Shown: piece by piece, positions 1-64,000 of the stretch
Layout of the letters: each line of letters opens with the position of its first letter
Numbering within the stretch: the first letter of the stretch is position 1
Source: a virus
Lineage: Duplodnaviria > Caudoviricetes
IMG/VR virus record: IMGVR_UViG_3300031555_004891
Length of the DNA: 64,000 nucleotides
Reading direction: 5' to 3' (one strand)
Notes under the pieces: generated by a model
Told to the model about the DNA's origin: nothing
Seen by the model: only the letters and a program-made list of their open reading frames with translations
The model's database searches: none
Made by a program: the position numbers and the translations under genes

Positions 1-1092
1 AAAGCAAACGGTGGCTTAGTCTTAGATTCTGATACAAAAGAATTTAGTCTAGGTAATAGCGGTGTAATAGCAGGAACTTATGAGCCTGACTCAACAAAAC
101 GAACACCACAGCCTGGTGGAATATTTACTGTACCTAGATTTGTTGTAGATAGTCATGGTAGAATTACAGAAGCTGGAACTGTTGATATAACTCTTCCTAT
201 AGATAATGACTCAAAAGCATCTTCTGGAGATACTTCTGAGAAAATATATCTCATAGGTACAGCTGAACGCTCAGAAAGTGGTCGAATAACTTACTCATAT
301 GAAAATGCTTATGTGCAAGATGGTTATGTTTACAGTGGTGGTAAAAAGGTTTTAACAGAAGAAACTACTTTAAGTAAGGGAACTGATTCTACTAGTACTG
401 ATGAGATCGGTCCTAGTGATTCATTTACTGCTGTTGAAAGTGTTGCTGTAGATAATCATAAAATAACTGAAACAAAAAAGACTTATACAATTAAGCCGGA
501 AACTCAATTAAGCAAAGGTACTGCAGCAGAAACAGATGGATCAACTTTAACTTTTGGTGGTGATTTAAGTGTTATGGATAACACAACTGTTTCTAATCAC
601 ATTATTACTGATCATAAAGTAAAATATAAATTACCTAGTGAAACAGCTATAAGTACTTCTGATGCTACTGGAACCGCAGAAACGCCTGCTCATGGTGATT
701 CTATTACTGTAGTCACAAATGTATCGAAAGGCACTGGTAGCCATAATATATCTGTTGAGAAAACTAGTATAACATTACCTACAGCACCAGGTGTCGCAGT
801 TTCTGATAGTACTGCTGGAACATAGACACCAAAACATGGTGGAACTTTTACAGCTATAAGTGAAATAACAGCTGATGGTCATGGTATAAAGAAAAAGACA
901 ACAACTTATACACTTCCAACAGAGACAACAGTAACTATTAGCACAGCTAAAGCTGGTACAGCTACAGAGTTAACTCATGGAAACACTTTTGAAGCTATAA
1001 CTGGAATAGAAGCATCTGGACATACTGTAACACCAATTGTTACTACTTTCACGCTCCCATCAGGTGTAGACGATGGTGAGTTAACAGAATAA
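1..1092 (+). CDS. Fibre protein, C-terminal part (5'-partial; 1 in-frame TAG)
   Basis: Frame is open from base 1 through TAG 823-825 to TAA 1090-1092. About six ~45-aa Thr-rich repeats (TPxHGxxF...H.I....TLP) continue across the TAG. Ends GVDDGELTE. Confidence 0.8.
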
Positions 1093-1121
1093 CTAAACAT
1101 AAAATTAAATAATTAAAATAA

Positions 1122-1164
1122 TAACCTCTAGATAATAAGCTAAATTATTTAGAGGTTACTTTTA
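1122..1164 (+). terminator. Hairpin/terminator overlapping a GCTAAATTA motif
   Basis: TAACCTCTAGATAAT...ATTATTTAGAGGTTA inverted repeat (one G-U pair) followed by a T run. Confidence 0.55.
1139..1148 (+). promoter_or_regulatory. Putative late promoter GCTAAATTAT
   Basis: The motif recurs in intergenic gaps ahead of operon-leading genes. Confidence 0.6.
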
Positions 1165-1176
1165 TGGGGGTATATT

Positions 1177-1788
1177 ATGAATAAAGCAGAAGCTGAAATA
1201 TTGGAAAATTATCTTAAAGATGCTAAGTATTGCGAAGCTTTAGACAATAAGAAATATGGTAGATTATTCTAGTTAACTGACGAAGAAGACTTGCATTTAC
1301 TTATTGAGCTTCTAGAAGCTGAGAATGAGGATATTCCAGAAGAATCTATTTCTGATTTATTTTCTGATTATAAAGATTTTATGTTAGACCGTAAATATAG
1401 CTGGGATGTATATTTTGATTTATTTATGGGTTTTCCTTATGAGCAGCAATATGATTTGAGAGATTATGATATTTCAAGAAATCTTTTAGATGATATAGCA
1501 AAAAGTCTGCACGAAGATAGAGTTTTCGATAATGTAATTAATCATGCTGATAACTCAGATATCCCATATATAATGTCTATTTCAGCTAGAATAGTTGAAA
1601 ACGATGATTTAATTATTTACTGCTATGTTATAAGCGAAACAGGCGAAGATTTAGTAGAATTAAAACGTGCTTTACCTACTTATAAATATTTCAAAGGTAT
1701 ACCATATGTAGGCTATGGTTATAATGAGTCAGCTATAAAGAAAATTATAGAAGCGGTGTTTACTAAAGTAGGAAGATATTTGGGGTAA
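1177..1788 (+). CDS. Hypothetical protein, 203 aa (1 TAG); paralog of the next gene
   Basis: ATG 1177 after GGGGG, TAG 1270-1272, in frame with ORF 1291..1788. Confidence 0.8.
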
Positions 1789-1792
1789 TCTT

Positions 1793-2431
1793 ATGCAATT
1801 AACTGATAAACAAAAAGAAGTATTAAATAGATACCTCACAAAAGATGATTGGGTAAAAGCTTTAGATAGCAGAGATTATTCTGAGTTATTAAAATTAACA
1901 GCTACATATCATATAAATCTAGTAGCTTAGATGCTAGAAGAGCTAGAGTCACCAATACCTAGAGATGAGATAAGAAAATTATTTGTTGGCTTTACTGGGG
2001 TACATTTTGAGCCAGAATATGATAATATTGAGTATGCTGATATTTTAGTAGATGATACTAAGAGAAGAATTAAAGTTAAAATTCCTAAAGCAAAGCTAGA
2101 GAAAAATATTGATAAGTTAGTTAGAAGAAATATAATTGCTTATTATTCTTTTGCGTATGAAGATTCTCTAGATTATGTTGAAAATAAATATTTAGATGAT
2201 ATATGCACTGTTGTTAGTTATGTTTATGTAACAATAGGTGGTGATCTAGAATTTCATTTCGATTTAATAGATTCTAATGGTATAACACATGCTACTTTGC
2301 AAGATGAACATCCAGCAGCACCTTTCTTTATTGGTGTAAATGGAATTGGCTACGCTACAAACTTAGATGAAATAGTAAAATATGCGGAAAAGCTTTTTAA
2401 AGATTGTTTAAAAGTACTTTTGGAGGATTAA
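1793..2431 (+). CDS. Hypothetical protein, 212 aa (1 TAG); paralog of 1177..1788
   Basis: ATG 1793, TAG 1928-1930, joins ORF 1931..2431. Similar N- and C-termini to the upstream gene. Confidence 0.8.
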
Positions 2432-2432
2432 T

Positions 2433-4652
2433 ATGGTTGATATAATTAAAGCTGTTAAAGAAAAATTTAATGCTTCTAATTATCCAGTATCAGGACCTAC
2501 ATATATTCTTCCCGATGGATCATTTTTAGATATAGCTGGAACTTTTGATCCTAAAAATAGTTTTGAAGATTTTCCATGTCATGCTGAAGTAGAAGGTTTT
2601 CTTTTAGATATTGGCTTATCTAATCAAGTAGTAGATGTATCAGGTAGCCCTACTTTAGAAAGCTTAGGTGCTATAAGATGTAATGACTTAGCGGATAATA
2701 ATTTTGTTCAATTAAGCAATATAAGACCCACTTCTGATTAGTATGAAAGTTTGGAAAATTGGATATATGAAAATGCTACGCATAGAAGCGAGCTTATAGT
2801 AGCTACACCTGAATTTATTCAATATAAAAAATATGATCCAGAAGATGTTGAGTACATTATCAAAAGAATAAAAAGATACTATACATCAGGTACTTTATAT
2901 GAGAGTAAATGTAGCATATCTTATAAAGATATTTCAGACCTCGATCGCTATAAAAAATCTGCAAATGAGATTCTTGGCGGTTGGGGTAGCCAATCTGATA
3001 ATGGAATATTAGATAATACTAAAGAAATATATGTAGATGATAAATTAGTTGGTTACATAAGTTTCGAAGAATTTGATGATATCGAGGGTTATAATAAAGC
3101 ATTAGGTTTCGGCAACTTTATGATTTTAGATAGAGGTAAAGGTTACGGAACATAGGTTTTAAAAGATTTAATCCAAAGATATAGAGATACTTTTGATCTT
3201 ATTTATTGTTTTGTAAATTCTGATAATTATGATGCTATAAAACTTTATAAAAAATTAGGTAAAGTGTATGATGAAGATGGGCCTAATGATGATAATCAAT
3301 ATTATGTAACTTTTTGGGATAATAAATATATGTCAATTAATGAAAATGTGTCAATAAAAGAAGCTAAAAAGAAAAAGAAGAAGAAAAAAGCTTTAGGCTG
3401 GTGGCAAACTTTTACACCTGATGCTGGTAATGTACTGTTTAATAATGCGTTTTTCAATCATGCAATGGGAAACACAACAACAGATGAGTTTGTTGCAGAG
3501 GCTGGCGAAGCTTTAGCTGGTGATTGTGGCGCTGGTTTAGGTGAGTCCTTACAAAAAGAAACATATTTTAGAGTAGAAGTTTTCCATGATGGTAAACATA
3601 TAGGTGGATTATTTAGAGGCTTAAATGATCTAATAAATGATTTGTACGAAGCAGATGACCCATATTATGATTACTTAAATGATCCATTAAGCGAGTTAGA
3701 ATATAAAACAACATTTCCAAAAAATTTCGATAATAAAGATGCTATCTTCGCATATAAAGAAGATAAGTATGAAGAATTAGAAGAAACAATTTTAGATTTA
3801 CAATACGCATTAAATGAAATTGGTTGGGATATAAAAATTAAAGAAATATCTAGACCAAAAAATATTGTATATGAAGATAATGAGCAGATAGCTTATATTC
3901 TTGAAAATATAGATGAAAAAGATAAGGTAACAGAAAATATGCATAAAGAAGTATTTAGATTTTATGGAAAAGATAAGCAAGGTGATGATATAGAATATAA
4001 AATCGATGGCGTATCTTTTACAGATGCTATTGAGGTATTTATTAGAATGTATCCTGATGTAGAGGATTGGGATGTAGAAACTTTAAAAGAAGATGTTGAT
4101 TTTAATAATGTGCAATGGGGTGTACATCAATTCTCTACTGAGTCTATTATATTTAGAGGCACTCAAGAAGAATGTCAAAGATATATCGATGATAGACCAG
4201 AATTATGGGATGATGCAGAAGTTTATTTTATGACACCAGATGATCCACATTATATTAAATCAGAAGAAAAACAACCTTTGATAGAAGCTGGAGAAGAAAA
4301 AGTCTATCAAGTAATTGTTAAATATAAAGATGAGCCAGCTCAAAAGTTAGAAGCTAGAATCGCAAAAAACAGAAAAGATCTTGAGTATCAATTAAGTACA
4401 GACCCAGACGTAGAATGGTATGATTTTGATGAGAAGCAATTTAACGAAGATAAAGATGAAAAACAAATTTGTTGCATCTGTGGAAAAGAATATGATGGTT
4501 ATGGAAATAATGCTGAACCTGTAAAGGCTGGTAGATGCTGCGATGATTGCAACATTAATCAAGTAATTCCTGCTAGATTATTAAAGATAAATGTTTCTGA
4601 AAATAAGTCAATGACAGAAATTTTCCAAAATCTAAGCAAAATTAAAAAATAA
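2433..4652 (+). CDS. Acidic multi-domain protein, 739 aa (2 TAG), with a GNAT acetyltransferase domain and a C-terminal Cys-rich Zn finger; putative head-cargo polyprotein
   Basis: Three same-frame ORFs joined at TAG 2739 and 3153. GNAT motifs RGKGYGT(Q)VL and N.DAIKLYKKLG. CCICGK...GRCCDDCN near the C-terminus. Confidence 0.8.
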
Positions 4653-4665
4653 CTGAGAGGTTAAC

Positions 4666-6846
4666 ATGAGCGAAAAATATATAGAAAAAGAATTAAACGA
4701 GGCTTGGGATCCTAAAGAAATAGCAAAGCAAGATGCAGAGTTTGCATGGGAAACTGGTCATCCTATGGATCCAGCAGAATGGGAGAATGATGATAAGAAA
4801 AACATCATGACCGAATATGATTTCACAGAAGAGCAAGCAGAAGCATACAAAAATTTCTATTGGGATTATTATTATATCTGTATGGCTGGCGATCCATATA
4901 ACGACGATGATGACTTAGATGAAAACTTAACCGAAACAAAAGCAACAGGCGCTAGAGGTCGTTATCAAGTAGAAGTATTTGATGAAGGGGATTGGCACAA
5001 GTTAAATTGTTGGTCAACAATCGAAAAAGCTACTAAAGCTGGTGAAGCTGCTGTAGAAGCTGTTTATCAAGATTATAGAATCATTGATAAAGAAACTAAT
5101 AACGAAGTTGAGCTCCAAGAGAAATTACATAAACCTACTATAGATACTTTAACAGATGATTTAAGAGAGTTAGCTAAAAAAGCTGATGCTGAGATTACTA
5201 GATCAGGTATCGAATGTATGGTCGCTGCTAAAGATGGTTATGTTATTGCTATCCAAGCAGTTGATCCTACTAAAATGAAACAGGTAGATGAAATTGTAAC
5301 AAAAGTAGCAGAAGACTTTGATTTTGTTCCTGATATTGAAAGAAAAGAAAAACCTAACGGCACTGTACATCTTTATAGATTTAAGAAAGTACAAAAACTC
5401 GCTATTAAAGAGAATGTTATCGAAGAAGAATCTGATGGCGATATCCCTTATACAAAAGAAGAAGTAGAAGCTGAATTAAAACGCGAAACTAATAATTGGG
5501 AAACTAAAGAAGATACTATTAGATATGGCTTCCAAAGTGAAAAAGATTTTGCTATGGAAATACTTTCTCAGCACTACGAATGTGAGTATAAAGGAAAAGA
5601 AGGTAGCGATTATGTTATCCACTTCTGGAAGGAAGATCTAACAGAGACCTTCGATGATGAAGATTATGATGAAGATGAAGATTATGATGATTCCTATTAT
5701 GAAGATTGGTATGAGGTCGGATTTGTTCTTGGTGAGGAAAATGATTCTTATGAATTTTTGTATGAATTCATAGATAGTGCTCCCACAGAAGACAGTGCAA
5801 TAGAAATTGCGAAAAAAGCTAGAGATAGTTCAGATTGGGAAAGTTATTCAGAATATGATATTGTTGTAATCCATGTAGAAGATTTTGGTGATGGCCCTAA
5901 CATATATAATGGAGTGCATCAAGATGCATCCGATGGTGAAGTATATAGAATACCTGGAAAAGAATTGGATGAATCCATCGACACAGCAAGAACTAAAGCA
6001 CAAAAATTAAGAAAGAACTCAGATACAGTGACAGAAGGCGTCTTTAATAGATTATTAGGTAGAAATATTGGCATCTTCAATAAACATAGTGGTGAAGGCC
6101 CAAAATACGCAATACTTGATCCAAAGAAAGAAAACGAGTTTATTGAAAAGATAAAACATATAGATCCAAAGAATTGGGAAGTTTGCGAATACATCGAAAA
6201 GAATGGTAAAGTTATTAAAGGTAACCCTGTAGACAAATATAACAAAATTATGACTGATTATCAAGCTGGCATTAAGAAACAACTTGATGATATAAATGCA
6301 AAGAAAGCTCAACAAGCAAAAGATGCTGAAGAGCAAAGAAAGCAAGAATTAAAGAAACAACCGCACTTCTCAATTGATCCAAAAACAGGTGCAAAGAAAT
6401 ATAGAGATTTGGTTGATGAAGAAGATGCAATAGATGCTCAAATAAATGAAGATGCTGCGGATATAGAAAAACCAAAGTATGAAGTAGGCTCTGAAAAAGT
6501 GTTCGCAGAAGATTCTGAAGAATATGCTCAACTACAAAAAGCAGCAGATAAATTGACTGATTTGAGCGTTAAAAATTATAAATATTTTGTTGGCAACACT
6601 TATTTAGATTTCGGTTCAGGTTGGCAATGGACAACCATTCTCGCTAAAAAGCCTAATGAAGTAGAATTTCAGGTATTAAGTCCATTATCGTGGAGAAATA
6701 TTTTAAATGCTCAATCAGAAGAAGAGCTGGATGCTGCTATCGATCAATTAAGATCTGATGAGTACTTCCATGATAAAATCGAAACACCTAATGCTAGCTC
6801 AAGCGAAAGAGATATTTTCAATTATCTAAACTCAATAGAAGATTAA
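4666..6846 (+). CDS. Acidic multi-domain protein, 726 aa; putative head-cargo polyprotein
   Basis: TAG-free ORF with SD GAGAGG. Short modules separated by LNE/LDE/LTE/LQE/VTE/INE motifs. Confidence 0.8.
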   Translation: MSEKYIEKELNEAWDPKEIAKQDAEFAWETGHPMDPAEWENDDKKNIMTEYDFTEEQAEAYKNFYWDYYYICMAGDPYNDDDDLDENLTETKATGARGRYQVEVFDEGDWHKLNCWSTIEKATKAGEAAVEAVYQDYRIIDKETNNEVELQEKLHKPTIDTLTDDLRELAKKADAEITRSGIECMVAAKDGYVIAIQAVDPTKMKQVDEIVTKVAEDFDFVPDIERKEKPNGTVHLYRFKKVQKLAIKENVIEEESDGDIPYTKEEVEAELKRETNNWETKEDTIRYGFQSEKDFAMEILSQHYECEYKGKEGSDYVIHFWKEDLTETFDDEDYDEDEDYDDSYYEDWYEVGFVLGEENDSYEFLYEFIDSAPTEDSAIEIAKKARDSSDWESYSEYDIVVIHVEDFGDGPNIYNGVHQDASDGEVYRIPGKELDESIDTARTKAQKLRKNSDTVTEGVFNRLLGRNIGIFNKHSGEGPKYAILDPKKENEFIEKIKHIDPKNWEVCEYIEKNGKVIKGNPVDKYNKIMTDYQAGIKKQLDDINAKKAQQAKDAEEQRKQELKKQPHFSIDPKTGAKKYRDLVDEEDAIDAQINEDAADIEKPKYEVGSEKVFAEDSEEYAQLQKAADKLTDLSVKNYKYFVGNTYLDFGSGWQWTTILAKKPNEVEFQVLSPLSWRNILNAQSEEELDAAIDQLRSDEYFHDKIETPNASSSERDIFNYLNSIED

Positions 6847-6888
6847 AACTAAATTTTTATTCTTTACTTAATAATTTTATGCTCTAAG

Positions 6889-6898
6889 GCTAAATTAT
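6889..6898 (+). promoter_or_regulatory. Putative late promoter GCTAAATTAT
   Basis: Exact motif copy in an intergenic gap. Confidence 0.55.
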
Positions 6899-6922
6899 AG
6901 TGTAAAGAAGATTCTCGATAAG

Positions 6923-6955
6923 AAAAGCGTATCTTACTTTACGGATACGCTTTTT
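6923..6955 (+). terminator. Intrinsic terminator-like hairpin
   Basis: AAAAGCGTATC / GATACGCTTTT stem with a T tract. Confidence 0.7.
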
Positions 6956-6975
6956 GCTTTATTATTGGAGTATTT

Positions 6976-9219
6976 ATGAAAGGTATAATAAATGAAGCTC
7001 TTAGCCCTCAAAAGCTTATTACAGGTGACAGATACTTACAGTTTTTTGATGGTAAAGCTGCTAACATATATGCAGATAAAGAAGATAAAATTAAATATGC
7101 TTGCAAATTATTAAACATAAAAAACATATCAGATATTCTAGTGTATTCTGTTGCTGATCCTGCTATGTATTCTCAGATAAGATTATATTTGAGTAAGGTG
7201 CAATCATCAGCAAACTTAGCAACTGTTGTGAAAAAGATTTTTAAGCAAGCAGTATCTATGAAATTTAAGGAAGTGGATTTAAGCAAACAAACAAAGAATG
7301 CTAAAGGAAAAGCTATGCTATGTCCAGCTTTTAATTGTGTTGTTTTTCAAGATATGTTTGCTTTCAAAGATAGAGGATCTTTTACAAAATTTAGTGAATT
7401 TTTAGAAAGTAAATCTGTAAATACATCTACAATAGAAACTGATACAGTTTCTGATACAGCAGATACATCTGTAACTAGAGAAGAACGGGATGATTACGGA
7501 AATTTGAAAAAAGTAATCCACATTGAAAAAACTGATGCTGGAAAATATTACGCTAAAGTTGCATAGATACCTGAAATTTCAAAACAAAGATTCGAATCAC
7601 CAAAAGATGCTGAAAGTTATGCTAGAAAAGTTCTTGATAAGAATGGTTATAAATCTAAAGAATTTGCAGTAGATGGATCTTTTACAGCTGAAAAGAAAAC
7701 AAATAGAAGTGTATCAGTAGATGGATCTGGAAATGTAACAGCATTTAATTTTAGTGTTACAAATGCTGATGGTGAAACTGAAACAATATCAGAAGATCCT
7801 AAAAATCTTGCTTTCATTATTGGTGGTAAGGTTTATGGATATAACAAATATAAAGGTATGAACGCTAAACAGAAGAAGCAAGCTATCATAATTAAGAGAT
7901 CTGGATTAGTTGGCTAGACTATTATAGAAAGTTTGCAAGATTTTGCTGATTTGGAAACCTATTTACCTGACTATATAGATATTATAGAAAATGGTGAGAA
8001 GTATATAATAAATAATAAAGAAACAAACGAAAAAGTTTCTGTTAACATATCTGGTAACGATAATGAAGATTGTCGCGAAATTATTTATTCTCTATATAAA
8101 ATAACTGGAGGAAAATTAGATTTGAAAAACTTTATTGACGAATTAAATGAGTGTGGAAATGAAAAAATTCTTGAAGCTAGTGATTCTAGTATCTCTGAGG
8201 TTAGCTTTATGACTGTACAGGATTTATTATCTGACATGATTGGAAATGTTCCAGAAAAGCAACTAGATGATGAGATGAAAAAATTTAAGAAATTTGCTAG
8301 AATACTGCATGTTAAAGATTTTGGTGATGTTTTAGTTATGGTAGATGAAGGTGAGAGAGATCCTTCTGAATTATTCCCTGATGGTAGATATCACGTAGTA
8401 AATGAAGAAACTGGTGAGCATGAAATCTATTTTGATGAGCAAGGTATCGTCGCAGAATATACAAATGGTTTAATTTACATTTATTTTGCTAGCGAAGATA
8501 TTATGAATAAATTTATTAAAGCATCTGATGAATTTTTAAGATCATTTGAAATCGAAGAAAATCCTTTTGTAGAAGAAATTTTAGAATTCGGTGATGTTAT
8601 GTCTATAGAAGAATGCTTAAACATTTTAGATAAGAATTCTAACAATAAATTTGATCTTCTTAATTGCTATTTAAGTGAGCATTTCACTACTGATGAAAAA
8701 TGCAAAATAGCTGAAATGATTAAAGAAGGTTACTCAAAGGATTCTTTACAAAAATATCTCAAAGAAAAAATTGTAGATAAAGATTTTGTTTTAACCGAAG
8801 ATCAGGATGAAGAAGAAATTTCAGAAGATGATATGACTATCGAACAACTTCTTTTTGCTATGGTAGAAGATCAAGGTCAAGAATACGGCTCAGTATCTAT
8901 ATATGATAAAATGTCTCTAGATAAAGCTGTAGATTGGTTAACAACTCGCGGCTATGATTATGATATACAGCAAATAGAAGAAGATGGTTGGGAGTTATTC
9001 TGGGAAAAGAAACCTGATGCTTCTGAATATGGTTCTTCAAGTGATTCTATAAATAAAACAGTTGCTCAAAATATATTAAAATCTTTAAGAGATGTTCAAG
9101 AAATGCTTCATGATATTATGACTGAATCATCAGCAACAAAATCAGCTGCTGATTATGATCAAGATATTCAAGAAAAGCTTCAAGCAGCTTTAGATGAAGC
9201 TAAGAAATTTGATTATTAA
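6976..9219 (+). CDS. Multi-domain protein, 747 aa (2 TAG); putative head-cargo polyprotein
   Basis: ORFs 6976 and 7933 are in frame, joined through TAG 7564 and 7915. Starts MKGIINEA. Confidence 0.8.
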
Positions 9220-9234
9220 TTGGAGGCTTAGAAA

Positions 9235-10077
9235 ATGTTATTGAATGAAAATCTATTTAAAGAATGGGTTGATGATGGGTTTGATTGGGAACAAGTAGCA
9301 TCTAAACAACTAGAAGATTCAGATGGATTCATGACTGACTACACCTGGTACAAAAGAATTCTTCCTTCAAGTGAAGAACAACATATATTTATCTTCGGTG
9401 ACTCTGACTTATATGGTCCAGATGATTCTCACGCTGATGCCGAATTTGATTCATATAAAGCAGCTGAAGATTGGTTTAATAGCTATAATGGATTCGCAGA
9501 TGATTTAGATGAATCTGTAAATAAGAACGAAAAAAGTCAATATGTTTCTGGAAGATATGTTTATTTTAAATATAAGCAAGTAGAAGGTATGACTGCTGAG
9601 CAATTAGCTAAATCTATAGAAAAAGCTTATAGAGAAAAATTTAGAGATGAGATAAAAGTTACTCACATCGAAAAGCATTCTTATGATTTCTCAAATAAAG
9701 AAATTCCTTATATTGTTTCAGCTGATGGCGTTTATGATGGTGAAGAAAAAATAAGAGGTTTCTGGGCTGTAATTAATTGCAACGAAGAAGAAGGAAAAAA
9801 TCTTCCAGAAGATACTATTATTGAGTGTTTAAAAGAAGGCGCTGTCAAAGATATAGCTCTTGAAATTGAAGAAGCTGGTGGTAAAGATATTTGGCTAGCT
9901 GAAATGAAAAGAAAAATTGAAGATTGCAAAGATATGCTAAAGTATCTCAAAGAAACTGCACCTAGAGAAATTAATAGGGGTGGTGCTTATGATTCTTATG
10001 CAGATATCCAGGAAGCGATAGATGAAATTACTGCAGCTCTTGACGAATTAGAAGCAAAATATTCTATTGCTGCATAA
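9235..10077 (+). CDS. Acidic three-module protein, 280 aa; putative head cargo
   Basis: SD GGAGG. Starts MLLNENLFKE. Internal LDES and LKEG boundaries. Confidence 0.8.
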   Translation: MLLNENLFKEWVDDGFDWEQVASKQLEDSDGFMTDYTWYKRILPSSEEQHIFIFGDSDLYGPDDSHADAEFDSYKAAEDWFNSYNGFADDLDESVNKNEKSQYVSGRYVYFKYKQVEGMTAEQLAKSIEKAYREKFRDEIKVTHIEKHSYDFSNKEIPYIVSADGVYDGEEKIRGFWAVINCNEEEGKNLPEDTIIECLKEGAVKDIALEIEEAGGKDIWLAEMKRKIEDCKDMLKYLKETAPREINRGGAYDSYADIQEAIDEITAALDELEAKYSIAA

Positions 10078-10120
10078 GATATAAAAATTTTTATTTAGTG
10101 TTGTGTTACTTTTTATAACT

Positions 10121-10130
10121 GCTAAATTAT
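10121..10130 (+). promoter_or_regulatory. Putative late promoter GCTAAATTAT
   Basis: Exact motif copy about 50 nt upstream of ATG 10179. Confidence 0.65.
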
Positions 10131-10178
10131 TTAGATACAAAGTAAGTACCTAACAACATTAATGGGAGTGTAAAAATT

Positions 10179-11516
10179 ATGAAATTAAAGAAATATAAAT
10201 CAATGCATGAAGCTGTTGAGGTTAGTGATATTGATTATAGCACTATGGATCATGTCATGGCTGGTGCTTATAGAGAATCTGAAGAACTCAAGAAAAGAGC
10301 AGAAAAAGCTATGGAAGATAGAAAGCTTGAGATGCCTAACGAAGATATAGAAGCTCACAAAGATATTAAATCAGATGACATGAAAAAAATGCATTTATGC
10401 GAATCTTTCTTTGAAGAATTTATTTCCGATGAAGACCTTACAGAAGCTACAATAACTGAAGCTGCTTATACAGATGAGCATATACAATACATAGAAGATT
10501 CTTATAAAGCTGTTTGTAAATATTATACATCTGTAGAAGCTGTAGTAGACGCTTTTAGATCAGAAGCTGAGCTTATGGATGCTTCAGAAGTTATTGATGA
10601 TATTGCTATAACTCTTCGCGAAAAAATAGAATCAGTTTCAGAAAGTAAAAAAGAAGATTCTGAAGGTGAGCTTTTAACTGAGTATAAAAGACAGGAAGGA
10701 TCTAAATTAGTTTATAAACAAAAGAGAGATTCTTTAGCAGAAATTATTCAAGTAGAATTAACAGAAGGCGAATGGGGTTATGTAGAAAACCCCGATGGTT
10801 CAACATCACCTACCCGATTACCTTCTGCTAACTATTTAGATGACAAAATTGGCGTAGTCTTTGGAAGAGATGATTCTTGCTCAATTAGAATTTGGGCTAA
10901 AGATGAAGAAGCATTACAACCAGCTGTAGACATTGCTAAAAAATATGGAAAAGATTATAAAGTTGGTTCTGATAAATATGTTCAATCAGAAGATAAATTC
11001 TATTGCGATATCTTTTTGACAGAAGAAGATTGGGAAGGTCATTATTTTGATCCAAATGTTCCAGTAGCTAAGTCTGAAAAGCCTTCAAAGAAAAAAGTAG
11101 AAGAGCTTGAAGAAGATATTAAGGAAGATAATACAGATATCGAGACTAAAGAGGAATGTATCCATCCCAGCGAAGAAATTGAGGAATCTATCGAAGATGT
11201 CGAAAAGGAAATTCTTACAGAAGCTAGAATTTCAACAGAAGGCCTAAGAAATTTCAGACCCTGGGATGGTGCAGTAAATACTTATCAAAGAATAGTAGAA
11301 GCTAAGAAATTAGATACTTTAGAATTTATGCTTGAAGATATGTATCCAAACGGGGTTGGTGCTAATGAGTTAAATGACATGCTTCAATTCGAATCTGATT
11401 GGATTTTAGAATCTTTAGGTTTAATTGAAAAAACTGATGATTCTGATGATGATATTTATGAAACAGTAATTGGCCCAGATGGTAATCCAATGAAAAAGCT
11501 TAAAGAAACAATTTAA
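10179..11516 (+). CDS. Acidic multi-domain protein, 445 aa; putative head cargo
   Basis: SD GGGAG. Many LTE/ITE/IEE motifs flanking compact modules. Confidence 0.8.
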   Translation: MKLKKYKSMHEAVEVSDIDYSTMDHVMAGAYRESEELKKRAEKAMEDRKLEMPNEDIEAHKDIKSDDMKKMHLCESFFEEFISDEDLTEATITEAAYTDEHIQYIEDSYKAVCKYYTSVEAVVDAFRSEAELMDASEVIDDIAITLREKIESVSESKKEDSEGELLTEYKRQEGSKLVYKQKRDSLAEIIQVELTEGEWGYVENPDGSTSPTRLPSANYLDDKIGVVFGRDDSCSIRIWAKDEEALQPAVDIAKKYGKDYKVGSDKYVQSEDKFYCDIFLTEEDWEGHYFDPNVPVAKSEKPSKKKVEELEEDIKEDNTDIETKEECIHPSEEIEESIEDVEKEILTEARISTEGLRNFRPWDGAVNTYQRIVEAKKLDTLEFMLEDMYPNGVGANELNDMLQFESDWILESLGLIEKTDDSDDDIYETVIGPDGNPMKKLKETI

Positions 11517-11527
11517 GCTGGAGGTAC

Positions 11528-12256
11528 ATGATGGGATATTTAGATAGAAAAGCTAGAATAAAATTCTATGAAGAATTAAAAAAAGCTGGTAAAACAAAAA
11601 TACAGCTTCAAGAAAATTTATTGAAAGAAGAAGCTGAAACTGTTCCAGTAGTTGTAGTAACTTCAGAAGAAGTTGCGCCTTGCTCTATTCCAGTAATGGA
11701 TGAGTGCCCAGTTGTGGTGGAACCAAATAAAGAAAACGATCCAGGTGAACCAAAATCTGTTCCAACAGAAGATATAGGAATAGCTGACATGCTCATATAG
11801 GCTATTACTGATGAGTATGCTACAATTGCTCAATATAATTCTTTAGTAGCTATTTTAAATGACACAGGATATTCAGAGTTAGCAGCTGTTGTAAGTCATA
11901 TAAACGAAGAAGAGCAAATCCATGTTGGTATGTTACAACATGCTATGGAAGAAGTTTCAAAGCAAGCTAAAAAAGTTGAAGATGGTAAGCAAGAAGCTGA
12001 GCAAATAATTTCAGGCGAACCTATTGTAGAAGAACCTGTTGTAATAGAAGTTGCGCCAAAGGTTGCTGAGCAACCTTTAGAAGAAGCAGTAAAAGAAGAT
12101 AAAATAGAAGAAGCTCAAGCTTTAGTTGATGCAGCTATTAAATGCTTTGGAAGAATTGGCGGTGGCTTATATGATGACTTAGATGAAATGGGTCTATATG
12201 TAGCAGAAGAAGATGGAAATTATATTGTAAAAAAGAAAGTTCCAGACGCTGAATAA
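11528..12256 (+). CDS. 242-aa protein (1 TAG) containing a ferritin-like di-iron helical pair
   Basis: ORFs 11528 and 11930 are in frame via TAG 11798. The revealed segment reads LI(Q)AITDEYATIAQY...INEEEQIHVGMLQ (E..., Y, ExxH). Confidence 0.75.
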
Positions 12257-12274
12257 GTCTTCGGGAGGTTTTAT

Positions 12275-12676
12275 ATGAAAATTTTATTAGTGGAAGATTT
12301 TTCAGAAGAATTTGATTTTTCAGAAGAATTAGAATACTACGCAGATGATGTTGTAGATGACGAAGATTCTGGAAAAGTTTCTGGATCAGTTTATGTACAG
12401 ATAGATTCAGACGAAGTTTTAACATTCTTTTGGGAACATGCTGACATAGATATAGATAAACATCCAGAATTAGAAGATGATTTAAACTGGAAAAAATATG
12501 TAAAAGAAAATTACGAAGAGCTTTGGGAAAATCTAGGTGAAGCTTTATAGGATTATTATAAAGATAGAGCTAGAGATAAAGTCTATGATAATTGGGATAA
12601 TTATGCTATAGAAGACGAATCACCCTATGATGACCGAGCAGAGCTTCTGAGAGATTATTACAGAAACGTATTATAA
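12275..12676 (+). CDS. Acidic hypothetical protein, 133 aa (1 TAG)
   Basis: SD GGGAGG. Reads through TAG 12548 to TAA 12674-12676. Confidence 0.75.
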
Positions 12677-12680
12677 AAAT

Positions 12681-12718
12681 AATAGGTCGCCATGAGGTAA
12701 TTCTTAAGGCGACCTATT
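12681..12718 (+). terminator. Hairpin closing the acidic-protein block
   Basis: AATAGGTCGCC / GGCGACCTATT inverted repeat; weak U tract. Confidence 0.6.
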
Positions 12719-12760
12719 CGAATAAATTAAAAATAATCTAGAATGATACATAAAATAATT

Positions 12761-12770
12761 GCTAAATTAT
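12761..12770 (+). promoter_or_regulatory. Putative late promoter GCTAAATTAT
   Basis: Exact copy ahead of fibre cassette A, within AAATAATT-GCTA-AATTATTT dyad symmetry. Confidence 0.65.
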
Positions 12771-12806
12771 TTGTGAAAAGCAATTCTGGATTTTTATGAG
12801 GTGACT

Positions 12807-13232
12807 ATGTTTGAAACTTATCACAACATTCCAACTTCATATATACCTAATAACATGAGAGCTGAAGTCAATGAGTATAAAACACCTTTAGCAGAATATA
12901 ATATAAAAGGTGATTTTATTGGTTACTCATGGAATTGTGGTGATTCTATTGTTTTAGAGTTCACTACTGAGGGTGATGTTACATATAAAGATTTAGAATT
13001 TTACGAAGATGCTGAGACCTATTTATCTGGTAAATTAATGACTTTATCTATATATAATTTTAGACATGAAGTCATGTATACGCAATCATTACCAGCTGCT
13101 ACTGTTGTTAAGTTTTATATAAATGGACAATTAGTAGAAGGTGTTTATAGCTGCGAATTAGTTTTAACAGATTCTAATGATACTATTTAGACTTTAGTTT
13201 CATCAGATGATTATAAATTAATAATTAAGTGA
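12807..13232 (+). CDS. BppU-N-like fibre anchor/adaptor, 141 aa (1 TAG)
   Basis: SD GAGGTG, TAG 13188, TGA 13230. Pattern GDS...GVYSCEL...I(Q)TLV resembles 31906..32280. Confidence 0.6.
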
Positions 13233-13245
13233 GGAGAAAAGGTTA

Positions 13246-13821
13246 ATGAATTTAAAAACAACGTTAAAAGCTTATCCAAAACTTTCTCCATCAATCTTAT
13301 CTAACTATGTGACAAAAGAAGAATTGGAAGCAAAAGATTATGTAACCCATTCGCAATTAAGTGATATTTTGAAAGGGTTTGTAAGGGAAGTCGAAAATCC
13401 AGATCCTGCAGCTATCTATATAAGAAAGCTAGTAGATGGCGAATTAGTATGGGCTCCAGTTCACGATATACCTGGGGTAATAGATGGCGTGCTTTGTTAT
13501 GGAATGACAAAAACAACTACATTAGATGATGCTTAGCTTGCATTATTAAACCGTATGGAGCTTTCATATGATGTTAAGGAATATATGATCGAATATGCGC
13601 CAACATCAAATGGATATTTCTGGATATGCTCAACAAAACCTGTGCTTAAAGTAGAGGCTGATAATGGTTTGACTTATCAAGTAAATACGATTGAGCAAGA
13701 TGGTGTTTTACATTTAACTTATGAGGGTGAAGAATTTTATTTCTTCTGCTGCAGAACAACAAAACTTGCAGCTATACCTGGTGTTGCATATAAATTTAAG
13801 ATAACTTTAGAGGGAGAATAA
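13246..13821 (+). CDS. Fibre-associated protein, 191 aa (1 TAG)
   Basis: Two in-frame ORFs joined at TAG 13534. C-terminal beta-rich domain ending KFKITLEGE. Confidence 0.75.
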
Positions 13822-13822
13822 T

Positions 13823-14920
13823 ATGGCTGAAAATATTGTTACTCGTGTTCCATTGATCGGCGTTTTAACACCTGCTGATATGTGTGGATATGTAGTTGAG
13901 AGTAAGTATATCCAGGGTAGTTATATAGTTGTACAAACTATCGCTGAAAGAAATGCTCTAACTTCTAAAGCCACATATGAATACAATAATGTTCTGCAAA
14001 ATGGTAGTCCTGTTTATGTTGCAGAAGAAAAGAAAACTTACAGATATGAACTTACTGATAGAGGTCCTATGTGGGTTCTCGATACAGTAGATCTTACAGC
14101 TATTGATAAAGAGCTTAAAGAATTAGTAGCTACTGATACCGCATTAAGCGAAGAATTAGAAGATTTTAAATAGGTTGTAACTTTAAGCCTTAATAGTAAA
14201 GCAGATAAATCAGAATTAGCTAATTATGCTACAAAAGCTGATGTAACTGCTGCTGTTTCAGTTAAAGCAGATGATGTACTTTTCACTGATACTTATTTTG
14301 TAACAAAAGCAATTGGCAATTTTGTAGGTGATGGTACTGAAAGCTTGCAAGGAATGACTATCAGAGAAATTTTTGTTAAGATGTTAGGTGCAACATTGAA
14401 AGTAGTTTATGATTCTATAACAGATCAAATTATAGCAGAAGAATTACCTGTTTATTCTATTGATGCTGATGGTAATGTTACAGCTACACCTTATACTTAT
14501 ATTGAAATAGCTGCTGGCTCAGAAGTTGCTGGCGAAATTGTTAAACCTACTCAAAGTGGTTTCTATCAAATTAAAGATTCTAGTGGTAACGTTATTGAAT
14601 CCGGCTATCAGGAAGTGAGTGATGTTAATTTGAACCATGTTTATCATATTGCTTTTCCAGAAGCTGTAGATTTTAATGTCTCAGGTAGAGTTGACGAATA
14701 TGACGAGCTTGGTAAAAAATACAGCACAGTATGGGATGTTTCGACTGGAACTAAATTAATAACACTTACTGATGATTTGACTGTAATAGAAAGTCTTTAT
14801 GATACGCAATATTATGCTGAGATCAAAGCAGAAGAAGATGCGCTTCCTGGCTATAACATGTGGTTAATCGATCCAAATACTATGTCGCCAGGTAAAATAT
14901 ATAGATTTATTATAGAATAA
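13823..14920 (+). CDS. Fibre segment protein, 365 aa (1 TAG)
   Basis: Joined at TAG 14171. KADKSELANYATKAD coiled repeat. C-terminal domain is homologous to that of 32618..34522. Confidence 0.8.
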
Positions 14921-14933
14921 GGAGAATTGATAA

Positions 14934-15698
14934 ATGGCTTTATTAACTGGAAGTCAATATATCCACAGCGGTCTAGGTCCATTTGATGGTAAGATGCTCA
15001 CAGATAGCTATGATAAATTATTGATAGCAGATACGTTCCATGGTTATGCTTACAACGGTATGCTTGTAGCTGTTGCTAATCGAGTTGATACTTCTAACAA
15101 TGGTATTTATTATTTTTATGATAGTAAATGGAATGGTAGAGGTGCTCCCGATGTAACACTTACTAATAATTGGCATAAATTAGGAACTTTAGCTGAAATC
15201 AATGCTATAGCTGATAGAGTATCAGCATTAGAAGCTGGTGGAACTGGTTCTGGCGTAGATGAAACTGCAGTAAATGCGCTTATAGATGCTAGAATAGACG
15301 CATTAAAAGCTGAAATTGCACAAGCTGGCTACTTAACTGAAGCTGATTTAGAAGGCTATGCAACTGAAACTTTTGTAACAAATAAAATAGCTGAAGCTCA
15401 ACTAGCTGGGGAAGAAGTTGACTTAAGTGGTTATGCTACAAAAGATGACTTAAATGATTATGCTAAAACAGCAGATATTGAAGCAAATTATGCTACAAAA
15501 AATGATGTAGATGCTTCTAAAATAATTAACATCAGCTCTATGTTACCAAATGTTGGAGAAGTTGGATATTTTTATATAAATGAAACAGATGGTAAAACTT
15601 ATATTTGGGATGTTGAAAATAGTAAAATGGTAAATTTTGGAATACATTCCGTAAAAGTAATAGATGGCGGCGATGCAAATTCTGTATATGGCGCCTGA
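14934..15698 (+). CDS. Fibre segment protein, 254 aa
   Basis: N-terminal GPFD...YNGM...NNGIY domain, DLSGYATK repeats, C-terminal IDGG motif. Confidence 0.8.
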   Translation: MALLTGSQYIHSGLGPFDGKMLTDSYDKLLIADTFHGYAYNGMLVAVANRVDTSNNGIYYFYDSKWNGRGAPDVTLTNNWHKLGTLAEINAIADRVSALEAGGTGSGVDETAVNALIDARIDALKAEIAQAGYLTEADLEGYATETFVTNKIAEAQLAGEEVDLSGYATKDDLNDYAKTADIEANYATKNDVDASKIINISSMLPNVGEVGYFYINETDGKTYIWDVENSKMVNFGIHSVKVIDGGDANSVYGA

Positions 15699-15733
15699 TA
15701 ATATTTGACTAATAAATTATAGGAGATTTATAG

Positions 15734-17020
15734 ATGGCAGAAGTAAAAACTAAAATTCTTTTAAGAAATGATATTTCAGCAAATTGGGCTACAGTTAACC
15801 CTGTTTTAGGAAAGGGTGAAATGGGTGTAGAAATCGACACAGGTAAGTTTAAGTTCGGTGATAATGCAACTGAATGGAATCAACTTAATTATGCTGTTGA
15901 TTTATCTACTATCAATTTGGGTTCTGTAACTAACCATTATAGAGAAGCTGAATCAGCAGCTGCTCTTCCAACAACTGGTAATACTGTAGGCGATATCGGT
16001 GTTGTTAGAACAACTATTGCGGGTGATGCTAAATCTGTAACCACTTATGTTTGGGATGGTGAAAATTGGAAAGCAACTGATGGTAACTACAACGCAGAAA
16101 ATGTCTACTTTGATGAAGATATGATGGTAACCAAAGAAGTTGGTTACATTACTCTTACTGGTGGTAAGGGTACAATTCCTTCAACTGGTAAAAACCTCAA
16201 AGAAGTATTCGAAGCAATTTGGGTTAAAGAAGCAGATCCAACAAAAACAGATCCTTCTGTTACAGTATCTTTATCTGCAACCGATGGTAAAGAAGTTGGT
16301 ACAACCTTAACTGGTCTTTCTTATACAGCAACATACAGCGATGGTAATTATGAATTTGGTCCTGACCCCACTGGTGCAGATATTACTAAATGGGAAATTA
16401 CATCTACTGCTGGATATAGCAATACTGTAGAGCCTACTGAAGGAAATACAACTGTTGCTTCTAGTTTAAATAATGTTGCTTTAGCTGATTTACTCGTAGA
16501 AGATAGTACTAACTTTACAGTAAGTGCAAAAGCTACACATACTGGCGGTGATGTTCCTAAAACTAATAAGGGTAATGATTGCGCTGATACAACTAAACAA
16601 ATCGTAGAAGGTACAAAAACTGGTAAGTCAAGTGCTATCACTGGTTGGAGAAGAATGTTTATGGGTCCTGTGGCTAAAGACGCTGCTGTAGATTCTGCTC
16701 TTATCTGGGGAATTAATAGCGTAGCTAGTGCTAACAGAATTTCTGCGCAAGTAAGTACCTCTGCTCAAACTTTTACAGCTCCTGCTGGTACTGAAAAACT
16801 TCTTTTAGCTTTCCCTGCAAAATACACTGTTGGTAAGCAAGAATATTTCACAATGTCATGGGAAACTATTACAGACTTCGTAAAAGTATCTGATGCAATT
16901 AAAGTTGCTGATAAACGTGGTGGTGATAATGGTCTTGCCGATTACGAAGTTTGGGCTTACACACCTGCTGGTCCTTTGAAAGCAGACACCCAATTTAGAA
17001 TTACATTAAAGAATGGTTAA
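15734..17020 (+). CDS. Fibre segment protein with Mtd_N/hyaluronidase-N-like domain, 428 aa
   Basis: N-terminus ILLRNDISANW..NPVLGKGEMGVEIDTGKFKFGD...W..L.Y. Confidence 0.8.
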   Translation: MAEVKTKILLRNDISANWATVNPVLGKGEMGVEIDTGKFKFGDNATEWNQLNYAVDLSTINLGSVTNHYREAESAAALPTTGNTVGDIGVVRTTIAGDAKSVTTYVWDGENWKATDGNYNAENVYFDEDMMVTKEVGYITLTGGKGTIPSTGKNLKEVFEAIWVKEADPTKTDPSVTVSLSATDGKEVGTTLTGLSYTATYSDGNYEFGPDPTGADITKWEITSTAGYSNTVEPTEGNTTVASSLNNVALADLLVEDSTNFTVSAKATHTGGDVPKTNKGNDCADTTKQIVEGTKTGKSSAITGWRRMFMGPVAKDAAVDSALIWGINSVASANRISAQVSTSAQTFTAPAGTEKLLLAFPAKYTVGKQEYFTMSWETITDFVKVSDAIKVADKRGGDNGLADYEVWAYTPAGPLKADTQFRITLKNG

Positions 17021-17037
17021 TAAGAGGAGTATAACGA

Positions 17038-19002
17038 ATGGCACAAAAATTTGGTAATTTAGGAAGTTATGTTCCTGGAGAAGATGAAATCATAAAAACA
17101 GCTGACCTTATGACCTTCGGTAAATCTTTTGCTAGATCTAATGGTCAACCTCTTGATGAATCAGAAGTTTGGTATGATCTTGAAGCTCTTGAAGCTTATG
17201 CGTTAACAAACTCTGCTTATGTAGGTCAAAAAGTTGTTTATATCGACCTTGAAAATGCTAAAGTATACCAATACAGCATTGAGCTTGATGGTACACTTAA
17301 AGAAATTGGTACTGCACCTGTTGGTGATGGTAATACTGTTACTGAAGTTGCAGCTAAAGATAACACAATAGCTGTAGAATCTACTCAAACAAAAGATGGA
17401 GATGGTGCAGTTACAAATATTAAATATGACGTAGCTGTAAAAGTTTCTGCAGAAGAAGGTAACGCTGTTTCTGTTAAAGAAGATGGCTTATATGTTGCTA
17501 CTCCAGAAGCTTATGATGATACTGATGTTAAAGCTAGTATAAAAGCAAATGCTGATGCTATTGATGCAGTAGATGCTAGAGTAGATACAACTAATGGAAA
17601 TGTAACTGCTATTGATGGTAGATTACAAACAGCAGAAGGTGAAATAGATGCATTGCAAGAACAAATTAAAGGTTTATCTGGCGCAATGCATTTCATCGGT
17701 ACAGAAGATGCAGTTCCAGAAGATGTAACTGGTTATAAATCTGGTGATGTTATCGCTGTTGGTGATAAAGAATATGTATTTAATGGTACTGCATTTGTTG
17801 AGTTTGGTGATATTAGCGCTGAAGGCGAGAGATTAACTCAAGCAGAAGAAGATATCGATGCTATAGAAGCTGATATTTCTACTATTAACGAAAATCTTGC
17901 TAAGAAAGCTGATGCTACTCAAGTTTCTGCTGATATTAGTACAGCTAAGCAAGCAGCTATCGATGCAGCTGCAACTGATGCAACTACTAAAGCTAACACA
18001 GCAGAACAAAATGCTAAAGATTATGCAGATGCTGAGTTAAAGAAAGTTTCTGATGCTCATGGTGAAGATATCGCAGAATTAAATACTGCTATCGAAACTG
18101 CTGCAACAAATGCAGCTACTGATGCTACAACTAAGGCTAATGCAGCTCAAGCAGCAGCAGAAGCAACTGCAGCTAGCGCTTTAAGCGAAGCTAAGACTGA
18201 ACTTCAAGGTAGTATTACAGCTGTTGATAATAAATTCGCTGATTACACCAAAACAGTTGATTTGGTAGCAGAACATGAAGCATTAGATGCTGATATTAAA
18301 GCTAACACAGCTAAATTCGCTGACTATTACACAAAAACAGAAGTTGATACTACTGTAAGTGGAATCAATACTGAAGTTGGTAAGAAAGCTGACCAAACTG
18401 CTTTAGATGCTGTAGAAGGTAAAGTAGATGCTCTTGCTCAAATTAAGAGCGTAGAAGAAAGTGAGTTTAACATCACTGAAGCTGGTAAGTTAGAGGTTAA
18501 AGAAGTAGCTCAAGCTAAAGTTACTGGTTTAACTACTGCTTTAGCTGGTAAAGTAGATAAAGTTGATGGTTACGGTTTATTAGCTGACAGTGATAAAGCT
18601 AAGTTAGATAAATTAACTTTAAGCGGTGATGACCTTACAATTTCGGGTAGTGTTGAAGCTGGTAGCGTTAATAACCTTGATATATGGATTACTGGTAACA
18701 GAGATAGTTTTGCTGGCTTATTCTCAACTAGCAACCAAACTAAACTTGAAGGAATCGCTGATGGCGCTCAAGTTAACGTAATCGAACAGGTTAACCTTGC
18801 TGGTACTAAACTTGAAGTAAACAATAAAGTAGTTAACATAAATTATGGTACTGCAGACCTTGCTGGTGTTGTTAAATCAGCTACTGATATGAACACTGTA
18901 GCTATTAAATCTGATGGCACTATGGAAGTTAACAATATTTCTGTTGAAAAACTTGTTGTTCCTGAAGGTACTACTTTCATTCTTAACGGTGGTAACGCTT
19001 AA
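17038..19002 (+). CDS. Fibre segment protein, 654 aa
   Basis: N-terminal QPLD...AYVGQ domain, AATDATTKAN coiled-coil repeats, KVDKVDG..L / KLEGIADGAQVN motifs. Ends FILNGGNA. Confidence 0.85.
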   Translation: MAQKFGNLGSYVPGEDEIIKTADLMTFGKSFARSNGQPLDESEVWYDLEALEAYALTNSAYVGQKVVYIDLENAKVYQYSIELDGTLKEIGTAPVGDGNTVTEVAAKDNTIAVESTQTKDGDGAVTNIKYDVAVKVSAEEGNAVSVKEDGLYVATPEAYDDTDVKASIKANADAIDAVDARVDTTNGNVTAIDGRLQTAEGEIDALQEQIKGLSGAMHFIGTEDAVPEDVTGYKSGDVIAVGDKEYVFNGTAFVEFGDISAEGERLTQAEEDIDAIEADISTINENLAKKADATQVSADISTAKQAAIDAAATDATTKANTAEQNAKDYADAELKKVSDAHGEDIAELNTAIETAATNAATDATTKANAAQAAAEATAASALSEAKTELQGSITAVDNKFADYTKTVDLVAEHEALDADIKANTAKFADYYTKTEVDTTVSGINTEVGKKADQTALDAVEGKVDALAQIKSVEESEFNITEAGKLEVKEVAQAKVTGLTTALAGKVDKVDGYGLLADSDKAKLDKLTLSGDDLTISGSVEAGSVNNLDIWITGNRDSFAGLFSTSNQTKLEGIADGAQVNVIEQVNLAGTKLEVNNKVVNINYGTADLAGVVKSATDMNTVAIKSDGTMEVNNISVEKLVVPEGTTFILNGGNA

Positions 19003-19012
19003 TAAGGTAATT

Positions 19013-19050
19013 AAAAATATGGTAGCGCTACAGTTTTTAGCGCTACCATA
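19013..19050. terminator. Intergenic hairpin (U tract only on the minus strand; possibly an mRNA stabiliser)
   Basis: TATGGTAGCGCTA / TAGCGCTACCATA perfect 13-bp stem. Confidence 0.55.
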
Positions 19051-19090
19051 AAAACTATACATATATTATAACTAATAAAGGATTAATTTT

Positions 19091-21040
19091 ATGGCTACTG
19101 AAAAAACTATTTTCACAAGAATTATAAACAAAAACGATTCACTTGCTAACTGGACTACAAATGATCCTGTTTTAAAGCAAGGTGAAATCGCTCTTGCATA
19201 TATCGAAATTACTACTGCTGGCGGTGATATTGTTCCTACTTATTTGATGAAAGTAGGTCATGGTAACAAAAAATTCAGTGAATTAAAGTGGGTTGCTGCT
19301 CCTGCATCAGATGTTTATGCATGGGCTAAATCTGAACATTTAAGTGATGTAACTGAATTCTCAAGCTTAAGCTCAACTGTTAGCACTCAAGGTGGTGATA
19401 TTTCCACATTAAAAACTGATGTAGCTAACATCAAACAATTAACTGGTACAACTGGTGTAGCTGCTCAAATTACTGCAGCTATCGAAGCTTTAGATGTAAC
19501 TGATACAGCAGTAACAGGTCAGTTTGTAACAGCTGTTAGCGAAGCTGATGGTAAAATTACTGTTACTAGAGCAGCTCTTAAAGCTTCTGATATTCCTACA
19601 ATTACTTCTGGTAAAATTTCTGATTTCACAGCAGCTGTTCAAGATTTAATCGATGCTGAAAGAGCTCAAATTGATACTGCTATTTCAGGCGCTAAAACAG
19701 AAGTAACTAATGCTTATACAGCTGCTGATACAGCTCTTAAAACTGAGCTTAGCACAGAAATTGCAAAAAAATATGTAAAACCTTCCACCGGTATTGCTAA
19801 GACAGATTTAGCTAGTGGGGTTCAAGCATCTTTAGATCTTGCTGACAGCGCTCTTCAAGCTGCTGATTTAGCTGATTATGCTAAAACTGCTGATGTAGAA
19901 TCTGACATTGCTGCTGCTAAAACAGAAGCTCAAAACGCTGTAATTGGTGCTAGCACAAATGCTTCTAGCGCAGATACTGTTTATGGTGCAAAGAAATATG
20001 CAGAAGAAAAAGCTAATGCTGCACAAAGTGCTGCAACTACTGCAGCTGCTACAGACGCAACTACTAAAGCTAATAAAGCTTTAACAGACGCTAAAGCATA
20101 TACTGGTACTAGAGAAGCTGCTATTACTACTGCTTATGAAGCTTATGCTGATGAAGCTGAAGCTGCTGCAAACGATTACACTGACACTAAATTAGAGGCT
20201 TACTCAACTAAAGATGTTGCTGATGGCTTATATGATGCTAAAGGTGCTGCTGCAGCTGCTGAACAAGCTGCTAAAGATTATGCAGATGACTTAAAAGACT
20301 CAATTTTAGGTGAAGGTATTTCTAAAACTTTCGACACATTAAAAGAAATCCAAACATGGATTGAGGGTGATGGTGTTAACGCTACAGAATTATCACAAGC
20401 TATTGCTGCTGAAACTTCTGCAAGAGAATCTGCTGATGCTGCTTTACAAAAAGCTATTGATGGTCTTGAAGGCACAAACCATACTCACAGTAATAAAGCA
20501 TTATTAGATACTTATACCCAAACAGAAGTTGATTTAGCTGATGCTGTAAGTAAGAAACATAGTCACAGCAATAAAACTGTACTTGATGGAATTACTGCTG
20601 CAAAAGTAACTGCATGGGATGCTGCTGAACAAAATGCTAAAACTTACGCTGAAGAAAAAGCTTCTGCTGCACAAACTGCTGCTGAAGGTACAGCTAAATC
20701 TTATGCTGATGGCTTAATTGCTGACTTAGATGTAACTGTTACTGGAATGGGTGCTGGTAAAACTATCGCAACCTTAACAGAAGCTAATGGTAAGATTGCT
20801 GCTACTTTCCAGGATATTAAGATTACTAAATCTCAAGTAACTGATTTTGGTAGTTATGATGCAGCTGGTACTGCTCAAACAAAAGCAGATGCTGCATTAG
20901 CTAGTGCTAAAACTTATACTAATACAGAAGTTAATAAAGTTAAATCTACTGTATCTGGTTTAACTATGGATGATATTGGATCAGGTACTAACGCTGTTGT
21001 ATGGGTATTTGATTGCGGTACATCTACTACAGTTATGTAA
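19091..21040 (+). CDS. Fibre segment protein with Mtd_N-like domain, 649 aa
   Basis: TRIINKNDSLANW..DPVLKQGE...KVGHG, AKxYAD repeats, DTLKEI and HxHSNK motifs. Ends VFDCGTS. Confidence 0.85.
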   Translation: MATEKTIFTRIINKNDSLANWTTNDPVLKQGEIALAYIEITTAGGDIVPTYLMKVGHGNKKFSELKWVAAPASDVYAWAKSEHLSDVTEFSSLSSTVSTQGGDISTLKTDVANIKQLTGTTGVAAQITAAIEALDVTDTAVTGQFVTAVSEADGKITVTRAALKASDIPTITSGKISDFTAAVQDLIDAERAQIDTAISGAKTEVTNAYTAADTALKTELSTEIAKKYVKPSTGIAKTDLASGVQASLDLADSALQAADLADYAKTADVESDIAAAKTEAQNAVIGASTNASSADTVYGAKKYAEEKANAAQSAATTAAATDATTKANKALTDAKAYTGTREAAITTAYEAYADEAEAAANDYTDTKLEAYSTKDVADGLYDAKGAAAAAEQAAKDYADDLKDSILGEGISKTFDTLKEIQTWIEGDGVNATELSQAIAAETSARESADAALQKAIDGLEGTNHTHSNKALLDTYTQTEVDLADAVSKKHSHSNKTVLDGITAAKVTAWDAAEQNAKTYAEEKASAAQTAAEGTAKSYADGLIADLDVTVTGMGAGKTIATLTEANGKIAATFQDIKITKSQVTDFGSYDAAGTAQTKADAALASAKTYTNTEVNKVKSTVSGLTMDDIGSGTNAVVWVFDCGTSTTVM

Positions 21041-21049
21041 TAAATAAAA

Positions 21050-21060
21050 CTGTATAAATA
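21050..21060 (+). promoter_or_regulatory. CTGTATAA motif (contains TATAAATA)
   Basis: Second recurring intergenic motif. Confidence 0.4.
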
Positions 21061-21078
21061 ATAAAAGAAAGCCTTATT

Positions 21079-21115
21079 TAGAGAGGAGGAACTCAAACTT
21101 CCTCCTCTCTATTTT
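21079..21115 (+). terminator. Intrinsic terminator
   Basis: TAGAGAGGAGGAA / TTCCTCCTCTCTA 13-bp stem followed by TTTT. Confidence 0.75.
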
Positions 21116-21137
21116 AATTTAAGAAGGGGTAACTCAC

Positions 21138-24100
21138 ATGCCTAAAATTATAACACAACATAGACGTGGAACAACTGAAGAATGGTTAGCCTCTGATGTA
21201 AAACCAAAAGCTGGTGAGCTCGTTATTGAAGAAACTGATCAGTGTATATCTAGAACAATTATAGATACTGAAACATCAGCTGAAACAACTGTAGATACTT
21301 AGGTTATCAAGGTTAAAATCGGTGATGGGGAACATTATTTCGCAGACCTTCCATATGTAACTTCGCAATCAGATAAAAATATCGAGCTTTTAACAAAAGA
21401 AATAAATGATATAATTAAAGCTGATACTGAGAATTCTGATAACACATATCATGCTAGCGAACTTAAAGATATAAGAATCGGTTATGATGGTATCGAACAT
21501 GATACTGCTGGTGATGCTGTTAGAGCTATTGGCGAAGATGTTTCAAGCTTGAGAGGTAGCTTACAAAAATTTATAAATGCTGATGCGGTTGATGGGTTAT
21601 TCTACGAAGACAGCAAGCTGTATTTGACAGCTGATGGCGTAATCGTATCGGATCCAGTAACTATTGTTGGAGGCTCTGGCGGAGGTGGTGGAACATCTAG
21701 CTCAATAAATATAAAATTAAAGAGCTTAAATGATTCTAATACATTCTCAGTAACAGAAGATAGTGCTGTAAATTTGAAATTTAATTTTATATCTGAAGAA
21801 GATGGCGAATCTACAGGCGAAGGTACTTGTATAATCATGGTAAATGGCTTACAGAAGAAACGCTATTCTATACCTCAGGGCGATAATACTTTAGATGTAA
21901 CTAGTTATCTAGCACCAGGTGATAACTCAATTAAAATAACCTGCTCAGATATCTATGGTAATTCTAGAACTTTAGTATACTCAATAACTGTAATTGAGTT
22001 AGAATTATCTTCTACATTTAACCCTTATGTTCCTTATAGTTCAGATATAGATTTTAGATATAAAGCTGTTGGTCTAGTAACTAAAACAGTGCATTTTGAA
22101 ATAGATGGAACTGCAGTTGGAAAAGCTACATTATCAGAAAGTTCTTCTGGTAAAGAAACAAAACAGGTAATTTCTGTAGCAAACTTATCTCATGGTGTAC
22201 ATAGATTAGATGTTTATGCTACAGCTGACCTTGATGGGTCTCCAGTAGAAAGTAATCATTTAATTTACGATGTGCTAATAACAGTAGATCAAGAAACAGC
22301 TCCTATGATAGCATCTATTTATGAAACAAAACAGATAAATGAGGGTGATATGGTATCTATTCCATACCTCGTTTATGATCCAAATGATGCTATCTGCAAT
22401 GTAACTCTAGAAATAACTTATATAGAAAACGGTGAAACAAAACTCTATAGTTCAAAAAATGTAGAAGTAGATCAATCTCTACAAACCTGGGCTACTAGAG
22501 ATTATCCAGCTAAAAATTCTGTAATCTTTTCTATTAAATACGAAAATTTAGTAAAGAGTCATACTGTAAAAGTTGTTGAAAGTAATATTAAAGTTTCTGC
22601 TGAAGAAGGTGCTTCCTTATTCTTAAGCGCTAAGGGTAGAAGCAATAATGAAGCTAATCCGAATGTTTGGGAATACACTAACCCAGAAACTAATAACACT
22701 ATAACTACAGATTTCAATGATTTTAACTGGTCATCAAACGGCTGGGTTTTAGATGATAATAAAGACACTTGCTTAAGAATAAATGGTGGTGCTACTGCTG
22801 TTGTTAATTTAAGTCCTTTTGCAAATCTAGATGATCAACTTAATATTTATGGTAAAACAATTGAGTTTGAATTTGCAGTTAGAGATGTTAATGACCGTGA
22901 AACTGTAATTATAGATTGCTCTACAACTAAAGATGTTACTTATGATAAGACTGAAGAAGATGCAGAAGGTAACAAAACTACTACAACTGTAACAGAAAAG
23001 CGAACAATTGGTATAAAAGCTACAGCAGATACTGCTATGCTAGGTACAGCTTTAGATCAAGTAACTTGCAATTACAGAGAAAGTAAAAAAGATGATCTTG
23101 AAAAAATAAGAATATCTTTTGTAATTGATAGTAAAGTTGCTGGTTCAGATAGATTTATCTATTCTTATTTAAATGGTGTTTTATCTAGCGTATTTAGATA
23201 TACTGAGCAAGATAGCTTTAACTCAAATACAGCTATAAAGCTCGGTGACGTTGGTTGTACTTTAGATTTATATACTATTCGAGTATATAACAAAGCTTTA
23301 ACTGCTAAAGAAATACTTAATAACTATATAGCAGATACTACAGATATCGGTACTAAACTTGAGGTTTATGCTGATAATGATATATATGATAAATATGGAA
23401 ATCTTTCTTATGAAAAATTAAAAGGAAAGATACCTACTATCACCTTTATCGGAAAAATGCCTGCATATAAAGGTGATAAGAGAATCGTTAAGATGGATTT
23501 TGAAAATCCGTTTGATAAGTCTAAAAATTTCAGTAATGTGTATGGTGGACCTATTGATGTGCAAATTGATGTTCAAGGTACATCTTCGCAATATTATGTT
23601 CGTAAAAACTGGAAAATAAAACTTGGTTACGATTCTGAGGGTAATAAGGTTAAAAATTTCCCTGCTTATCAACACATGGACAACGAATTACCAGCTAAAG
23701 TATTCTGTATCAAAGTAGACTATGCAGAAGGTACTGGTACTCATAACACCCAAAACGCTAACTTTGTAGAAACTTTATATTATAATAAAATACCTGCTCA
23801 ATATGATACACCTGAAGTGCGTACAACAATCACAGGTTTCCCTTGCGTAATATTTGAGAGAGCTGATTTCGATAGCGAGCCTGTTTTCTCTTCTAAAGGT
23901 AATTTTAACTTCGATAAGGGTGCAGAAGACGCATTTGGCTTTAATAGTGATTATGATGTAGAATGCTGGGAATTCTGTAACAATACATCTAAACCATGTA
24001 ATTTCTTAGGTGAAATTGATTCTTCTAAAAATTGGTTAGATGATTTCGAGCCTAGATACACACCATATGATTTTGATAGACTCGAAGAATTAGAAGATTT

Positions 24101-27100
24101 GCAAGAAGAAGCAAGTAAAGAAAATGCTACTGCTGTTATTACACCAGATGAGCAATCTGAGCTTGCAACTTTGAGATATAACATGATTGCAAGATTTAAG
24201 AAAATGCATGATTGGGTTGTATCTACAAAAGATAATATCCAAAAATTCAAAGACGAATTCACTGATTATTTTGATTTGCATTATTGCTTAATATATTATA
24301 TTTACACATTTGTTGCTCTCATGGTTGACCAACGTGCTAAAAACATGTTTTTAACTTATTGGGCTGAGCGCATAACTGTAAATGATGATGGCTATTGGCA
24401 AATAAGTGGTGTTGATACTGAGTATTATGCTGGTAACTATGATGGTATAAAAGTTAAAGATAATACATGGTATGTAATACCTAAAGGTGAGTCTGAGAAT
24501 CAAGATGCTTGGATACAGGTTTTAATAGATAATAAACCTGTTATAGCTGGTCATTGGTATCCATATTTCTACGATAACGATACCTCTTGGGGTATTAATA
24601 ACACTGGTTATTTAGTATTTGATTACTATCACGAAGATATTGATACTTATGGATCAGGTGTTAACGTATACAATGGTCAAAATTCTACATTATGGGTTAA
24701 CTTTAGACAGGCATTTGGCGCTGAAATTGCTGAAATGTATGCTAAACTCAGAAGTGATGAAAAAATTACTTATGATGCTATTGTTAATCAGATTATTGAA
24801 GATGGCTCAAGTAGATTTAGCGCTTCTATATATAATGAAGATGCTGAGTATAAATATTTATCTATGGCTAGATATATTGATGAAGACACTGCTGTAAACA
24901 CTTCTAACTTATATCAGGTTAAAGGTAATGGTGAGCATCACTTAAAATATTTTGTAGAAAACAGAATTAAATATTGTGATAGTAAGTGGGATACAGCTGA
25001 TTATAAAGCAGACAACTACATTGATTTACGTGTTAATACACCACCTTCTACTGAGAGCACAACTCAAGTAGTTCCACCTAGTCCTTTAATTACCATTAAA
25101 CCTTATTCTGATATGTATTGCAGAATCAAGTATGGTTCCTCACTTTCTGGACCTTTTAGATTAACAGCAAACGAAGAGAAAACTTTTGGTGATGGAATTG
25201 CAATCACTGCAAATGATACTGAAACACAAATCTTCGGTGCTAGTGAAATAACTGACTTAGGTGATTTATCGCCTTTATATTGTCAACGTTGTTATATATC
25301 TGCTGCAACAAAACTTACTAGATTGCAGTTAGGTAATAGAACAAAAGGTTATTATAATAATAACTTAACAGAATTAGATTTTGGTAGTAATACACTATTA
25401 AAATATGTAGATATCAGTAATTGCTCAGGTTTAACTGGCTCTATTGATATTAGTGCATGTCCTAATATTGAAGAAGTTTATGCTCATGGTACTAAAATAT
25501 CGAGTGTAAGTTTACCTGCAGCTGGTTATTTGCAAAAATTATACTTACCTGAAACTTTGGTAGATTTTACTTTAAAAAATCAGCATAAGATAACTACTGA
25601 AAATGTTATCATTGGATCAGAAGACGCTATTAATTGTTCGAACATAACAAAATTAACTATAGCAAATTGTCCTAATCTAGATGCTACTAGCATATTTAGA
25701 GCTTGCTTAAATTCTGATTTAACAACAAATTTAACTAACGTATATATAACTGGTATAGATTGGACTATAAATGATTGGTCTGATTTGAGAAAACTTTATG
25801 CTCCAAAAGCATCTAGTATAGAAGCTGGTGATTATTATGTTGGTGAAAATGGAAATTACTGGAAGAAGAGCTATGCAGAAGGTATTAGCGATACTGATAC
25901 TGGTATTGTATCTGATGCTGGAACAGGTTATGGCTTAAAAGGTCTTGACTTGCAAGGTAACTCAATAGATTACCTAAATATTGTTGGTAAGTGTACAATA
26001 AATCAAGACATGAGCGGCGAAAACATGGCGGAACTTGCTAAATATCTCCCTTATGTAGAATTTGTTATTGGTGAAGAATATAAGCTTACTTCTGTTGTTA
26101 CTTTCAAAGATAACAGTGGTAACACATTGCATGTAGAAACAATTGAAACCAACTATACAAAAGACATTACATGTCCAGATCCAACTGAAAATGTATTAGA
26201 GATACCTACTAGAGAAAGCACTTTAGTTTATGATTATGTATTTGCTGGTTGGAGTAGAAACAATTCTTATAATGCGTTACCTCAAGCTGATGCTTTAATA
26301 AACATATTAGGTAACAGAACCCTTTATCCTGCTTTTACATCTATTCTAAGAAAATATCCAGTAGAATTTTACAATCAAGAAACTTTCTTAGAAAGAATTG
26401 AGAATGTACCTTTCTATGATACTGCTGTTTATAGCGGAGAAGAGCCACTTAAATATCCAGAAGATGCAGATAAGTCTGAGTATTATCCATTTGCTGGTTG
26501 GCTTCCTGCCCCAACAGTTGTAGAAGATGAGATATCTGATGATGGTGTTGTAAAATGCTACGCTCAATTTAAAACAATTGATGAGCAATGGGAAATTCCA
26601 ACTTTAGCTGAAATTACTTATACTAGAGATGATTCTGCTAAAACGCTTCAAATTACTGGTAGAGATACTGATTGGAGCGATCAACCTAATGTATTTGTTT
26701 CTTTAGATTCTACTTTTACAGTAGAAGATAAGGGTGAGTATTCTATAACTGAGATTGGTGGTTTCCATGATTTCGCAGATTTATAGCTTATTAAATTACC
26801 TGATACTTTACAAAAATTAAATAATGTTAAAGTAGAAGAAAATGGTTTAGAAGTTTATAAAGGAACTTTCCAAAACTGTCCTAAATTACAAAATGCTGTT
26901 ATTCCTGAAAACGTAACACATGTTGGACCTTTAACATATGCTTATAACACTGGTTTGAAAAAAGTAGAATATAGAGCTAAAAATGCTTCTGCTTCAGAAT
27001 GTACTTATGGAGCAAGTCCATTTAGAGGTTCGAAATCAGAAAGCGGTTTCGAGTTAACTATTGGAAAAGATGTTGAGGTTATTCCTGACTACATGTTCCA

Positions 27101-28328
27101 TGAATATTCGCCAGCTGAAACTTTAAGCACTATAAATAACATAGAATGGGAAGAAGATAGCAAATGCACAAAAATTGGTAAATATGCATTCTCGAGATCA
27201 AATATAAAACATTTATCGCTTCCAACTAGCCTTACTTACATAGACTCAAATGCTTTCGAAGTAAATGATTCTATAGAAGAATTAAGTTTCCCAGAAACAG
27301 TTAATGGTTTATATTTAGGTCCTAATGCTTTCACTAGATGGTCAAAACTCAAGAAGTTGCATATTTCTTCGAGCATAACTAATATTTAGGATATCACATT
27401 TGCTCAATTACCTGCGTTAGAAGAAATCACTTCTGATAACTCAAGATATTAGATATTAAATGGCTGCTTAGTTGATACTGAAAATACTGATGGTTACACG
27501 CTTATGAAAGCATGTCTTTCTGGTAAAGTTAATGGTTCTATTAAAAAGATAGGATCGAATGCTTTTGACTCATTACCAATAACTAGTATGGAGATAACTG
27601 AGGGTGTTGAAAAGCTAGATAATTATGCATTCTATTTCTGTGGTAATTTAGAGAATGTAACATTACCATCAACTTTAACTTATATAGGATCTCAAGCATT
27701 CTATCAATGCTCTAAATTAACTGAGTTATATATTCCTGATGCAGTAACACATATAGGAAGTTATGCTTTAGCTAGAACAAATATTAACTATATAACATTA
27801 CCTGCAAACTTAAAGAAAATATCTGATAACTTATTTAAATATTCTAATGTTATAGGAATAAACTTTAATGATGGTTGTATAACAGATACTATTGAGAATT
27901 AGGCTTTCTCATATTGCTATAAATTATCTTCTATAGCATTACCTAATTCTATAATATCTTTAGGTTACTCTGCATTTGAGGAAGATTATAATTTAACTTC
28001 TATCAAACTATCAGAAGGTATAACAAAAATACATCCTAAAACTTTCAAAAATACTGGTATAACAGAAATTCGAATTCCAGATTCTGTAACAGAATTTACT
28101 AGCACAGAAGATGGATCAGAATCTCAATATGGTGCTTTCCATAACTGTGTGAAATTAAGAAAAGTTTACTTAGGTGCAAATACTAGAATATTATCACCTT
28201 ATACTTTTGTTGGTTGCGATAATATTGAAATACATACACCTTTAGTCGAAGCTGACCTACCAGAAGGCTGGGCTACAGGTTGGGGAGCAACTAATTATAA
28301 TGTTATATTCGAATCTACGGGAGAATAA
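21138..28328 (+). CDS. Giant virion-associated protein, 2396 aa (5 TAG): Mtd_N-like, Ig-like, LamG-like, CotH-kinase-like, LRR, InlB-B-type repeats, BspA-type LRRs
   Basis: ATG 21138; TAG at 21300, 26784, 27387, 27450 and 27900; TAA 28326. Motifs KIGDG..FADLPY, MVDQRAKNMFL, WYPYFYDNDTSWG, Y.FAGW, and repeated LPSTLTYIGSQAFYQC. Confidence 0.85.
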
Positions 28329-28330
28329 TT

Positions 28331-29020
28331 ATGTATAAAGTTATTTATAAAAATTATATAATTGATGTTTTAACTGATGTTAAATATCTTCGCTACATAA
28401 CTAAAACTAGTAGGTTCACTAGAACAGATAAAACTAGTGCAGATGCATGCTATGCTTCGGATAACAAAACAATCTATTTGCTTCAGGGTAGAAGATGCCC
28501 TGAAGCAATTGGATATAAAGTTGTTAGATTATTTGAAATAACTAACTCAGAATATGAAAATATAAAGCATCTTATTAAAAAAGACTTTATTGTTTACTCT
28601 GATCCAGGTGTATTAGAAAAAACAAAAGAAGATAAGCTTAAGGAATTGAGTGAAGCCTGCAATAAAGCTATAACAGATGGTGTTAAAGTTTTATTTGATG
28701 ATAATAGATATCATGATTTTAAGTTAACAGTAGAAGATCAATTAAATTTAGTTATGTTAGAAAAACAAATAGAAGCTGGAGCAAAACAAGTGGTCTACCA
28801 TGAGACAAATTAGATTTGTAAACTATTTTCAGCTGAAAACATTGCTAAATTAATTAGTACGGCAAATAAACATAAACATTATCACACAACATATTATAAC
28901 TTACTTAAAGGATATATTAAGAGTTGTTTTTCTGTTGAGAGAGTAAATGAAATAACTTATGGGATAGACCTTAAAACATTAAATATCGATAAAGAGTTAT
29001 TGAAATTATTGGGAGATTAA
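28331..29020 (+). CDS. DUF4376-like tail fibre assembly/accessory protein, 229 aa (1 TAG)
   Basis: KLKELSEACNKAITDG...EDQLNL...HTTYYN.LK.YI...ITYG. Reads through TAG 28811 to TAA 29018. Confidence 0.7.
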
Positions 29021-29022
29021 TT

Positions 29023-29328
29023 ATGGCTACAAAAATAATATTAACTCATGATATCGAAGCTAATTGGAATATCGATAAGAGTAATGTTTAGACTTTAGAA
29101 CCAGGTAGAGTTATTATATATGACTCAGAAGTTTCTAAAGACGCTACTGGTAATGACATTATAGCTAAATTACCAGAAGGTCGAGCTAAACCATATAAAC
29201 ATGCTAGAATTAAAATTGGGGATGGCGTAACACCCATCTCTGATTTACCATTTGCGACAGACGCTGCTATAGAAGATTATTTTCAAGCAGAAAAGGGTAT
29301 TATATATGCAGATGGTGGAAGAATATAA
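29023..29328 (+). CDS. Minimal Mtd_N-like adaptor, 101 aa (1 TAG; missing from the ORF track)
   Basis: SD GGGAG. MATKIILTHDIEANW...IIYD...RIKIGDGVTPISDLPF...IIYADGGRI. TAG 29089. Confidence 0.8.
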
Positions 29329-29409
29329 AAATAAAGAACAGTTAGAGTTGGAATTGATACTTTAACTAAGTTCCTAAATTTTGGAAAGATAAATTGAAAG
29401 GAGCTAAAA

Positions 29410-31872
29410 ATGGCGCAAAGAGAAATTAAGACTCGTGTCATAAATAAACATGACACAGCAGCTAACTGGAATAATGCTTCGTCTTTCATACCGAAAAAAG
29501 GTGAGCTTATTATCTATGATACAGATAGTACTCATACCTATGAAAGATTTAAGATTGGTGATGGTGAAACTAACGTAGTAGAATTACCTTTTGCTACAGC
29601 AGGCGAAGCTGATAAATTAAAAACAGCTAGAACGATTTCACTCACAGGTGATGTAACTGGTAGTACTACCTTCGATGGTAGTGGTAATGTTTCGATAACA
29701 GCTACTGTTGCAGATAACTCACATAATCACACCAATTATGTAAACCAAAATGCTTTTAGCAATGTAAAAGTTGGTTCTACTACAGTTGCTGCTGATACTA
29801 CTACTGATACTTTAGAATTAGTAGCTGGAAGCAATATTACAATAACACCTGATGCAACAAATGATAAAATTACTATTGCAGCTACAGATACTGTTTATAC
29901 ACACCCTACACATACTGCAGCTGCAAGCGGTTTATATAAAGTAACAGTAGATAATAAAGGTCATGTAACTGGTACTTCTGCTGTTGCTAAATCTGATATA
30001 ACTTCTTTAGGTATTCCAGCTCAAGATACAACTTCTTTTACTATCACAGCTGCTGCTAGCGATGATGATGTTGTTGTACTTAGTGGAACAAATGGTACAA
30101 ATAAAGTTACTTATAGCGCTAGCCATGCTACAAAAGGTCCAAGCACAACTGCAAGTACAACAAAAGGTGCTACTGCTGATGTAACCGTAACAGCTGGTGC
30201 AGGAGCTAAAACAATAAAAGTTCCTAAAGTAACAGTAGATAAATATGGTCACACAACTGGGTTGACTGAGTAGACTTTATCTATCACAGTACCTGCTACA
30301 CCTACAGCATTAAAAAATCCTAATGCTATAACTATCGGTGGAAAAACTTATGATGGTAGCTCTGCTGTATCTGTAACAGCTGCAGATTTAGGTATTGATA
30401 ATGCATTACACTTTATCGGTACAACTACAACAGGAATTTCTGATAATTCTACGACAGCGTCTGTTACTATTGATGGTGCTAGCCATACTGCAATAGCTGG
30501 TGATGTTGTTTTATATAGCAATAATGAGTACGTATTTGATGGAAGTAAATGGTTAGAATTAGGTGATGGATCAAGCCACGCCTTAAAAACTGTAACAATC
30601 ACAGCTGGTAATGGTTTGACTGGCGGTGGTGATCTTAGCACTAATAGAACATTAGCTGTTGGTGCTGGTAATGGTATCACTGTTGCCGCTGATAGCGTTT
30701 CAGCGAAAGCCGGTAATGGTATTACTGTAGACTCTACTGGTATTAATCACGCAGATACCTCATCACAAGCAAGCGTAACAGCAAGCGGCAGAAAATATGT
30801 TACAGGTGTTACACTCGATACATATGGACACGTTACAGGCTTAACTACAGGAACAGAAACTGTTACAGATACAGGTGCTACTAGTATAACAACAAGCGGC
30901 GATGGTAATGCGGTGACGAGCGGTTCTTATGACAGCTCAACTAGAAAAATAACTTTAACTAAAGGTAATTCATTCTTACCACTTTCCGGTGGTTCATTGG
31001 ATACTAATGCAAAAATCAAGCTTAATACTTATGGAAGACGTTTCTTGGAAATTAGTGGTAACAATATTACTGCTGATATGAGTAATGAAACTGGCGGTTG
31101 GGCAGGTAGTTTTGCTGCAGTAAAAGATCCTGCAGGTGATACGACTACAATGCTTGGTTGGTATGGAAACGCTTCAGGATTAAATAATATCTATATGGGT
31201 GGTACTTATAGCGATCCATATATGAGCATGACAAAAGCTGGTCAGTTTAGTTTTAAAAATAGACCTACTATTGATGGTGTTGCAGTTGCATTACAGGGTG
31301 AAGTAACTGGACCAACCGGTCCTACAGGAAGTACTGGTGCGACTGGCCCTACTGGCCCTGCGGGTGGTACTGGTGGAACTGGTCCTCAAGGACCCACTGG
31401 TGCGACTGGTCCTGCTGTTGCTTATTATGCTACCGGTACTAGCAGTAGTACATCTGCTGCATGCGTAGCTTCATGCTCAGGATTTTCTTTAGCAACTGGT
31501 AGAGTTGTTGCTGTTAAATTATGCACAGCACATAGTAGCGGAACTATGACTTTAGATGTAAATAGTACTGGTGCAAAATCATGTTAGTATGGTGGCTCAA
31601 CTACTATTCCTGCTCTTGATGTTAATAAAGTTTATCAATTTGTATACGGTGGAAGTTATTATCAATTAATTGGTGAAATCGATACTGATTCTAATAGCGA
31701 TACAAAAGTTAGCTATGTATCAACAACAACTTCTGCCGAATATCCATTAATATTTAAATACTCAACAGGTACGACTACAACAGCTGCTAATGTTAGATTT
31801 AATAGCGCAATAACAATTAATCCATCTACAGGTAAACTAACAGGTGTTGTTATTGATGACGGCGAACTTTAA
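29410..31872 (+). CDS. Tail fibre protein, 820 aa (2 TAG), with Mtd_N-like domain and short collagen-like stretch
   Basis: Joined at TAG 30271 and 31585. ADKLKTARTISLTGDVTGS..FDGS, VTVD.YGHVT and GPTGxT repeats. Ends VIDDGEL. Confidence 0.85.
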
Positions 31873-31905
31873 TAAAAATTAAATATACAGATAGGGGTCT
31901 ATTAT

Positions 31906-32280
31906 ATGGTAACAATTTCAAATAATGGATTCATATCACTTACACGGGGTGATTCTTTCTCAGTTCCTTTATTTATTAATATGGGAACTGGGATGGCTCC
32001 AGTTAGATATAGTCTGTTGGAACATCCCGAAACAGAAATTTATTTAGGTGTTATGGAGCCAAATCAGCCTTTTGAAAAGGCTTTAATAAGAAAAAAATAT
32101 ACATACGAATCGAGATTTAATGAGAATGGTGATTTAATGATCGATTTTACTGGTACAGATACAGAATATTTAGTTCCAGGAAAATACTTTTACCAAATTA
32201 AAGCTAAATTTATAGATAAAGAAACTGGAATTAATGTGGATACAATAGTATCTAAAAAACAATTTATAGTAAGAGACTGA
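31906..32280 (+). CDS. BppU-N-like fibre anchor/adaptor, 124 aa
   Basis: ISLTRGDSF...DTEYLVPGKYFYQIK...VDTIV. Confidence 0.65.
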   Translation: MVTISNNGFISLTRGDSFSVPLFINMGTGMAPVRYSLLEHPETEIYLGVMEPNQPFEKALIRKKYTYESRFNENGDLMIDFTGTDTEYLVPGKYFYQIKAKFIDKETGINVDTIVSKKQFIVRD

Positions 32281-32291
32281 GGAATCTAAAT

Positions 32292-32612
32292 ATGGATTAT
32301 ATTTACGGTGAAATAAGCAAATCAGTGCAAAAAGTCACATACACAGGTGTTCAGTCAGATACTGCTAATGTACTAATAGATAATGACAATAACACAATAA
32401 AGGTTGACGTAAATAAATTTTCATTCGATTCTTTAGATATACCACTTCCTGAAGAAGATGGAATTTATTTATTAAGAGCAACTATAAAAAATGGAAAAGC
32501 AGTTTATGACTGGGTATCTGAACATAGATATTTATGTACATTACCAATAGCTGGTCAAGATACGATTAGCAGTGGTACAGTAATAGCTGGAAATGTGGTG
32601 ACAGGGGATTAA
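32292..32612 (+). CDS. Fibre-associated protein, 106 aa
   Basis: ORF with SD. PEEDGIYLLRATIKNGKAVYDW motif. Confidence 0.7.
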   Translation: MDYIYGEISKSVQKVTYTGVQSDTANVLIDNDNNTIKVDVNKFSFDSLDIPLPEEDGIYLLRATIKNGKAVYDWVSEHRYLCTLPIAGQDTISSGTVIAGNVVTGD

Positions 32613-32617
32613 AATAA

Positions 32618-34522
32618 ATGGCAACAAAAATCGAATATACAAATACAAATATATACGAACAATACGAGCCTATAATCTGGAAGGATAACGAAACGCCATT
32701 AAACTCTGAAAACTTAAATCATATTGAGCAGGGTATTTCTAACGTTTCTAAAGTTGTTCTTAATTATTATAGTAGAACTGTTGATCTAGAATCAGAAGTC
32801 TTTGTAGTAGTAGAAGAAAATGGTTTATTGCAACCTAAATCAGAAATTAAATTATTAAGATCTGATGTTACTGCTCTTCAAAAAGATTTAGGCGAAGTTC
32901 ATAACGCACTTTTAGTAGAAATGATAGATTCGAAAGGTAATGCTGAAATGGTGCAGCTCGGCGAAGCTGTTAGAGAATTACTTATCGAATTTGCTAGCAT
33001 TTTAACTGAGTTAGATAGAATTGAAGAGGTTAAAGGTCTTCAAGATGAAATAAAAAACACAACTGCAGGTTTAACAGAAGAAGAAATAATCAGAAGAAAC
33101 GCTGATAACGAAATTAACGCTAAAATAGCTGAATTAGAAGCAGCTTTAGGTACTTCTGGAACTAATACAACTGCTAAATTTGCGGAAATAGAGGAAGCTT
33201 ATAAAGCAGCAGATGCAGAGTTATCTAAGAAAGTTTAGGATGAAATTCAACCAAAAATTGATCAAGTAAGTGCTGATGTTGCTACATTAAGTACCACTCA
33301 CGAAGCAGATAAAACAGCTCAAGCTTCTATTGATGCTACTCAAGATAGTAAAATAGGTGTATTAGAAACATCAATAAAAACTAAAGCAGATAAAGCTACA
33401 ACTTTAGCTGGTTATGGAATTACAGATGCATATACATAGGTAGAAGTAAATAGCTTTATCGATATTATTAATGAAAATTTAATAGATAATTACGCTACAA
33501 AAGAAAATGTAAGCGAAGAAATAGATAAAATAGATTTAAGTCCATACGCTACTAAAGAAGCTTTAACTTTAAGTACTACCATAACAGAAGATTTAGTTAC
33601 TACTACTGGTGTTGGAACGCTTCCAGCAGGTACAAATCTTAAAGGTATGACTTTGATAGATGTAATTAAAAAATTACTTTGTCAAAATTTAGGTGTAGCT
33701 ACTTATCCAACTTTCACAGAGCCTTCTATAAATGTTGTCTTAGATGAAACAACAGCCATATATGGTACATCTTTCACCACTACAGGTCATGTCACAGCTA
33801 ATAGAGGTTTAATTAATCCAGCATATTCTGTTGGTGGAAGCGCTTATAGAGCTGGTGAAGTTATTAAATATACTGTTAACGGTGAAGATCAAGTTTCTAA
33901 CGAACTAACTTATGATTTCAATCTTACTATTGATAAAGTCGAAGCTGGAATAAATGAAGTCAAAGTATCTGTTACGTTTGCTCAAGGTCCTCAGCCATTA
34001 GATAGTAATGGTGTTAATTATGATAGTCCATATCCAGAAACAACTATAGAAGAAATTTTAACAGTAAATGGTTTAGTTATGGCTTATAGTGGGTCGAGTG
34101 GAGATTCTGTAAGTCAAAATTCTACAGAAATTATAACTGATGATACTGCTTATAATAAATCTGGTTTCTTCGAAGTTGCTGACGAATCTGGTAATGTAAC
34201 AGAATCTGGTTATCAAAGCGTTGTTCCTGCTGTAGAAGTAGATCCTGAAACTTATGCACCTTTAGCTGGATAGGTTGTATTAATCCCAGAATCTCAAAAG
34301 CTTATTGGAATTAAGTATTGGGATGAATTAGGTCAAGCATGGAGCTGGTATGGTAATATATCTGCAGAAGATTCTTTGACTCACGAATGGAAAAATGTTG
34401 GAACATAGGAAATAGAAATAACAGAAGGAACTAGTGTTACTTATACAAAATATGAATTTGATATATCAGATCCATACGCTGTATTTGGCGCAGAATCTTA
34501 CTGGAGATTTGTAATAGAATAA
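32618..34522 (+). CDS. Fibre segment protein, 634 aa (4 TAG)
   Basis: W..N.TPLNSENLNHIEQGI N-terminus, coiled coil, KATTLAGYGITDAYT(Q) fibre repeat. Ends YWRFVIE at TAA 34520. Confidence 0.8.
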
Positions 34523-34536
34523 GGAGAATTATATAG

Positions 34537-36606
34537 ATGGCTATAAATACAGCTAAAGGTTCGATGACTCAATATGCTTATACTAAAGCTGGTCCTTTCG
34601 ATTCTAAAATGTTAGTTAAAACAAAAGCTGAATTAACGCAAGCAGCTACCTGGATTCCTCAAGGTGGGTCTATGCCAGTCCATTATGCTGGAATGATTGT
34701 TTCAGTTAATGCTGATACTGTTACTGAGAATAATGGTATTTATATTCTTAAAAATGCAGCTTTTAGTAATGAGAGCAATTGGGTAAAATTATGCGATTTA
34801 GATGCTTTAGATGCTTTAAAAGCAGAATTAGAAGAAAAAATCGCAAACGAAGCTGGTCAAAAAGGTGATCAAGGTGATCCTGGTAAATCAGCTTACCAAA
34901 TATGGGTAGAAGCTGGAAATGAAGGCAATGAAGAAGCATTTTTAGCTAGTTTAATCGGTGCACAAGGCCCTCAAGGTGAAACAGGACCTCAAGGCGAACA
35001 AGGCCCTCAAGGTGTGCAAGGTGAGCAAGGTATTCAAGGTGAAACAGGACCAACAGGTCCAACTGGACCTCAAGGCCCTAAAGGTGATACTGGTGCAACT
35101 GGACCTCAAGGTGATATTGGTCCTACAGGTCCTCAAGGTCCTACTGGTGACAAAGGTGAAAAGGGTGAACCTGGCGTATCTAGCATTAAATTATCGGATA
35201 TAAAATCAGATTGGTCTACTGTTATTGCTGGAGATATTTATTTAACCCAAAAAGTTAACGAATTTACAACATTAACTGGTGAGCAAAACGCAGTTGGTGT
35301 TATGGTTATCGTTAGAGCAATTGATGCTGATAATCAAGCTAATTCTCAAGTTGATTATATCGGTAAACTTACTGGTGAGCAAGGTCCTAAAGGTGATAAA
35401 GGCGATAAGGGTGATATAGGCCCTCAAGGTCCTACTGGCGCTCAAGGTCCTAAGGGTGAACAAGGAACAGGTGTTAATATAAAAGCATCAGAAACTGATT
35501 GTACTGAACTTGGTGATGCCTATATTGATTCCGAAGGTAATATCCAAATTGTAACATCTGTTAGCCCTAAATATTTCACAAATGGTGGTCAAGTTAAAGG
35601 TCCTAAAGGCGATAAGGGTGATAAAGGTGATAAAGGCGACACTGGTGCACAAGGCCCCACTGGTCCTGCAGGAAGTGACGCAACAGTTACAAAAGAAGCA
35701 GTAGAAAATGTTTTAACTGGAATTATCACAACTCACGAACATTATGATGATAAAATTAAATTATCAGCTGATATTTGGACTGATAAGACTATTGGTCATA
35801 TAGAAGGTACAGCTAACGCACCTAAGAAAGTTGCTAGTAAAGATGATACCTTAAAAACATTATTTACTAACATATTTGGTACTGTAGAAGATGATAGTAC
35901 TGATTTGGTGCATGCACCAACTATAACTAAAGTTTCTATTGGAAGTTCTTCTTATGAGTATGGTACTAAATTAACAACCTTACCAGTAACTATTAGCAAA
36001 AAATCAGGTTATTATGAGTATGGACCTACTGTTGCTGATCCTAGCTGGACTTTCAGCGGTACTGTAACTGGTTTTTCTGGAGCAACTTTTGATGGTTCAA
36101 AAATAACATTAAATGGCAACTTTGTTGTTGGTCAAACTTCTTCTTTAAAGTTGGATGTTTCTGGATCTTATACATACCTTAGCACAATAAAGACTGCTAC
36201 AACAAAGATGGGTAATGCTACTGATCAAAAACTTGTATCAGGCACTACTAGTGGATCAGGAACATTTAATCCTACAGGTGTTAAATATGTTTACTGGGCT
36301 ACATCAACAACAACTGCAACACCAACTTCTTGGAAAAAATACAGTACTGGTACAACATCAATAACAGATTTACAATTATCATGTAAAGCTAATGAATATA
36401 TTTGGGTGGCTTGCACAGATAATAAAACTAACTTCTATGCATGGAACGATGCTAGCGGTAAGTATAATACAGATCCATTACCTACAACAAAAACTGGTAC
36501 AGCATCTATAGTAAATGCACAGGAAGCTTCTGTTAGTGGATATTATTTATATCGTACAACAAACGCTATGCTTCAAGCAGTAGATACTAAATTTAAGTTA
36601 GCATAA
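34537..36606 (+). CDS. Collagen-like fibre segment protein, 689 aa
   Basis: GPFD N-domain, GKSAYQIW motif, long Gly-X-Y runs. Confidence 0.85.
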   Translation: MAINTAKGSMTQYAYTKAGPFDSKMLVKTKAELTQAATWIPQGGSMPVHYAGMIVSVNADTVTENNGIYILKNAAFSNESNWVKLCDLDALDALKAELEEKIANEAGQKGDQGDPGKSAYQIWVEAGNEGNEEAFLASLIGAQGPQGETGPQGEQGPQGVQGEQGIQGETGPTGPTGPQGPKGDTGATGPQGDIGPTGPQGPTGDKGEKGEPGVSSIKLSDIKSDWSTVIAGDIYLTQKVNEFTTLTGEQNAVGVMVIVRAIDADNQANSQVDYIGKLTGEQGPKGDKGDKGDIGPQGPTGAQGPKGEQGTGVNIKASETDCTELGDAYIDSEGNIQIVTSVSPKYFTNGGQVKGPKGDKGDKGDKGDTGAQGPTGPAGSDATVTKEAVENVLTGIITTHEHYDDKIKLSADIWTDKTIGHIEGTANAPKKVASKDDTLKTLFTNIFGTVEDDSTDLVHAPTITKVSIGSSSYEYGTKLTTLPVTISKKSGYYEYGPTVADPSWTFSGTVTGFSGATFDGSKITLNGNFVVGQTSSLKLDVSGSYTYLSTIKTATTKMGNATDQKLVSGTTSGSGTFNPTGVKYVYWATSTTTATPTSWKKYSTGTTSITDLQLSCKANEYIWVACTDNKTNFYAWNDASGKYNTDPLPTTKTGTASIVNAQEASVSGYYLYRTTNAMLQAVDTKFKLA
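34948..35175 (+). repeat. Collagen-like Gly-X-Y coding repeat
   Basis: GAQGPQGETGPQGEQ...; further runs near 35375-35470 and 35600-35670. Confidence 0.85.
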
Positions 36607-36619
36607 GGAGAAATAAGAA

Positions 36620-37609
36620 ATGGCAAGTAATGTAATTAATTCAGGTTTAAACCTTATGAATACTGCATATAATGGTGCTGGTGGTATAGTTTTATCAGGT
36701 GATGCAGTTAAAGGTGGTTATTTTGTAACTGACACTATTGCGAATATTCCTTCTTGGTCTAATGTTGAAGGTACTTTATGCTATTGTACAGGTGATTCTA
36801 AATTCTATCAATACGATGGATCTAATTGGAAAGAAGCAGCTTTTTCAGGTAGCAATGGTTCAGGTATTTCTACTGTAAATAGTAAACAATATTCTGGTGG
36901 TATTTTTACTCCAATAAATTATCCTTCTGATACCACTGTAAAAGGTGGTGGTTATTTAGCTACATCTGTATTTGCTGATGATGGTGCAACTTCATATAAT
37001 AGTTCTGAATTTATTAAACCACGTGGTATAAGTGTAAATGGCGCAGAAGCTAGTGCTGATAGTACTAACTATTATAGACCAGTTATTGCTAAAGCTGATG
37101 GATCTATTGCTGAATTACCAGACTTAACTATTTATGCACCTGTTGCAGCTGGTAAGGAAGGTGAATTTGTTGTTGCTGACGAAAATGGTAAAGCTGTTTG
37201 GTCTAACGTGACAAAAGAAACAATTGGCTTAGATAAAGTAGAAAATAAATCTGCAACTGATTTAAAATCTGAGTTTAAAGGTACTATAGCAGCTGGTGAT
37301 ACTGGTTTTACAACTGGCGGTGATGTTTATACTAAATTAAATGAAAAAGCTAATACATCACATAGTCACGCTGCTTCTGACATAACATCAGGTACATTAG
37401 CTATAGATAGAATTCCTACAGGTACTAGCAGCACAACTGTAGCTATTGGTAATCATGGTCACGATAGTGTATATTCAAAATTAGGACACACTCATACAGG
37501 ACATTCAGGCGAAGCTACTGGTACAGCTAAAAAAGTTTGGACCTATACTGGCGATGGTAAATATGCTTGGACTTCTGGCTATGTAGATGATGGTGATTTA
37601 ACTGAATAA
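36620..37609 (+). CDS. Fibre segment protein, 329 aa
   Basis: IGLDKVENKS and HSHAASDITSGTL..RIP fibre motifs. Ends YVDDGDLTE. Confidence 0.8.
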   Translation: MASNVINSGLNLMNTAYNGAGGIVLSGDAVKGGYFVTDTIANIPSWSNVEGTLCYCTGDSKFYQYDGSNWKEAAFSGSNGSGISTVNSKQYSGGIFTPINYPSDTTVKGGGYLATSVFADDGATSYNSSEFIKPRGISVNGAEASADSTNYYRPVIAKADGSIAELPDLTIYAPVAAGKEGEFVVADENGKAVWSNVTKETIGLDKVENKSATDLKSEFKGTIAAGDTGFTTGGDVYTKLNEKANTSHSHAASDITSGTLAIDRIPTGTSSTTVAIGNHGHDSVYSKLGHTHTGHSGEATGTAKKVWTYTGDGKYAWTSGYVDDGDLTE

Positions 37610-37613
37610 AAAC

Positions 37614-37631
37614 CTGTATAATATTATGCAG
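37614..37631 (+). promoter_or_regulatory. CTGTATAA motif (near-palindrome CTGTATAATATTATGCAG)
   Basis: Recurring intergenic motif containing TATAAT. Confidence 0.4.
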
Positions 37632-37638
37632 ATACTGT

Positions 37639-37672
37639 AAGCAAGCAGAAATTTCTGCTTGCTTTTCTTTTT
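37639..37672 (+). terminator. Intrinsic terminator
   Basis: Perfect inverted repeat AAGCAAGCAGAAATTTCTGCTTGCTT followed by a T tract. Confidence 0.75.
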
Positions 37673-37685
37673 ACTGGGAGGTTAT

Positions 37686-38906
37686 ATGAAAACTTTTAAC
37701 TCATATAAAGATGTAAAAATTTGCTGTTATGCTATGTGTGCTAGTGAGCCAGAAGCCTTTATAGATAGATGGCTCGAAAGTATGAAAGGTGCTGATTGGA
37801 TAACTGTTTTAGTTACCAAAGCTAATGATCCAAATTATGCTTATTTTAAACAAAAACAACAACTACCAGAATTCGCAAATAAGCTTATTGTAGAAGAAAA
37901 AGCCATATCACCATGGCGTTTTGATACAGCTAGAAATGAAAGTATGAAACTAATACCTAAGGAAGCAGATGCTCTTATTTGCACTGATATTGATGAAATT
38001 CTTATAGAAGATTTTTGGGATGATTATAGAAAATGTGTTTTTGAGCATCCTAATTTTGAGAGAATATATTATCAATATGCATGGTCTCATGATGAAACTA
38101 CTGGTGATCCTAAATGGTATTTTTGGTATGATAAAACGCATCAAAATGGTGGTTGGTTTTGGGATTATCCAGTCCATGAGTCCTTGAAATGTCCTGAAAT
38201 AGAAAAATATGGTTACATAGGAACATATTATCTAGATTCTAATAAAATATATTTGCATCATTATCCAGATACTACAAAAAGTAGAAGTAGTTATTTAGGT
38301 TTATTAGAAATGCGAGCTAAAGAATATCCAGAAGATATGTATGGTTTATATTATCTGCAAAGGGAGTATTCTTTTATAGATGATTACGAGAGTGCACTTA
38401 AAACAGCTGTTCAACTGTATGTTCGACTTCTTAAAAATAATCCAAATGCAGAAGAATTAGAAGCTAGAGATGATATGATGATGCTATCAGGAACATGCGT
38501 TTCTATAGGTGATTATTTCTTACAATTTAACATGAAAGAAGATGCTGAATTATTCTATAAAAAAGCTATGATTCATGATCCTGGTTTTAGAGATAGTTAT
38601 ATAAAACTAGCACAAATGTATGCATATTGTGGTAGATATTCTGATTGTTATTCGATTTTAGATATAATGGATATAAACTCTGTTTATAGAGTTGATTGGC
38701 GTTTAGTTTCATATTATTGGCGAGATTGGAAGCGTTATCAGATTTTAGCTGATGCTAAATGTTGGGAAGGTGACTTAAAAGAAGCTGGAAGATACTTTAA
38801 TCTAGCTCTTGCAGATATAAAAACTGATGATGATAGAAAAGATGCTAGCGAAGAAGGTTTTTATAATGACTATCAGTGGTACTTAATTAATAAAGGTAAA
38901 GCATAA
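37686..38906 (+). CDS. GT2-family glycosyltransferase with C-terminal TPR-like helices, 406 aa
   Basis: SD GGGAGG before ATG 37686. PWRFDTARN, CTDIDE (DxD), W.YPVHE, HHYPD..KSRSSYL.LLE. Confidence 0.85.
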   Translation: MKTFNSYKDVKICCYAMCASEPEAFIDRWLESMKGADWITVLVTKANDPNYAYFKQKQQLPEFANKLIVEEKAISPWRFDTARNESMKLIPKEADALICTDIDEILIEDFWDDYRKCVFEHPNFERIYYQYAWSHDETTGDPKWYFWYDKTHQNGGWFWDYPVHESLKCPEIEKYGYIGTYYLDSNKIYLHHYPDTTKSRSSYLGLLEMRAKEYPEDMYGLYYLQREYSFIDDYESALKTAVQLYVRLLKNNPNAEELEARDDMMMLSGTCVSIGDYFLQFNMKEDAELFYKKAMIHDPGFRDSYIKLAQMYAYCGRYSDCYSILDIMDINSVYRVDWRLVSYYWRDWKRYQILADAKCWEGDLKEAGRYFNLALADIKTDDDRKDASEEGFYNDYQWYLINKGKA

Positions 38907-40892
38907 ATGAGAATTATTGTTTATACAATTATGAAAAATGAGTTAAAAAACATAGAATCATGGCTCGAAAACATAAAAGATGCTGATGGAATCTATGTTC
39001 TAGATACTGGCTCAACAGATGGTAGCTATGAAAAAATGCTTGAAATGAAAGCTATGTATCCACAACTGCATGTTGAACAGAATATTTATGATGAGTTCCG
39101 ATTCGATACCGCTAGAAATGATAACTTATCTATGGTTCCAAATATGGATGATGTGATATGCTGGACTATAGATCTAGATGAAAGATTCTGTAATGATTGG
39201 TATAATAAGACTAAAAAAGCTGTTGAGGATAATCCTGGTTTTTATAAACTAACTTATTGGTATGCTTGCAGACATGATGATTACGGAAATGTAACTGATA
39301 AACATATTTATGATAAATGTCATCAAAGAATTGGTGCTAATTGGTCTAGACCTATACATGAAATTTTAACTTACGGTGACTATGAAAATATTTATGATAA
39401 GGGTAATATTATGATAGATGAGTCAGAAATATTTGTACATCACTATCAAAATCTTGAAACAGATAGGGGTCCTCAATATATTAATTTACTTAAATCTAGA
39501 ATAGAATCAGATAAATATGATATAGAAGCTATGCATCATCTAACAACAGAGTATACTAAATTAGGTGATGATTAGGCTTAGTTAGATACGTTATTACTAC
39601 AATACGCTCGAGGCGTAAGTTGTAAATGTGATTGGTTAGAATGTATTTGTGGTAATATAGCTGGATACTTCGAATCTAGAAATATCTCTGATGCTGAAAT
39701 GTGGTTTAAGAAAGCTATAGACTATAATCCAAATCTTATAACTTATTATATCAGATATTCTCAATATTTATCTTATAGAAATAGAGCAGATGAAGCTTTA
39801 AGAGTTTTAAAAAGCATACCCAGCACGGTTTATGTGCAAGAAGAATGGAAAGAAATTGAGGGGGCTCATACATGGCTTTTAGATGATAGTTACGGGCTAG
39901 CTTACTCATGGAAAGGTGATTATGAAACAGCATTAAATTGCTTTAGAAGCGCATATGAGAGAGCTATTGATGCAAACAGTGATTATGGTATTGAAATAAC
40001 ATCAGATCATGTACACTTTTGTGAAGATAAATTAGAAAAAATGGTTGATAAAGCTTATGTAACAATTCTGAGTGATAATTCTTATATAAATGGTGTTGTT
40101 GTTTTAGATAGAAGCTTGAAATGTGTAAATAGCAAGTATCCGTTATATTGTATAATTACAGAAGAAGTATCAGAAGAAAATAGAAAAGTATTATCTGACT
40201 TAAATATAAAAATAATAGAAAAAGATATACTCATACCTAAAGGTCAAACAGAAGACAATAAAGTTGATGTTGTAGAATCACTTTTGCAATCAGGTTGGCA
40301 CAAAGCTTTAGTTAAATTACATATATTTGGTTTAACTCAATTTAAAAAGATTGTTTATATAGATTCTGATATTATAGTTAAATAGAATATAGATGATCTT
40401 TTCGATAAGCCGCATATGACTGCTTGCTGGGATAGATTTGGTTTTAGCGATCAAGACATTTGTGATTCTAAATCTTTTAATAGTGGCTTATTGGTAGTAG
40501 AACCAAATTTAGAAGAATATATATCTATTATAAATTTCTTTAATAATTTTGAAAGCGATGGTGACTTAATACATGATCAGCGAGTTTTGCAAGCTTATTT
40601 TAAAGATTGGCCTGATATGTATTAGCTGCATTTAGATGCATGGTGGGCGCCATGGACTACTGCTTTCAATCCAAATTCAGATGAGTATTACTATATGCAG
40701 TCTAAAATGAAAACTATGCATATAATAGATACAAAACCATGGCGAGTTTCTAAGCAATATTTTTATAATTTATTTGCTGAGTACCCATGTTATGCTAAGC
40801 TGTGTTTAGATTATATAGATATCTTAAATTACACAATTACTGATTTACAACAAAAAGGAATAACTAGTTCAGATCTGAGAATTATAAATTAA
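38907..40892 (+). CDS. GT2-TPR-GT8 (glycogenin-like) fusion glycosyltransferase, 661 aa (4 TAG)
   Basis: Four same-frame ORFs joined at TAG 39573, 39579, 40383 and 40623. GT2 motifs VLDTGSTDG, FDTARN, IDLDE. GT8 motifs AYVTIL, KIVYIDSD..VK(Q)NIDDLF, FNSGLLV.EP, DQ, H...KPW. Confidence 0.85.
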
Positions 40893-40908
40893 TTCTCAGA
40901 TTCTTTTT
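40873..40908 (+). terminator. Intrinsic terminator
   Basis: ATCTGAGAATTA / TAATTCTCAGAT stem followed by TCTTTTT. Confidence 0.65.
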
Positions 40909-40920
40909 CAAGTTTTTATC

Positions 40921-41002
40921 GCTAAATTATAAAGAATAGGTTATCACTTTTGACTTAATATTTTTTAGACTAAATTTAGTTTGTTTTATATGCTAAATTT
41001 AT
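40921..41002 (+). promoter_or_regulatory. Tandem putative late promoters (GCTAAATTAT 40921; GCTAAATTTAT 40992)
   Basis: Motif copies upstream of the membrane/lysis cluster. Confidence 0.55.
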
Positions 41003-41021
41003 TGAACGAGGGTTTTGACCA

Positions 41022-41615
41022 ATGAACAAAGCAAAAGTTATTCTATTTTACATATTATCATGTACCTGGGGTTTTATAATGACCTTTATTGGTGCTGTAG
41101 TAGCTCTAAGCTTAATTATATCAGGTCATAAACCAAAACTTTTCCATCATAATATTTATTTCATAGTTGGAGAAGGTTGGGGTGGTCTTGAGTTGGGTCC
41201 ATTTTTCTTAGTAGGTAAGGGTTCTGGATTACATACAAAATAGCATGAGAGCGGTCATGGTATACAAAATGCAGTGTTTGGCCCACTTATGCCATTTATA
41301 GTTTGTTTACCGTCAGCTACTAGATATTGGTTGAGAGAGTAGAAAACACAGAAAGATAAGAAAGAATTTTCAATTATATTATTTGCAGCTGTAGCTCTTT
41401 TAGCGATGTTGCTTTGCTTAATACCTATATTATCAGGTCTTTATGTTTGGTTTATTTTACCAGGTTTAATTTTTATTTATGACTTAATCATATTGATATG
41501 GTTACTTAAAATAGAAATCCCAAAATATAAGAATGATAAACCTGACTATGATGATATTTGGTTTGAAGGCTAGGCTACTAGATTAGGTGAAAAATACTTT
41601 CCAGGTACGATTTAA
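41022..41615 (+). CDS. Membrane zincin-like metallopeptidase, 197 aa (3 TAG)
   Basis: Readthrough reveals TK(Q)HESGHGIQN (HExxH) and YDDIWFEG(Q)A, with several hydrophobic segments. Confidence 0.7.
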
Positions 41616-41733
41616 TTTGTAATAATTTGTTGGCAAACTCCTATAATATTTCCGGAGGGTGCGTTTGGAGGAATATATTAATATTATGGGAGATGTAAAC
41701 ATGATTTCCAAAAATTAGGGGGATAGATAAATA

Positions 41734-42378
41734 ATGGCTGAAGTACTTAATTTTTTATCTATTCCAGGCGCAGTAGCTGTTGTAATATTAGGTATTTGGG
41801 CTATATTACAAGTCATTGGAGAAATTCTTGAACTTAAAGGAAAAATAGTTCCAGAATTTATGAAAATAAGAAAATTCTTTGCTCGCAAGAAGAAAGAAAA
41901 AGCTGACAGAAAGCAAGCTGAGTAGGAAACAGCTCAAACATTGCTTGAAGTGAAACAGTTATTATCTGATGTTAACGCACATTATAATGCTGATAATATC
42001 TCTAGGAGAGATTGTTGGATGCATAGTGTTGATGATAATATTCAATGGACACATGAGCGTGCCGCAGTTTATGACAATTCAATTGCTAGCTTAAAAGATG
42101 ATTTTAGAGAGAATATGGCTATAACTGTTGATCTTTATATTAACTTTAACAGAAATAGAATTTTAGATTTTGCTAGTAAAGTTGCTGATGATAATGCATT
42201 AGCTTCAAAAGAAGAATTTAATCGTATTTATAAGATAAATAGAGATTATCATGAAATGCTAGCAAAATATGGTAAAGAAAATGGTGAAGTAGATACAGCT
42301 ATGACAATCATAAATGAAGCTTATGAGTATAGAATGAGACATCATTCTTTTATAGAGGATATTCGCGGATATCATTGA
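41734..42378 (+). CDS. N-terminally membrane-anchored protein of the lysis cluster, 214 aa (1 TAG)
   Basis: Single hydrophobic helix, then RNRILDFA...KEEF...NGEVD.A. Joined at TAG 41923. Confidence 0.7.
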
Positions 42379-42398
42379 GATAAATGGAGGTTAGACCG

Positions 42399-42770
42399 AT
42401 GAACGAATTAATAATATTTTTCCAAAATTATGGTTTACCAATTACCTTAATAGCTCTTTTAGGGGTAATGGTTTTAGGAATTTTGAAATATTGCAATGTA
42501 TTCTCAAAAATAGATGAAAAATATAGACATTGGATTTATATTGGAATTTCAGTAGCTATATCAGTAATTGGAACTGTAATATATTTAGCTATAGCAGGTT
42601 AGCTTGATATAAATTATATATTAACGATAAGTGCAGCTCTATTTACACTTAATCAAGCTTTCTATAGTATATTTAAAGCTACATCAATCAATGATTTAGG
42701 TACAAAAGTACTTGATATTATCGTGCAAGTTTGGAATAAAATAAAAGAAAAGAAAAATCAGGGACAATAA
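42399..42770 (+). CDS. Putative holin, 123 aa (1 TAG)
   Basis: SD GGAGG. About three hydrophobic segments and a basic C-terminus (KIKEKKN). TAG 42600. Confidence 0.6.
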
Positions 42771-42786
42771 AATTCCCTGATTTTTT
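42753..42786 (+). terminator. Intrinsic terminator
   Basis: AAAAATCAGGGA / TCCCTGATTTTT stem. Confidence 0.7.
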
Positions 42787-42930
42787 CCTGTATAAAAAGA
42801 GAAATTTTTTCTGTATATATAATTGTATAGAGATTATTTCTAGAGAATATAAAGCGAATATAATAAATAAGAAATTAATTAGTTAGGTAATAAAATATAT
42901 TACTTTAATTTTCTTTATTGAGATTTATAA

Positions 42931-42940
42931 GCTAAATTAT
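42931..42940 (+). promoter_or_regulatory. Putative late promoter GCTAAATTAT
   Basis: Exact copy about 35 nt before the terminase ATG. Confidence 0.65.
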
Positions 42941-42974
42941 ATATAGAATAGATTAAAATTAAAGTGAGTAGACT

Positions 42975-45059
42975 ATGACTAACACAGATTATCTAAATTT
43001 TGAAGAATTAATGGATTTAAATCCAGAAGAGCGAGAAGCTGCTTTAAAGATTCTTTCTGAGCTATCTGAAAAAGGAAAATCAGAATAGCTTGATGATTAT
43101 TTATATTCTGATTTCGATGAAATTCCTGTTGATATACACACTTTTTTGCATAATAAAACATATTTAGGTAATGCTTTATATGATCAGGAAGGAAGATTTA
43201 CACTTTTTCCTTATTGGGAAGAAAAATTAAAAGAAATATTTCCATCACCAACAGAAACGAGATATAATACAATTGTTTTTACCGGAGCTATTGGTCTAGG
43301 AAAATCTACTATAGCTGTTATATGCTTATTATATATGCTATATAGATTATTATGTTTAAAAGATCCATATTTATATTACGGTATGCAACCTATAGATAAG
43401 ATATCTATTTCTCTTATGAATATAACTTTAGAGAATGCAAAAGGTGTTGCTTTAGATAAAATGAACTAGATGATTTTATCTAGTCAATGGTTCTTAGCTC
43501 ACGGCGAAATGGCTGGTAAAACAAATTTAGAATTTAGACCAGAAAAACATATTGAGCTCATAACAGCATCTAGTAACAATCAAGTAATTGGTCGTGCTTT
43601 GTTTGCAAATTTTACAGATGAGGTTAACTTTGGTTTAACTAGTGATGTAGAAAAATTAAAGAAAAAATAGAAAACACTTATCTCGCAAGTTGACGCTCGT
43701 ATGAAATCAAGATTCTTGCGTGGTACATATCTTCCAACATTAAATATTATTGCATCTTCTAAGAATAGTGAGCAATCATTTTTAGAAGATTTTATATAGG
43801 CTAAAATTAAAAATGAGTCGAAAAACACTTTAATTGTTGATGAACCACAATGGGTAGTTGACTCTAGAAAAGACTCAAAAGAAAAATTTTGGGTAGCAGT
43901 TGGTAATAAATTCTTAGCCAATGAAGTTTTACCTGTAGATGCTTCTGAAACATTAGTTGATGAGTATAGATCTAAAGGCTATTCTATGCTCCATGTACCT
44001 ATTGGTTATTTAGAAAACTTTATCGAAAATCTTGATGGAGCATTGACTGATATAGCTGGTATAGCTACAGCATCATCTTTAAAATATATTTCTGGTATGA
44101 AATGGAATGAGTGTGTAGATTTAGAAATCAAAAATCCTTTCACAAAAGAAATTTTAGAAGTTGGTGATGCTAAAGATGATAAAGTTTAGTATTATGATTA
44201 TTTTGACTTATCTCAAGTCCCATCGGATTTGAAAAGTAGGCCTTTATATATACATCTCGATATGTCTATATCTGGAGACAAAACTGGTATAGCTGGTGTT
44301 TGGATTAAGAGAAAGACTTATGTATCAGAGGGTTAGGATTAGTCAAAATCTTTATATTATAGAGTAGCTTTTTCTTGTGCTATAAAAGCACCTAAAGGTG
44401 CTCAAATTTCTTTTGAAAAAAATAAGAAATTTATATATTGGCTCAAAGAAAACGGTTTTAATGTTAAAAAGATAACTAGCGATACTTTCTAGTCAGCACC
44501 TGTTTTACAGGATTTAAGAGCTCATGGTTTCGATTGTGAAACTCAATCTGTAGATAGGTTGACTGGCGAAGGTAAAAATAAAATTTGTGAGCCTTATCAT
44601 TATTTTAGATCTACAATATATGAAAATAGATTATAGGTATATAAGACTCAATTATTAACAGAAGAAGTTATTGGTCTTGAAAAATTATCTGATGGTCATG
44701 TAGATCATACAACCTCAGGTATAAATTCAAAAGATATCAGTGACGCAGTTTGCGGTGCTATTTTTGAAGCTAGTAAACATGGTGAGTAGTTTGCATTTGA
44801 TTATGGAGAAGATTTAGATGTAGTCAAAGATGTAAGCAAAACTGTTACTATACAATCGTAGACGCAAGAAATAAATGAAGCTTTTTAGCAAGAATTGTAG
44901 AAAATGTTTGACCCTATGGCTAGACATATTCAAAAGACTGAGCAAACTAAACCTGATAATACACAACAATAGAAAAAATCACCATACACAGATTTTGGAA
45001 ATGGTGCTGCACAACCTTATGCTCCGGCTTATATGGCTCAAGGCATAGTGTTGTTTTAA
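42975..45059 (+). CDS. terL: Terminase large subunit, 694 aa (14 in-frame TAG by hand count)
   Basis: Walker A FTGAIGLGKST, Walker B FANFTDEVNF, nuclease motifs IHLDMSISGDKTG, SDTF(Q)S and VDH...SKDISDAV. Immediately upstream of the portal. Confidence 0.92.
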
Positions 45060-45072
45060 CGAGGAATAAAAA

Positions 45073-46989
45073 ATGCCTGTAGATACAACAAAAACAAAAT
45101 TAGATAAAAATGAAAGCTCCGTATATCGAGAAGAGCCTGCAGTTTATAATAAAGTTATCTAGGCTGCACCTGCTCCAGAACGTGAGATAGGTATTGATAC
45201 TAAGCAAACTATGTATCAAAACATTATTCAAGCTGGTACAAATAATCTTTTAGATATCTCGTCTCTAGATGCTTTCACAAATATATCACAAAGCAGAGAT
45301 CAAGTATATGCTTTACTAGATACTATGTGTCAAGATTCTACCGTAGCAGCTGTTTTAGAGACTTATGCAGAAGATGCTACTGAGCCAAATGATCAAGGCC
45401 AAATAGTTTGGGTAGAAGCATCTAATCCAGATGTGCAGAAATATGTACAATTTTTATTAGATGCTATGAACGTAGATAAAAATATATATAAATGGACATA
45501 CTCACTTTGTAAATATGGTGATATATATCTAAGATTATATAGAGAGTCAGATTTTGAGGAAGCTGATTTATTTAATAGTTTTAAAAATAAAAAGAAAACA
45601 GCTCTCAATGAAGCTGTTAAAATAAAAGCATATTCTAAAAATGATCACTATGTAAATTATATGGAAATGCACTCAAATCCAGCAGAAATTTTTGAGCTTA
45701 CAAAACTAGGTAAGACTTATGCTTATATAAAAGCTCATGTTAACTCAACACAAACATTTGATTCTGTTACTGGATATTATCAAGCTAATAATTTACTTTC
45801 TTATAGATTTAAGCAGAGTGATGTTGAGTTACACTCTGCTACAGATTTTGTACATGGCTGTTTAGAAGATAATTCTAGCAGAACACCAGAAACAGTATAG
45901 ATTTTTATAGGTGATAGTGATAAAGAAGCTGATGCTTTAACTTACACAGTTAAACGTGGCCAATCACTTTTGTATAATACATTTAAAACTTGGCGAGAAT
46001 TACAACTTCTCGAAAATTCTGTTTTACTTAATCGTATTACAAAATCATCTATTGTTCGTGTAATTGGTGTAGAAGTAGGTGATATGCCTAAAGAAATGGT
46101 AGGCCCACATTTGCAAGGTATAAAATCCTTAATCGAACAAAAAGCTGCTATAAATGCAGGTAACTCAATAAATGAGTACACTAATCCAGGTCCTATAGAA
46201 AATAATATTTATGTACCTACTCACGAAGGTGTTGGTGCTATTACAGCAAGCCAAATCGGTGGTGATGTAGATGTTAAATCTTTAGCTGACCTAGATTATT
46301 ATCAAGATAAATGGTTTGGATCACTTCGTGTTCCTAAACAATATTTCGGTGTAACAGATGATAACGCCGGATTTAGCGGTGGACAATCATTATCTATTAT
46401 TTCATCACGTTATGGTAAAATGGTTAAACGTATCCAAAGCACAATGACTCAATTGCTTACAGATGCTGTTAACTTATTGCTTTTAGATAGAAATCTTAAA
46501 ACGTATGTTAACGAATTTAATATTAGAATGCTTGCACCTACTACTCAAGAAGAGTTAGATAGACGTGAAAATTTAAGTAATAAAGTTGGTGTTACAACTG
46601 ATATTATGAATATGCTAGGTGATATAGACGATTCTGTAATTAAGCTTAAAATTATGAAATCTCTATTATCAAAAATTTTAACTGATGGCGAAGTTATAGA
46701 CTTAATACAACAACAAATAGATAATTTAGAAGAGCAGCAAGAAGCAGAAAATAATCCAGAAGAAACAACAGATGATATTGATTTGAGTGATGATTCTGGA
46801 GATATGTTTGCAGATGCATCTTCTGAACCTAGTGAAGCTGAATTAGATTTAGGATTAGGTGTTACAGATGACTCTGAAACTGATTTAAGTTTAGATAGCG
46901 GAGAAGAAACGATTGAGCCTATGGATACTGGAGCTACTTTACCTACACCAGATGAGTTAGGCGTAGATATGACTACTTTTGAAGGTTAA
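45073..46989 (+). CDS. Portal protein (T4 gp20-like), 638 aa (2 TAG)
   Basis: VLETYAEDAT, LCKYGDIY, GQSLL...RELQLLENSVLLNRITKS, DLDYYQDK.F.SLRVPK; acidic tail. TAG 45160 and 45898. Confidence 0.9.
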
Positions 46990-47083
46990 CATAATTTCAT
47001 ACAGATTGATGTTATTTAAAACCTTAATTCTTCAAAAAAAAAATAAAAAAAAAATCAGTTGGTTATACCATGGAGACTAAAAT

Positions 47084-47554
47084 ATGATTTCAAAAAATGA
47101 TCTAGTTTTAATATTAACAGATATGTCAAAAAGTGGGTTTGATACAAAAAATCAAATTACAAAAGTTTTAACAACTAAAAATATACCTATGGATGTTATA
47201 AAATTTATAAATGAAAATAGAGAAATGGATTTAAGTAAATTTTATACTCATATCAGAAAAAGTTATAACTAGAAAAAATCTAAATTATACATAAACATAA
47301 TGAAAGAAATAGAAGATGTTAACGAAGTGCTTACTACGTTAGCATCTCTAAATCTACAAATCCTTTTATTTAGTAAAAATGTAGATGATAAACAAATGTT
47401 TTTAAGACATAGTAGAGCTTCTGAAATTACAAAAGTTTTAACTATGTATTATGAAAATTATGATTTAGCAAATTGTGTAAAATTATTACATTTGATAAAA
47501 GCTGATATTGTAGCTTTCGAATTTTTAAGTGGACAACGTACAACTGTTGCTTAA
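47084..47554 (+). CDS. Hypothetical head-module protein, 156 aa (1 TAG)
   Basis: Two in-frame ORFs joined at TAG 47270. SD GGAG. Confidence 0.75.
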
Positions 47555-47723
47555 GTAAAATAAGTTATATATTTATTATTATATTTTTAAACTAGTTATC
47601 TTTTTAAATAATTTATCTTTTAAACTAGTTTAAATAATTAATTATTATATATATAATATATTATAATATTATCTTAAACAACACTTAAACATAATTTCTT
47701 TGTAAAAATTCAAATTTTTATAT

Positions 47724-47733
47724 GCTAAATTAT
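47724..47733 (+). promoter_or_regulatory. Putative late promoter GCTAAATTAT
   Basis: Exact copy upstream of the protease-capsid operon. Confidence 0.65.
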
Positions 47734-47776
47734 ATGTAAAACTGTACAAAACAGTGTAAAAAGGAAGAAAATATAC

Positions 47777-49318
47777 ATGTCAGCACCCTTAAAGAGAAAC
47801 GAAGAGTTAGTTTTAGATGACTCAATAAAAGTTAATAAGAAAGGCGAAGCTATCCTCGGTGTTCTCGAAGGACCCTGCGCAGATGTAATAAATCCTACGA
47901 GAAATGATAGACAGTATGATGAAGAGCTTTGGGAAAATGTTTTCAAAGATCCTATCGTAAACGAATACTTCGAATGCGGCGGTTTATTAGGTGAGTTAGA
48001 TCACCCAACAGATCGTACAGAAACTGATACATCTAAAGTAGCAATTTGCATGCCTGAAAAACCTAAAAGAGGAAAAGATGGTAAACTTTATGCAAGATTT
48101 GATATTTTAGATACACCAAATGGACGTATTGCTTATACACTTGCAAAATATGGATATAAGTTAGGTGTAAGCTCAAGAGGTAATGGTGATGTCTACGAAG
48201 CTTTTGATGGAAAAGAGCATGTAGACTCAAATACATATGAGCTCAAAGCATTCGATTTAGTTTTATTACCAGCAGTTAAAGCTGCTAGACTTGCTTTAAA
48301 AGAATCTGTAGGTAATAAAACATTTAAGCAAGCAATCAGAGAATCTTTAGAATCTGCTACAAAAGATGAAAAAAGAATTATGGTTGAAAGCTTAAGAAAC
48401 TTAAAAATAGATTATAAGATGGAACAGGCTAAACAGTCTGTAAAATCAGATAATAAAGTAACCGAATCAGTAGTTCCTCAAACTGAGAAAGTAGCCGAAG
48501 ATAACGGAATGATTTTAGTAGAAGAATTACAGAGAGAAATTCTCAAGAATAAAGAATTAACTGAATCATATCAAGCTGTGCAAGAACAGTTATCAGTTTG
48601 CTATGCAAAAGAAGCTAAGTATCAAGAAGAAATTGAAATGCTTAAAGCAAATCAAATCAGCACTGATAAAGATAAAGTTACTGCTTTAGAATCAGAGATT
48701 AGCTCCCTTACTGAGAGATTACATGAAACAACCGAACAGCTTAACGCAACTAGTAAGCGTTACGCAAAACTTTCTGAAGCAGTAAGAAAAGAAAAAGCTG
48801 AAAAGAAAGCTATAAATGAGTCTTTAGAATCTGAAAAAGATCATAAGATACAGAAGCTTACAGAAAAGCTAACACTTGAAAGACGCGAATCAGAAAAAAC
48901 TCAGAAAAGTTTAACCGAATAGATAGAAGACTTAAAGAAGAATTCTGCTATTAAAGCTAAAGAATATTCTGAAAAAACTCAAAAATCTAACAAGCTTGTG
49001 GAACATTATAAAAAGATAGCTCAAGAAGCTGTTTCTAGATATATAGATTCAAAAGCACTTACGTTAGGTATTTCAGCTACAGAAATTAAAAACAGACTCA
49101 CAGAAGATTGTACTTTCGATGATGTAGATGAAATTTGCGAGAGTTTGCAAGGATATCAGATAAAGCTTAGCAAACTTCCTATTTCTATCGACTCAAATAA
49201 AAGAGTGAAAGTTAAAGTTACTGAATCAAAAGAACCCATTAAGCCTAAAACATGGGTTGATGACGAAATAGATGACAGTTTATTACGTCTAGCAGGCTTA
49301 GACAAATTAGATTTATGA
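47777..49318 (+). CDS. Prohead protease (T4 gp21-like) fused to a coiled-coil scaffold, 513 aa (1 TAG)
   Basis: TRNDRQY, GELDHP, GVSSRGNG, FDLVLLPA. Coiled coil rich in LxE. C-terminal LLRLAGL. TAG 48920. Confidence 0.9.
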
Positions 49319-49337
49319 TAAAAAGGAAATAAATATT

Positions 49338-50675
49338 ATGGCTAACTTACTTGAAAGTTATAAAACCAGACTTGCAGTGTCTGAAAGCTATTATGCAAAA
49401 TCACACAACGGCGAAAAACTTCCTCAACAAAAGAAACTCGTTGTTGCAAAATTACTTGAAAACCAAAACAAATTCTTAAGCGAAGCGTTTGAACAAAGCG
49501 TTGGTACTCAAAGAAGCGACATGGGTCATTTCAGAAAATTCTCTATGAACCTTACTACTGTTGCTACTCCTAACCTTATTGCTTTCGACCTCGTTCTCGT
49601 ACAACCTATGAGCTCACTCAGCGGTTATGTTAACTACATTAAATATACTGTTGGTTCAAACAAAGGTGATTCAAAGAGAGGCGAAGTACTTAACAGTCCT
49701 TTCGGTCTTGGTAAAGTTGATCCTTACTACACTTCCGATAAAGTTGTTGAAACTATTGGTGCTGGTGTAACTGAATTCAAAGCAGCTTGGACCCCTGTAT
49801 TAAAAGGTTTCTTCAGACATGATGATGCTAAATATGATGTTAAAATCATGAAAGCAGATGGTTCTGAACAATATGCAAACTTTAATGATGATGGTGTTGT
49901 AGCTGTTGCAGAAGGTGATAGAGTTGCATATGTATATGATAACGTTTCTATTCCTCAAAACGACCTTCCTGTTGTAAACGCTGAAATGGATACTATTCCT
50001 CTTGTTGCAAGAGCTAGAAGAATTGCTATCTACTACAGCCAAATGGCTGCTTTCCAAGCTAAAACTGATTATGGTTTCGACCTTGGCGATCAACTTGCTG
50101 AAAAAGCTGTTGCTCAATTAAGTTACGAAATTGATACTGAAGTTTGCCAACTTCTTATCGACAATGCAGATGCAGATGACGCAGTTGTATTCAATAAAAC
50201 AGTACCTTATGGTATCTCTATGATGGAACACTACGCAGCATTCGCAGCAGTTGTTGAAAAAGCAAAACAAAAAGTATATGACAGAACTAAGAGATTTATG
50301 CCTAACTACATGTTAGTTGCTTCTGACCTTATGCCTGTACTTACTTTCGTTCCTGGATTCAAAGCTGCTTCTGCAAGCAATGTAAACGGTCCTTACATGG
50401 CTGGTACATTCAATGGTATGAAAGTATTCGTTACTCCAAACATTGAAGCTGGTAAATTCGTACTCGGTGTAAATGGTAACGATATGATGAGCTCTGCAGC
50501 TGTTTATGCTCCTTACATGCCAGTAGTTCCTACTCAATTGCTTAACTATGCTGACGGTGGTATGAGCCAAGGCTGGTCAACTATGTATGACCTCAAGATC
50601 CTCAACAAAAACCTTCTTGTTGCTGGTAAAATCGTTGAAGAAGCTTACGTAGTTAACACTAAAGAACAAGCTTAA
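49338..50675 (+). CDS. Major capsid protein (T4 gp23-like), 445 aa
   Basis: LLENQ, PNLIAFDLVLVQPM, VARARRI, LSYEIDTEV, AVYAPYMP. TAG-free. Confidence 0.95.
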   Translation: MANLLESYKTRLAVSESYYAKSHNGEKLPQQKKLVVAKLLENQNKFLSEAFEQSVGTQRSDMGHFRKFSMNLTTVATPNLIAFDLVLVQPMSSLSGYVNYIKYTVGSNKGDSKRGEVLNSPFGLGKVDPYYTSDKVVETIGAGVTEFKAAWTPVLKGFFRHDDAKYDVKIMKADGSEQYANFNDDGVVAVAEGDRVAYVYDNVSIPQNDLPVVNAEMDTIPLVARARRIAIYYSQMAAFQAKTDYGFDLGDQLAEKAVAQLSYEIDTEVCQLLIDNADADDAVVFNKTVPYGISMMEHYAAFAAVVEKAKQKVYDRTKRFMPNYMLVASDLMPVLTFVPGFKAASASNVNGPYMAGTFNGMKVFVTPNIEAGKFVLGVNGNDMMSSAAVYAPYMPVVPTQLLNYADGGMSQGWSTMYDLKILNKNLLVAGKIVEEAYVVNTKEQA

Positions 50676-50704
50676 TCACAAATAAAAATTTAATAGTAAA
50701 AGCT

Positions 50705-50735
50705 AAAGAGTCTTGAGAAATCAAGACTCTTTTTT
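50705..50735 (+). terminator. Intrinsic terminator after the major capsid gene
   Basis: AAAGAGTCTTGA-GAAA-TCAAGACTCTTT followed by a T tract. Confidence 0.85.
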
Positions 50736-50748
50736 CTGTATAAAATAT
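50736..50748 (+). promoter_or_regulatory. CTGTATAAAATAT motif
   Basis: Identical 13-mer at 62016; upstream of gene 50785. Confidence 0.45.
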
Positions 50749-50784
50749 ATGATAGATGAAAACTAAAAATAAGGAAAATTAACT

Positions 50785-51201
50785 ATGTATAAATTTATAG
50801 TAGGTAAGACTATAAAAAGAAAAATATATAAAGGTGAAGATTTATTAGGAAATAAAATTTATGAAAAACAGATAATACCTAAAGGAACTTATGTTGAGTT
50901 AATACCTATAGGATTTCTACATACAGTAGATGCTTTTCCATTACCAGATTCTTCTGAAGAAGATTTATCTGATTTATATATGCAATTAGAAGCTATATTT
51001 GTTAAAAAAGATGCTTCAATGCAATTTGAAGACAAAACAATAACATATGATTCGAGTTTATCTGATAATGCTGATATATTGCATATTGATTTTTTAGATT
51101 ACACAGAAATACCAGCTTTTATAAAATTTTTCAAATTAAAAGTTATAAAAAAGACCTTTAAAGCTATTTGCTTATAGTCAAATACTTTACATAGCTATTA
51201 A
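50785..51201 (+). CDS. Hypothetical protein, 138 aa (130 aa if TAG 51175 were a stop); stand-alone unit
   Basis: ORF flanked by terminators on both sides. Confidence 0.65.
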
Positions 51202-51214
51202 TTTTTAAATTAAT

Positions 51215-51246
51215 TCGAAGAGCGCATAAAAACTCTTCGATTTTTT
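51215..51246 (+). terminator. Intrinsic terminator
   Basis: TCGAAGAG / CTCTTCGA stem followed by a T tract. Confidence 0.7.
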
Positions 51247-51287
51247 CTTATTTTGAAATTTTCTATCACTTTTATAGATTTTTTCTT

Positions 51288-51296
51288 GCTAAATTA
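51288..51296 (+). promoter_or_regulatory. Putative late promoter GCTAAATTA
   Basis: Motif copy upstream of the neck operon. Confidence 0.55.
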
Positions 51297-51418
51297 ATTG
51301 AATAGTATGTAAATTTGTCCACAGACTCACTCAGAAAAGGGTGAGATTGTTTTTAAGCATGGCTGGTTGATTACCTCCGTCAGCCAGCTGTGCTTTGTTT
51401 TTTATAAGGGGAGATGCA

Positions 51419-52135
51419 GTGGAATTAGCCGCATATAGAGATGAAATTAAACTTCGCTTAACAGGTGGGGTTATTGATTTAGAACTTAATGATGCAGCAA
51501 TTGATGGCTGCATCAATAGTGCTTTTAGATAGATATAGAGATATATAGATAGCACAGTTTTAATCACAATTCCTTACACCAAATGTATAGATTTAACCGA
51601 TAAAAAAGTAAGCTCTGTATCTAGAGTATTTAGATCAGAAGGTTATGGAATAACATCAGATACATCTATAAATGGAGGAACTCACGATCCTATGTATCTA
51701 GCTTCATGGCAAATGATGGCTGGTGTAGGATCTGGTATAAGTACTATGACTAGTTTTGTGCAGAATTATGCTGCATATAACACATCTTTGCAAGTTAGAA
51801 ATACATTATCTACCGATTTGTTATTTAGATTCGATAAACATACTAATCAGCTTTATATAAACTGCAGTTATGATTTACCAGAATATATAACTATAGAATT
51901 TGTTCCTAAATATGATGATGTATCGCAAATAGTTTCAGATTTCTGGATAGATATCGAAATGCGATTAGCCTTAGCTATTTGCAAGCAAGTTATAGGAAGA
52001 ATAAGAAAGAAATTTACCCAAACAAATGCGTTATGGGAATTAGATACAGATATCTTGCAAGAAGGTATCGACGAAGAAAAAGAGCTCGTTGAGCAAATGC
52101 GTAAAGCGAGTCAACTAAATTATCCAATAGATTAA
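51419..52135 (+). CDS. Neck/head-tail adaptor (T4 gp13-like), 238 aa (2 TAG)
   Basis: GTG after SD GGGGAG. IKLRLTGGVIDLEL.D..IDGCI..AFR(Q)I(Q)RY, K..IGRIRKKF, ILQEG..E...L. Confidence 0.8.
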
Positions 52136-52165
52136 AATTAAGCAATGCTTACAGGAGAATAAATA

Positions 52166-53908
52166 ATGGCTACAAATTATTTAGCAGAAGCCTTTCAGCA
52201 AATGAAGTTATTAGAAAGTGAAACTTTCAGCTTCGATAACGATGGGGCTGCAAAACTATCAAACTTCATGGATGATGACCTTCTCACAGATGTAGAAGTT
52301 GTTATTGATCCTGAAGCAGAAACAGAAGAAGATCTTAAAGACTCATACATCGGTGATATTATCTTAGCATGCGAAGTATGTCATTCTATGATCTACAAAC
52401 GTGAAGAAGAAGTAACAGTTGAAGAAGATGCTGATATGGCAAATGTTGGCGAACTTTGTCCTTATTGCTACTCTTCTGATGGTTTCAAAATTATCGGTAA
52501 GGTAGCACCTTATGAAGAAATTACTGTTGAAACAGAATCTGGTGAAGATGTAAAAGTTGAAGTAGATGGTAAGAAAATTGAAACCGAAGCTGATGATGAA
52601 GATGAAATAAAAGATCTTGATCCAGAAACAGAAGAAGATAGAGAAGAGCTTGATGAGTCTTTAAATGAAGCTAAAGATAGCAAAGAAAAAGGTACTGGTG
52701 ATGATGTTACTATTGGCTTAAATAAAGATGGCGAACTTGATATTGTAAAAGATGAAAATCAAGATAATATCGAACCTTTAGAAGAAGCTAAAGAGCCACT
52801 TTCTGTTAGACTTAAGAAAAGACTCGCTATGAAAGCTGAAAATCTCGAAGAAGAAGTTATTGAAGAAAATTTCTACGCAGTAGTAGAAGTAGATGGTGAA
52901 GAAAGAAGATTCCCATTTAAAGATAGAGATGCAGCTAGAAGATATATCCAACACGTTAGAAATGGTGCACCTGAATTTGAAGGTAAGAAAATCGGCAGCA
53001 TGTGGACTGAAAGTTTAGATTCAAACAATAGATTGCTGAAAGAAGGTAGAGGTAAAAATAAATTCACTTATGATGAAGCAGTAAATTATTTAGAATCAAA
53101 AGGAATTAGCTGTGATCCAACAGCTGCTGGATGCGGTGAATTTGTATGCGATCTTCTAGATGAGTATGTTGATGGTTACGATGATTATGATGAAGAAATT
53201 TATTATAAATCTACGTTAGATGATATAATTGATAGAGCTAAAGATTATTTAGAAAATCTTGAAGAAGAAGATCTTGATGAGTCTGTTGCTAAAAACAGTT
53301 CAAAACAAAATTTGAAAGAAGGTATGGAAGATATTTCTATTACTACAGAAACAGATGTAATTAAAGTAAAATCTACACCTAGAGAAGATAAAGAAGCTAT
53401 TGTTCCTATGCAACCAGAAGAAGTAGAAGAAATTGTCGAACCTGCTGCAGAAGAAGTAGCAGAAATTCCAGAAGAAGAATTTGTTGAAGAACCTGCAGTT
53501 GATGAAGAAACAGTTGATACTGATGTAGATATCGAAGAATTCGATGAAGAAGGCTTTGATGAGTTAGGTGAAAGCTACCTTAAGAAAGTATATGAAAATG
53601 TAGAATCATATAAAACAACTTCTGGTAGTTTAAAAAATAATTCTATCTGTTTAGAAGGTGTTATTACATTTAATTCTGGTAAAAAAGCTAAAACTAGTTT
53701 TATTTTCGAAGCTAAAGAAATGACTAAACGTGGTAAGCTTAAATTCATTGGTGAAAATGTTAACTTATCTAAAAATAAGAAAGCATTTACCCTTACTGGA
53801 ATTGCTGACAATAAAAAATTAATGTGCGAATCTTTAACTTATAATTATTTAGCTAAAGACGCTAAAAACAATAAAGCTAAAAAACTTTATGGAACAGTTA
53901 AAAGATAA
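52166..53908 (+). CDS. Acidic head/core-like multi-domain protein, 580 aa, with CxxC pairs
   Basis: TAG-free. CEVC and CPYC. Many LxE(S/A/G) motifs. Confidence 0.75.
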   Translation: MATNYLAEAFQQMKLLESETFSFDNDGAAKLSNFMDDDLLTDVEVVIDPEAETEEDLKDSYIGDIILACEVCHSMIYKREEEVTVEEDADMANVGELCPYCYSSDGFKIIGKVAPYEEITVETESGEDVKVEVDGKKIETEADDEDEIKDLDPETEEDREELDESLNEAKDSKEKGTGDDVTIGLNKDGELDIVKDENQDNIEPLEEAKEPLSVRLKKRLAMKAENLEEEVIEENFYAVVEVDGEERRFPFKDRDAARRYIQHVRNGAPEFEGKKIGSMWTESLDSNNRLLKEGRGKNKFTYDEAVNYLESKGISCDPTAAGCGEFVCDLLDEYVDGYDDYDEEIYYKSTLDDIIDRAKDYLENLEEEDLDESVAKNSSKQNLKEGMEDISITTETDVIKVKSTPREDKEAIVPMQPEEVEEIVEPAAEEVAEIPEEEFVEEPAVDEETVDTDVDIEEFDEEGFDELGESYLKKVYENVESYKTTSGSLKNNSICLEGVITFNSGKKAKTSFIFEAKEMTKRGKLKFIGENVNLSKNKKAFTLTGIADNKKLMCESLTYNYLAKDAKNNKAKKLYGTVKR

Positions 53909-53922
53909 TATATAAATGATTT

Positions 53923-53953
53923 CATAGATAGGCTTTATTTAAGCCTATCTATG
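53923..53953 (+). terminator. Intergenic hairpin
   Basis: CATAGATAGGCTT / AAGCCTATCTATG 13-bp stem; no strong U tract. Confidence 0.55.
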
Positions 53954-53989
53954 TGATTTGTTATAAGATTTGCTTATGGAGGAAGCAGT

Positions 53990-54826
53990 GTGAGCTTTTT
54001 AACTGAAGATAAAAGAAACTAGCTGCTGAGTAAAAGTAAGCAGAGTAAAAGACAAAAAGATGGTAAAACACGTTATCAAAAGCGTGTTAAATCAAAAGTA
54101 AAAGCTAATGTAAGCAACTTAAATAAAGTCAATTTTAACTAGTTATTCAAAGATAATATAATGACTGTTAATTTAGATGTTTAGGGTGAAACAAATGAGT
54201 ATGTAGTTACTATTTCATTTGGTGGTTTTTTAGATGAGTTACATAGCGAATTAAAGAAAGCAAATGACATTTTAGCACTGAGAGTTGTAATAAGATCCTT
54301 GCTTAACTCTTTTAATGGTGAAAATGTTTATATAAGATGCTCATGCCCCGATTTTCAATATAGAGGCGCGTATTGGGCTAGTAAAAATAATATCATAGTA
54401 GGTGAGAGAGAAAATAGACCTTCTGATATTACAAATCCAAATGATGATGTTGGACCTGGTTGCAAACATATAATGTTAGTGCTTTCAAATACGAGCTGGA
54501 TGATAAAGCTTGCTAGTGTTGTTTATAATTATATAAACTATATGGAAAAACATTATAAAAAGCTTTATGCTGATATTATTTATCCAGCAATTTATGATAG
54601 AAAATATGAAGAACCTGTTCAGCTTGATCTTGATACTATTGATCAAACAGATCTTGATACAGATTCTGAAACTATAGATAAATCCAACGCAGAAGCTCGA
54701 GATAGAGGTAAGTTTAAAGTTGGTAATAAGATGGGTGTACGATTTGCACCTAAAGAAGATAATAAGCAAATAAATCTGAGTCTGAGAGATATCGAGGATA
54801 CAGATGATGAAGAGGACGAAGAATAA
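53990..54826 (+). CDS. SWIM-type zinc-finger protein, 278 aa (3 TAG)
   Basis: GTG after SD GGAGG. CSCPDF...GCKHI. Confidence 0.75.
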
Positions 54827-56337
54827 TGGATTTCAAAAACATTATGTCAAAAAGCTTTAATAAACAAACTAACACTTTATCTGAAGCTGAAATAGATGCT
54901 AGACTTATAGAATCAGCTGGAAAAATATCAGATATTAAAAATCAAATTCAAGAGCTTAATACTACCTGGAAAGCTTTAAAAGAAGATAAAGATGGATTAG
55001 CTTTCGGAAACAGTCTTACTGCAAACAGTTTAAGAGAAGAATTTCAAGAAAAAGCTGAGGTACTCAAGAAGCAATTTAACGAAGCAAGAAATGAGTATTT
55101 AGAATATAAAAATCTTAAGAATAAACTATTAACTGAAGCTGAGATTAAATTATCACCAGAAGATATGTTTGATCCAGATAAGCCAGTTAAATTTACAGAT
55201 ATTGCTAAACGCGCTGATGATGAAGAAAAAGCAGAAATAGCTAGAAAAGCAGAAGAAGAAAGAAAAGCTGCTGCTAGAGAAAAATTGCATGATATTCTTG
55301 ATCCAGTAGAAAAAGCTATTGCTGCAGATGATGATCCAGATGATATTTTACAGATATTATTTGACGAGTTAGTACCACCTTCTGGTCCTGCTGAAACTGT
55401 TGCTGGTGAAATTGTAAGAGCTATTATGAGATTAGTTTATCGCGATTATAATGATGGTGATAAATTCTATGAAGGCTATGGTTTAGAAACGTGTGCAGCA
55501 CCAGCAGCTTATTTAGCAAATCACGGTTTTGCAGATGACTTAGAAAAAATTCTAGAAGATGCTGCAAATTTCGAAATGGATGATGATACTTACACAGAAG
55601 CTATAAAAGATCTAGAAGAAAGAATTATTCATGAAATTATTCAAGATGTAGATTTGTTTATAGATAAAAACGAAGAAGATTGTTTAGATCAAGATATTGA
55701 TTGGATTATAGAAGGTCAACCTAAACATACTTATGAAATTCCATGCTCTGATGATCTTACACCATTTATCGAAGCTGGATATTGCGATAGTTGGAAGCTA
55801 AAAGAATACGTTGAGAATCAATTAAGTTGGGAAGCATCTACTAGAGATGCTGAAATAGAAAGACCATGGAGTCATAACGATACTTCTGTAACTATTACAA
55901 ACTTAACTAAAGATGGGTTAGATAGAGTAGAAGAATTAGCTAAACATCATTTAGAAAGTTTCTGGGAAGATTTAGTTTCAGAGCTTAAAGAAGAGCATCC
56001 AACTCACGATTGTGATGATTGTGGTAATACTTTCTTCGAAGATGATATGGAAGAAATTGATGGTCAATGGATATGTCAAGATTGCGCAGATAGCAGAGAT
56101 TATTCTGATAGCGATGATGAAGAAGATCTTGATGAAGCTTTTACTAAACCTAGCACTTTATTGAGAATATTTAAGAGTTATTGTGATGGCGCGAATGAGC
56201 AACGCAATCCAGAAGCTTTTAGTAGAATGAGATATCTACTCAATACTTATGGTGATAATGACGAAGAAGCTTTTGAAAATGCTCCAGAAGATATTTAGAT
56301 GAGAGCTTTAGAGCTTATTGCACCACGTAGAGCTTAA
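54826..56337 (+). CDS. Acidic multi-domain protein, 503 aa (1 TAG); putative head cargo
   Basis: Coiled coil with LSE/LIE/LTE, an LVPPSGPAETVAGEIVRA module and a CDDC...CQDC finger. TAA 56335. Confidence 0.75.
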
Positions 56338-56356
56338 AATAAAATTGGAGGGTTTT

Positions 56357-56857
56357 ATGAACGAAGGTAAATTTGGTGCATTATTAACGCCTGATGCGAA
56401 GTTACATAGAAAATATTTTGAAGAATTAGTAACATTGCTAGGTATACAGGTATTTTATAGAGCACCTAAATCTAGCAAAAGATATACTACATACACAGAA
56501 ATAGAAAGTTTATATTACCCACCAGAAGCTGTTGGTGTTATATTTGATGAGCACCCAACACAACAAACATTGAAAAAGATGGGATGGGTTTCAGAATTGC
56601 AAGAAAATGCTTCTGTAATCCATGTTCCATATGACTTAAAATTTTTACAGCAAGGTGCATTATTCTTTATTCCTAGCGGTTTAGATAATATACCTAATCG
56701 CCTATTTAGAGTTACAAAATTAAGCAACTCAATGGTTTATCCAGCATCTATAAGTTGTGAAATTGTACCAGAATTTGAAAATTCATATAGTATAGAAAAT
56801 GATAATTTCAAATCTAGTAGCTTTAATGTTTTAGCAGAAGAGGATGATTATATATGA
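56357..56857 (+). CDS. Head closure/neck protein (T4 gp14-like), 166 aa
   Basis: SD GGAGGG. F.E.V...GI.V.Y, LKKMGW, G.LF.IP, LFRVT. Position in the neck region. Confidence 0.6.
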   Translation: MNEGKFGALLTPDAKLHRKYFEELVTLLGIQVFYRAPKSSKRYTTYTEIESLYYPPEAVGVIFDEHPTQQTLKKMGWVSELQENASVIHVPYDLKFLQQGALFFIPSGLDNIPNRLFRVTKLSNSMVYPASISCEIVPEFENSYSIENDNFKSSSFNVLAEEDDYI

Positions 56858-58407
56858 TTTTATTAGAAGCAGTGGACAATAGAGCTGAATTATTTCCATC
56901 ATATACGATTACTGATCCTACAACTAATGAAACAACAAAAACTAGCGTTGCTGAACAAATAAATCAGCTACGTGGCGATGAAAAAAATGTCGCAATATAT
57001 AAATTTTTAGAATAGTATCAAAGTCAAGAACCTGGATCACCATATGAAGGGCAACCTGGTAAACCACTTAAAGTATCAAGATTTATAAATGATTTATTAG
57101 CAGCAGTTTTGTTGTGGGGACCTGATGGATCTAACGTACATTAGAATCCTATAGTATACTTCTTAGAAAATTCAAAAATACCTACTGCTAAAATAGAAGC
57201 TGCAGGTTCTTACGCTATACCAGAATTATGTGATGCATTAGAAGAAGGTGATTTATCTAACGAAGATTTTGAGAGATATTTTATAGATAGTGATACTGGT
57301 ATCTTCGATGAAGATAGTAATGCTTTTAAGTATAAATTTGATATATTAAAAATATTTTTAGATAATAATCAACTAAGAAAATATAAAACAACATCTGGAG
57401 ATATTCCTTCTATAGATTGGATATTTAATAATAAAGATTGTATACCTAAAAGAGATGATGGTGTCTTGAAATCAGGAATTGCTGGATATCCAGAAGATGT
57501 TTCAGTAGTAACAAACAAATTTCTTCCTTATGCAGACATGAGAAAAGTAGCTAAAGCTTTAGTGCAAGAAGATAGCTCTAAAGAAACTTTATCTCTAAAG
57601 AAAGTAATGCAAGATCAATTTAAGCTTACTAAACCAGAAGATATAAATACTAAAATAAAAGAATTTTTTAATAACGCTGATGCGAAGAAAGAATTAAGAG
57701 TAGTAGCTGATGCAGATAAATATTAGAAATATGCGGAAAGTTATCTGATAGGTGATAAAAAAGATAAAGCTTAGAATTTCTTGAAACTAGTAGAAATACA
57801 ACATCCATATGATGTTATACGAATAATATAGGGTATAGAGGATAAAGCAACTGGTATTAGTGATACAGAGGAAATTTCAGAACCAGTCACTTTCAAGGAC
57901 ATTATTAAAAAGCGTGGTTGGACAAATGATACTGCTTTAAATGAGCTTTTCAAAATAATTAAAGATACAGATACTTCTATTTTAGGACCTAAAGCAAAAT
58001 CTACTTTAAGATCTTTTATAAAATCTAGAATGCAAGATGATTCTTCTAGAAAAGATTTATTAAGCTTAAAAATTGCATCTAACACAGACTCAGATATTAT
58101 AAAAAGTCTTATTGCATATCGAAAAGCCTATATGAAAAATAAAATTTCAGGTTTTGATATTCTTGCAAATATTTTAGGTATTCCAAAAAGTGCTGTTAAT
58201 AAAAAACATCTTCAAGATCAAGCTATTAGAGTATGCAAGATACTTAAGAAAGATAATGAAGATGAAGTTATAAATAAAATAAGATCAGGTATTTTAGATG
58301 ATACTTTAATTAGAATTTTTAATAAAAAATATCCTGTTACAGCATCAACAGAAAAACCTTTAGCCCTCATAACACCTGAAATTTCAAAAATTTTATTACC
58401 TTTATAA
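56854..58407 (+). CDS. Hypothetical protein, 517 aa (5 TAG)
   Basis: ATGA overlap with the upstream stop. Continuous frame through five TAGs. Starts MILLEA. Confidence 0.75.
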
Positions 58408-58416
58408 GAGTTTGTT

Positions 58417-58848
58417 ATGAATTTAACGATAAATATATCTAGAAGAAATCCAAAAACAGATTTATTTATAGATGGAATACTTATACCTTATATAGAAGAT
58501 ACTTTTATAAATTTAATTGATAGAAGAAAACTTATAAAATATAAAGACTATTTTAAGAATAATAATTTAGGTTGGATAACTTATAATAATAAGACAATTA
58601 TACCTTCTGCATATGAAATTTTGATAGCAGGAATTAAAAATCTTATAGTTTATAGATATCCAGATAAATATGTTATAACAATAAATCCAAACAAAATACT
58701 ACCAAAAACTTCTGCTAAATTAAATGATATTTGTAAATTAATAAATTATGGAACGCTATCTATATCTAGATATCCAATATTTACAGAAGTATTTGAAATA
58801 ATAAGTAAGCAAGTGCCTTATTTATATGAAACATTTTTGGAGGAATAA
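58417..58848 (+). CDS. Basic hypothetical protein, 143 aa
   Basis: Tightly packed ORF between its neighbours. Confidence 0.7.
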   Translation: MNLTINISRRNPKTDLFIDGILIPYIEDTFINLIDRRKLIKYKDYFKNNNLGWITYNNKTIIPSAYEILIAGIKNLIVYRYPDKYVITINPNKILPKTSAKLNDICKLINYGTLSISRYPIFTEVFEIISKQVPYLYETFLEE

Positions 58849-58850
58849 AA

Positions 58851-59465
58851 ATGGCCATTTCATATTATGATGATGCATTGCTAGCTAAAATAAAAAGCTG
58901 GGTAATGGATGATAATATATAGATTACAGGCCCAGCCGAAACCCGAAGATTATTTGAGTATAGAGCTGATATATCAGATGATAAACCTCTCACATTACCT
59001 ATAATAACTTTAACGAGAGGCAATGATATAGAAATCTTATCTACAAATAAAAAACCCTTAACCTATGATGGTATGACTATGGAAGCTAATGCTAGAAAAA
59101 GTGCTTAGTTAAATGGGATACCTATTAAGTTAACTTATTAGATAGATATATATACTAAATTTTTTAAAGAAGCTGATGAGTACTTAAGAAATTTTATATT
59201 TAAGCTTATAAATTTTCCTAAATTGCTCATACAAATACCTTACAATGGTGCTAATATAGAGCACACATCAAATATAATATTAGATACAACAGTAACTGAT
59301 AATTCAGATATTCCTGAACGACTTGTCCCAGGACAATTCACTAGAATGACTTTATCACTAACAATAGATGATGCATGGTTATTCGATTATAAGATCAGAA
59401 ATAATTACACAGTTGAATATGACTGGGATGTTGTATTAGAATCAGATAGATTAAAATAGGAGTAA
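58851..59465 (+). CDS. Tail terminator/sheath stabiliser (T4 gp15-like), 204 aa (4 TAG)
   Basis: LPIITLTR and PIKLTY(Q)IDIYTK...AD. Directly before the sheath gene. Confidence 0.7.
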
Positions 59466-59469
59466 AAAC

Positions 59470-61374
59470 ATGCCTAAAATTACATTTAACGAAGTAGATT
59501 TAACTAGTCCTGGTACCTTAAATGTAACTGCAAATACAGTTTATGTTCCTGGATTTTCAGTTTCTGGACCTGTTAATGAACCTACATTATTAAATTCTGT
59601 AGCAGATCTCGAAAGTAAATTTGGAACTGATACAATTACATTTTCAAGTACTTTTACATATAATAGTAAGAAAGTATTTGCTCAAGGACAAAAAGAACCT
59701 AGCTATTTATATGCTAAAACACTTTTAGCTGCAGGCTTACCTGTTATGTTTGAACGTGTTTCAGATGCTGCTAGAACTATTTCTCCAATAACTGCTTATA
59801 ATGAGTTGAGTAAAGCTTTAAGTGCTGCAAAAGTTAAAGATTGTGGTTCTTATAATGTTAAATTCTTAACAACTGGTGGTTATCCAAACGTAGATGGTAT
59901 AGCAAAAGTTGCAGAAGGTTCAAAAGCAAGCTTATTTGATAATGCAGACAGTGTTACTGGAATCAGTGATTATACTATTAGATTAGTTGCAGATTCTTTT
60001 AAGGCAGCTGATTTAACAGTTGATCAAACTATTGCAAACCGTTTATATAATCACAATTTAGGTTATGCAGAAGTTCATTATGGAGAATTTGCTGATATTG
60101 TTTCTCCATATGGCTTAAACTTAAATAATACATTTGATATTAACACCGCAGAAAGCATTAGTTTTGCTATATGCAGCAATGCTAAATATTTAAGAAAATT
60201 AGGTGAAAGTACTAACGCAGTTCACTCATGGATTTTAAATAACTGTTGGTTAGAAGTAATAGCTAATAAAGAAGCAGCAACTGATTGCGATAATCTATGG
60301 ACAGTTAAACTTTATGGTTACAAATATTCTGATGGAACTGTTTATGCTCCAGTAGTGGATGCTAGCGTACAAACAGCTGGTGGAGATGGTCTTACATATG
60401 AAGGTACTGATACAGCAGGTACAGATGCGCCAGTAGAAGAAAGTAAACGTGTGCTTTTAACGACACATGTAACTCATGCAGAAACCTTAAAAGATTTAGT
60501 TAAAGATTTCTACTTCTGCTGTGATGTTGATTCTGGAATAACTAAAATGACTATTTACGCAACAACAGCTGTAAGTACAACTTCTTCTGAAGCTAACAGC
60601 ACATTTAGTGTAAAAGGCTTAGGTGATGCTTTATACACAATTGCTGCTAATAATAGAAAAGATTGCGTAGCTCTTTTAGATCATACACCTGATATCAAAC
60701 CAGAAAATGTAATAGAAGAATTATTCCCTAACTTAGATGGTTATGGAGAATATGGTGCTATGTTTACACCATGGGGAACATATTCTATAGCTGGGGAAAC
60801 ATTAGTTTATAACATGCCTGCATCTCTCGGTTATTTGCTTGCTTTAGCTAGATCTACTGCAAATAATCCAGATTGGTTAGCTATAGCTGGTGCAAATAGA
60901 GGTGGTGTTCCTAATTTACAATCTGTAAATGAAAAGGTAACAAATGCAGTAGCTGAGTCATACCAATCTAGAATGGGTATATCAATTAACCCTATTACAG
61001 AGATTACACCTTATGGTGATTTAATTTGGGGTAATAGAACTCTTAAGAATAACCCAGCTAATTTAACTGCTAAATCTTTCTTAAATATCAGAGTGCTTAT
61101 CTGTAACGTTGTTAAAACAGCATTTGCAGCAGCTAGATCAATGACTTTCGAGCAAAATAATGACATATTATGGGTTAACTTTAAGTCTATGATTATTCCT
61201 ACACTTGACCAAATGGTTAAAGGTGCTGGTATAAGTGCTTACGAATTAAAGAAACGCGCTAATAAACAAAAAGCTGAACTTAGATGCGTCATTAGATTAT
61301 ATGCTATCGAAGCAGTAGAAGATTTTGAAATCGAATTACAACTCGCAGATGATACTTCTGCAGTAATAGAGTAA
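59470..61374 (+). CDS. Tail sheath protein (T4 gp18-like), 634 aa
   Basis: GPVNEPTL, RKDCVALLD, W.A.AGANRG, INPI, IWGNRTL, LNIR, FEQN. Confidence 0.93.
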   Translation: MPKITFNEVDLTSPGTLNVTANTVYVPGFSVSGPVNEPTLLNSVADLESKFGTDTITFSSTFTYNSKKVFAQGQKEPSYLYAKTLLAAGLPVMFERVSDAARTISPITAYNELSKALSAAKVKDCGSYNVKFLTTGGYPNVDGIAKVAEGSKASLFDNADSVTGISDYTIRLVADSFKAADLTVDQTIANRLYNHNLGYAEVHYGEFADIVSPYGLNLNNTFDINTAESISFAICSNAKYLRKLGESTNAVHSWILNNCWLEVIANKEAATDCDNLWTVKLYGYKYSDGTVYAPVVDASVQTAGGDGLTYEGTDTAGTDAPVEESKRVLLTTHVTHAETLKDLVKDFYFCCDVDSGITKMTIYATTAVSTTSSEANSTFSVKGLGDALYTIAANNRKDCVALLDHTPDIKPENVIEELFPNLDGYGEYGAMFTPWGTYSIAGETLVYNMPASLGYLLALARSTANNPDWLAIAGANRGGVPNLQSVNEKVTNAVAESYQSRMGISINPITEITPYGDLIWGNRTLKNNPANLTAKSFLNIRVLICNVVKTAFAAARSMTFEQNNDILWVNFKSMIIPTLDQMVKGAGISAYELKKRANKQKAELRCVIRLYAIEAVEDFEIELQLADDTSAVIE

Positions 61375-61393
61375 GGATAGGGGGAAATAATAA

Positions 61394-61993
61394 ATGTCAA
61401 CACATACAATAAGTAATGTTACAGGTTTAGGCGCCTATCACTTAGCTGCTAATCCAGATTTATACGAAGTTGCTAGAAGTAATAACTTCGAATTTGTAGT
61501 AACTGGAATTGATAGCCTTCTTGCAGCTGGTAAAGTAGAAGGTGTTGCTGAAACCATTGTTAATGGTCAAGAAATTATCAGATTATCTGTTATCGAGTCT
61601 TCTCTTCCTACATTTACTCAAGATGTAATTGAAATTAGACGTGGTAACTCAGTTATGAAAGCTGCTGGTTTACCTAAGTTTGAAGCTGGTACACTTAAGG
61701 TGCATGACTTCGTAGGTGCTGATACTAAATCAGTCCTCATGGCTTGGCAAAATTTATCTTATAACGTAGCTACTGAAAAAATCGGTAAAATGTCAGAATA
61801 TAAGAAAGATTGCTGGCTTATGGAATACACACCTAATGGTGAACTTATCAGACAGTGGGAATTAAAAGGTTGTTGGATAAATGGTATCACAATGCCTAAC
61901 TACAATCAAGAAAGTGGTGATAAGAGAGATATTACAGCTAACATTGTTTATGATTATGCTTTAATGAGTAAACCTGACGACGAAGCAGAATAA
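61394..61993 (+). CDS. Tail tube protein (T4 gp19-like), 199 aa
   Basis: RSNNFEF, LP, RGN..K.AG, L.AW, YKKD, W.L.GCW, YD. Confidence 0.9.
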   Translation: MSTHTISNVTGLGAYHLAANPDLYEVARSNNFEFVVTGIDSLLAAGKVEGVAETIVNGQEIIRLSVIESSLPTFTQDVIEIRRGNSVMKAAGLPKFEAGTLKVHDFVGADTKSVLMAWQNLSYNVATEKIGKMSEYKKDCWLMEYTPNGELIRQWELKGCWINGITMPNYNQESGDKRDITANIVYDYALMSKPDDEAE

Positions 61994-62015
61994 AATAATA
62001 TATAATGTACAATTC

Positions 62016-62028
62016 CTGTATAAAATAT
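62016..62028 (+). promoter_or_regulatory. CTGTATAAAATAT motif
   Basis: Identical to the copy at 50736. Confidence 0.45.
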
Positions 62029-62066
62029 TGTATATAAGAGAATACTGAAATTACAGTGAATAACTT

Positions 62067-62115
62067 AAGACATTGAATAGTTAGATGAGAAGTTGTTTAC
62101 TATTCAATGTCTTTT
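62067..62115 (+). terminator. Intrinsic terminator after the tube gene
   Basis: AAGACATTGAATAGT / ACTATTCAATGTCTT 15-bp stem followed by a T tract. Confidence 0.75.
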
Positions 62116-62226
62116 CTATTTATATAGATAATTACGTATATACGTAAAATCTAAAATAAAAATTCATTTATAATATAATTTATAACAATAAAATATTTAG
62201 TTAGAGATTATATGGAGGATTATATA

Positions 62227-62985
62227 ATGGATAACATTACAATTCAAGAATCTTTCACATTACCATCTTTAGGAAAAATTTATAGTAGAGATATAAATTC
62301 TAAATTTAGAATGCGCTCTATGACTACAGAAGATGAAATGAGAAGATTATCACCATCTGAAAATGCTTATGAAGTCTTATCTCAAGTAATAGATGATTGT
62401 GTTTTAGATCCTATTGGAATATCAGCATATGATATGCATTTAGGTGATTATCAATATCTTTTGCATAGGTTAAGAGTCGTTACTTATGGACCTGAGTATA
62501 AAGTACAAACTGTTTGTCCAGCATGTGGTAACATAGATAAGTATAGTATCGATCTAGATGATTTAGAAGTTTTAGAATATAACGAAGAAGAGTATAAGAA
62601 ATATTCTACTGTTTATCTTCCTAACTGTAAAAAGACAGTAGAATTAAAATTTCAAACACCTAGAATTCTAGATCAAATAGCACAAAAGAAAAAAGATGCG
62701 AAGAGAAGAAATCCAGATTTAAATGTAAATCTAGATACTTTATATAATGCTCAATCTATGATTAAAACAATAGATGGGCAAGTTATTGACCCAGTTAGGC
62801 TTGAACAAATGGTAAGAAAGATGTCTATGGGAGATACAGCAAGAATCATACAGGCTGGGTCTAAATTAAATCTTAAAATAGGGTTGCAAGCTATAGTTCC
62901 TACTAGATGCTCTGAGTGCGGTGTAGATTATAACGCTCCGTTTCGCATCACAGGGGAGTTTTTTGGACCCACCTTTGACGAGTGA
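62227..62985 (+). CDS. Baseplate hub/tail assembly chaperone (T4 gp26-like), 252 aa
   Basis: SD GGAGG before ATG 62227. LPS.G..Y, MTTEDE, GD..YLL..LR..TYG..Y, CPAC, CSEC, terminal FFGP. Confidence 0.8.
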   Translation: MDNITIQESFTLPSLGKIYSRDINSKFRMRSMTTEDEMRRLSPSENAYEVLSQVIDDCVLDPIGISAYDMHLGDYQYLLHRLRVVTYGPEYKVQTVCPACGNIDKYSIDLDDLEVLEYNEEEYKKYSTVYLPNCKKTVELKFQTPRILDQIAQKKKDAKRRNPDLNVNLDTLYNAQSMIKTIDGQVIDPVRLEQMVRKMSMGDTARIIQAGSKLNLKIGLQAIVPTRCSECGVDYNAPFRITGEFFGPTFDE

Positions 62986-63190
62986 TGGTAAACCTTTCGC
63001 TCCGATAAGATGGAAACAGATTGTAAAAGAAAGATTTTTAATATCAAAAAATATAAACACATCTTATTTAGATATTGGGAAAATGACCCCAAAAGAAAGA
63101 GAATATCTACTAGAATTTATCCATGAAGATGCTATAAAAACAAAAGAGTATTTGGATAATATAAAAGCAAAGTCTAAGAGTAAAGATTAA
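62963..63190 (+). CDS. Small tail assembly protein (T4 gp51-like), or frameshift extension of the chaperone
   Basis: Overlaps the upstream gene in the +1 frame. SY.DI..M.P.ER.Y.L motif. Confidence 0.7.
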   Translation: MDPPLTSDGKPFAPIRWKQIVKERFLISKNINTSYLDIGKMTPKEREYLLEFIHEDAIKTKEYLDNIKAKSKSKD

Positions 63191-63202
63191 AGGGAGTAAT
63201 GC

Positions 63203-64000
63203 ATGGCTACTACAAGTATGGATGCTAGAGTAACTGGAAAAAAAGCAGAAGCAGCTAGAGAAAAAAATGCATAGAAAGCCATTGCTGAAAAACTCAAAAA
63301 AGCTAATCCAGGAATGTCAGATGCTGACATAAAGACAGAAGTTAATAAAATAATAAAACGTTTTACTGATGCTGGTAAGAAAAATTTACTTTTAGAATAG
63401 AAATCTGAAAAAGAGCTTAGAAAAGAGCGTATTTAGGCTCAAAAAGATCTTAATTAGATGTAGATGGATAGTGCCGTTGGTTTCACTGAAAAGTTGAAAG
63501 TAGCTGGCGATAGCATGAAAACCAGTTTAGAAGAAGCTGGTGAAAAGCTAAAAGAAAATTTAGGAAATGTTTTAAGCAATCTAGGTAATATGTTTGACAT
63601 AAAAGGTCAAGCAGAGTTACTAGGTAGATACTCTTCTAAAATAGATGCTAGATTATAGGGCTATGAAGGCCAAAATTATGGACATTTCGCCGAAATATCG
63701 GAATTAATAAGAGATAATTTAGCTGCTAGTCCTTATATCACACAAAGCGAGATGCTAGAGAACTTAAATGCTCTAGTAGATCAAGGTATCGCTTTTAACT
63801 TAGAGCAAAGAGCTTTCTTAGAAACTGTTAGTGATAAGATTGTTACCACATTTGATACTTTTTCTGGAAGCTTGATGAGAATAATTAGGCTGCAAGGTGC
63901 AGATAGTACAGCAGCTAGAGTTGGTATGGAAGCATACTTAACTCAAATGTTAAATAAGTATTATGAAGATTCTGCTTATTTATCTACAAATTTTGATAGC
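63203..64000 (+). CDS. Tape measure protein, N-terminal part (3'-partial; 6 TAG)
   Basis: SD GGGAG. Helical, Ala/Lys/Glu-rich. Follows the tube and chaperone genes. Frame is open to the window end when TAG is read as sense. Confidence 0.75.

Follow-up and report, generated by a model that had tools for sequence, protein, structure and literature searches.

A large uncultured and probably contractile-tailed phage that very likely reads TAG as glutamine

A large uncultured phage with a predicted contractile tail very likely uses genetic code 15, in which TAG specifies glutamine and TAA and TGA remain as the only stops. Alignments to related phages show TAG to be a sense codon with a glutamine substitution profile, interchanging with CAA in the nearest recoded relative. 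The literature has already established TAG-to-Gln reassignment as such, a documented habit of gut and rumen phages; the assignment of this phage is solid but ordinary, i.e., it is a further TAG-recoded phage of the kind known from Borges et al. and Peters et al. The phage is represented by a 102,762-bp viral contig, an estimated 62% complete (CheckV), that cuts genes at both ends and includes the window, i.e., the whole stretch of 64,000 nucleotides analysed here.

Briefly, coding density was measured as coverage by ORFs of at least 100 aa, and each stop codon was read through in turn as a control. Under table 11, ORFs cover 76.3% of the window and 73.4% of the contig; reading through TAG raises this to 94.5% and 96.4%, respectively. 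Read-through of TGA gives 78% (window) and 75% (contig), and that of TAA 86% and 83%, a gain made up mostly of spurious minus-strand ORFs. The comparison of densities proposed in the earlier note is therefore clear-cut in that only TAG read-through restores dense coding. In the TAG-read-through model the contig carries 92 genes, all on the plus strand and ending in TAA (72) or TGA (20), with a median gap of 12 nt between genes and an SD-like motif at 59 of the 92 gene starts, against 10% at random positions. There are 146 in-frame TAGs, 14% of all Gln codons, and a recoded stop occurs in about 66% of the genes. Within the window (1–64000, plus strand), 31 of the 49 genes contain TAG, 75 times in total, and each gene ends in TAA or TGA. 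The earlier description of in-frame TAGs without frameshifts, in tightly packed genes that end in TAA or TGA next to SD motifs, is thus confirmed. About ten TAGs lie at most 15 codons from the TAA or TGA stop, which counts against the glutamine reading at these sites, where TAG might act as a leaky stop.

Of the genes that the earlier note had named as interrupted, those for terminase, portal, protease and neck do bear TAG (all coordinates refer to the plus strand). The highest load on the contig is that of the large terminase-like gene (42975–45059; phrog_2, E=4.7e-6; homologues with PF27249), in which 14 of 35 Gln codons are TAG (enrichment p=1.7e-4). The T4 gp20-type portal (45073–46989; PF07230, E=1.3e-38) has two TAGs (aa 30 and 276), and the prohead protease (S77), which has a long C-terminal part (47777–49318; PF03420), has one at 48920–48922. 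Read-through of the protease ends at a TGA 20 nt upstream of the capsid gene, and the orthologue in the closest complete relative, a TAG-recoded phage of 233 kb (G001), aligns across the TAG over aa 1–508. The head-tail (neck) adaptor (51395–52135; phrog_211) contains two TAGs. Beyond these, a BspA-type leucine-rich-repeat virion protein of 2396 aa (21138–28328) has five, its gene being fragmented under table 11 (21549–26786 and others), and a GT2-TPR-GT8 glycosyltransferase (38907–40892), in two pieces under table 11, has four (aa 223, 225, 493 and 573). Two are found in a 739-aa GNAT-domain protein (2433–4652; PF00583, E=1.3e-8; aa 103 and 241) and six in a 647-aa gene that starts at 63203 and runs beyond the window end at 64000. 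A 204-aa protein (58851–59465), the source of a motif called gp15-like in the earlier note, carries four, one of which precedes the TAA stop by one codon; a family-profile search with this protein gave no match.

Other genes are free of TAG. These include the T4 gp23-type major capsid protein (49338–50675; PF07068, E=1.5e-32; none of 17 Gln codons), the genes for DnaB, primase and a loader-like protein, and a run at 59470–62985 that comprises a sheath candidate, a T4 gp19-type tube gene and a T4 baseplate gene; the sheath candidate has only a below-threshold, partial match to a sheath domain. Four tail-fibre-type genes (14934–21040), one with an Mtd_N domain, also lack TAG, and their G+C content is 0.34–0.37 versus about 0.31; these genes may have been acquired recently from phages with the standard code. 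A 726-aa protein (4666–6846) has no match among deposited phages.

Which amino acid TAG stands for was judged from the raw DNA of relatives shown to use the standard code, so that no assumed translation enters the test. Protein-database sequences were excluded from the Gln counts because they include code-15 translations, among them the exact read-through terminase, which would make the count circular. In protein alignments with related phages, 77 of the 146 contig TAGs, including 42 of the window's 75, were flanked by at least 10 aligned residues on each side. At 69 TAG sites the plurality residue in standard-code relatives was Q in 27.5%, E in 14.5% and K in 10.1%. True CAA/CAG sites gave a Q plurality of 29.6%, from which the TAG sites are indistinguishable (p=0.92), while they differ from Glu sites (p=9e-19) and Lys sites (p=4e-26). 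At the residue level the counts were Q 36, E 20 and K 12 of 116. The log-likelihood was −282.6 for Q versus −334.6 for E by residue (Q ahead by 52) and −177.5 versus −211.7 by site. Among 67 TAGs of the contig aligned to G001, 16 face CAA and nine face TAG. The tabulation of aligned residues suggested by the earlier note thus finds Q to be commonest, with the profile of true Gln sites, as its reading of TAG as Gln would predict.

The earlier note had also argued from four motifs, all of which exist in the sequence. The terminase SDTF*S site has Q in 15 of 16 relatives and the TY*IDI site in five of five. The RGKGYGT*VL motif, which holds the second TAG (aa 241) of the GNAT protein, is a mixed case, i.e., the PDB homologue PA4866 has Q there but SpeG-type homologues have another residue. 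The GT8 site, VK*NIDDLF, is a variable position occupied by Ala in glycogenin and provides no argument for Gln. In the adaptor, aa 48 is Q in six of six relatives.

We see practically no chance that the TAGs are undecoded, i.e., that they mark broken genes of a decaying prophage or assembly or sequencing errors. Many essential genes are indeed fragmented under table 11, but all 146 interruptions are TAG, with no in-frame TAA, no TGA and no frameshift among them; homology runs across the TAGs, the independent 233-kb relative shows the same pattern, and four contigs on record, one of them 111,856 bp long, encode the identical 694-aa read-through terminase. It is also highly improbable that TAG is a sense codon for Glu, Lys, Ser, Leu, Tyr, Trp or pyrrolysine. 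Although E and K rank second and third at the TAG columns, their shares are the same as at genuine CAA/CAG sites, and the site-level likelihood puts Q ahead of E by 34 natural-log units and ahead of all others by more. Three TAG columns, at terminase aa 605 and 638 and adaptor aa 46 (E in six of six relatives), are invariant Glu in standard-code relatives, a point against Gln; G001 carries Gln (CAA) at both terminase positions, and its 16 CAA codons opposite TAG speak for Gln in general. G001 encodes two adjacent CUA tRNAs, both with the U1-A72 pair and G73 of glutamine-type acceptor ends, and one of them has a long extra arm as in Ser, Leu and Tyr tRNAs and was labelled 'Pyl' by ARAGORN. We rejected a Ser-, Leu- or Tyr-like identity for this tRNA in view of its U1-A72 and G73, features of Gln tRNAs; the loop of its extra arm, CUUUGAA, is a copy of a Gln(UUG) anticodon loop. 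A pyrrolysine reading is unnecessary because the TAG profile equals that of Gln.

Glutamine at TAG still requires a decoder, and the 102.8-kb contig yielded no tRNA of any kind with ARAGORN and Rfam (best Rfam match 10.8 bits); ARAGORN runs allowing introns or with lowered thresholds returned 41 to 271 'genes', which were noise only. It is plausible, as the earlier note supposed, that a CUA tRNA lies outside the window. In our proposal, a glutamine-type phage-encoded tRNA(CUA), located on the part of the genome absent from the contig, would decode TAG. That the phage has no suppressor of its own, with a host or co-infecting element decoding TAG or the host itself using code 15, seems very unlikely to us. 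Such dependence would fit the lack of tRNAs over 102.8 kb and the finding that only 40% of genomes recoded at TAG have TAG suppressor tRNAs (Borges et al., bioRxiv 10.1101/2021.08.26.457843). The contig, however, is a fragment with genes cut at both ends, and its closest complete relative encodes 27 other tRNAs beside the two CUA tRNAs. Sister phages with capsids 55–60% identical are standard-code, ending 12–14% of their genes with TAG, which argues for standard-code hosts; the host of the present phage is probably standard-code as well. A search for an RF-1/PCRF-type domain found none in the contig or in genomes G001–G005.

With a phage-encoded glutamine-type tRNA as the decoder, TAG would work as a lock, i.e., TAG-bearing genes would give full-length product only after the suppressor tRNA has been made, and the TAG-free genes (DnaB helicase, primase, capsid, sheath, tube and tail fibres) would be independent of it. 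Suppression, once on, would have to be efficient because the terminase needs 14 read-throughs, and 90% per codon would leave only about 23% full-length protein. The share of TAG is uneven across genes (p=5e-9) and is correlated between orthologues of this phage and G001 (rho 0.44, p=0.011). Their terminases, 53% identical as proteins, have 14 TAGs each with two sites in common. We tentatively raise the possibility, which we rate as rather doubtful, that TAG density is selected gene by gene and is not due to drift, forming a graded dial for protein timing and amount after the code switch and not a plain on/off lock on the late genes. In favour of the dial, 40% of the terminase Gln codons are TAG in both phages, and neither the replication core nor the abundant virion proteins have any.

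TAG-to-Gln recoding has been described in gut and rumen phages, among them Jade, Sapphire and Agate, large clades linked to Firmicutes, and 26–71% of genes are reported there to contain a recoded stop (bioRxiv 10.1101/2021.08.26.457843). The present phage resembles them in that TAG occurs in structural and packaging genes, TAA and TGA are the sole stops, replication genes are mostly TAG-free, close relatives are standard-code or TGA-recoded, and its recoded share of about two-thirds falls inside their range; its genome is low in GC and of the 150–235 kb class, the size being judged from its relatives. RF2 occurs in two Agate and six Lak genomes and is not a required group feature (bioRxiv 10.1101/2021.08.26.457843); unlike in those genomes, it was not found in the phage contig or in four relatives. 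In crAss-like phages, TAG = Gln was shown by metaproteomics (Peters et al. 2022, PMC9523058). The earlier note was right to cite Lak and crAss-like phages as code-15 precedents, and the phage itself is neither. It shares their codon reassignment and, if our proposal holds, the suppressor-tRNA mechanism; it is not a 540-kb Lak phage, and its T4 gp20 portal, gp23 capsid, gp19 tube, T4 baseplate domains and sheath candidate set it apart from a crAss-type podovirus. The TAG-recoded large gut siphoviruses of the phAss-1 group (Babkin et al. 2023, PMC10607447) are, by description, similar in having in-frame TAG in many ORFs, a genome above 100 kb and an origin in gut viromes. They differ, again by description, from a phage whose tail is probably contractile, since candidate sheath and tube genes are present. 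The E. coli amber suppressor supE (glnV), a tRNA-Gln(CUA), inserts Gln at UAG and suppresses weakly in a cell that uses the standard code. In contrast, TAG here serves as an ordinary codon, of which a single gene can contain as many as 14.

Among cultured phages, Listeria phage LIS04 and Bacillus phage SP-15 have the nearest capsid proteins, about 32% identical. A terminase-based scan of viral contigs found no closer relative, and an exact 30-mer of the contig 3' end had no match in viral or metagenome contigs, the window's own genome records being excluded. Under table 11, about one-quarter of the coding sequence of the phage is lost and essential genes look broken; a code-15 translation of the window is required for any later analysis. 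Within one family, capsid relatives are standard-code, read TAG as Gln or are TGA-recoded, and such relatives with differing codes form a compact set in which to study code change in phages. The uneven yet conserved TAG load per gene offers a way to test whether recoding governs the timing or the dose of proteins.

Under the standard code (table 11), ORFs of at least 100 aa cover 76% of the window and 73% of the contig that contains it (G000), and these values rise to 94% and 96% when TAG is read through, compared with 78% and 75% for TGA read-through and 86% and 83% for TAA read-through; the ORFs gained by TAA read-through are mostly spurious and on the minus strand. With TAG read-through, the contig (~31% G+C) carries 92 closely packed genes, all credible ones on the plus strand, with a median gap of 12 nt, TAA (72) or TGA (20) as gene ends, and an SD-like motif before 59 of the 92 starts versus 10% at random positions. 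None of the 92 gene models needs an in-frame TAA, an in-frame TGA or a frameshift. In-frame TAGs number 146 on the contig, with 75 in the window, spread over 31 of its 49 genes. These results confirm the claim of an earlier note, made from sequence only, that TAG is recoded in the window, without frameshifts and with tightly packed genes ending in TAA/TGA next to an SD; the four peptide motifs that it quoted were all found.

The terminase, portal and protease genes it named are also real: the portal is of the T4 gp20 type (E=1e-38), the prohead protease is S77, and the large terminase gives a weak match whose database homologues carry PF27249. The major capsid (gp23-type), tube (gp19-type), baseplate (T4 type) and head-tail adaptor are present as well, and for the "gp15-like" gene no protein family was matched. 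Please note that some terminase homologues (P0011, P0105, P0112, and P0119) are 800-1060 aa long, with homing-endonuclease or intein domains (PF05204, PF14528, and PF14890).

The exact 694-aa read-through terminase is present in the protein database, i.e., the database holds code-15 translations, which makes Q counts in its homologues circular; we therefore used the DNA of relatives, 45 related loci from a capsid-based scan of IMG/VR. Two of these, G003 and G005, are complete standard-code genomes of 145 kb each (89% ORF coverage under table 11, no gain by read-through), and in most remaining loci the aligned genes are without in-frame stops. The G000 proteins were aligned with TAG masked as X. 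Of the 116 residues facing TAG in G003 and G005, 36 are Q, 20 are E, 12 are K and 7 are N, with other residues making up the rest; substitution frequencies observed in these alignments give Q a log-likelihood of -282.6, ahead of the runner-up, E, at -334.6. When all standard-code relatives were merged with one vote per site, which covers 69 of the 146 TAG sites, the plurality residue was Q at 27.5%, E at 14.5%, and K at 10.1% of the TAG sites. The corresponding values at 450 genuine CAA/CAG sites are 29.6%, 11.8%, and 10.9%, with no difference between the distributions (chi-square p=0.92), while TAG sites are far from Glu sites (p=9e-19) and Lys sites (p=4e-26), and the site-level log-likelihood again favors Q (-177.5) over E (-211.7).

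Individual positions bear on the earlier examples of Gln-fitting motifs (asterisk, in-frame TAG). Gln is near-invariant at SDTF*S (terminase residue 506, 15 of 16 relatives), occupies TY*IDI in 5/5 relatives, and is found at the GNAT RGKGYGT*VL position in the solved homologue PA4866; the GT8 VK*NIDDLF position, however, is variable, with Ala in glycogenin, and this example has no weight. Gln also faces TAG at terminase residue 405 (13/16) and adaptor residue 48 (6/6). Terminase residues 605 and 638 face an invariant Glu in standard-code relatives; we read these as Glu-to-Gln changes in the recoded lineage, because Gln is found there in G001, the closest complete relative. G001, a 100% complete genome of 233 kb whose capsid is 72% identical, runs collinear with G000 between ~48.8 and 120.2 kb. 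It is TAG-recoded as well, gains coverage from 66% to 82% with TAG read-through, and has 37 in-frame TAGs within 4193 aligned residues. Of 67 G000 TAGs, 16 lie opposite CAA and 9 opposite TAG in G001; reciprocally, its 83 TAGs most often face Q (19) or TAG (9) in G000, and TAG and CAA thus replace each other freely, as synonymous codons do. The sequence comparisons thus support TAG-to-Gln for the window.

As to the decoding machinery, neither ARAGORN nor Rfam finds a tRNA on the G000 contig, which has no release-factor domain; five relatives have no release-factor or Glu/Gln-tRNA synthetase domain. G001 has 29 tRNA-like genes, including two adjoining ones with anticodon CUA, a longer one of 88-91 nt (G001:40128-40215) and a 72-nt one (G001:40224-40295), behind a terminator-like hairpin (L081:629-796 = G001:40128-40295 for the tandem). 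Both have a U1-A72 first pair and G73-CCA, and likewise the two tRNA-Gln(UUG) genes of G001. In the longer one, the anticodon loop is CUCUAAA and the extra arm carries a 7-nt loop, CUUUGAA, that duplicates a Gln(UUG) anticodon loop; the T-loop of the 72-nt tRNA is odd (GCAGCAC), and ARAGORN did not detect this gene. One tRNA-Gln(UUG) (85 nt, L080:6835-6919) carries an extra arm of 13 nt with a GAAA cap, which Gln tRNAs do not usually have, and the normal 75-nt one lies 1.3 kb away. By inference from G001, TAG in G000 would be decoded by a phage tRNA(CUA).

The capsid tree groups G000 with G001 in a TAG clade that is nested within standard-code phages; in the standard-code relatives, 12-14% of genes end in TAG. 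Two IMG/VR contigs, 31 and 48 kb long (L023 and L026; capsids 48-50% identical), form a separate clade and appear TGA-recoded, with TGA read-through raising coverage from 57% to 91% in one and from 67% to 96% in the other; L032 probably belongs with them. The nearest cultured capsids (~32% identical) come from large myoviruses that infect Listeria, Bacillus, and Streptococcus, which points to a Bacillota host.

The window spans bases 15887-79886 of the single 102,762-bp viral contig, which is linear, without terminal repeat, 62% complete by CheckV estimate, and a fragment at both ends. Its 5' end truncates an ATPase-like ORF, and its 3' end, 22.9 kb beyond the window, falls directly after a group I intron splitting the family-A DNA polymerase gene (contig 102479-102736, L003:11080-11337; RF00028 at 61.8 bits, exceeding the gathering score), which went undetected when the whole contig was run against Rfam at that threshold. 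Exact matching of a 30-mer from the 3' end returned no overlapping contig among viral and metagenome contigs, a collection from which records of this genome are excluded. The SNF2-type helicase (contig 92089-94851, L003:690-3449) has seven in-frame TAGs and a LAGLIDADG domain inserted at residues 340-388, likely an intein. A long series of ~200-220-aa genes in several small paralogue groups (contig 2677-15584, in L001 and upstream of the window, and window 1177-2431) is without counterpart in the collinear G001; one group resembles the giant LRR protein. Both a 428-aa fibre protein (window 15734-17020) and a 2396-aa BspA-type LRR protein (window 21138-28328) begin with an Mtd_N (major tropism determinant N-terminal) domain.

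Among 1026 Gln codons on the contig, TAG (146), CAA (747), and CAG (133) are used, and the TAG share is uneven among genes beyond chance (chi-square 190, 91 df, p=5e-9): 14/35 in the terminase; 0/17 in the capsid, 0/5 in the tube, 0/12 in the baseplate, 0/17 in the DnaB helicase, 0/14 in the primase, and 0/21 to 0/33 in several tail-fibre genes; the sheath candidate also has no in-frame TAG. Two TAG-free blocks, made up of genes for tail fibres, collagen-repeat proteins, and TPR proteins (window 14934-21040 and 34537-38906), may be recent acquisitions from standard-code phages; the former, with clearly higher G+C (0.34-0.37), fits such import. About 10 TAGs fall no more than 15 codons ahead of the actual stop and resemble earlier TAG stops that translation now passes through. 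At contig 3334-3339 (L001), TAG immediately precedes TAA, and at window 59457-59465 it lies one codon ahead; both look like old TAG stops with TAA as backup.

[quoted passage not shown] TAG as Gln was confirmed by metaproteomics in crAss-like phages (Peters et al., PMC9523058); G000 is neither crAss-like nor a Lak phage. The window is therefore a clean further example of a recoding already known in phages. A single lead goes beyond this picture, namely that TAG load per gene is conserved while TAG sites turn over: TAG share is correlated between G000 and G001 over 32 orthologue pairs (Spearman 0.44, p=0.011), while their terminases, with 14 TAGs each, have only two sites in common. Fourteen TAGs in one gene call for highly efficient read-through, since 0.9^14 is only ~0.23.

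What the first reader, a model, noticed from the sequence alone, without database searches (positions are those of the whole stretch)
2433..12676. Candidate head-packaged polyproteins: effector-like modules separated by prohead-protease sites
Seen: the block 2433-12676, plus 52166 and 54826, encodes proteins built of unrelated 50-120 aa modules (GNAT, Zn fingers, ferritin-like, several Trp/Tyr-rich units). Their linkers carry (L/I/V)xE followed by S/A/D/G/N/T. Examples: 4666 has LNE-A, LDE-NLTE-T, LQE-K, IKE-N, LTE-T, LDE-S, VTE-G, INE-D; 52166 has LDE-SLNE-A, LKE-G, LDE-S; 9235 has LNE-N, LDE-S, LKE-G. The same motif saturates the phage's own scaffold (LKES, IRES, VTES, LTES, INES) and occurs at the MCP N-terminus (LLES, LSEA). 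Established: T4 gp21 cleaves after (L/I)xE in head proteins, and T4 internal proteins are injected with the DNA. Inference: these late genes are cassettes that load many small host-takeover or anti-defence proteins into the head, cut them apart during maturation and deliver them before phage transcription starts. Caveat: acidic proteins contain LxE by chance.
Basis: partly seen in the sequence, partly recalled or inferred. Interest (0 to 1): 0.88.

Follow-up and report, generated by a model that had tools for sequence, protein, structure and literature searches.

The report
Phage cargo polyproteins with protease-site linkers
An uncultured gut phage that reads the stop codon TAG as glutamine strings small, swappable protein modules into long acidic proteins whose joints match the cutting rule of its own T4-type head protease. 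They are therefore probably loaded into the capsid and cut apart, but neither cutting nor packaging has been measured.

Summary
With TAG read as Gln, 2433-12676 encodes seven very acidic proteins (133-747 aa) built of small modules, including a GNAT and a rubrerythrin-like unit. [LIV]xE followed by a small residue occurs 63 times against 27 expected from shuffles (z 7.7). That matches the enrichment in the protease-scaffold and capsid precursor (z 6.1). Fibre, tail and replication proteins show none, and [LIV]xD shows none.

In an AlphaFold model of the 4666 protein, all six inter-domain linkers carry a site (11 observed, 4.4 expected). Relatives shuffle, gain and lose the same modules, and homology breakpoints lie near the motif 1.5-1.85 times more often than expected, while controls stay near 1.0. 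Some modules exist elsewhere as stand-alone 70-100 aa phage genes. Seven of ten candidate proteins also have a site within 20 residues of the N-terminus, as T4 capsid-targeting peptides do. Block operons share a promoter-like motif with the terminase and protease genes.

Most predicted fragments are acidic, unlike the basic internal proteins of T4. I rate this a new variant of a known kind (T4 internal proteins, polyvalent proteins). This scan has noted similar polyproteins in at least six other uncultured T4-like phages, and I found no paper describing them.

The parts
2433..4652 (+). 739-aa acidic modular protein (2 in-frame TAG=Gln). It has an N-terminal module, a GNAT (aa 199-276, about nt 3027-3260), a lysine run, a module resembling module B of the 4666 protein that starts right after LGE|S, and a C-terminal CxxC zinc-ribbon-like unit.
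   Evidence: In the 92-96% identical relative L046 the stretch holding the GNAT core (aa 159-288) is absent, and the left breakpoint lies 1 residue from LYE|S.
4666..6846 (+). 726-aa protein of about seven modules, here called A to F. Linkers lie at aa 76-95, 151-161, 244-261, 324-360, 388-463 and 567-615, and each holds at least one [LIV]xE. The N-terminus carries LNE|A at aa 10-12.
   Evidence: AF2 model, linker statistics, mosaic homologs P0002-P0010, and 286 representative hits mostly to module F.
6976..9219 (+). 747-aa modular protein (2 TAG). It has a basic N-terminal part (aa 8-273, pI 8.8) after INE|A at aa 5-7, then acidic modules with 23 or more [LIV]xE.
   Evidence: It is preceded by the promoter-like motif at 6889.
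9235..10077 (+). 280-aa acidic protein with LNE|N at aa 3-5 and internal LDE|S and LKE|G.
   Evidence: (z 3.55).
10179..11516 (+). 445-aa acidic protein with 13 [LIV]xE[SAGNTD] sites. Module aa 349-417 (about nt 11223-11429) is flanked by LTE|A and LIE|K and is co-linear with stand-alone 72-80 aa phage proteins.
   Evidence: z 4.45; phrog_5149, 8e-11.
11528..12256 (+). 242-aa protein (1 TAG) with a rubrerythrin/ferritin-like unit at aa 87-186.
   Evidence: 24.6 bits, cutoff 22.8.
12275..12676 (+). 133-aa protein (1 TAG) with 31.6% Asp+Glu and LVE|D at aa 5-7.
52166..53908 (+). 580-aa acidic protein between the head-tail adaptor-like gene and the tail genes. It has a conserved N-terminal L-x-E|A-F, a zinc ribbon, a variable middle with inserted modules, a conserved L-x-E|S-Y-L site, and then a basic C-terminal domain (pI 9-10).
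   Evidence: ([LI]xE[SAG] z 5.7).
54826..56337 (+). 503-aa acidic protein with LSE|A at aa 18-20 and a C-terminal CxxC unit. It is poorly conserved.
47777..49318 (+). Prohead protease (S77/gp21 family, aa 1 to about 230) fused to a coiled-coil scaffold-like C-terminal part that is rich in [LIV]xE|S. It is one 513-aa ORF with one TAG.
   Evidence: It aligns to T4 gp21 structure 5JBL, and the query has His and Ser at the aligned active-site blocks.
49338..50675 (+). gp23-type major capsid protein. The propeptide has sites at aa 6, 16 and 41, plus the conserved Φ-x-E|A/S-F site at about aa 48-50 (nt 49479-49487), just before the Pfam Gp23 domain.
   Evidence: The site is kept in all 31 relatives aligned.
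6889..6898 (+). Promoter-like motif GCTAAATTAT. Further exact copies lie at 1139, 10121, 12761, 40921, 42931 (before the terminase gene) and 47724 (before the protease gene).
   Evidence: Seven of eight + strand exact copies in the 102.8-kb record are intergenic, 38-101 nt before a start codon, although 96% of the record is coding.

Best explanation
The block, and probably 52166 and 54826, encodes precursor polyproteins that are substrates of the phage's gp21-type prohead protease.

Proposed sequence of events:
1. The genes are transcribed with the head genes.
2. The proteins enter the prohead core through short N-terminal peptides that end in Φ-x-E, or through affinity for the scaffold.
3. 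The activated protease cuts after Glu in the exposed Φ-x-E linkers and releases 35-270 aa modules (mostly 35-150). These include the GNAT, the ferritin-like unit, zinc ribbons and many modules of unknown fold.
4. At least some fragments stay in the head and enter the host with the DNA. There they act before phage genes are expressed, in host take-over or counter-defence.

Shown here: the modular build, the motif enrichment and its position in linkers, the module turnover, the protease family, and the shared promoter-like motif.
Inferred: targeting, cleavage, retention, ejection and the function of the modules.
For: 1. Enrichment is specific to the candidates and to the known substrate classes, and it requires Glu: block ratio 2.31 (z 7.65), protease-scaffold plus MCP 3.25 (z 6.1), fibres 1.15, [LIV]xD control 0.92.
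2. All six AF2 linkers of the 4666 protein hold a site (11 against 4.4 expected, p 0.0013), and the domains are depleted.
3. Among 91 mosaic proteins, homology breakpoints lie within 3 residues of [LIV]xE at 1.52 times expectation and of [LI]xE[SAG] at 1.85 times. Any-E, [LIV]xD, [LIV]E and non-hydrophobic-xE give 0.97-1.10.
4. The same module keeps Φ-x-E in front of it in different contexts while P2 varies, for example VTE|G, LKE|G, LEE|G and LDE|G before module E. The 52166 family keeps L-x-E|A-F and L-x-E before its basic domain in 7 of 7 orthologs. The capsid keeps Φ-x-E|A/S-F in 31 of 31 relatives.
5. Seven of ten candidates, counting the MCP as a positive control, have an N-terminal site within 20 residues. 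Composition predicts 1.4, and the rest of the proteome has 8 of 82 (Fisher p 7e-5).
6. The protease belongs to the gp21 family. gp21-type enzymes cut after Glu in a short motif, and T4 targets its internal proteins with 10-residue N-terminal peptides (PMC9026906, PMC5694885).
7. Modules are swapped between phages that are 92-96% identical. This fits an arms-race cargo better than an essential scaffold.
8. Stand-alone homologs lie in arrays of small genes. One is next to a gene annotated as a putative anti-CRISPR endonuclease in a Listeria Pecentumvirus.
9. The block shares the promoter-like motif with the terminase and protease operons.
10. 61 multi-domain homologs from public data show a pooled ratio of 1.77 for the motif.
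Against: - There are no protein data of any kind, because the phage is uncultured.
- Most predicted fragments are acidic (pI 4.1-5), whereas T4 IPI-III are basic.
- General [LIV]xE is mildly enriched everywhere (1.2-1.4), and the reverse pattern is also somewhat enriched in the block (1.59). Helix periodicity therefore contributes.
- Three of seven block proteins lack an N-terminal site.
- Some breakpoints between the window and L046 are 12-16 residues from a site.
- The promoter-like motif also precedes non-head genes.
- The cutting rule of this clade's protease is inferred from conservation, not measured.
- Parts of the AF2 'linkers' (aa 388-463) may be poorly modelled domains.
- The breakpoint counts are not independent events.
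Confidence: 0.5

Rival explanations
1. These are cytoplasmic multi-domain (polyvalent-like) proteins that are never packaged or cut. In this reading the Φ-x-E-small joints are a shared linker style inherited with the modules, or are favoured as recombination joints, and their likeness to the protease rule is coincidental.
For: - Recurrent junction peptides in homologs, such as the repeated E-S-V-L-M-E joint in P0006-P0008, look inherited.
- Breakpoints cluster at linkers, as expected of any domain shuffling.
- There is no direct evidence of packaging.
- The fragments are acidic.
- The reverse motif is mildly enriched.
Against: - Within this phage the joints share no long nucleotide repeats, so the pattern is at the protein level.
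- P3 and P1 are kept while P2 and the flanks vary.
- Glu is required and Asp is not enriched.
- The same bias occurs in the scaffold and capsid propeptide, which are unrelated in sequence.
- N-terminal sites are in excess.
- The tandem paralog array of equally acidic proteins next door shows only a 1.39 ratio.
Confidence: 0.25
2. They are accessory prohead-core or scaffold-like proteins. They enter the prohead and are cut at the many sites, but the pieces are expelled before DNA packaging, so nothing is delivered to the host.
For: - Very acidic, multi-site proteins resemble T4 gp22 and the long multi-cut propeptides of SPN3US head proteins, whose fragments leave the head (PMC9026906, PMC10052503).
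- The 52166 family looks like a long acidic pro-region in front of a conserved basic domain.
Against: - Enzyme and metal-binding modules (GNAT, rubrerythrin-like, zinc ribbons) and independently folding modules that are also solo genes in other phages are not expected of disposable scaffold.
- Content differs between 92-96% identical phages, which is unlike core assembly proteins.
- The 4666 protein has no homolog in five related large contigs.
Confidence: 0.15
3. The motif pattern is a chance by-product of Glu- and Leu-rich composition.
For: The proteins are 19-32% Asp+Glu, and the 4666 protein as a whole is not enriched.
Against: Composition-preserving shuffles give z 7.65 for the block. Compartment-preserving shuffles give p 0.0013 for the linkers. 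Control motifs are flat.
Confidence: 0.03

Closest known systems
Phage T4 internal proteins IPI, IPII, IPIII and Alt (capsid targeting sequence plus gp21 processing; PMC9026906)
   Same: Both have a gp21-family protease, cutting after Glu in a short hydrophobic-x-Glu motif, and short N-terminal peptides ending in that motif. The cargo genes are variable between relatives. Alt is an injected enzyme, as the GNAT might be.
   Different: Here several unrelated modules sit in one ORF and would be separated by internal sites. T4 has one protein per gene with one N-terminal cut (Alt also has a C-terminal one). The products here are mostly acidic rather than basic. There is no sequence similarity to T4 IPs or Alt. 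Nothing has been shown experimentally.
Polyvalent proteins of phages and conjugative elements (Iyer et al. 2017, PMC5512222)
   Same: Both are long phage proteins made of 2-15 unrelated domains, GNATs included. Both are predicted to travel with the DNA and act early, and both accrete domains from solo genes.
   Different: The hallmark domains (zincin-like MPTase, ART, MuF, ParB-like, LPD families) give no Pfam hit here. There is no embedded peptidase, so release would be in trans by the prohead protease at standard linkers. There are several consecutive genes rather than one giant protein.
Ejection and inner-body proteins of phiKZ, 201phi2-1 and SPN3US, processed by gp175 or gp245 (PMC10052503, PMC5694885)
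   Same: In both, a diverged gp21-type protease cuts after Glu at a three-residue motif with Ser favoured at P1'. Both have long pro-regions with several sites, and many head proteins are delivered to the host.
   Different: The motif there is A/S/G-x-E, not L/I/V-x-E. There the cuts remove N-terminal pro-regions from one mature protein and do not separate independent modules. There is no homology, and no PF12699-type hit in the Pfam scans.
Similar 'cargo polyproteins' noted by this scan in other uncultured T4-like or jumbo phages (e1-5364636, e1-5364647, e1-5380179, e1-5390323, e1-5521388, e1-5365718)
   Same: In all of them, shuffled small modules are joined by linkers that look like sites of the phage's own head protease, and none has protein data.
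   Different: Those phages use one near-invariant linker peptide, whereas this one uses degenerate Φ-x-E-small joints. This host environment is the gut, the code is TAG=Gln, and the head genes are closest to those of Firmicutes phages. Those notes are unchecked AI reports and are not evidence.

Membership tests
T4-type CTS-targeted, gp21-processed internal head proteins | The phage encodes a gp21-family (Peptidase S77) prohead protease | tested here: met
   PF03420 scores 43.6 bits (cutoff 27) on 47777-49318. It aligns to T4 gp21 structure 5JBL at E 6e-5, with His and Ser in the query at the two conserved blocks. That these are T4 residues 85 and 140 is my recollection.
T4-type CTS-targeted, gp21-processed internal head proteins | A short N-terminal propeptide ending in the protease motif | tested here: inconclusive
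   The motif is present within 20 residues in 4 of 7 block proteins, in 52166 and 54826, and in the MCP (7 of 10 against 1.4 expected). The targeting function cannot be tested.
T4-type CTS-targeted, gp21-processed internal head proteins | Presence in prohead and virion, and cleavage by the protease | not testable with these tools
   The phage is uncultured and no proteome exists. No homologs were found in cultured phages for 4666 or 52166.
T4-type CTS-targeted, gp21-processed internal head proteins | Ejection into the host with the DNA | not testable with these tools
   No data.
T4-type CTS-targeted, gp21-processed internal head proteins | Sequence homology to IPI, IPII, IPIII or Alt | tested here: not met
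   No Pfam or PHROG hit of that kind.
Polyvalent proteins (Iyer et al. 2017) | Several unrelated domains in one phage-encoded polypeptide | tested here: met
   AF2 domains and mosaic homologs, plus a GNAT with other modules in 2433-4652.
Polyvalent proteins (Iyer et al. 2017) | Hallmark domains (MPTase, ART, MuF, DarB-like helicase or methylase, LPD families) | tested here: not met
   Only the GNAT was found, with no other Pfam hit in the block or in 40 multi-domain homologs.
Polyvalent proteins (Iyer et al. 2017) | An embedded peptidase for self-processing | tested here: not met
   No peptidase family hit in any block protein.
GNAT acetyltransferase (module in 2433-4652) | Pfam Acetyltransf_1 above the gathering score | tested here: met
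   35.5 bits against 20.7, at aa 199-276, only with TAG=Gln. Catalytic competence and substrate were not tested.
Rubrerythrin/ferritin-like (module in 11528-12256) | Pfam Rubrerythrin above the gathering score | tested here: met
   24.6 bits against 22.8, which is marginal, at aa 87-186. The metal ligands were not checked.

The most novel reading that the evidence does not exclude
Trans-cleaved cargo polyproteins may be a general, undescribed strategy of T4-type phages. In this reading, exchangeable libraries of small counter-defence or take-over proteins are encoded as beads on a string, loaded into the prohead, cut apart at standard prohead-protease joints and delivered ready-made with the DNA. 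This gut phage would be a degenerate-linker example. Its modules, many of which are also solo early genes in other phages, would be a catalogue of candidate anti-defence proteins.
Probability: 0.4. Interest if true: 0.8.

Novelty: new variant of a known kind. Interest (0 to 1): 0.66.

Why it matters
If true, one late gene delivers several finished proteins into the cell before any phage gene is read. The linker rule would then let such cargo be recognised from sequence alone in uncultured phages. That would yield a large, pre-sorted set of candidate host-take-over and counter-defence modules, including the widespread 100-aa module F family, which has a confident but unmatched fold. It would also explain how module content can change between near-identical phages. 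In addition, it suggests a natural design for loading several foreign proteins into T4-like capsids.

Tried and rejected
- Table-11 ORF calls split the genes and hid the GNAT. I dropped them once TAG=Gln was shown.
- My first tally of residues opposite TAG was off by one and looked inconsistent with Gln. It was corrected.
- Megablast and tblastn of the block, 4666 and 52166 against cultured phages gave no match. A pattern scan of viral contigs with 4666 found nothing, and five related large contigs hold no homolog.
- Module F has no Pfam family, no PDB sequence match, and no Foldseek PDB match at E 0.001 or better. It has one unnamed BFVD protein match. The atlas gave only hypothetical proteins and one weak DUF3846/DUF5688 structural lead.
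- The first fragment alignment for AF2 (A3) was badly scattered and I did not use it.
- CTGTATAA as a promoter motif is not enriched overall. GCTAAATTAT is the informative motif.
- Nucleotide repeats at the joints were looked for and not found.
- No tRNA gene lies in the window, and I did not search for the suppressor tRNA elsewhere.
- I did not use complex prediction, because enzyme-substrate pairs are a poor use of it.

Full report
**What the window is.** All long ORFs lie on the + strand and G+C is about 32%. The head genes are T4-type. They comprise a portal (PF07230), a prohead protease of family S77 (PF03420) and a gp23-type major capsid protein (PF07068). The nearest cultured capsids are those of Listeria, Bacillus and Streptococcus myoviruses, at about 29-33% identity. 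Forty-five related metagenomic viral contigs were found. The record held is 102,762 bases, but the identical 726-aa protein also occurs on a contig of 262 kb. The record may therefore be a fragment of a larger genome.

**Genetic code.** With TAG=Gln many split ORFs fuse. The portal becomes 638 aa, the terminase gene carries 14 TAGs, and protease and scaffold form one 513-aa ORF. Pfam GNAT and rubrerythrin domains appear only across a TAG. TAG positions in conserved genes align mainly to Q (100), E (67) and K (48) in relatives, and sometimes to TAG itself. A first tally was off by one residue and should be ignored.

**The observation.**
- The quoted motif examples are all present.
- Against residue shuffles, [LIV]xE followed by S/A/G/N/T/D occurs 63 times in the seven block proteins, with 27.3 expected (z 7.65).
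- It occurs 21 times against 11.3 expected in 52166+54826, and 21 times against 6.5 expected in protease-scaffold plus capsid.
- Seventeen fibre and tail proteins give a ratio of 1.15. Twenty-two equally acidic tandem paralogs just upstream give 1.39, and replication proteins give 1.18.
- The same pattern with Asp in place of Glu is flat (0.92), as are [LIV]E and [LIV]xxE.
- Plain [LIV]xE is mildly enriched everywhere (1.2-1.4), and the reversed pattern is somewhat enriched in the block (1.59). Helix periodicity therefore adds a background that cannot explain the rest.

**Position of the sites.**
- An AlphaFold model of the 4666 protein, built with an alignment of homologous fragments, shows confident small domains separated by six low-confidence stretches.
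- Each stretch holds at least one [LIV]xE. Eleven sites fall in linkers against 4.4 expected when linker and domain residues are shuffled separately (p 0.0013). The domains hold 7 against 11.2.
- The sites inside domains mostly have bulky residues after the Glu.
- One caveat is that aa 388-463 may be a poorly modelled domain.

**Modules are real and mobile.**
- Homologs of the 4666 protein share single modules at high identity, in a different order and in different company.
- A relative that is 92-96% identical in DNA (L046) lacks module B and the GNAT core, and it replaces aa 333-603 by about 830 other residues.
- A search of 1.8 billion representatives found 286 hits. Most match module F (aa about 605-710). 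Module F occurs dozens of times as a stand-alone protein of 94-107 aa and also inside proteins of up to 1392 aa. Modules B and D recur likewise.
- Module F folds confidently (pLDDT 93.5), but it has no Pfam family and no PDB match by sequence or by fold.
- The module at aa 349-417 of the 10179 protein begins right after LTE|A and ends at LIE|K. It is co-linear with 72-80 aa solo genes.
- One of these solo genes lies in the left-end small-gene array of a Listeria Pecentumvirus, next to a gene annotated as a putative anti-CRISPR endonuclease.
- Solo module F genes sit in arrays of small unidirectional ORFans.

**Junctions.**
- Among 91 mosaic proteins, internal ends of local alignments lie within 3 residues of [LIV]xE 1.52 times as often as expected. 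With a small P1' the ratio is 1.74, and for [LI]xE[SAG] it is 1.85.
- Any-Glu, [LIV]xD, [LIV]E and non-hydrophobic-x-E give 0.97-1.10. These breakpoints are not independent events, so the ratios matter more than the p-values.
- The same module keeps a hydrophobic-x-Glu in front of it in different contexts while the middle residue changes.
- In the 52166 family the N-terminal L-x-E|A-F and the L-x-E before the basic C-terminal domain are kept in 7 of 7 orthologs, with a free P2. Inserted middle modules are each preceded by x-x-E|S.
- The capsid protein keeps Φ-x-E|A/S-F at about residue 50 in all 31 relatives aligned, just before the Pfam Gp23 domain. This is the best estimate of this clade's maturation site.
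- The joints share no long nucleotide repeats within the phage.
- Sixty-one multi-domain homologs from public data show a pooled ratio of 1.77 for the motif, and A/G/S-x-E is flat in most.

**Targeting-like N-termini and timing.**
- Seven of ten candidates (four block proteins, 52166, 54826 and the capsid protein) have a site within 20 residues of the start. Composition predicts 1.4, and the remaining proteins have 8 of 82.
- The group was chosen after the fact, so this is suggestive only.
- A motif, GCTAAATTAT, occurs eight times on the + strand of the record. Seven copies lie 38-101 nt before start codons in the 4% of DNA that is non-coding.
- Those copies precede 1177, 6976, 10179, 12801, 41022, the terminase gene and the protease gene. 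None lies in the replication region.
- The block is thus probably co-regulated with head genes, although the motif is not limited to them.

**Mechanism and its weak points.**
- gp21-type proteases cut after Glu in a short motif.
- T4 targets its internal proteins with 10-residue N-terminal peptides that gp21 removes, and an Asp at the cut position blocks processing.
- T4 internal proteins vary between relatives, in keeping with an arms race (PMC9026906, PMC5694885).
- SPN3US shows multi-site pro-regions and a Ser preference after the Glu (PMC10052503).
- Polyvalent proteins, GNATs included, were predicted to travel in capsids (PMC5512222).
- The simplest reading is that these are polyprotein substrates of the prohead protease.
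- The steps from cutting to delivery are inferred.
- Most predicted fragments are acidic, so expulsion with scaffold debris is a live alternative.
- A purely cytoplasmic role with inherited linker style cannot be excluded either.

**Novelty.** I found no paper describing prohead-protease-cut cargo polyproteins. This scan has noted look-alikes in at least six other uncultured T4-like phages. Those notes are unchecked and do not count as support, but they suggest a class. I rate this a new variant of a known kind.

Noticed in passing
whole window, e.g. 42975-45059, 45073-46989, 21138-28328: TAG is read as an amino acid, most likely Gln. The terminase gene has 14 in-frame TAGs, the portal 2, and a 2396-aa fibre protein 5. 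Relatives such as L001 also carry in-frame TAG. No tRNA gene lies in the window.
   Followed up: yes
1139, 6889, 10121, 12761, 40921, 42931, 47724 (+ strand): The promoter-like motif GCTAAATTAT lies 38-101 nt before start codons of the block operons, a membrane-protein cassette, the terminase gene and the protease gene. It is absent from the replication region of the record.
   Followed up: partly
window 1177-2431 and upstream in the record (G000 about 2677-18317): A tandem array of about 22 paralogous acidic proteins of 137-335 aa (mostly about 200-230) shares an N-terminal pattern. The distant relative L047 has a similar array of small genes, one with BspA-type LRR_5 hits. Function is unknown, and the motif enrichment is only 1.39.
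   Followed up: partly
47777-49318: The prohead protease and a coiled-coil scaffold-like region form a single 513-aa ORF when the one TAG is read through. Relatives align across that position.
   Followed up: partly
P0001 aa 605-726 (window about 6478-6846): Module F belongs to a large family of about 100-aa stand-alone proteins. It has no Pfam model and no PDB sequence or fold match. The model is confident and alpha/beta, with nearly invariant Y, D, G, W-T-T-I, Q and P positions. This is a candidate new domain family.
   Followed up: partly
52166-53908 and orthologs in L001, L002, L031, L041, L043, L045: This is a conserved-position gene with a fixed N-terminal peptide, a zinc ribbon and a basic C-terminal domain of about 115 aa. 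The middle part differs in every relative, and L002 has a tandem duplicated module.
   Followed up: partly
21050, 37614, 42788, 50736, 62016 (+ strand): All five + strand copies of CTGTATAA lie in intergenic regions of the structural gene cluster, although the motif is not enriched overall. It may be a second regulatory signal or part of terminators.
   Followed up: no
record G000: The record is 102.8 kb, but the identical 726-aa protein is on 14 contigs of up to 262 kb, and a 72%-identical-capsid relative is a 233-kb contig rated complete. The phage may be a jumbo phage and the record a fragment.
   Followed up: no

What the first reader, a model, noticed from the sequence alone, without database searches (positions are those of the whole stretch)
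13246..37609. Plug-and-socket pattern in fibre genes: each C-terminus predicts the next gene's N-terminus
Seen, junction type 1: a terminal hydrophobic-(D/N)-(G/C)-G peptide is always followed by a gene starting with an Mtd_N-like domain. The cases are 14934 VIDGG to 15734, 17038 ILNGG to 19091, 19091 VFDCG to 21138, and 29023 YADGG to 29410. Seen, junction type 2: a C-terminal beta domain ending (F/Y)-(K/R)-hydrophobic is followed by a gene with a different N-domain (P(F/L)D...Y.G..V, or G(S/G)Y.V..TIA). The cases are 13246 KFKITL to 13823, 13823 YRFIIE to 14934, 15734 FRITL to 17038, 32618 WRFVIE to 34537, and 34537 KFKLA to 36620. Four type-2 donors also share a preceding T..(I/V)G.......(T/N)(L/I)..(I/V/L)F-like neck. 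Established: Mtd_N is the N-terminal domain of the Bordetella phage Mtd tip protein. Inference: about a dozen separate trimers assemble head to tail, in gene order, into very long or branched fibres through two reusable docking pairs, which would make segments exchangeable.
Basis: partly seen in the sequence, partly recalled or inferred. Interest (0 to 1): 0.85.

Follow-up and report, generated by a model that had tools for sequence, protein, structure and literature searches.

The report
Plug-and-socket joints between phage fibre proteins
In a large uncultured phage, the tail end of each fibre protein predicts the front end of the protein encoded next; one such pair (a short ...x-G-G-x-A peptide and an Mtd_N/HylP-type cap) recurs across unrelated phages and is modelled as a real joint, so gene order may be usable to read how long fibres are put together.

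Summary

**Type 1.** All 4 genes ending in a hydrophobic-x-(G/C)-G peptide are followed by a gene that starts with an Mtd_N/HylP-type cap.
- This is not local chance. In 80 IMG/VR loci seeded only on the cap, about half of the upstream genes end in [DN]GG, against about 1% background.
- It also holds in a TM7 phage, an Arthrobacter phage and BPP-1 itself (Bbp9 ends LGGIA just before Mtd).
- A 3+3 complex model lays the peptide as an added beta-strand on the cap (ipSAE 0.83, best of 3 controls 0.00).

**Type 2.** All 5 genes ending in a beta-domain with an aromatic-basic-hydrophobic last strand are followed by a gene with a 'PxD...YxG' N-domain.
- The pairing is conserved in relatives and moves as a block.
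- Natural single-chain fusions leave out exactly the joint.
- Binding at this junction was not tested.

**Limits.** Assembly in gene order, into chains of up to seven segments, is plausible but not shown.

**Novelty.** Multi-protein fibres are known. I found no paper describing this peptide/cap joint. Earlier AI notes of this scan recorded the same DGG-to-Mtd_N pairing on other DNA (giant viruses and phages).

The parts
1..1092 (+). 3' part of a 457-aa gene that starts 282 nt before the window (G000:15605-16978). It has an Mtd_N-like N-cap with no plug upstream, and it ends ..VDDGELTE, the third C-end class.
13246..13821 (+). g13246, 191 aa (1 TAG). Type-2 donor ending ..YKFKITLEGE. First gene of proposed chain 1.
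13823..14920 (+). g13823, 365 aa (1 TAG). N-domain of the G(S/G)Y.V..TIA kind, neck motif at aa 161-184, and an A-type C-domain ending ..IYRFIIE.
14934..15698 (+). g14934, 254 aa. 'PFD' N-domain (aa 1 to about 100), shaft, and a small beta-hairpin knob. The plug is at aa 237-252 (nt 15642-15689), with core V-I-D-G-G-D-A.
15734..17020 (+). g15734, 428 aa. Mtd_N socket (Pfam aa 10-43; modelled interface aa 1-13, 17-18, 20-21, 23 and 48). Neck at aa 133, and a B-type C-domain ending ..QFRITLKNG.
17038..19002 (+). g17038, 654 aa. N-domain of the P-L-D...Y-V-G-Q kind, long Ala/Thr-rich shaft, and plug ..FILNGGNA.
19091..21040 (+). g19091, 649 aa. Mtd_N-like socket and a plug of the x-C-G subtype (..VFDCGTS..).
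21138..28328 (+). g21138, 2396 aa (5 TAG). Mtd_N-like socket of the 'HRRGTT.EW' subtype and BspA-type LRR repeats. It has no plug, so it is the proposed distal end of chain 1.
29023..29328 (+). g29023, 101 aa (1 TAG). Consists of an Mtd_N-like socket plus the plug ..IYADGGRI and nothing else, so it looks like a coupler. No plug lies upstream of it.
29410..31872 (+). g29410, 820 aa (2 TAG). Mtd_N-like socket, a collagen stretch, and the ending ..VVIDDGEL (third C-end class).
32618..34522 (+). g32618, 634 aa (4 TAG). Its N-end is of a different kind (..W.D.ETPL..ENLN.IE.GI). Neck at aa 329, and an A-type C-domain ending ..YWRFVIE.
34537..36606 (+). g34537, 689 aa. 'PFD' N-domain, collagen repeats (Pfam 64.3 bits), and a B-type C-domain ending ..TKFKLA.
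36620..37609 (+). g36620, 329 aa. N-domain of the GGY.V.DTIA kind, ending ..YVDDGDLTE. Proposed distal end of chain 3.
28331..29020 (+). g28331, 229 aa. Weak matches to DUF4376 and PHROG 1348 (tail-fibre-like). It lies in the cluster but carries none of the end motifs.

Best explanation
The region is the tail-fibre cluster of a TAG-recoded phage with a large genome (the record is 102.8 kb, estimated 62% complete). Its proteins are fibre segments with standardised ends.

**Type-1 joint**
- The last 10-16 residues of one segment (two hydrophobic residues, then D, N or another residue, then G/C-G, then x, then a small residue) act as a plug.
- The plug pairs as an extra beta-strand with the first strand of the Mtd_N/HylP-type cap of the next segment.
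- The small residue after G-G packs on the two conserved tryptophans of the cap.
- This is modelled as three plugs on three caps around one axis, so the two trimers would stack end to end.

**Type-2 joint**
- A C-terminal beta-domain ending in an aromatic-basic-hydrophobic strand probably receives the always-N-terminal 'PxD...YxG' domain of the next gene.

**Reading the genes in order gives three candidate chains**
- Chain 1: 13246 > 13823 > 14934 > 15734 > 17038 > 19091 > 21138 (the LRR giant).
- Chain 2: 29023 > 29410.
- Chain 3: 32618 > 34537 > 36620.

**What is shown and what is inferred**
- Shown: the motifs, their adjacency here and in other phages, block-wise exchange, and a passing complex model for one type-1 joint.
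- Inferred: binding at the other eight junctions, cognate specificity, chain order, and how the chains attach to the virion.
For: **Type 1**
- In the whole record, 4 of 4 plug-ended genes precede a cap gene.
- Unrelated phages show the same pairing. The TM7 phage has it twice (..NIDGGTP and ..TIDGGSV). In Arthrobacter phage Persistence the 70-aa gp30 ends ..FDGGSAA before gp31. Streptococcus HylP shows it partly (..ILDGRRDR).
- In BPP-1, Bbp9 ends ..DLGGIA directly before mtd.
- In 80 IMG/VR loci seeded on the cap alone, 35 of 69 distinct upstream C-ends have [DN]GG in the last 15 residues, and about 10 more carry variants.
- Over all gene pairs in those loci and four INPHARED loci: motif with cap next 27, motif without 8 (3 of these are gene-calling errors), no motif with cap 35, neither 638.
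- Complex model of 3x g14934 aa 170-254 with 3x g15734 aa 1-75: ipSAE 0.83 (runs 0.84, 0.77, 0.83), best of 3 controls 0.00. In calibration, 58 of 80 solved complexes and 2 of 110 mismatched pairs reached the mark. At least 93% of contacts were shared between runs, and partner pLDDT was at least 80. The interface is exactly the conserved peptide against cap strand 1 and W18/W48.
- By sequence, the PDB holds only HylP for this cap, so the pass is unlikely to come from a remembered complex.
- Plug and socket subtypes co-vary: x-C-G goes with the 'HRRGTT.EW..VP..GE' caps in at least 8 distinct loci.

**Type 2**
- 5 of 5 junctions in the window follow the rule.
- Across 208 distinct gene pairs of this phage group the table is [[17,9],[4,178]], Fisher p 4e-15. 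This includes non-syntenic contexts L137, L141 and L145.
- Junction blocks are replaced as a unit in two lineages: window against L002, and L134 against L133.
- The PFD domain starts within the first six residues in all 43 homologues of 176-1311 aa.
- P0142 equals g34537 aa 1-310 joined to g36620 aa 95-328, so it lacks exactly the proposed joint. P0129 joins the front of g14934 to the back of g17038.

**Literature**
- The Mtd beta-prism is 'presumably' the attachment to the tail fibre protein (PMC10743442).
Against: - No experiment supports any of this, and only one of the nine junctions was modelled.
- No non-cognate plug/socket pair was tested. Four to six similar sockets in one virion could cross-react, which would give branched or mixed assemblies rather than gene-order chains.
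- The rule is not universal. About a third of cap genes in the survey, and both caps examined in Ralstonia phage RSP15, have no plug upstream. Two caps in this genome also lack one.
- One plug-ended protein in relatives precedes a gene with a non-Mtd_N N-end.
- Much of the type-2 evidence comes from syntenic relatives and is therefore not independent.
- The last-strand motif is a generic beta-strand pattern. YRFVI-type ends occur with both N-domain variants, so there is no strict one-to-one code.
- Neither type-2 domain has a Pfam, PDB-sequence or Foldseek match.
- A seven-segment chain would have about 4,900 residues per strand, which has no precedent that I know of.
Confidence: 0.6

Rival explanations
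1. The joints are real but promiscuous. Any plug fits any Mtd_N cap, and likewise for type 2, so the proteins form a branched or stochastic fibre network. Gene adjacency then reflects co-inheritance rather than assembly order.
For: - The same motif pair is used 4 times in one genome, and the caps are mutually similar.
- g29023 and g19091 carry both a socket and a plug, and two sockets have no upstream plug.
- Branched multi-RBP assemblies are known in large phages (papers listed, for example PMC9700779 and PMC10253068).
Against: - Plug subtypes co-vary with socket subtypes across lineages: x-C-G with the giant's cap, x-G-G with the others.
- The modelled 3:3 coaxial geometry gives one partner per end.
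Confidence: 0.2
2. There is no end-to-end binding at the type-2 junctions. Each of those proteins is an independent fibre or receptor-binding protein anchored by its own N-domain to the baseplate or a hub. The C-end/N-end correlation comes only from inheritance of contiguous DNA blocks (old two-gene cassette duplications and recombination inside genes).
For: - Most type-2 evidence is from syntenic relatives.
- The C-domains are sizeable beta-domains of the sort that could bind receptors.
- There is no strict 1:1 pairing of variants.
- No complex model or fold assignment exists for these domains.
Against: - The association also holds in non-syntenic contexts (L137, L141, L145).
- Breakpoints repeatedly fall inside genes and spare the junction.
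- The natural fusion P0142 removes exactly the C-domain plus the N-domain and keeps both shafts in one chain.
- Gaps at these junctions are only 1-17 nt, with the same GGAGAA ribosome site at most of them.
Confidence: 0.2
3. The ..x-G-G-x-A peptide serves the protein that carries it, for example as a trimer cap, a folding element or a processing site. Its position before Mtd_N genes would then be a by-product of gene order in a widespread cassette.
For: The peptide is near the C-end rather than at it, and is often doubled in other phages. Some plug-like ends are followed by other genes.
Against: - The carriers are otherwise unrelated, ranging from 60 to about 790 aa. The only shared feature is the peptide and the cap gene that follows.
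- The model places the peptide in the cap, with controls at 0.00.
Confidence: 0.05

Closest known systems
Bordetella phage BPP-1: Mtd trimers on the ends of the tail fibres (Mtd_N beta-prism, Pfam PF18454; PDB 1YU0)
   Same: The socket is the same kind of N-terminal cap. The literature presumes that it attaches Mtd to the fibre protein (PMC10743442). The upstream fibre gene bbp9 ends ..DLGGIA directly before mtd.
   Different: BPP-1 has one joint in a podovirus. Here the pair is used four times in series, with subtypes, and alongside other joint types. The BPP-1 Mtd sequence itself was not picked up by my cap profile in the PDB search. The plug peptide is not described in the papers I could search.
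Streptococcal prophage hyaluronidase HylP (PDB 2C3F, 2YVV, 2DP5, 3EKA, 6X3M)
   Same: These are the only solved proteins matched by the cap profile, with E from 2e-11 to 7e-9 over residues 1-55. The cap sits at the N-end of a trimeric fibre-like protein.
   Different: The upstream Tal-like protein of phage Javan478 ends ..ILDGRRDR, which is only half the motif. HylP is a single enzyme fibre, not a link in a chain.
T4 long tail fibre (gp34-gp35-gp36-gp37)
   Same: Separate proteins encoded side by side join end to end, with the proximal part encoded first and the receptor-binding part last (established knowledge, not tested here).
   Different: Each T4 interface is unique, and one link is a monomeric hinge. 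Here short standard end modules are reused and shared by unrelated phages.
Branched receptor-binding-protein assemblies (CBA120 TSP1-4, G7C gp63.1/gp66, Klebsiella phages phiK64-1/RaK2 and phiKp24; Latka et al. 2019, PMC6872550)
   Same: Many fibre or spike proteins in one large phage are attached to one another through conserved N-terminal anchor domains and short conserved peptides.
   Different: Those systems branch through T4 gp10-like docking domains on an anchor protein. No such domain was found here by Pfam, and the modelled joint is coaxial, C-end to N-end.

Membership tests
Pfam PF18454 Mtd_N | Profile match at or above the gathering score (26.3 bits) | tested here: met
   g15734 scores 32.3 bits. 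g21138 scores 22.3, below the cut-off. g19091, g29023 and g29410 have no Pfam hit at E<=0.01, but match a profile of 70 unrelated Mtd_N N-termini with E 3e-9, 1e-4 and 5e-6.
Pfam PF18454 Mtd_N | Located at the extreme N-terminus of a fibre or receptor-binding protein | tested here: met
   All five start within residues 1-10 of their proteins.
Pfam PF18454 Mtd_N | Trimeric beta-prism fold | tested here: inconclusive
   Three copies were folded together with pLDDT of at least 80 in the complex job. No coordinates were compared with 1YU0 or HylP.
Serial (T4-like) multi-protein tail fibre | Separate proteins physically joined C-end to N-end | tested here: inconclusive
   One junction (g14934/g15734) passes a complex model with controls. 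Eight junctions were not modelled, and there is no experiment.
Serial (T4-like) multi-protein tail fibre | Gene order equals assembly order | not testable with these tools
   Only adjacency statistics and natural fusions bear on it.
Branched RBP systems with T4 gp10-like docking domains | gp10-like (XD) docking domains on an anchor protein | tested here: not met
   No such Pfam or PHROG match in any of the 16 cluster proteins.
Collagen-like phage fibre | Gly-X-Y repeats matching Pfam PF01391 | tested here: met
   g34537 scores 64.3 bits over 4 stretches. g29410 scores 19.3 bits, below the cut-off.
BspA-type LRR adhesin | PF13306 LRR_5 repeats | tested here: met
   g21138 scores 235.5 bits over 4 stretches.

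The most novel reading that the evidence does not exclude
Tailed phages (and, according to earlier notes of this scan, some giant viruses) share a small set of orthogonal end-to-end connectors: at least the x-G-G and x-C-G plugs for two Mtd_N cap subtypes, the beta-domain/'PxD' pair, and a '..KYSDF'/'GCWYL.TDT' pair seen in relatives. Together these would form a docking code that fixes the order in which up to seven trimeric segments self-assemble into one fibre. Fibre architecture could then be read from gene ends, and segments would be naturally interchangeable.
Probability: 0.3. Interest if true: 0.85.

Novelty: new variant of a known kind. Interest (0 to 1): 0.68.

Why it matters
Which fibre protein sits on which is unknown for almost all uncultured phages and for many cultured ones, and working it out normally needs cryo-EM.

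- A short, searchable C-terminal peptide that names its partner would let annotators order fibre genes into assemblies. They could also separate adaptors, such as the 101-aa g29023 or the 60-170-aa plug-only proteins of other phages, from receptor-binding tips.
- It would help explain why mosaic breakpoints fall inside fibre genes.
- It gives a concrete answer to a point left open since the BPP-1 work, namely what the Mtd N-terminal prism holds on to. This can be tested with two small constructs.
- It also bears on how receptor-binding parts can be moved between phage scaffolds.

Tried and rejected
- **Alternative codes.** Table 11 and table 4 were rejected because the genes are split.
- **The search for related loci.** The search with single fibre proteins gave 1 and 0 loci. 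I used a degenerate DNA pattern instead.
- **Unbiased scan for plug ends.** The probability that a cap follows a given plug is therefore estimated only from this genome (4 of 4) and from loci of this phage group (about 30 of 37).
- **Rosetta-stone search.** I looked for internal copies of the PFD domain and found none; it starts within the first six residues in all 43 homologues.
- **Pfam and PDB-sequence searches of the PFD domain.** Nothing was found.
- **AlphaFold2 models and Foldseek.** The models were of the PFD domain (pLDDT 79, first 13 residues below 50) and the A-type C-domain (pLDDT 68). Neither gave a PDB match at E<=0.001. The top weak row for PFD was an Acinetobacter phage tailspike (E 2.5), which is not evidence.
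- **Covalent lock idea.** I considered an isopeptide bond between the plug's Asp/Asn and the invariant Lys of the cap. That Lys is not in the modelled interface and stays invariant in caps without plugs, so I dropped the idea.
- **Literature.** Five searches and one paper read found no description of the plug. One search was wasted on an ambiguous term.
- **tRNA.** No suppressor tRNA lies in the window.

Full report
**What the region is**

The window is part of a 102,762-bp IMG/VR virus record, window = C1:15887-79886, estimated 62% complete.
- All large genes lie on the + strand, G+C is about 32%, and GGAG ribosome sites precede the genes.
With TAG=Q the frames are 13246-13821, 13823-14920, 21138-28328, 29023-29328, 29410-31872 and 32618-34522. 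Under tables 11 and 4 these are fragmented.
- The stop codons in use are TAA (18) and TGA (3).
- PHROG and Pfam matches identify the block 13246-37609 as tail-fibre genes. They include tail fibre families, collagen repeats in g34537, BspA-type LRR in the 2396-aa g21138, and Mtd_N in g15734.

**Checking the observation**

There are three corrections.
1. The 'terminal' peptide is near-terminal; 2 to 9 residues follow it.
2. Only g15734 reaches Pfam's Mtd_N cut-off. The other four caps are homologous by alignment and by a profile I built from unrelated caps.
3. The two type-2 acceptor patterns align with each other and are probably one domain superfamily.

Real homology, not only short motifs, links several ends:
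- g14934 N with g34537 N (E 8e-8);
- g13823 C with g32618 C (1e-5);
- g15734 C with g34537 C (1.5e-6).

In the whole record of 94 ORFs, the plug motif lies near a C-end in four genes only, and all four precede a cap gene. Six genes carry a cap. Shuffling the 16 cluster genes gives p about 0.002 for type 1, and no shuffle in 200,000 reached all nine junctions. The classes were defined after the fact, so these numbers are optimistic.

**Is type 1 more than a local pattern? Yes.**

A tblastn of the g15734 cap found 461 cultured-phage records. I looked at the gene upstream of the cap in five unrelated phages.
- The TM7 phage has two consecutive plug-to-cap junctions (..NIDGGTP, ..TIDGGSV).
- Arthrobacter phage Persistence has a 70-aa protein ending ..FDGGSAA before its cap-bearing hydrolase.
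- A streptococcal prophage has a half motif before HylP.
- Ralstonia phage RSP15 has none.
- In BPP-1, the source of the family name, the fibre gene bbp9 ends ..DLGGIA immediately before mtd.

A degenerate DNA pattern for the cap core then retrieved 80 IMG/VR loci.
- Among 69 distinct upstream C-ends, 35 have [DN]GG within the last 15 residues and about 10 more have close variants. The motif is often doubled, as ..DGG.A.T.Y......DGG.A.
- Over all gene pairs in these loci and four INPHARED loci, the motif occurs in about 45% of genes that precede a cap gene and about 1% of the others.
- The carriers of the plug are otherwise unrelated, from 60 to about 790 residues.

**How type 1 probably works**

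I folded three copies of g14934 residues 170-254 with three copies of g15734 residues 1-75. Each was supplied with an alignment (A5, 18 rows; A4, 54 rows).
- The score was ipSAE 0.83 (runs 0.84, 0.77, 0.83) against a best control of 0.00.
- In the tool's calibration, 58 of 80 solved complexes and 2 of 110 mismatched pairs reached the mark.
- The runs share at least 93% of contacts, and partner pLDDT is at least 80.
- The tool warns that its calibration counts hold only roughly here, because I used my own alignments and more than two chains. A pass supports binding but does not show it.
- The interface is g14934 residues 237-250 and 252, which is exactly the conserved peptide. It meets cap residues 1-13, 17-18, 20-21, 23 and 48.
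- In this model the peptide lies alongside the cap's first strand. The small residue two places after G-G sits on the nearly invariant tryptophans.
- Each plug copy pairs with one cap copy around a common axis, which would stack the two trimers end to end.
- The cap profile matches only HylP structures in the PDB, so a remembered complex is unlikely.

**Sub-specificity**

In the window and in every relative examined, the plug before the giant LRR protein is of the x-C-G kind (..FDCG....FNCG....IDCG..), and that protein's cap is of the 'HRRGTT.EW...P..GE' kind. The x-G-G plugs precede 'R-N-D...N-W' caps. A separate pattern scan for the giant-type cap found further loci with ..DCG.. upstream. 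One unrelated phage has a more canonical cap preceded by ..IDGGTP. This is what ordered assembly would need, but cross-binding was not tested.

**Type 2**

Relatives of this phage keep the same order of ends while the middles differ widely in length. Examples are 254 against 180 aa and 654 against 965 aa (L003, L133, L134, L136, L139, L143, L146, L148, L154, L157).
- The rule also holds where the neighbourhood is different (L137/L147, L141, L145).
- Over 208 distinct gene pairs the association is strong ([[17,9],[4,178]], p 4e-15). The loci are related, so this is not an independent sample.
- Two pairs of close relatives differ by replacement of the junction as a block. These are window against L002, and L134 against L133. 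In each..YRFI(IE/TN) followed by 'M-A-L...G-P-F-D' is exchanged for ..ITIR(V/L)VI.. followed by '..N-(F/Y)-E...R-K-P-(F/L)-D', and the rest of the downstream gene is unchanged.
- The pairing is not a strict code, because YRFVI-type ends also precede the second variant.
- The 'PFD' domain starts within the first six residues in all 43 longer homologues. It combines with at least four C-end classes.
- Natural single-chain versions exist. P0142 is g34537 residues 1-310 (74% identity) joined to g36620 residues 95-328 (44%). It omits exactly the donor C-domain and the acceptor N-domain. P0129 joins the front of g14934 to the back of g17038. These fit two segments of one fibre, though they could also be ordinary mosaicism.
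- Neither domain has a Pfam, PDB-sequence or Foldseek match.

**What remains open**
- How the chains start. Two caps have no plug upstream: g29023 and the gene at the window's 5' edge.
- What the third C-end class ..DDG(E/D)L(TE) does. It occurs on three proteins and is followed by unrelated genes.
- Why one plug-ended 552-aa protein in L133/L134 precedes an N-end that is not Mtd_N.
- Whether the assemblies are linear or branched.

**Comparison with what is known**

End-to-end fibres made of several proteins are established (T4). So are branched assemblies anchored by N-terminal domains (CBA120, G7C, phiK64-1/RaK2, phiKp24; PMC6872550, PMC9700779, PMC10253068, listed). The Mtd N-terminal prism is presumed to hold Mtd on the fibre (PMC10743442).

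What I did not find in the papers searched is the partner peptide, its breadth across phages, or its serial reuse with subtypes. I therefore class this as a new variant of a known kind.

Earlier AI notes of this scan (e1-5530632, e1-5493815) report the same DGG-to-Mtd_N pairing on other DNA, including giant viruses. My tests were made independently of them and agree.

**Verdict**
My own estimates are about 0.8 that type 1 is a joint, about 0.5 for type 2, and about 0.4 for the full gene-order chains.

Noticed in passing
whole window: TAG is read as an amino acid throughout. Many late genes carry in-frame TAGs (up to 14 in 42975-45059), and stops are TAA or TGA only. No tRNA gene, so no suppressor, lies in the window.
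   Followed up: partly
1-1092, 29410-31872, 36620-37609: Three fibre proteins end in a third conserved peptide, ..(V/I)DDG(E/D)L(TE). It resembles the plug but is followed by unrelated genes. Homologues elsewhere (P0139, P0142, P0143) end the same way. It may be a chain end or a plug for the two orphan caps.
   Followed up: partly
L003:8497-9989, L133:10001-11562, L134:10001-11541, L143, L146: Relatives show a further end/start pair that is absent from the window. Proteins ending ..(K/T)Y(S/G/I)(D/S/G)F.. are followed by a gene whose N-domain contains G-C-W-Y-L.T-D-T.
   Followed up: partly
19018-19050 and 21079-21111: Strong 13-bp hairpins sit in the long gaps (88 and 97 nt) of two type-1 junctions. 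The second has a T-run on the + strand. Type-2 junctions have gaps of only 1-17 nt, mostly with a GGAGAA ribosome site.
   Followed up: partly
21138-28328: The giant 2396-aa protein has an Mtd_N-like cap and C-terminal BspA-type LRR repeats. Its middle matches only PHROGs of unknown function (14959, 24896). Relatives have versions of 2,061 to 3,495 aa.
   Followed up: partly
37659-40892: Two paralogous proteins (E 6e-42 to each other) follow the fibre genes directly.
   Followed up: no
homologues P0045-P0116 of g14934: Many phage fibre proteins found through the shared shaft repeat end in yet another conserved peptide family (..ALDGDEVSY..GVIENGSY..NAEEGAY). This may be another docking end.
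   Followed up: no
14934-15233 (model m9f5fdd258cad): In the AlphaFold2 model of the PFD N-domain, the first 13 residues are low-confidence (pLDDT below 50) while the rest is confident. This would fit a segment that orders only on docking.
   Followed up: no
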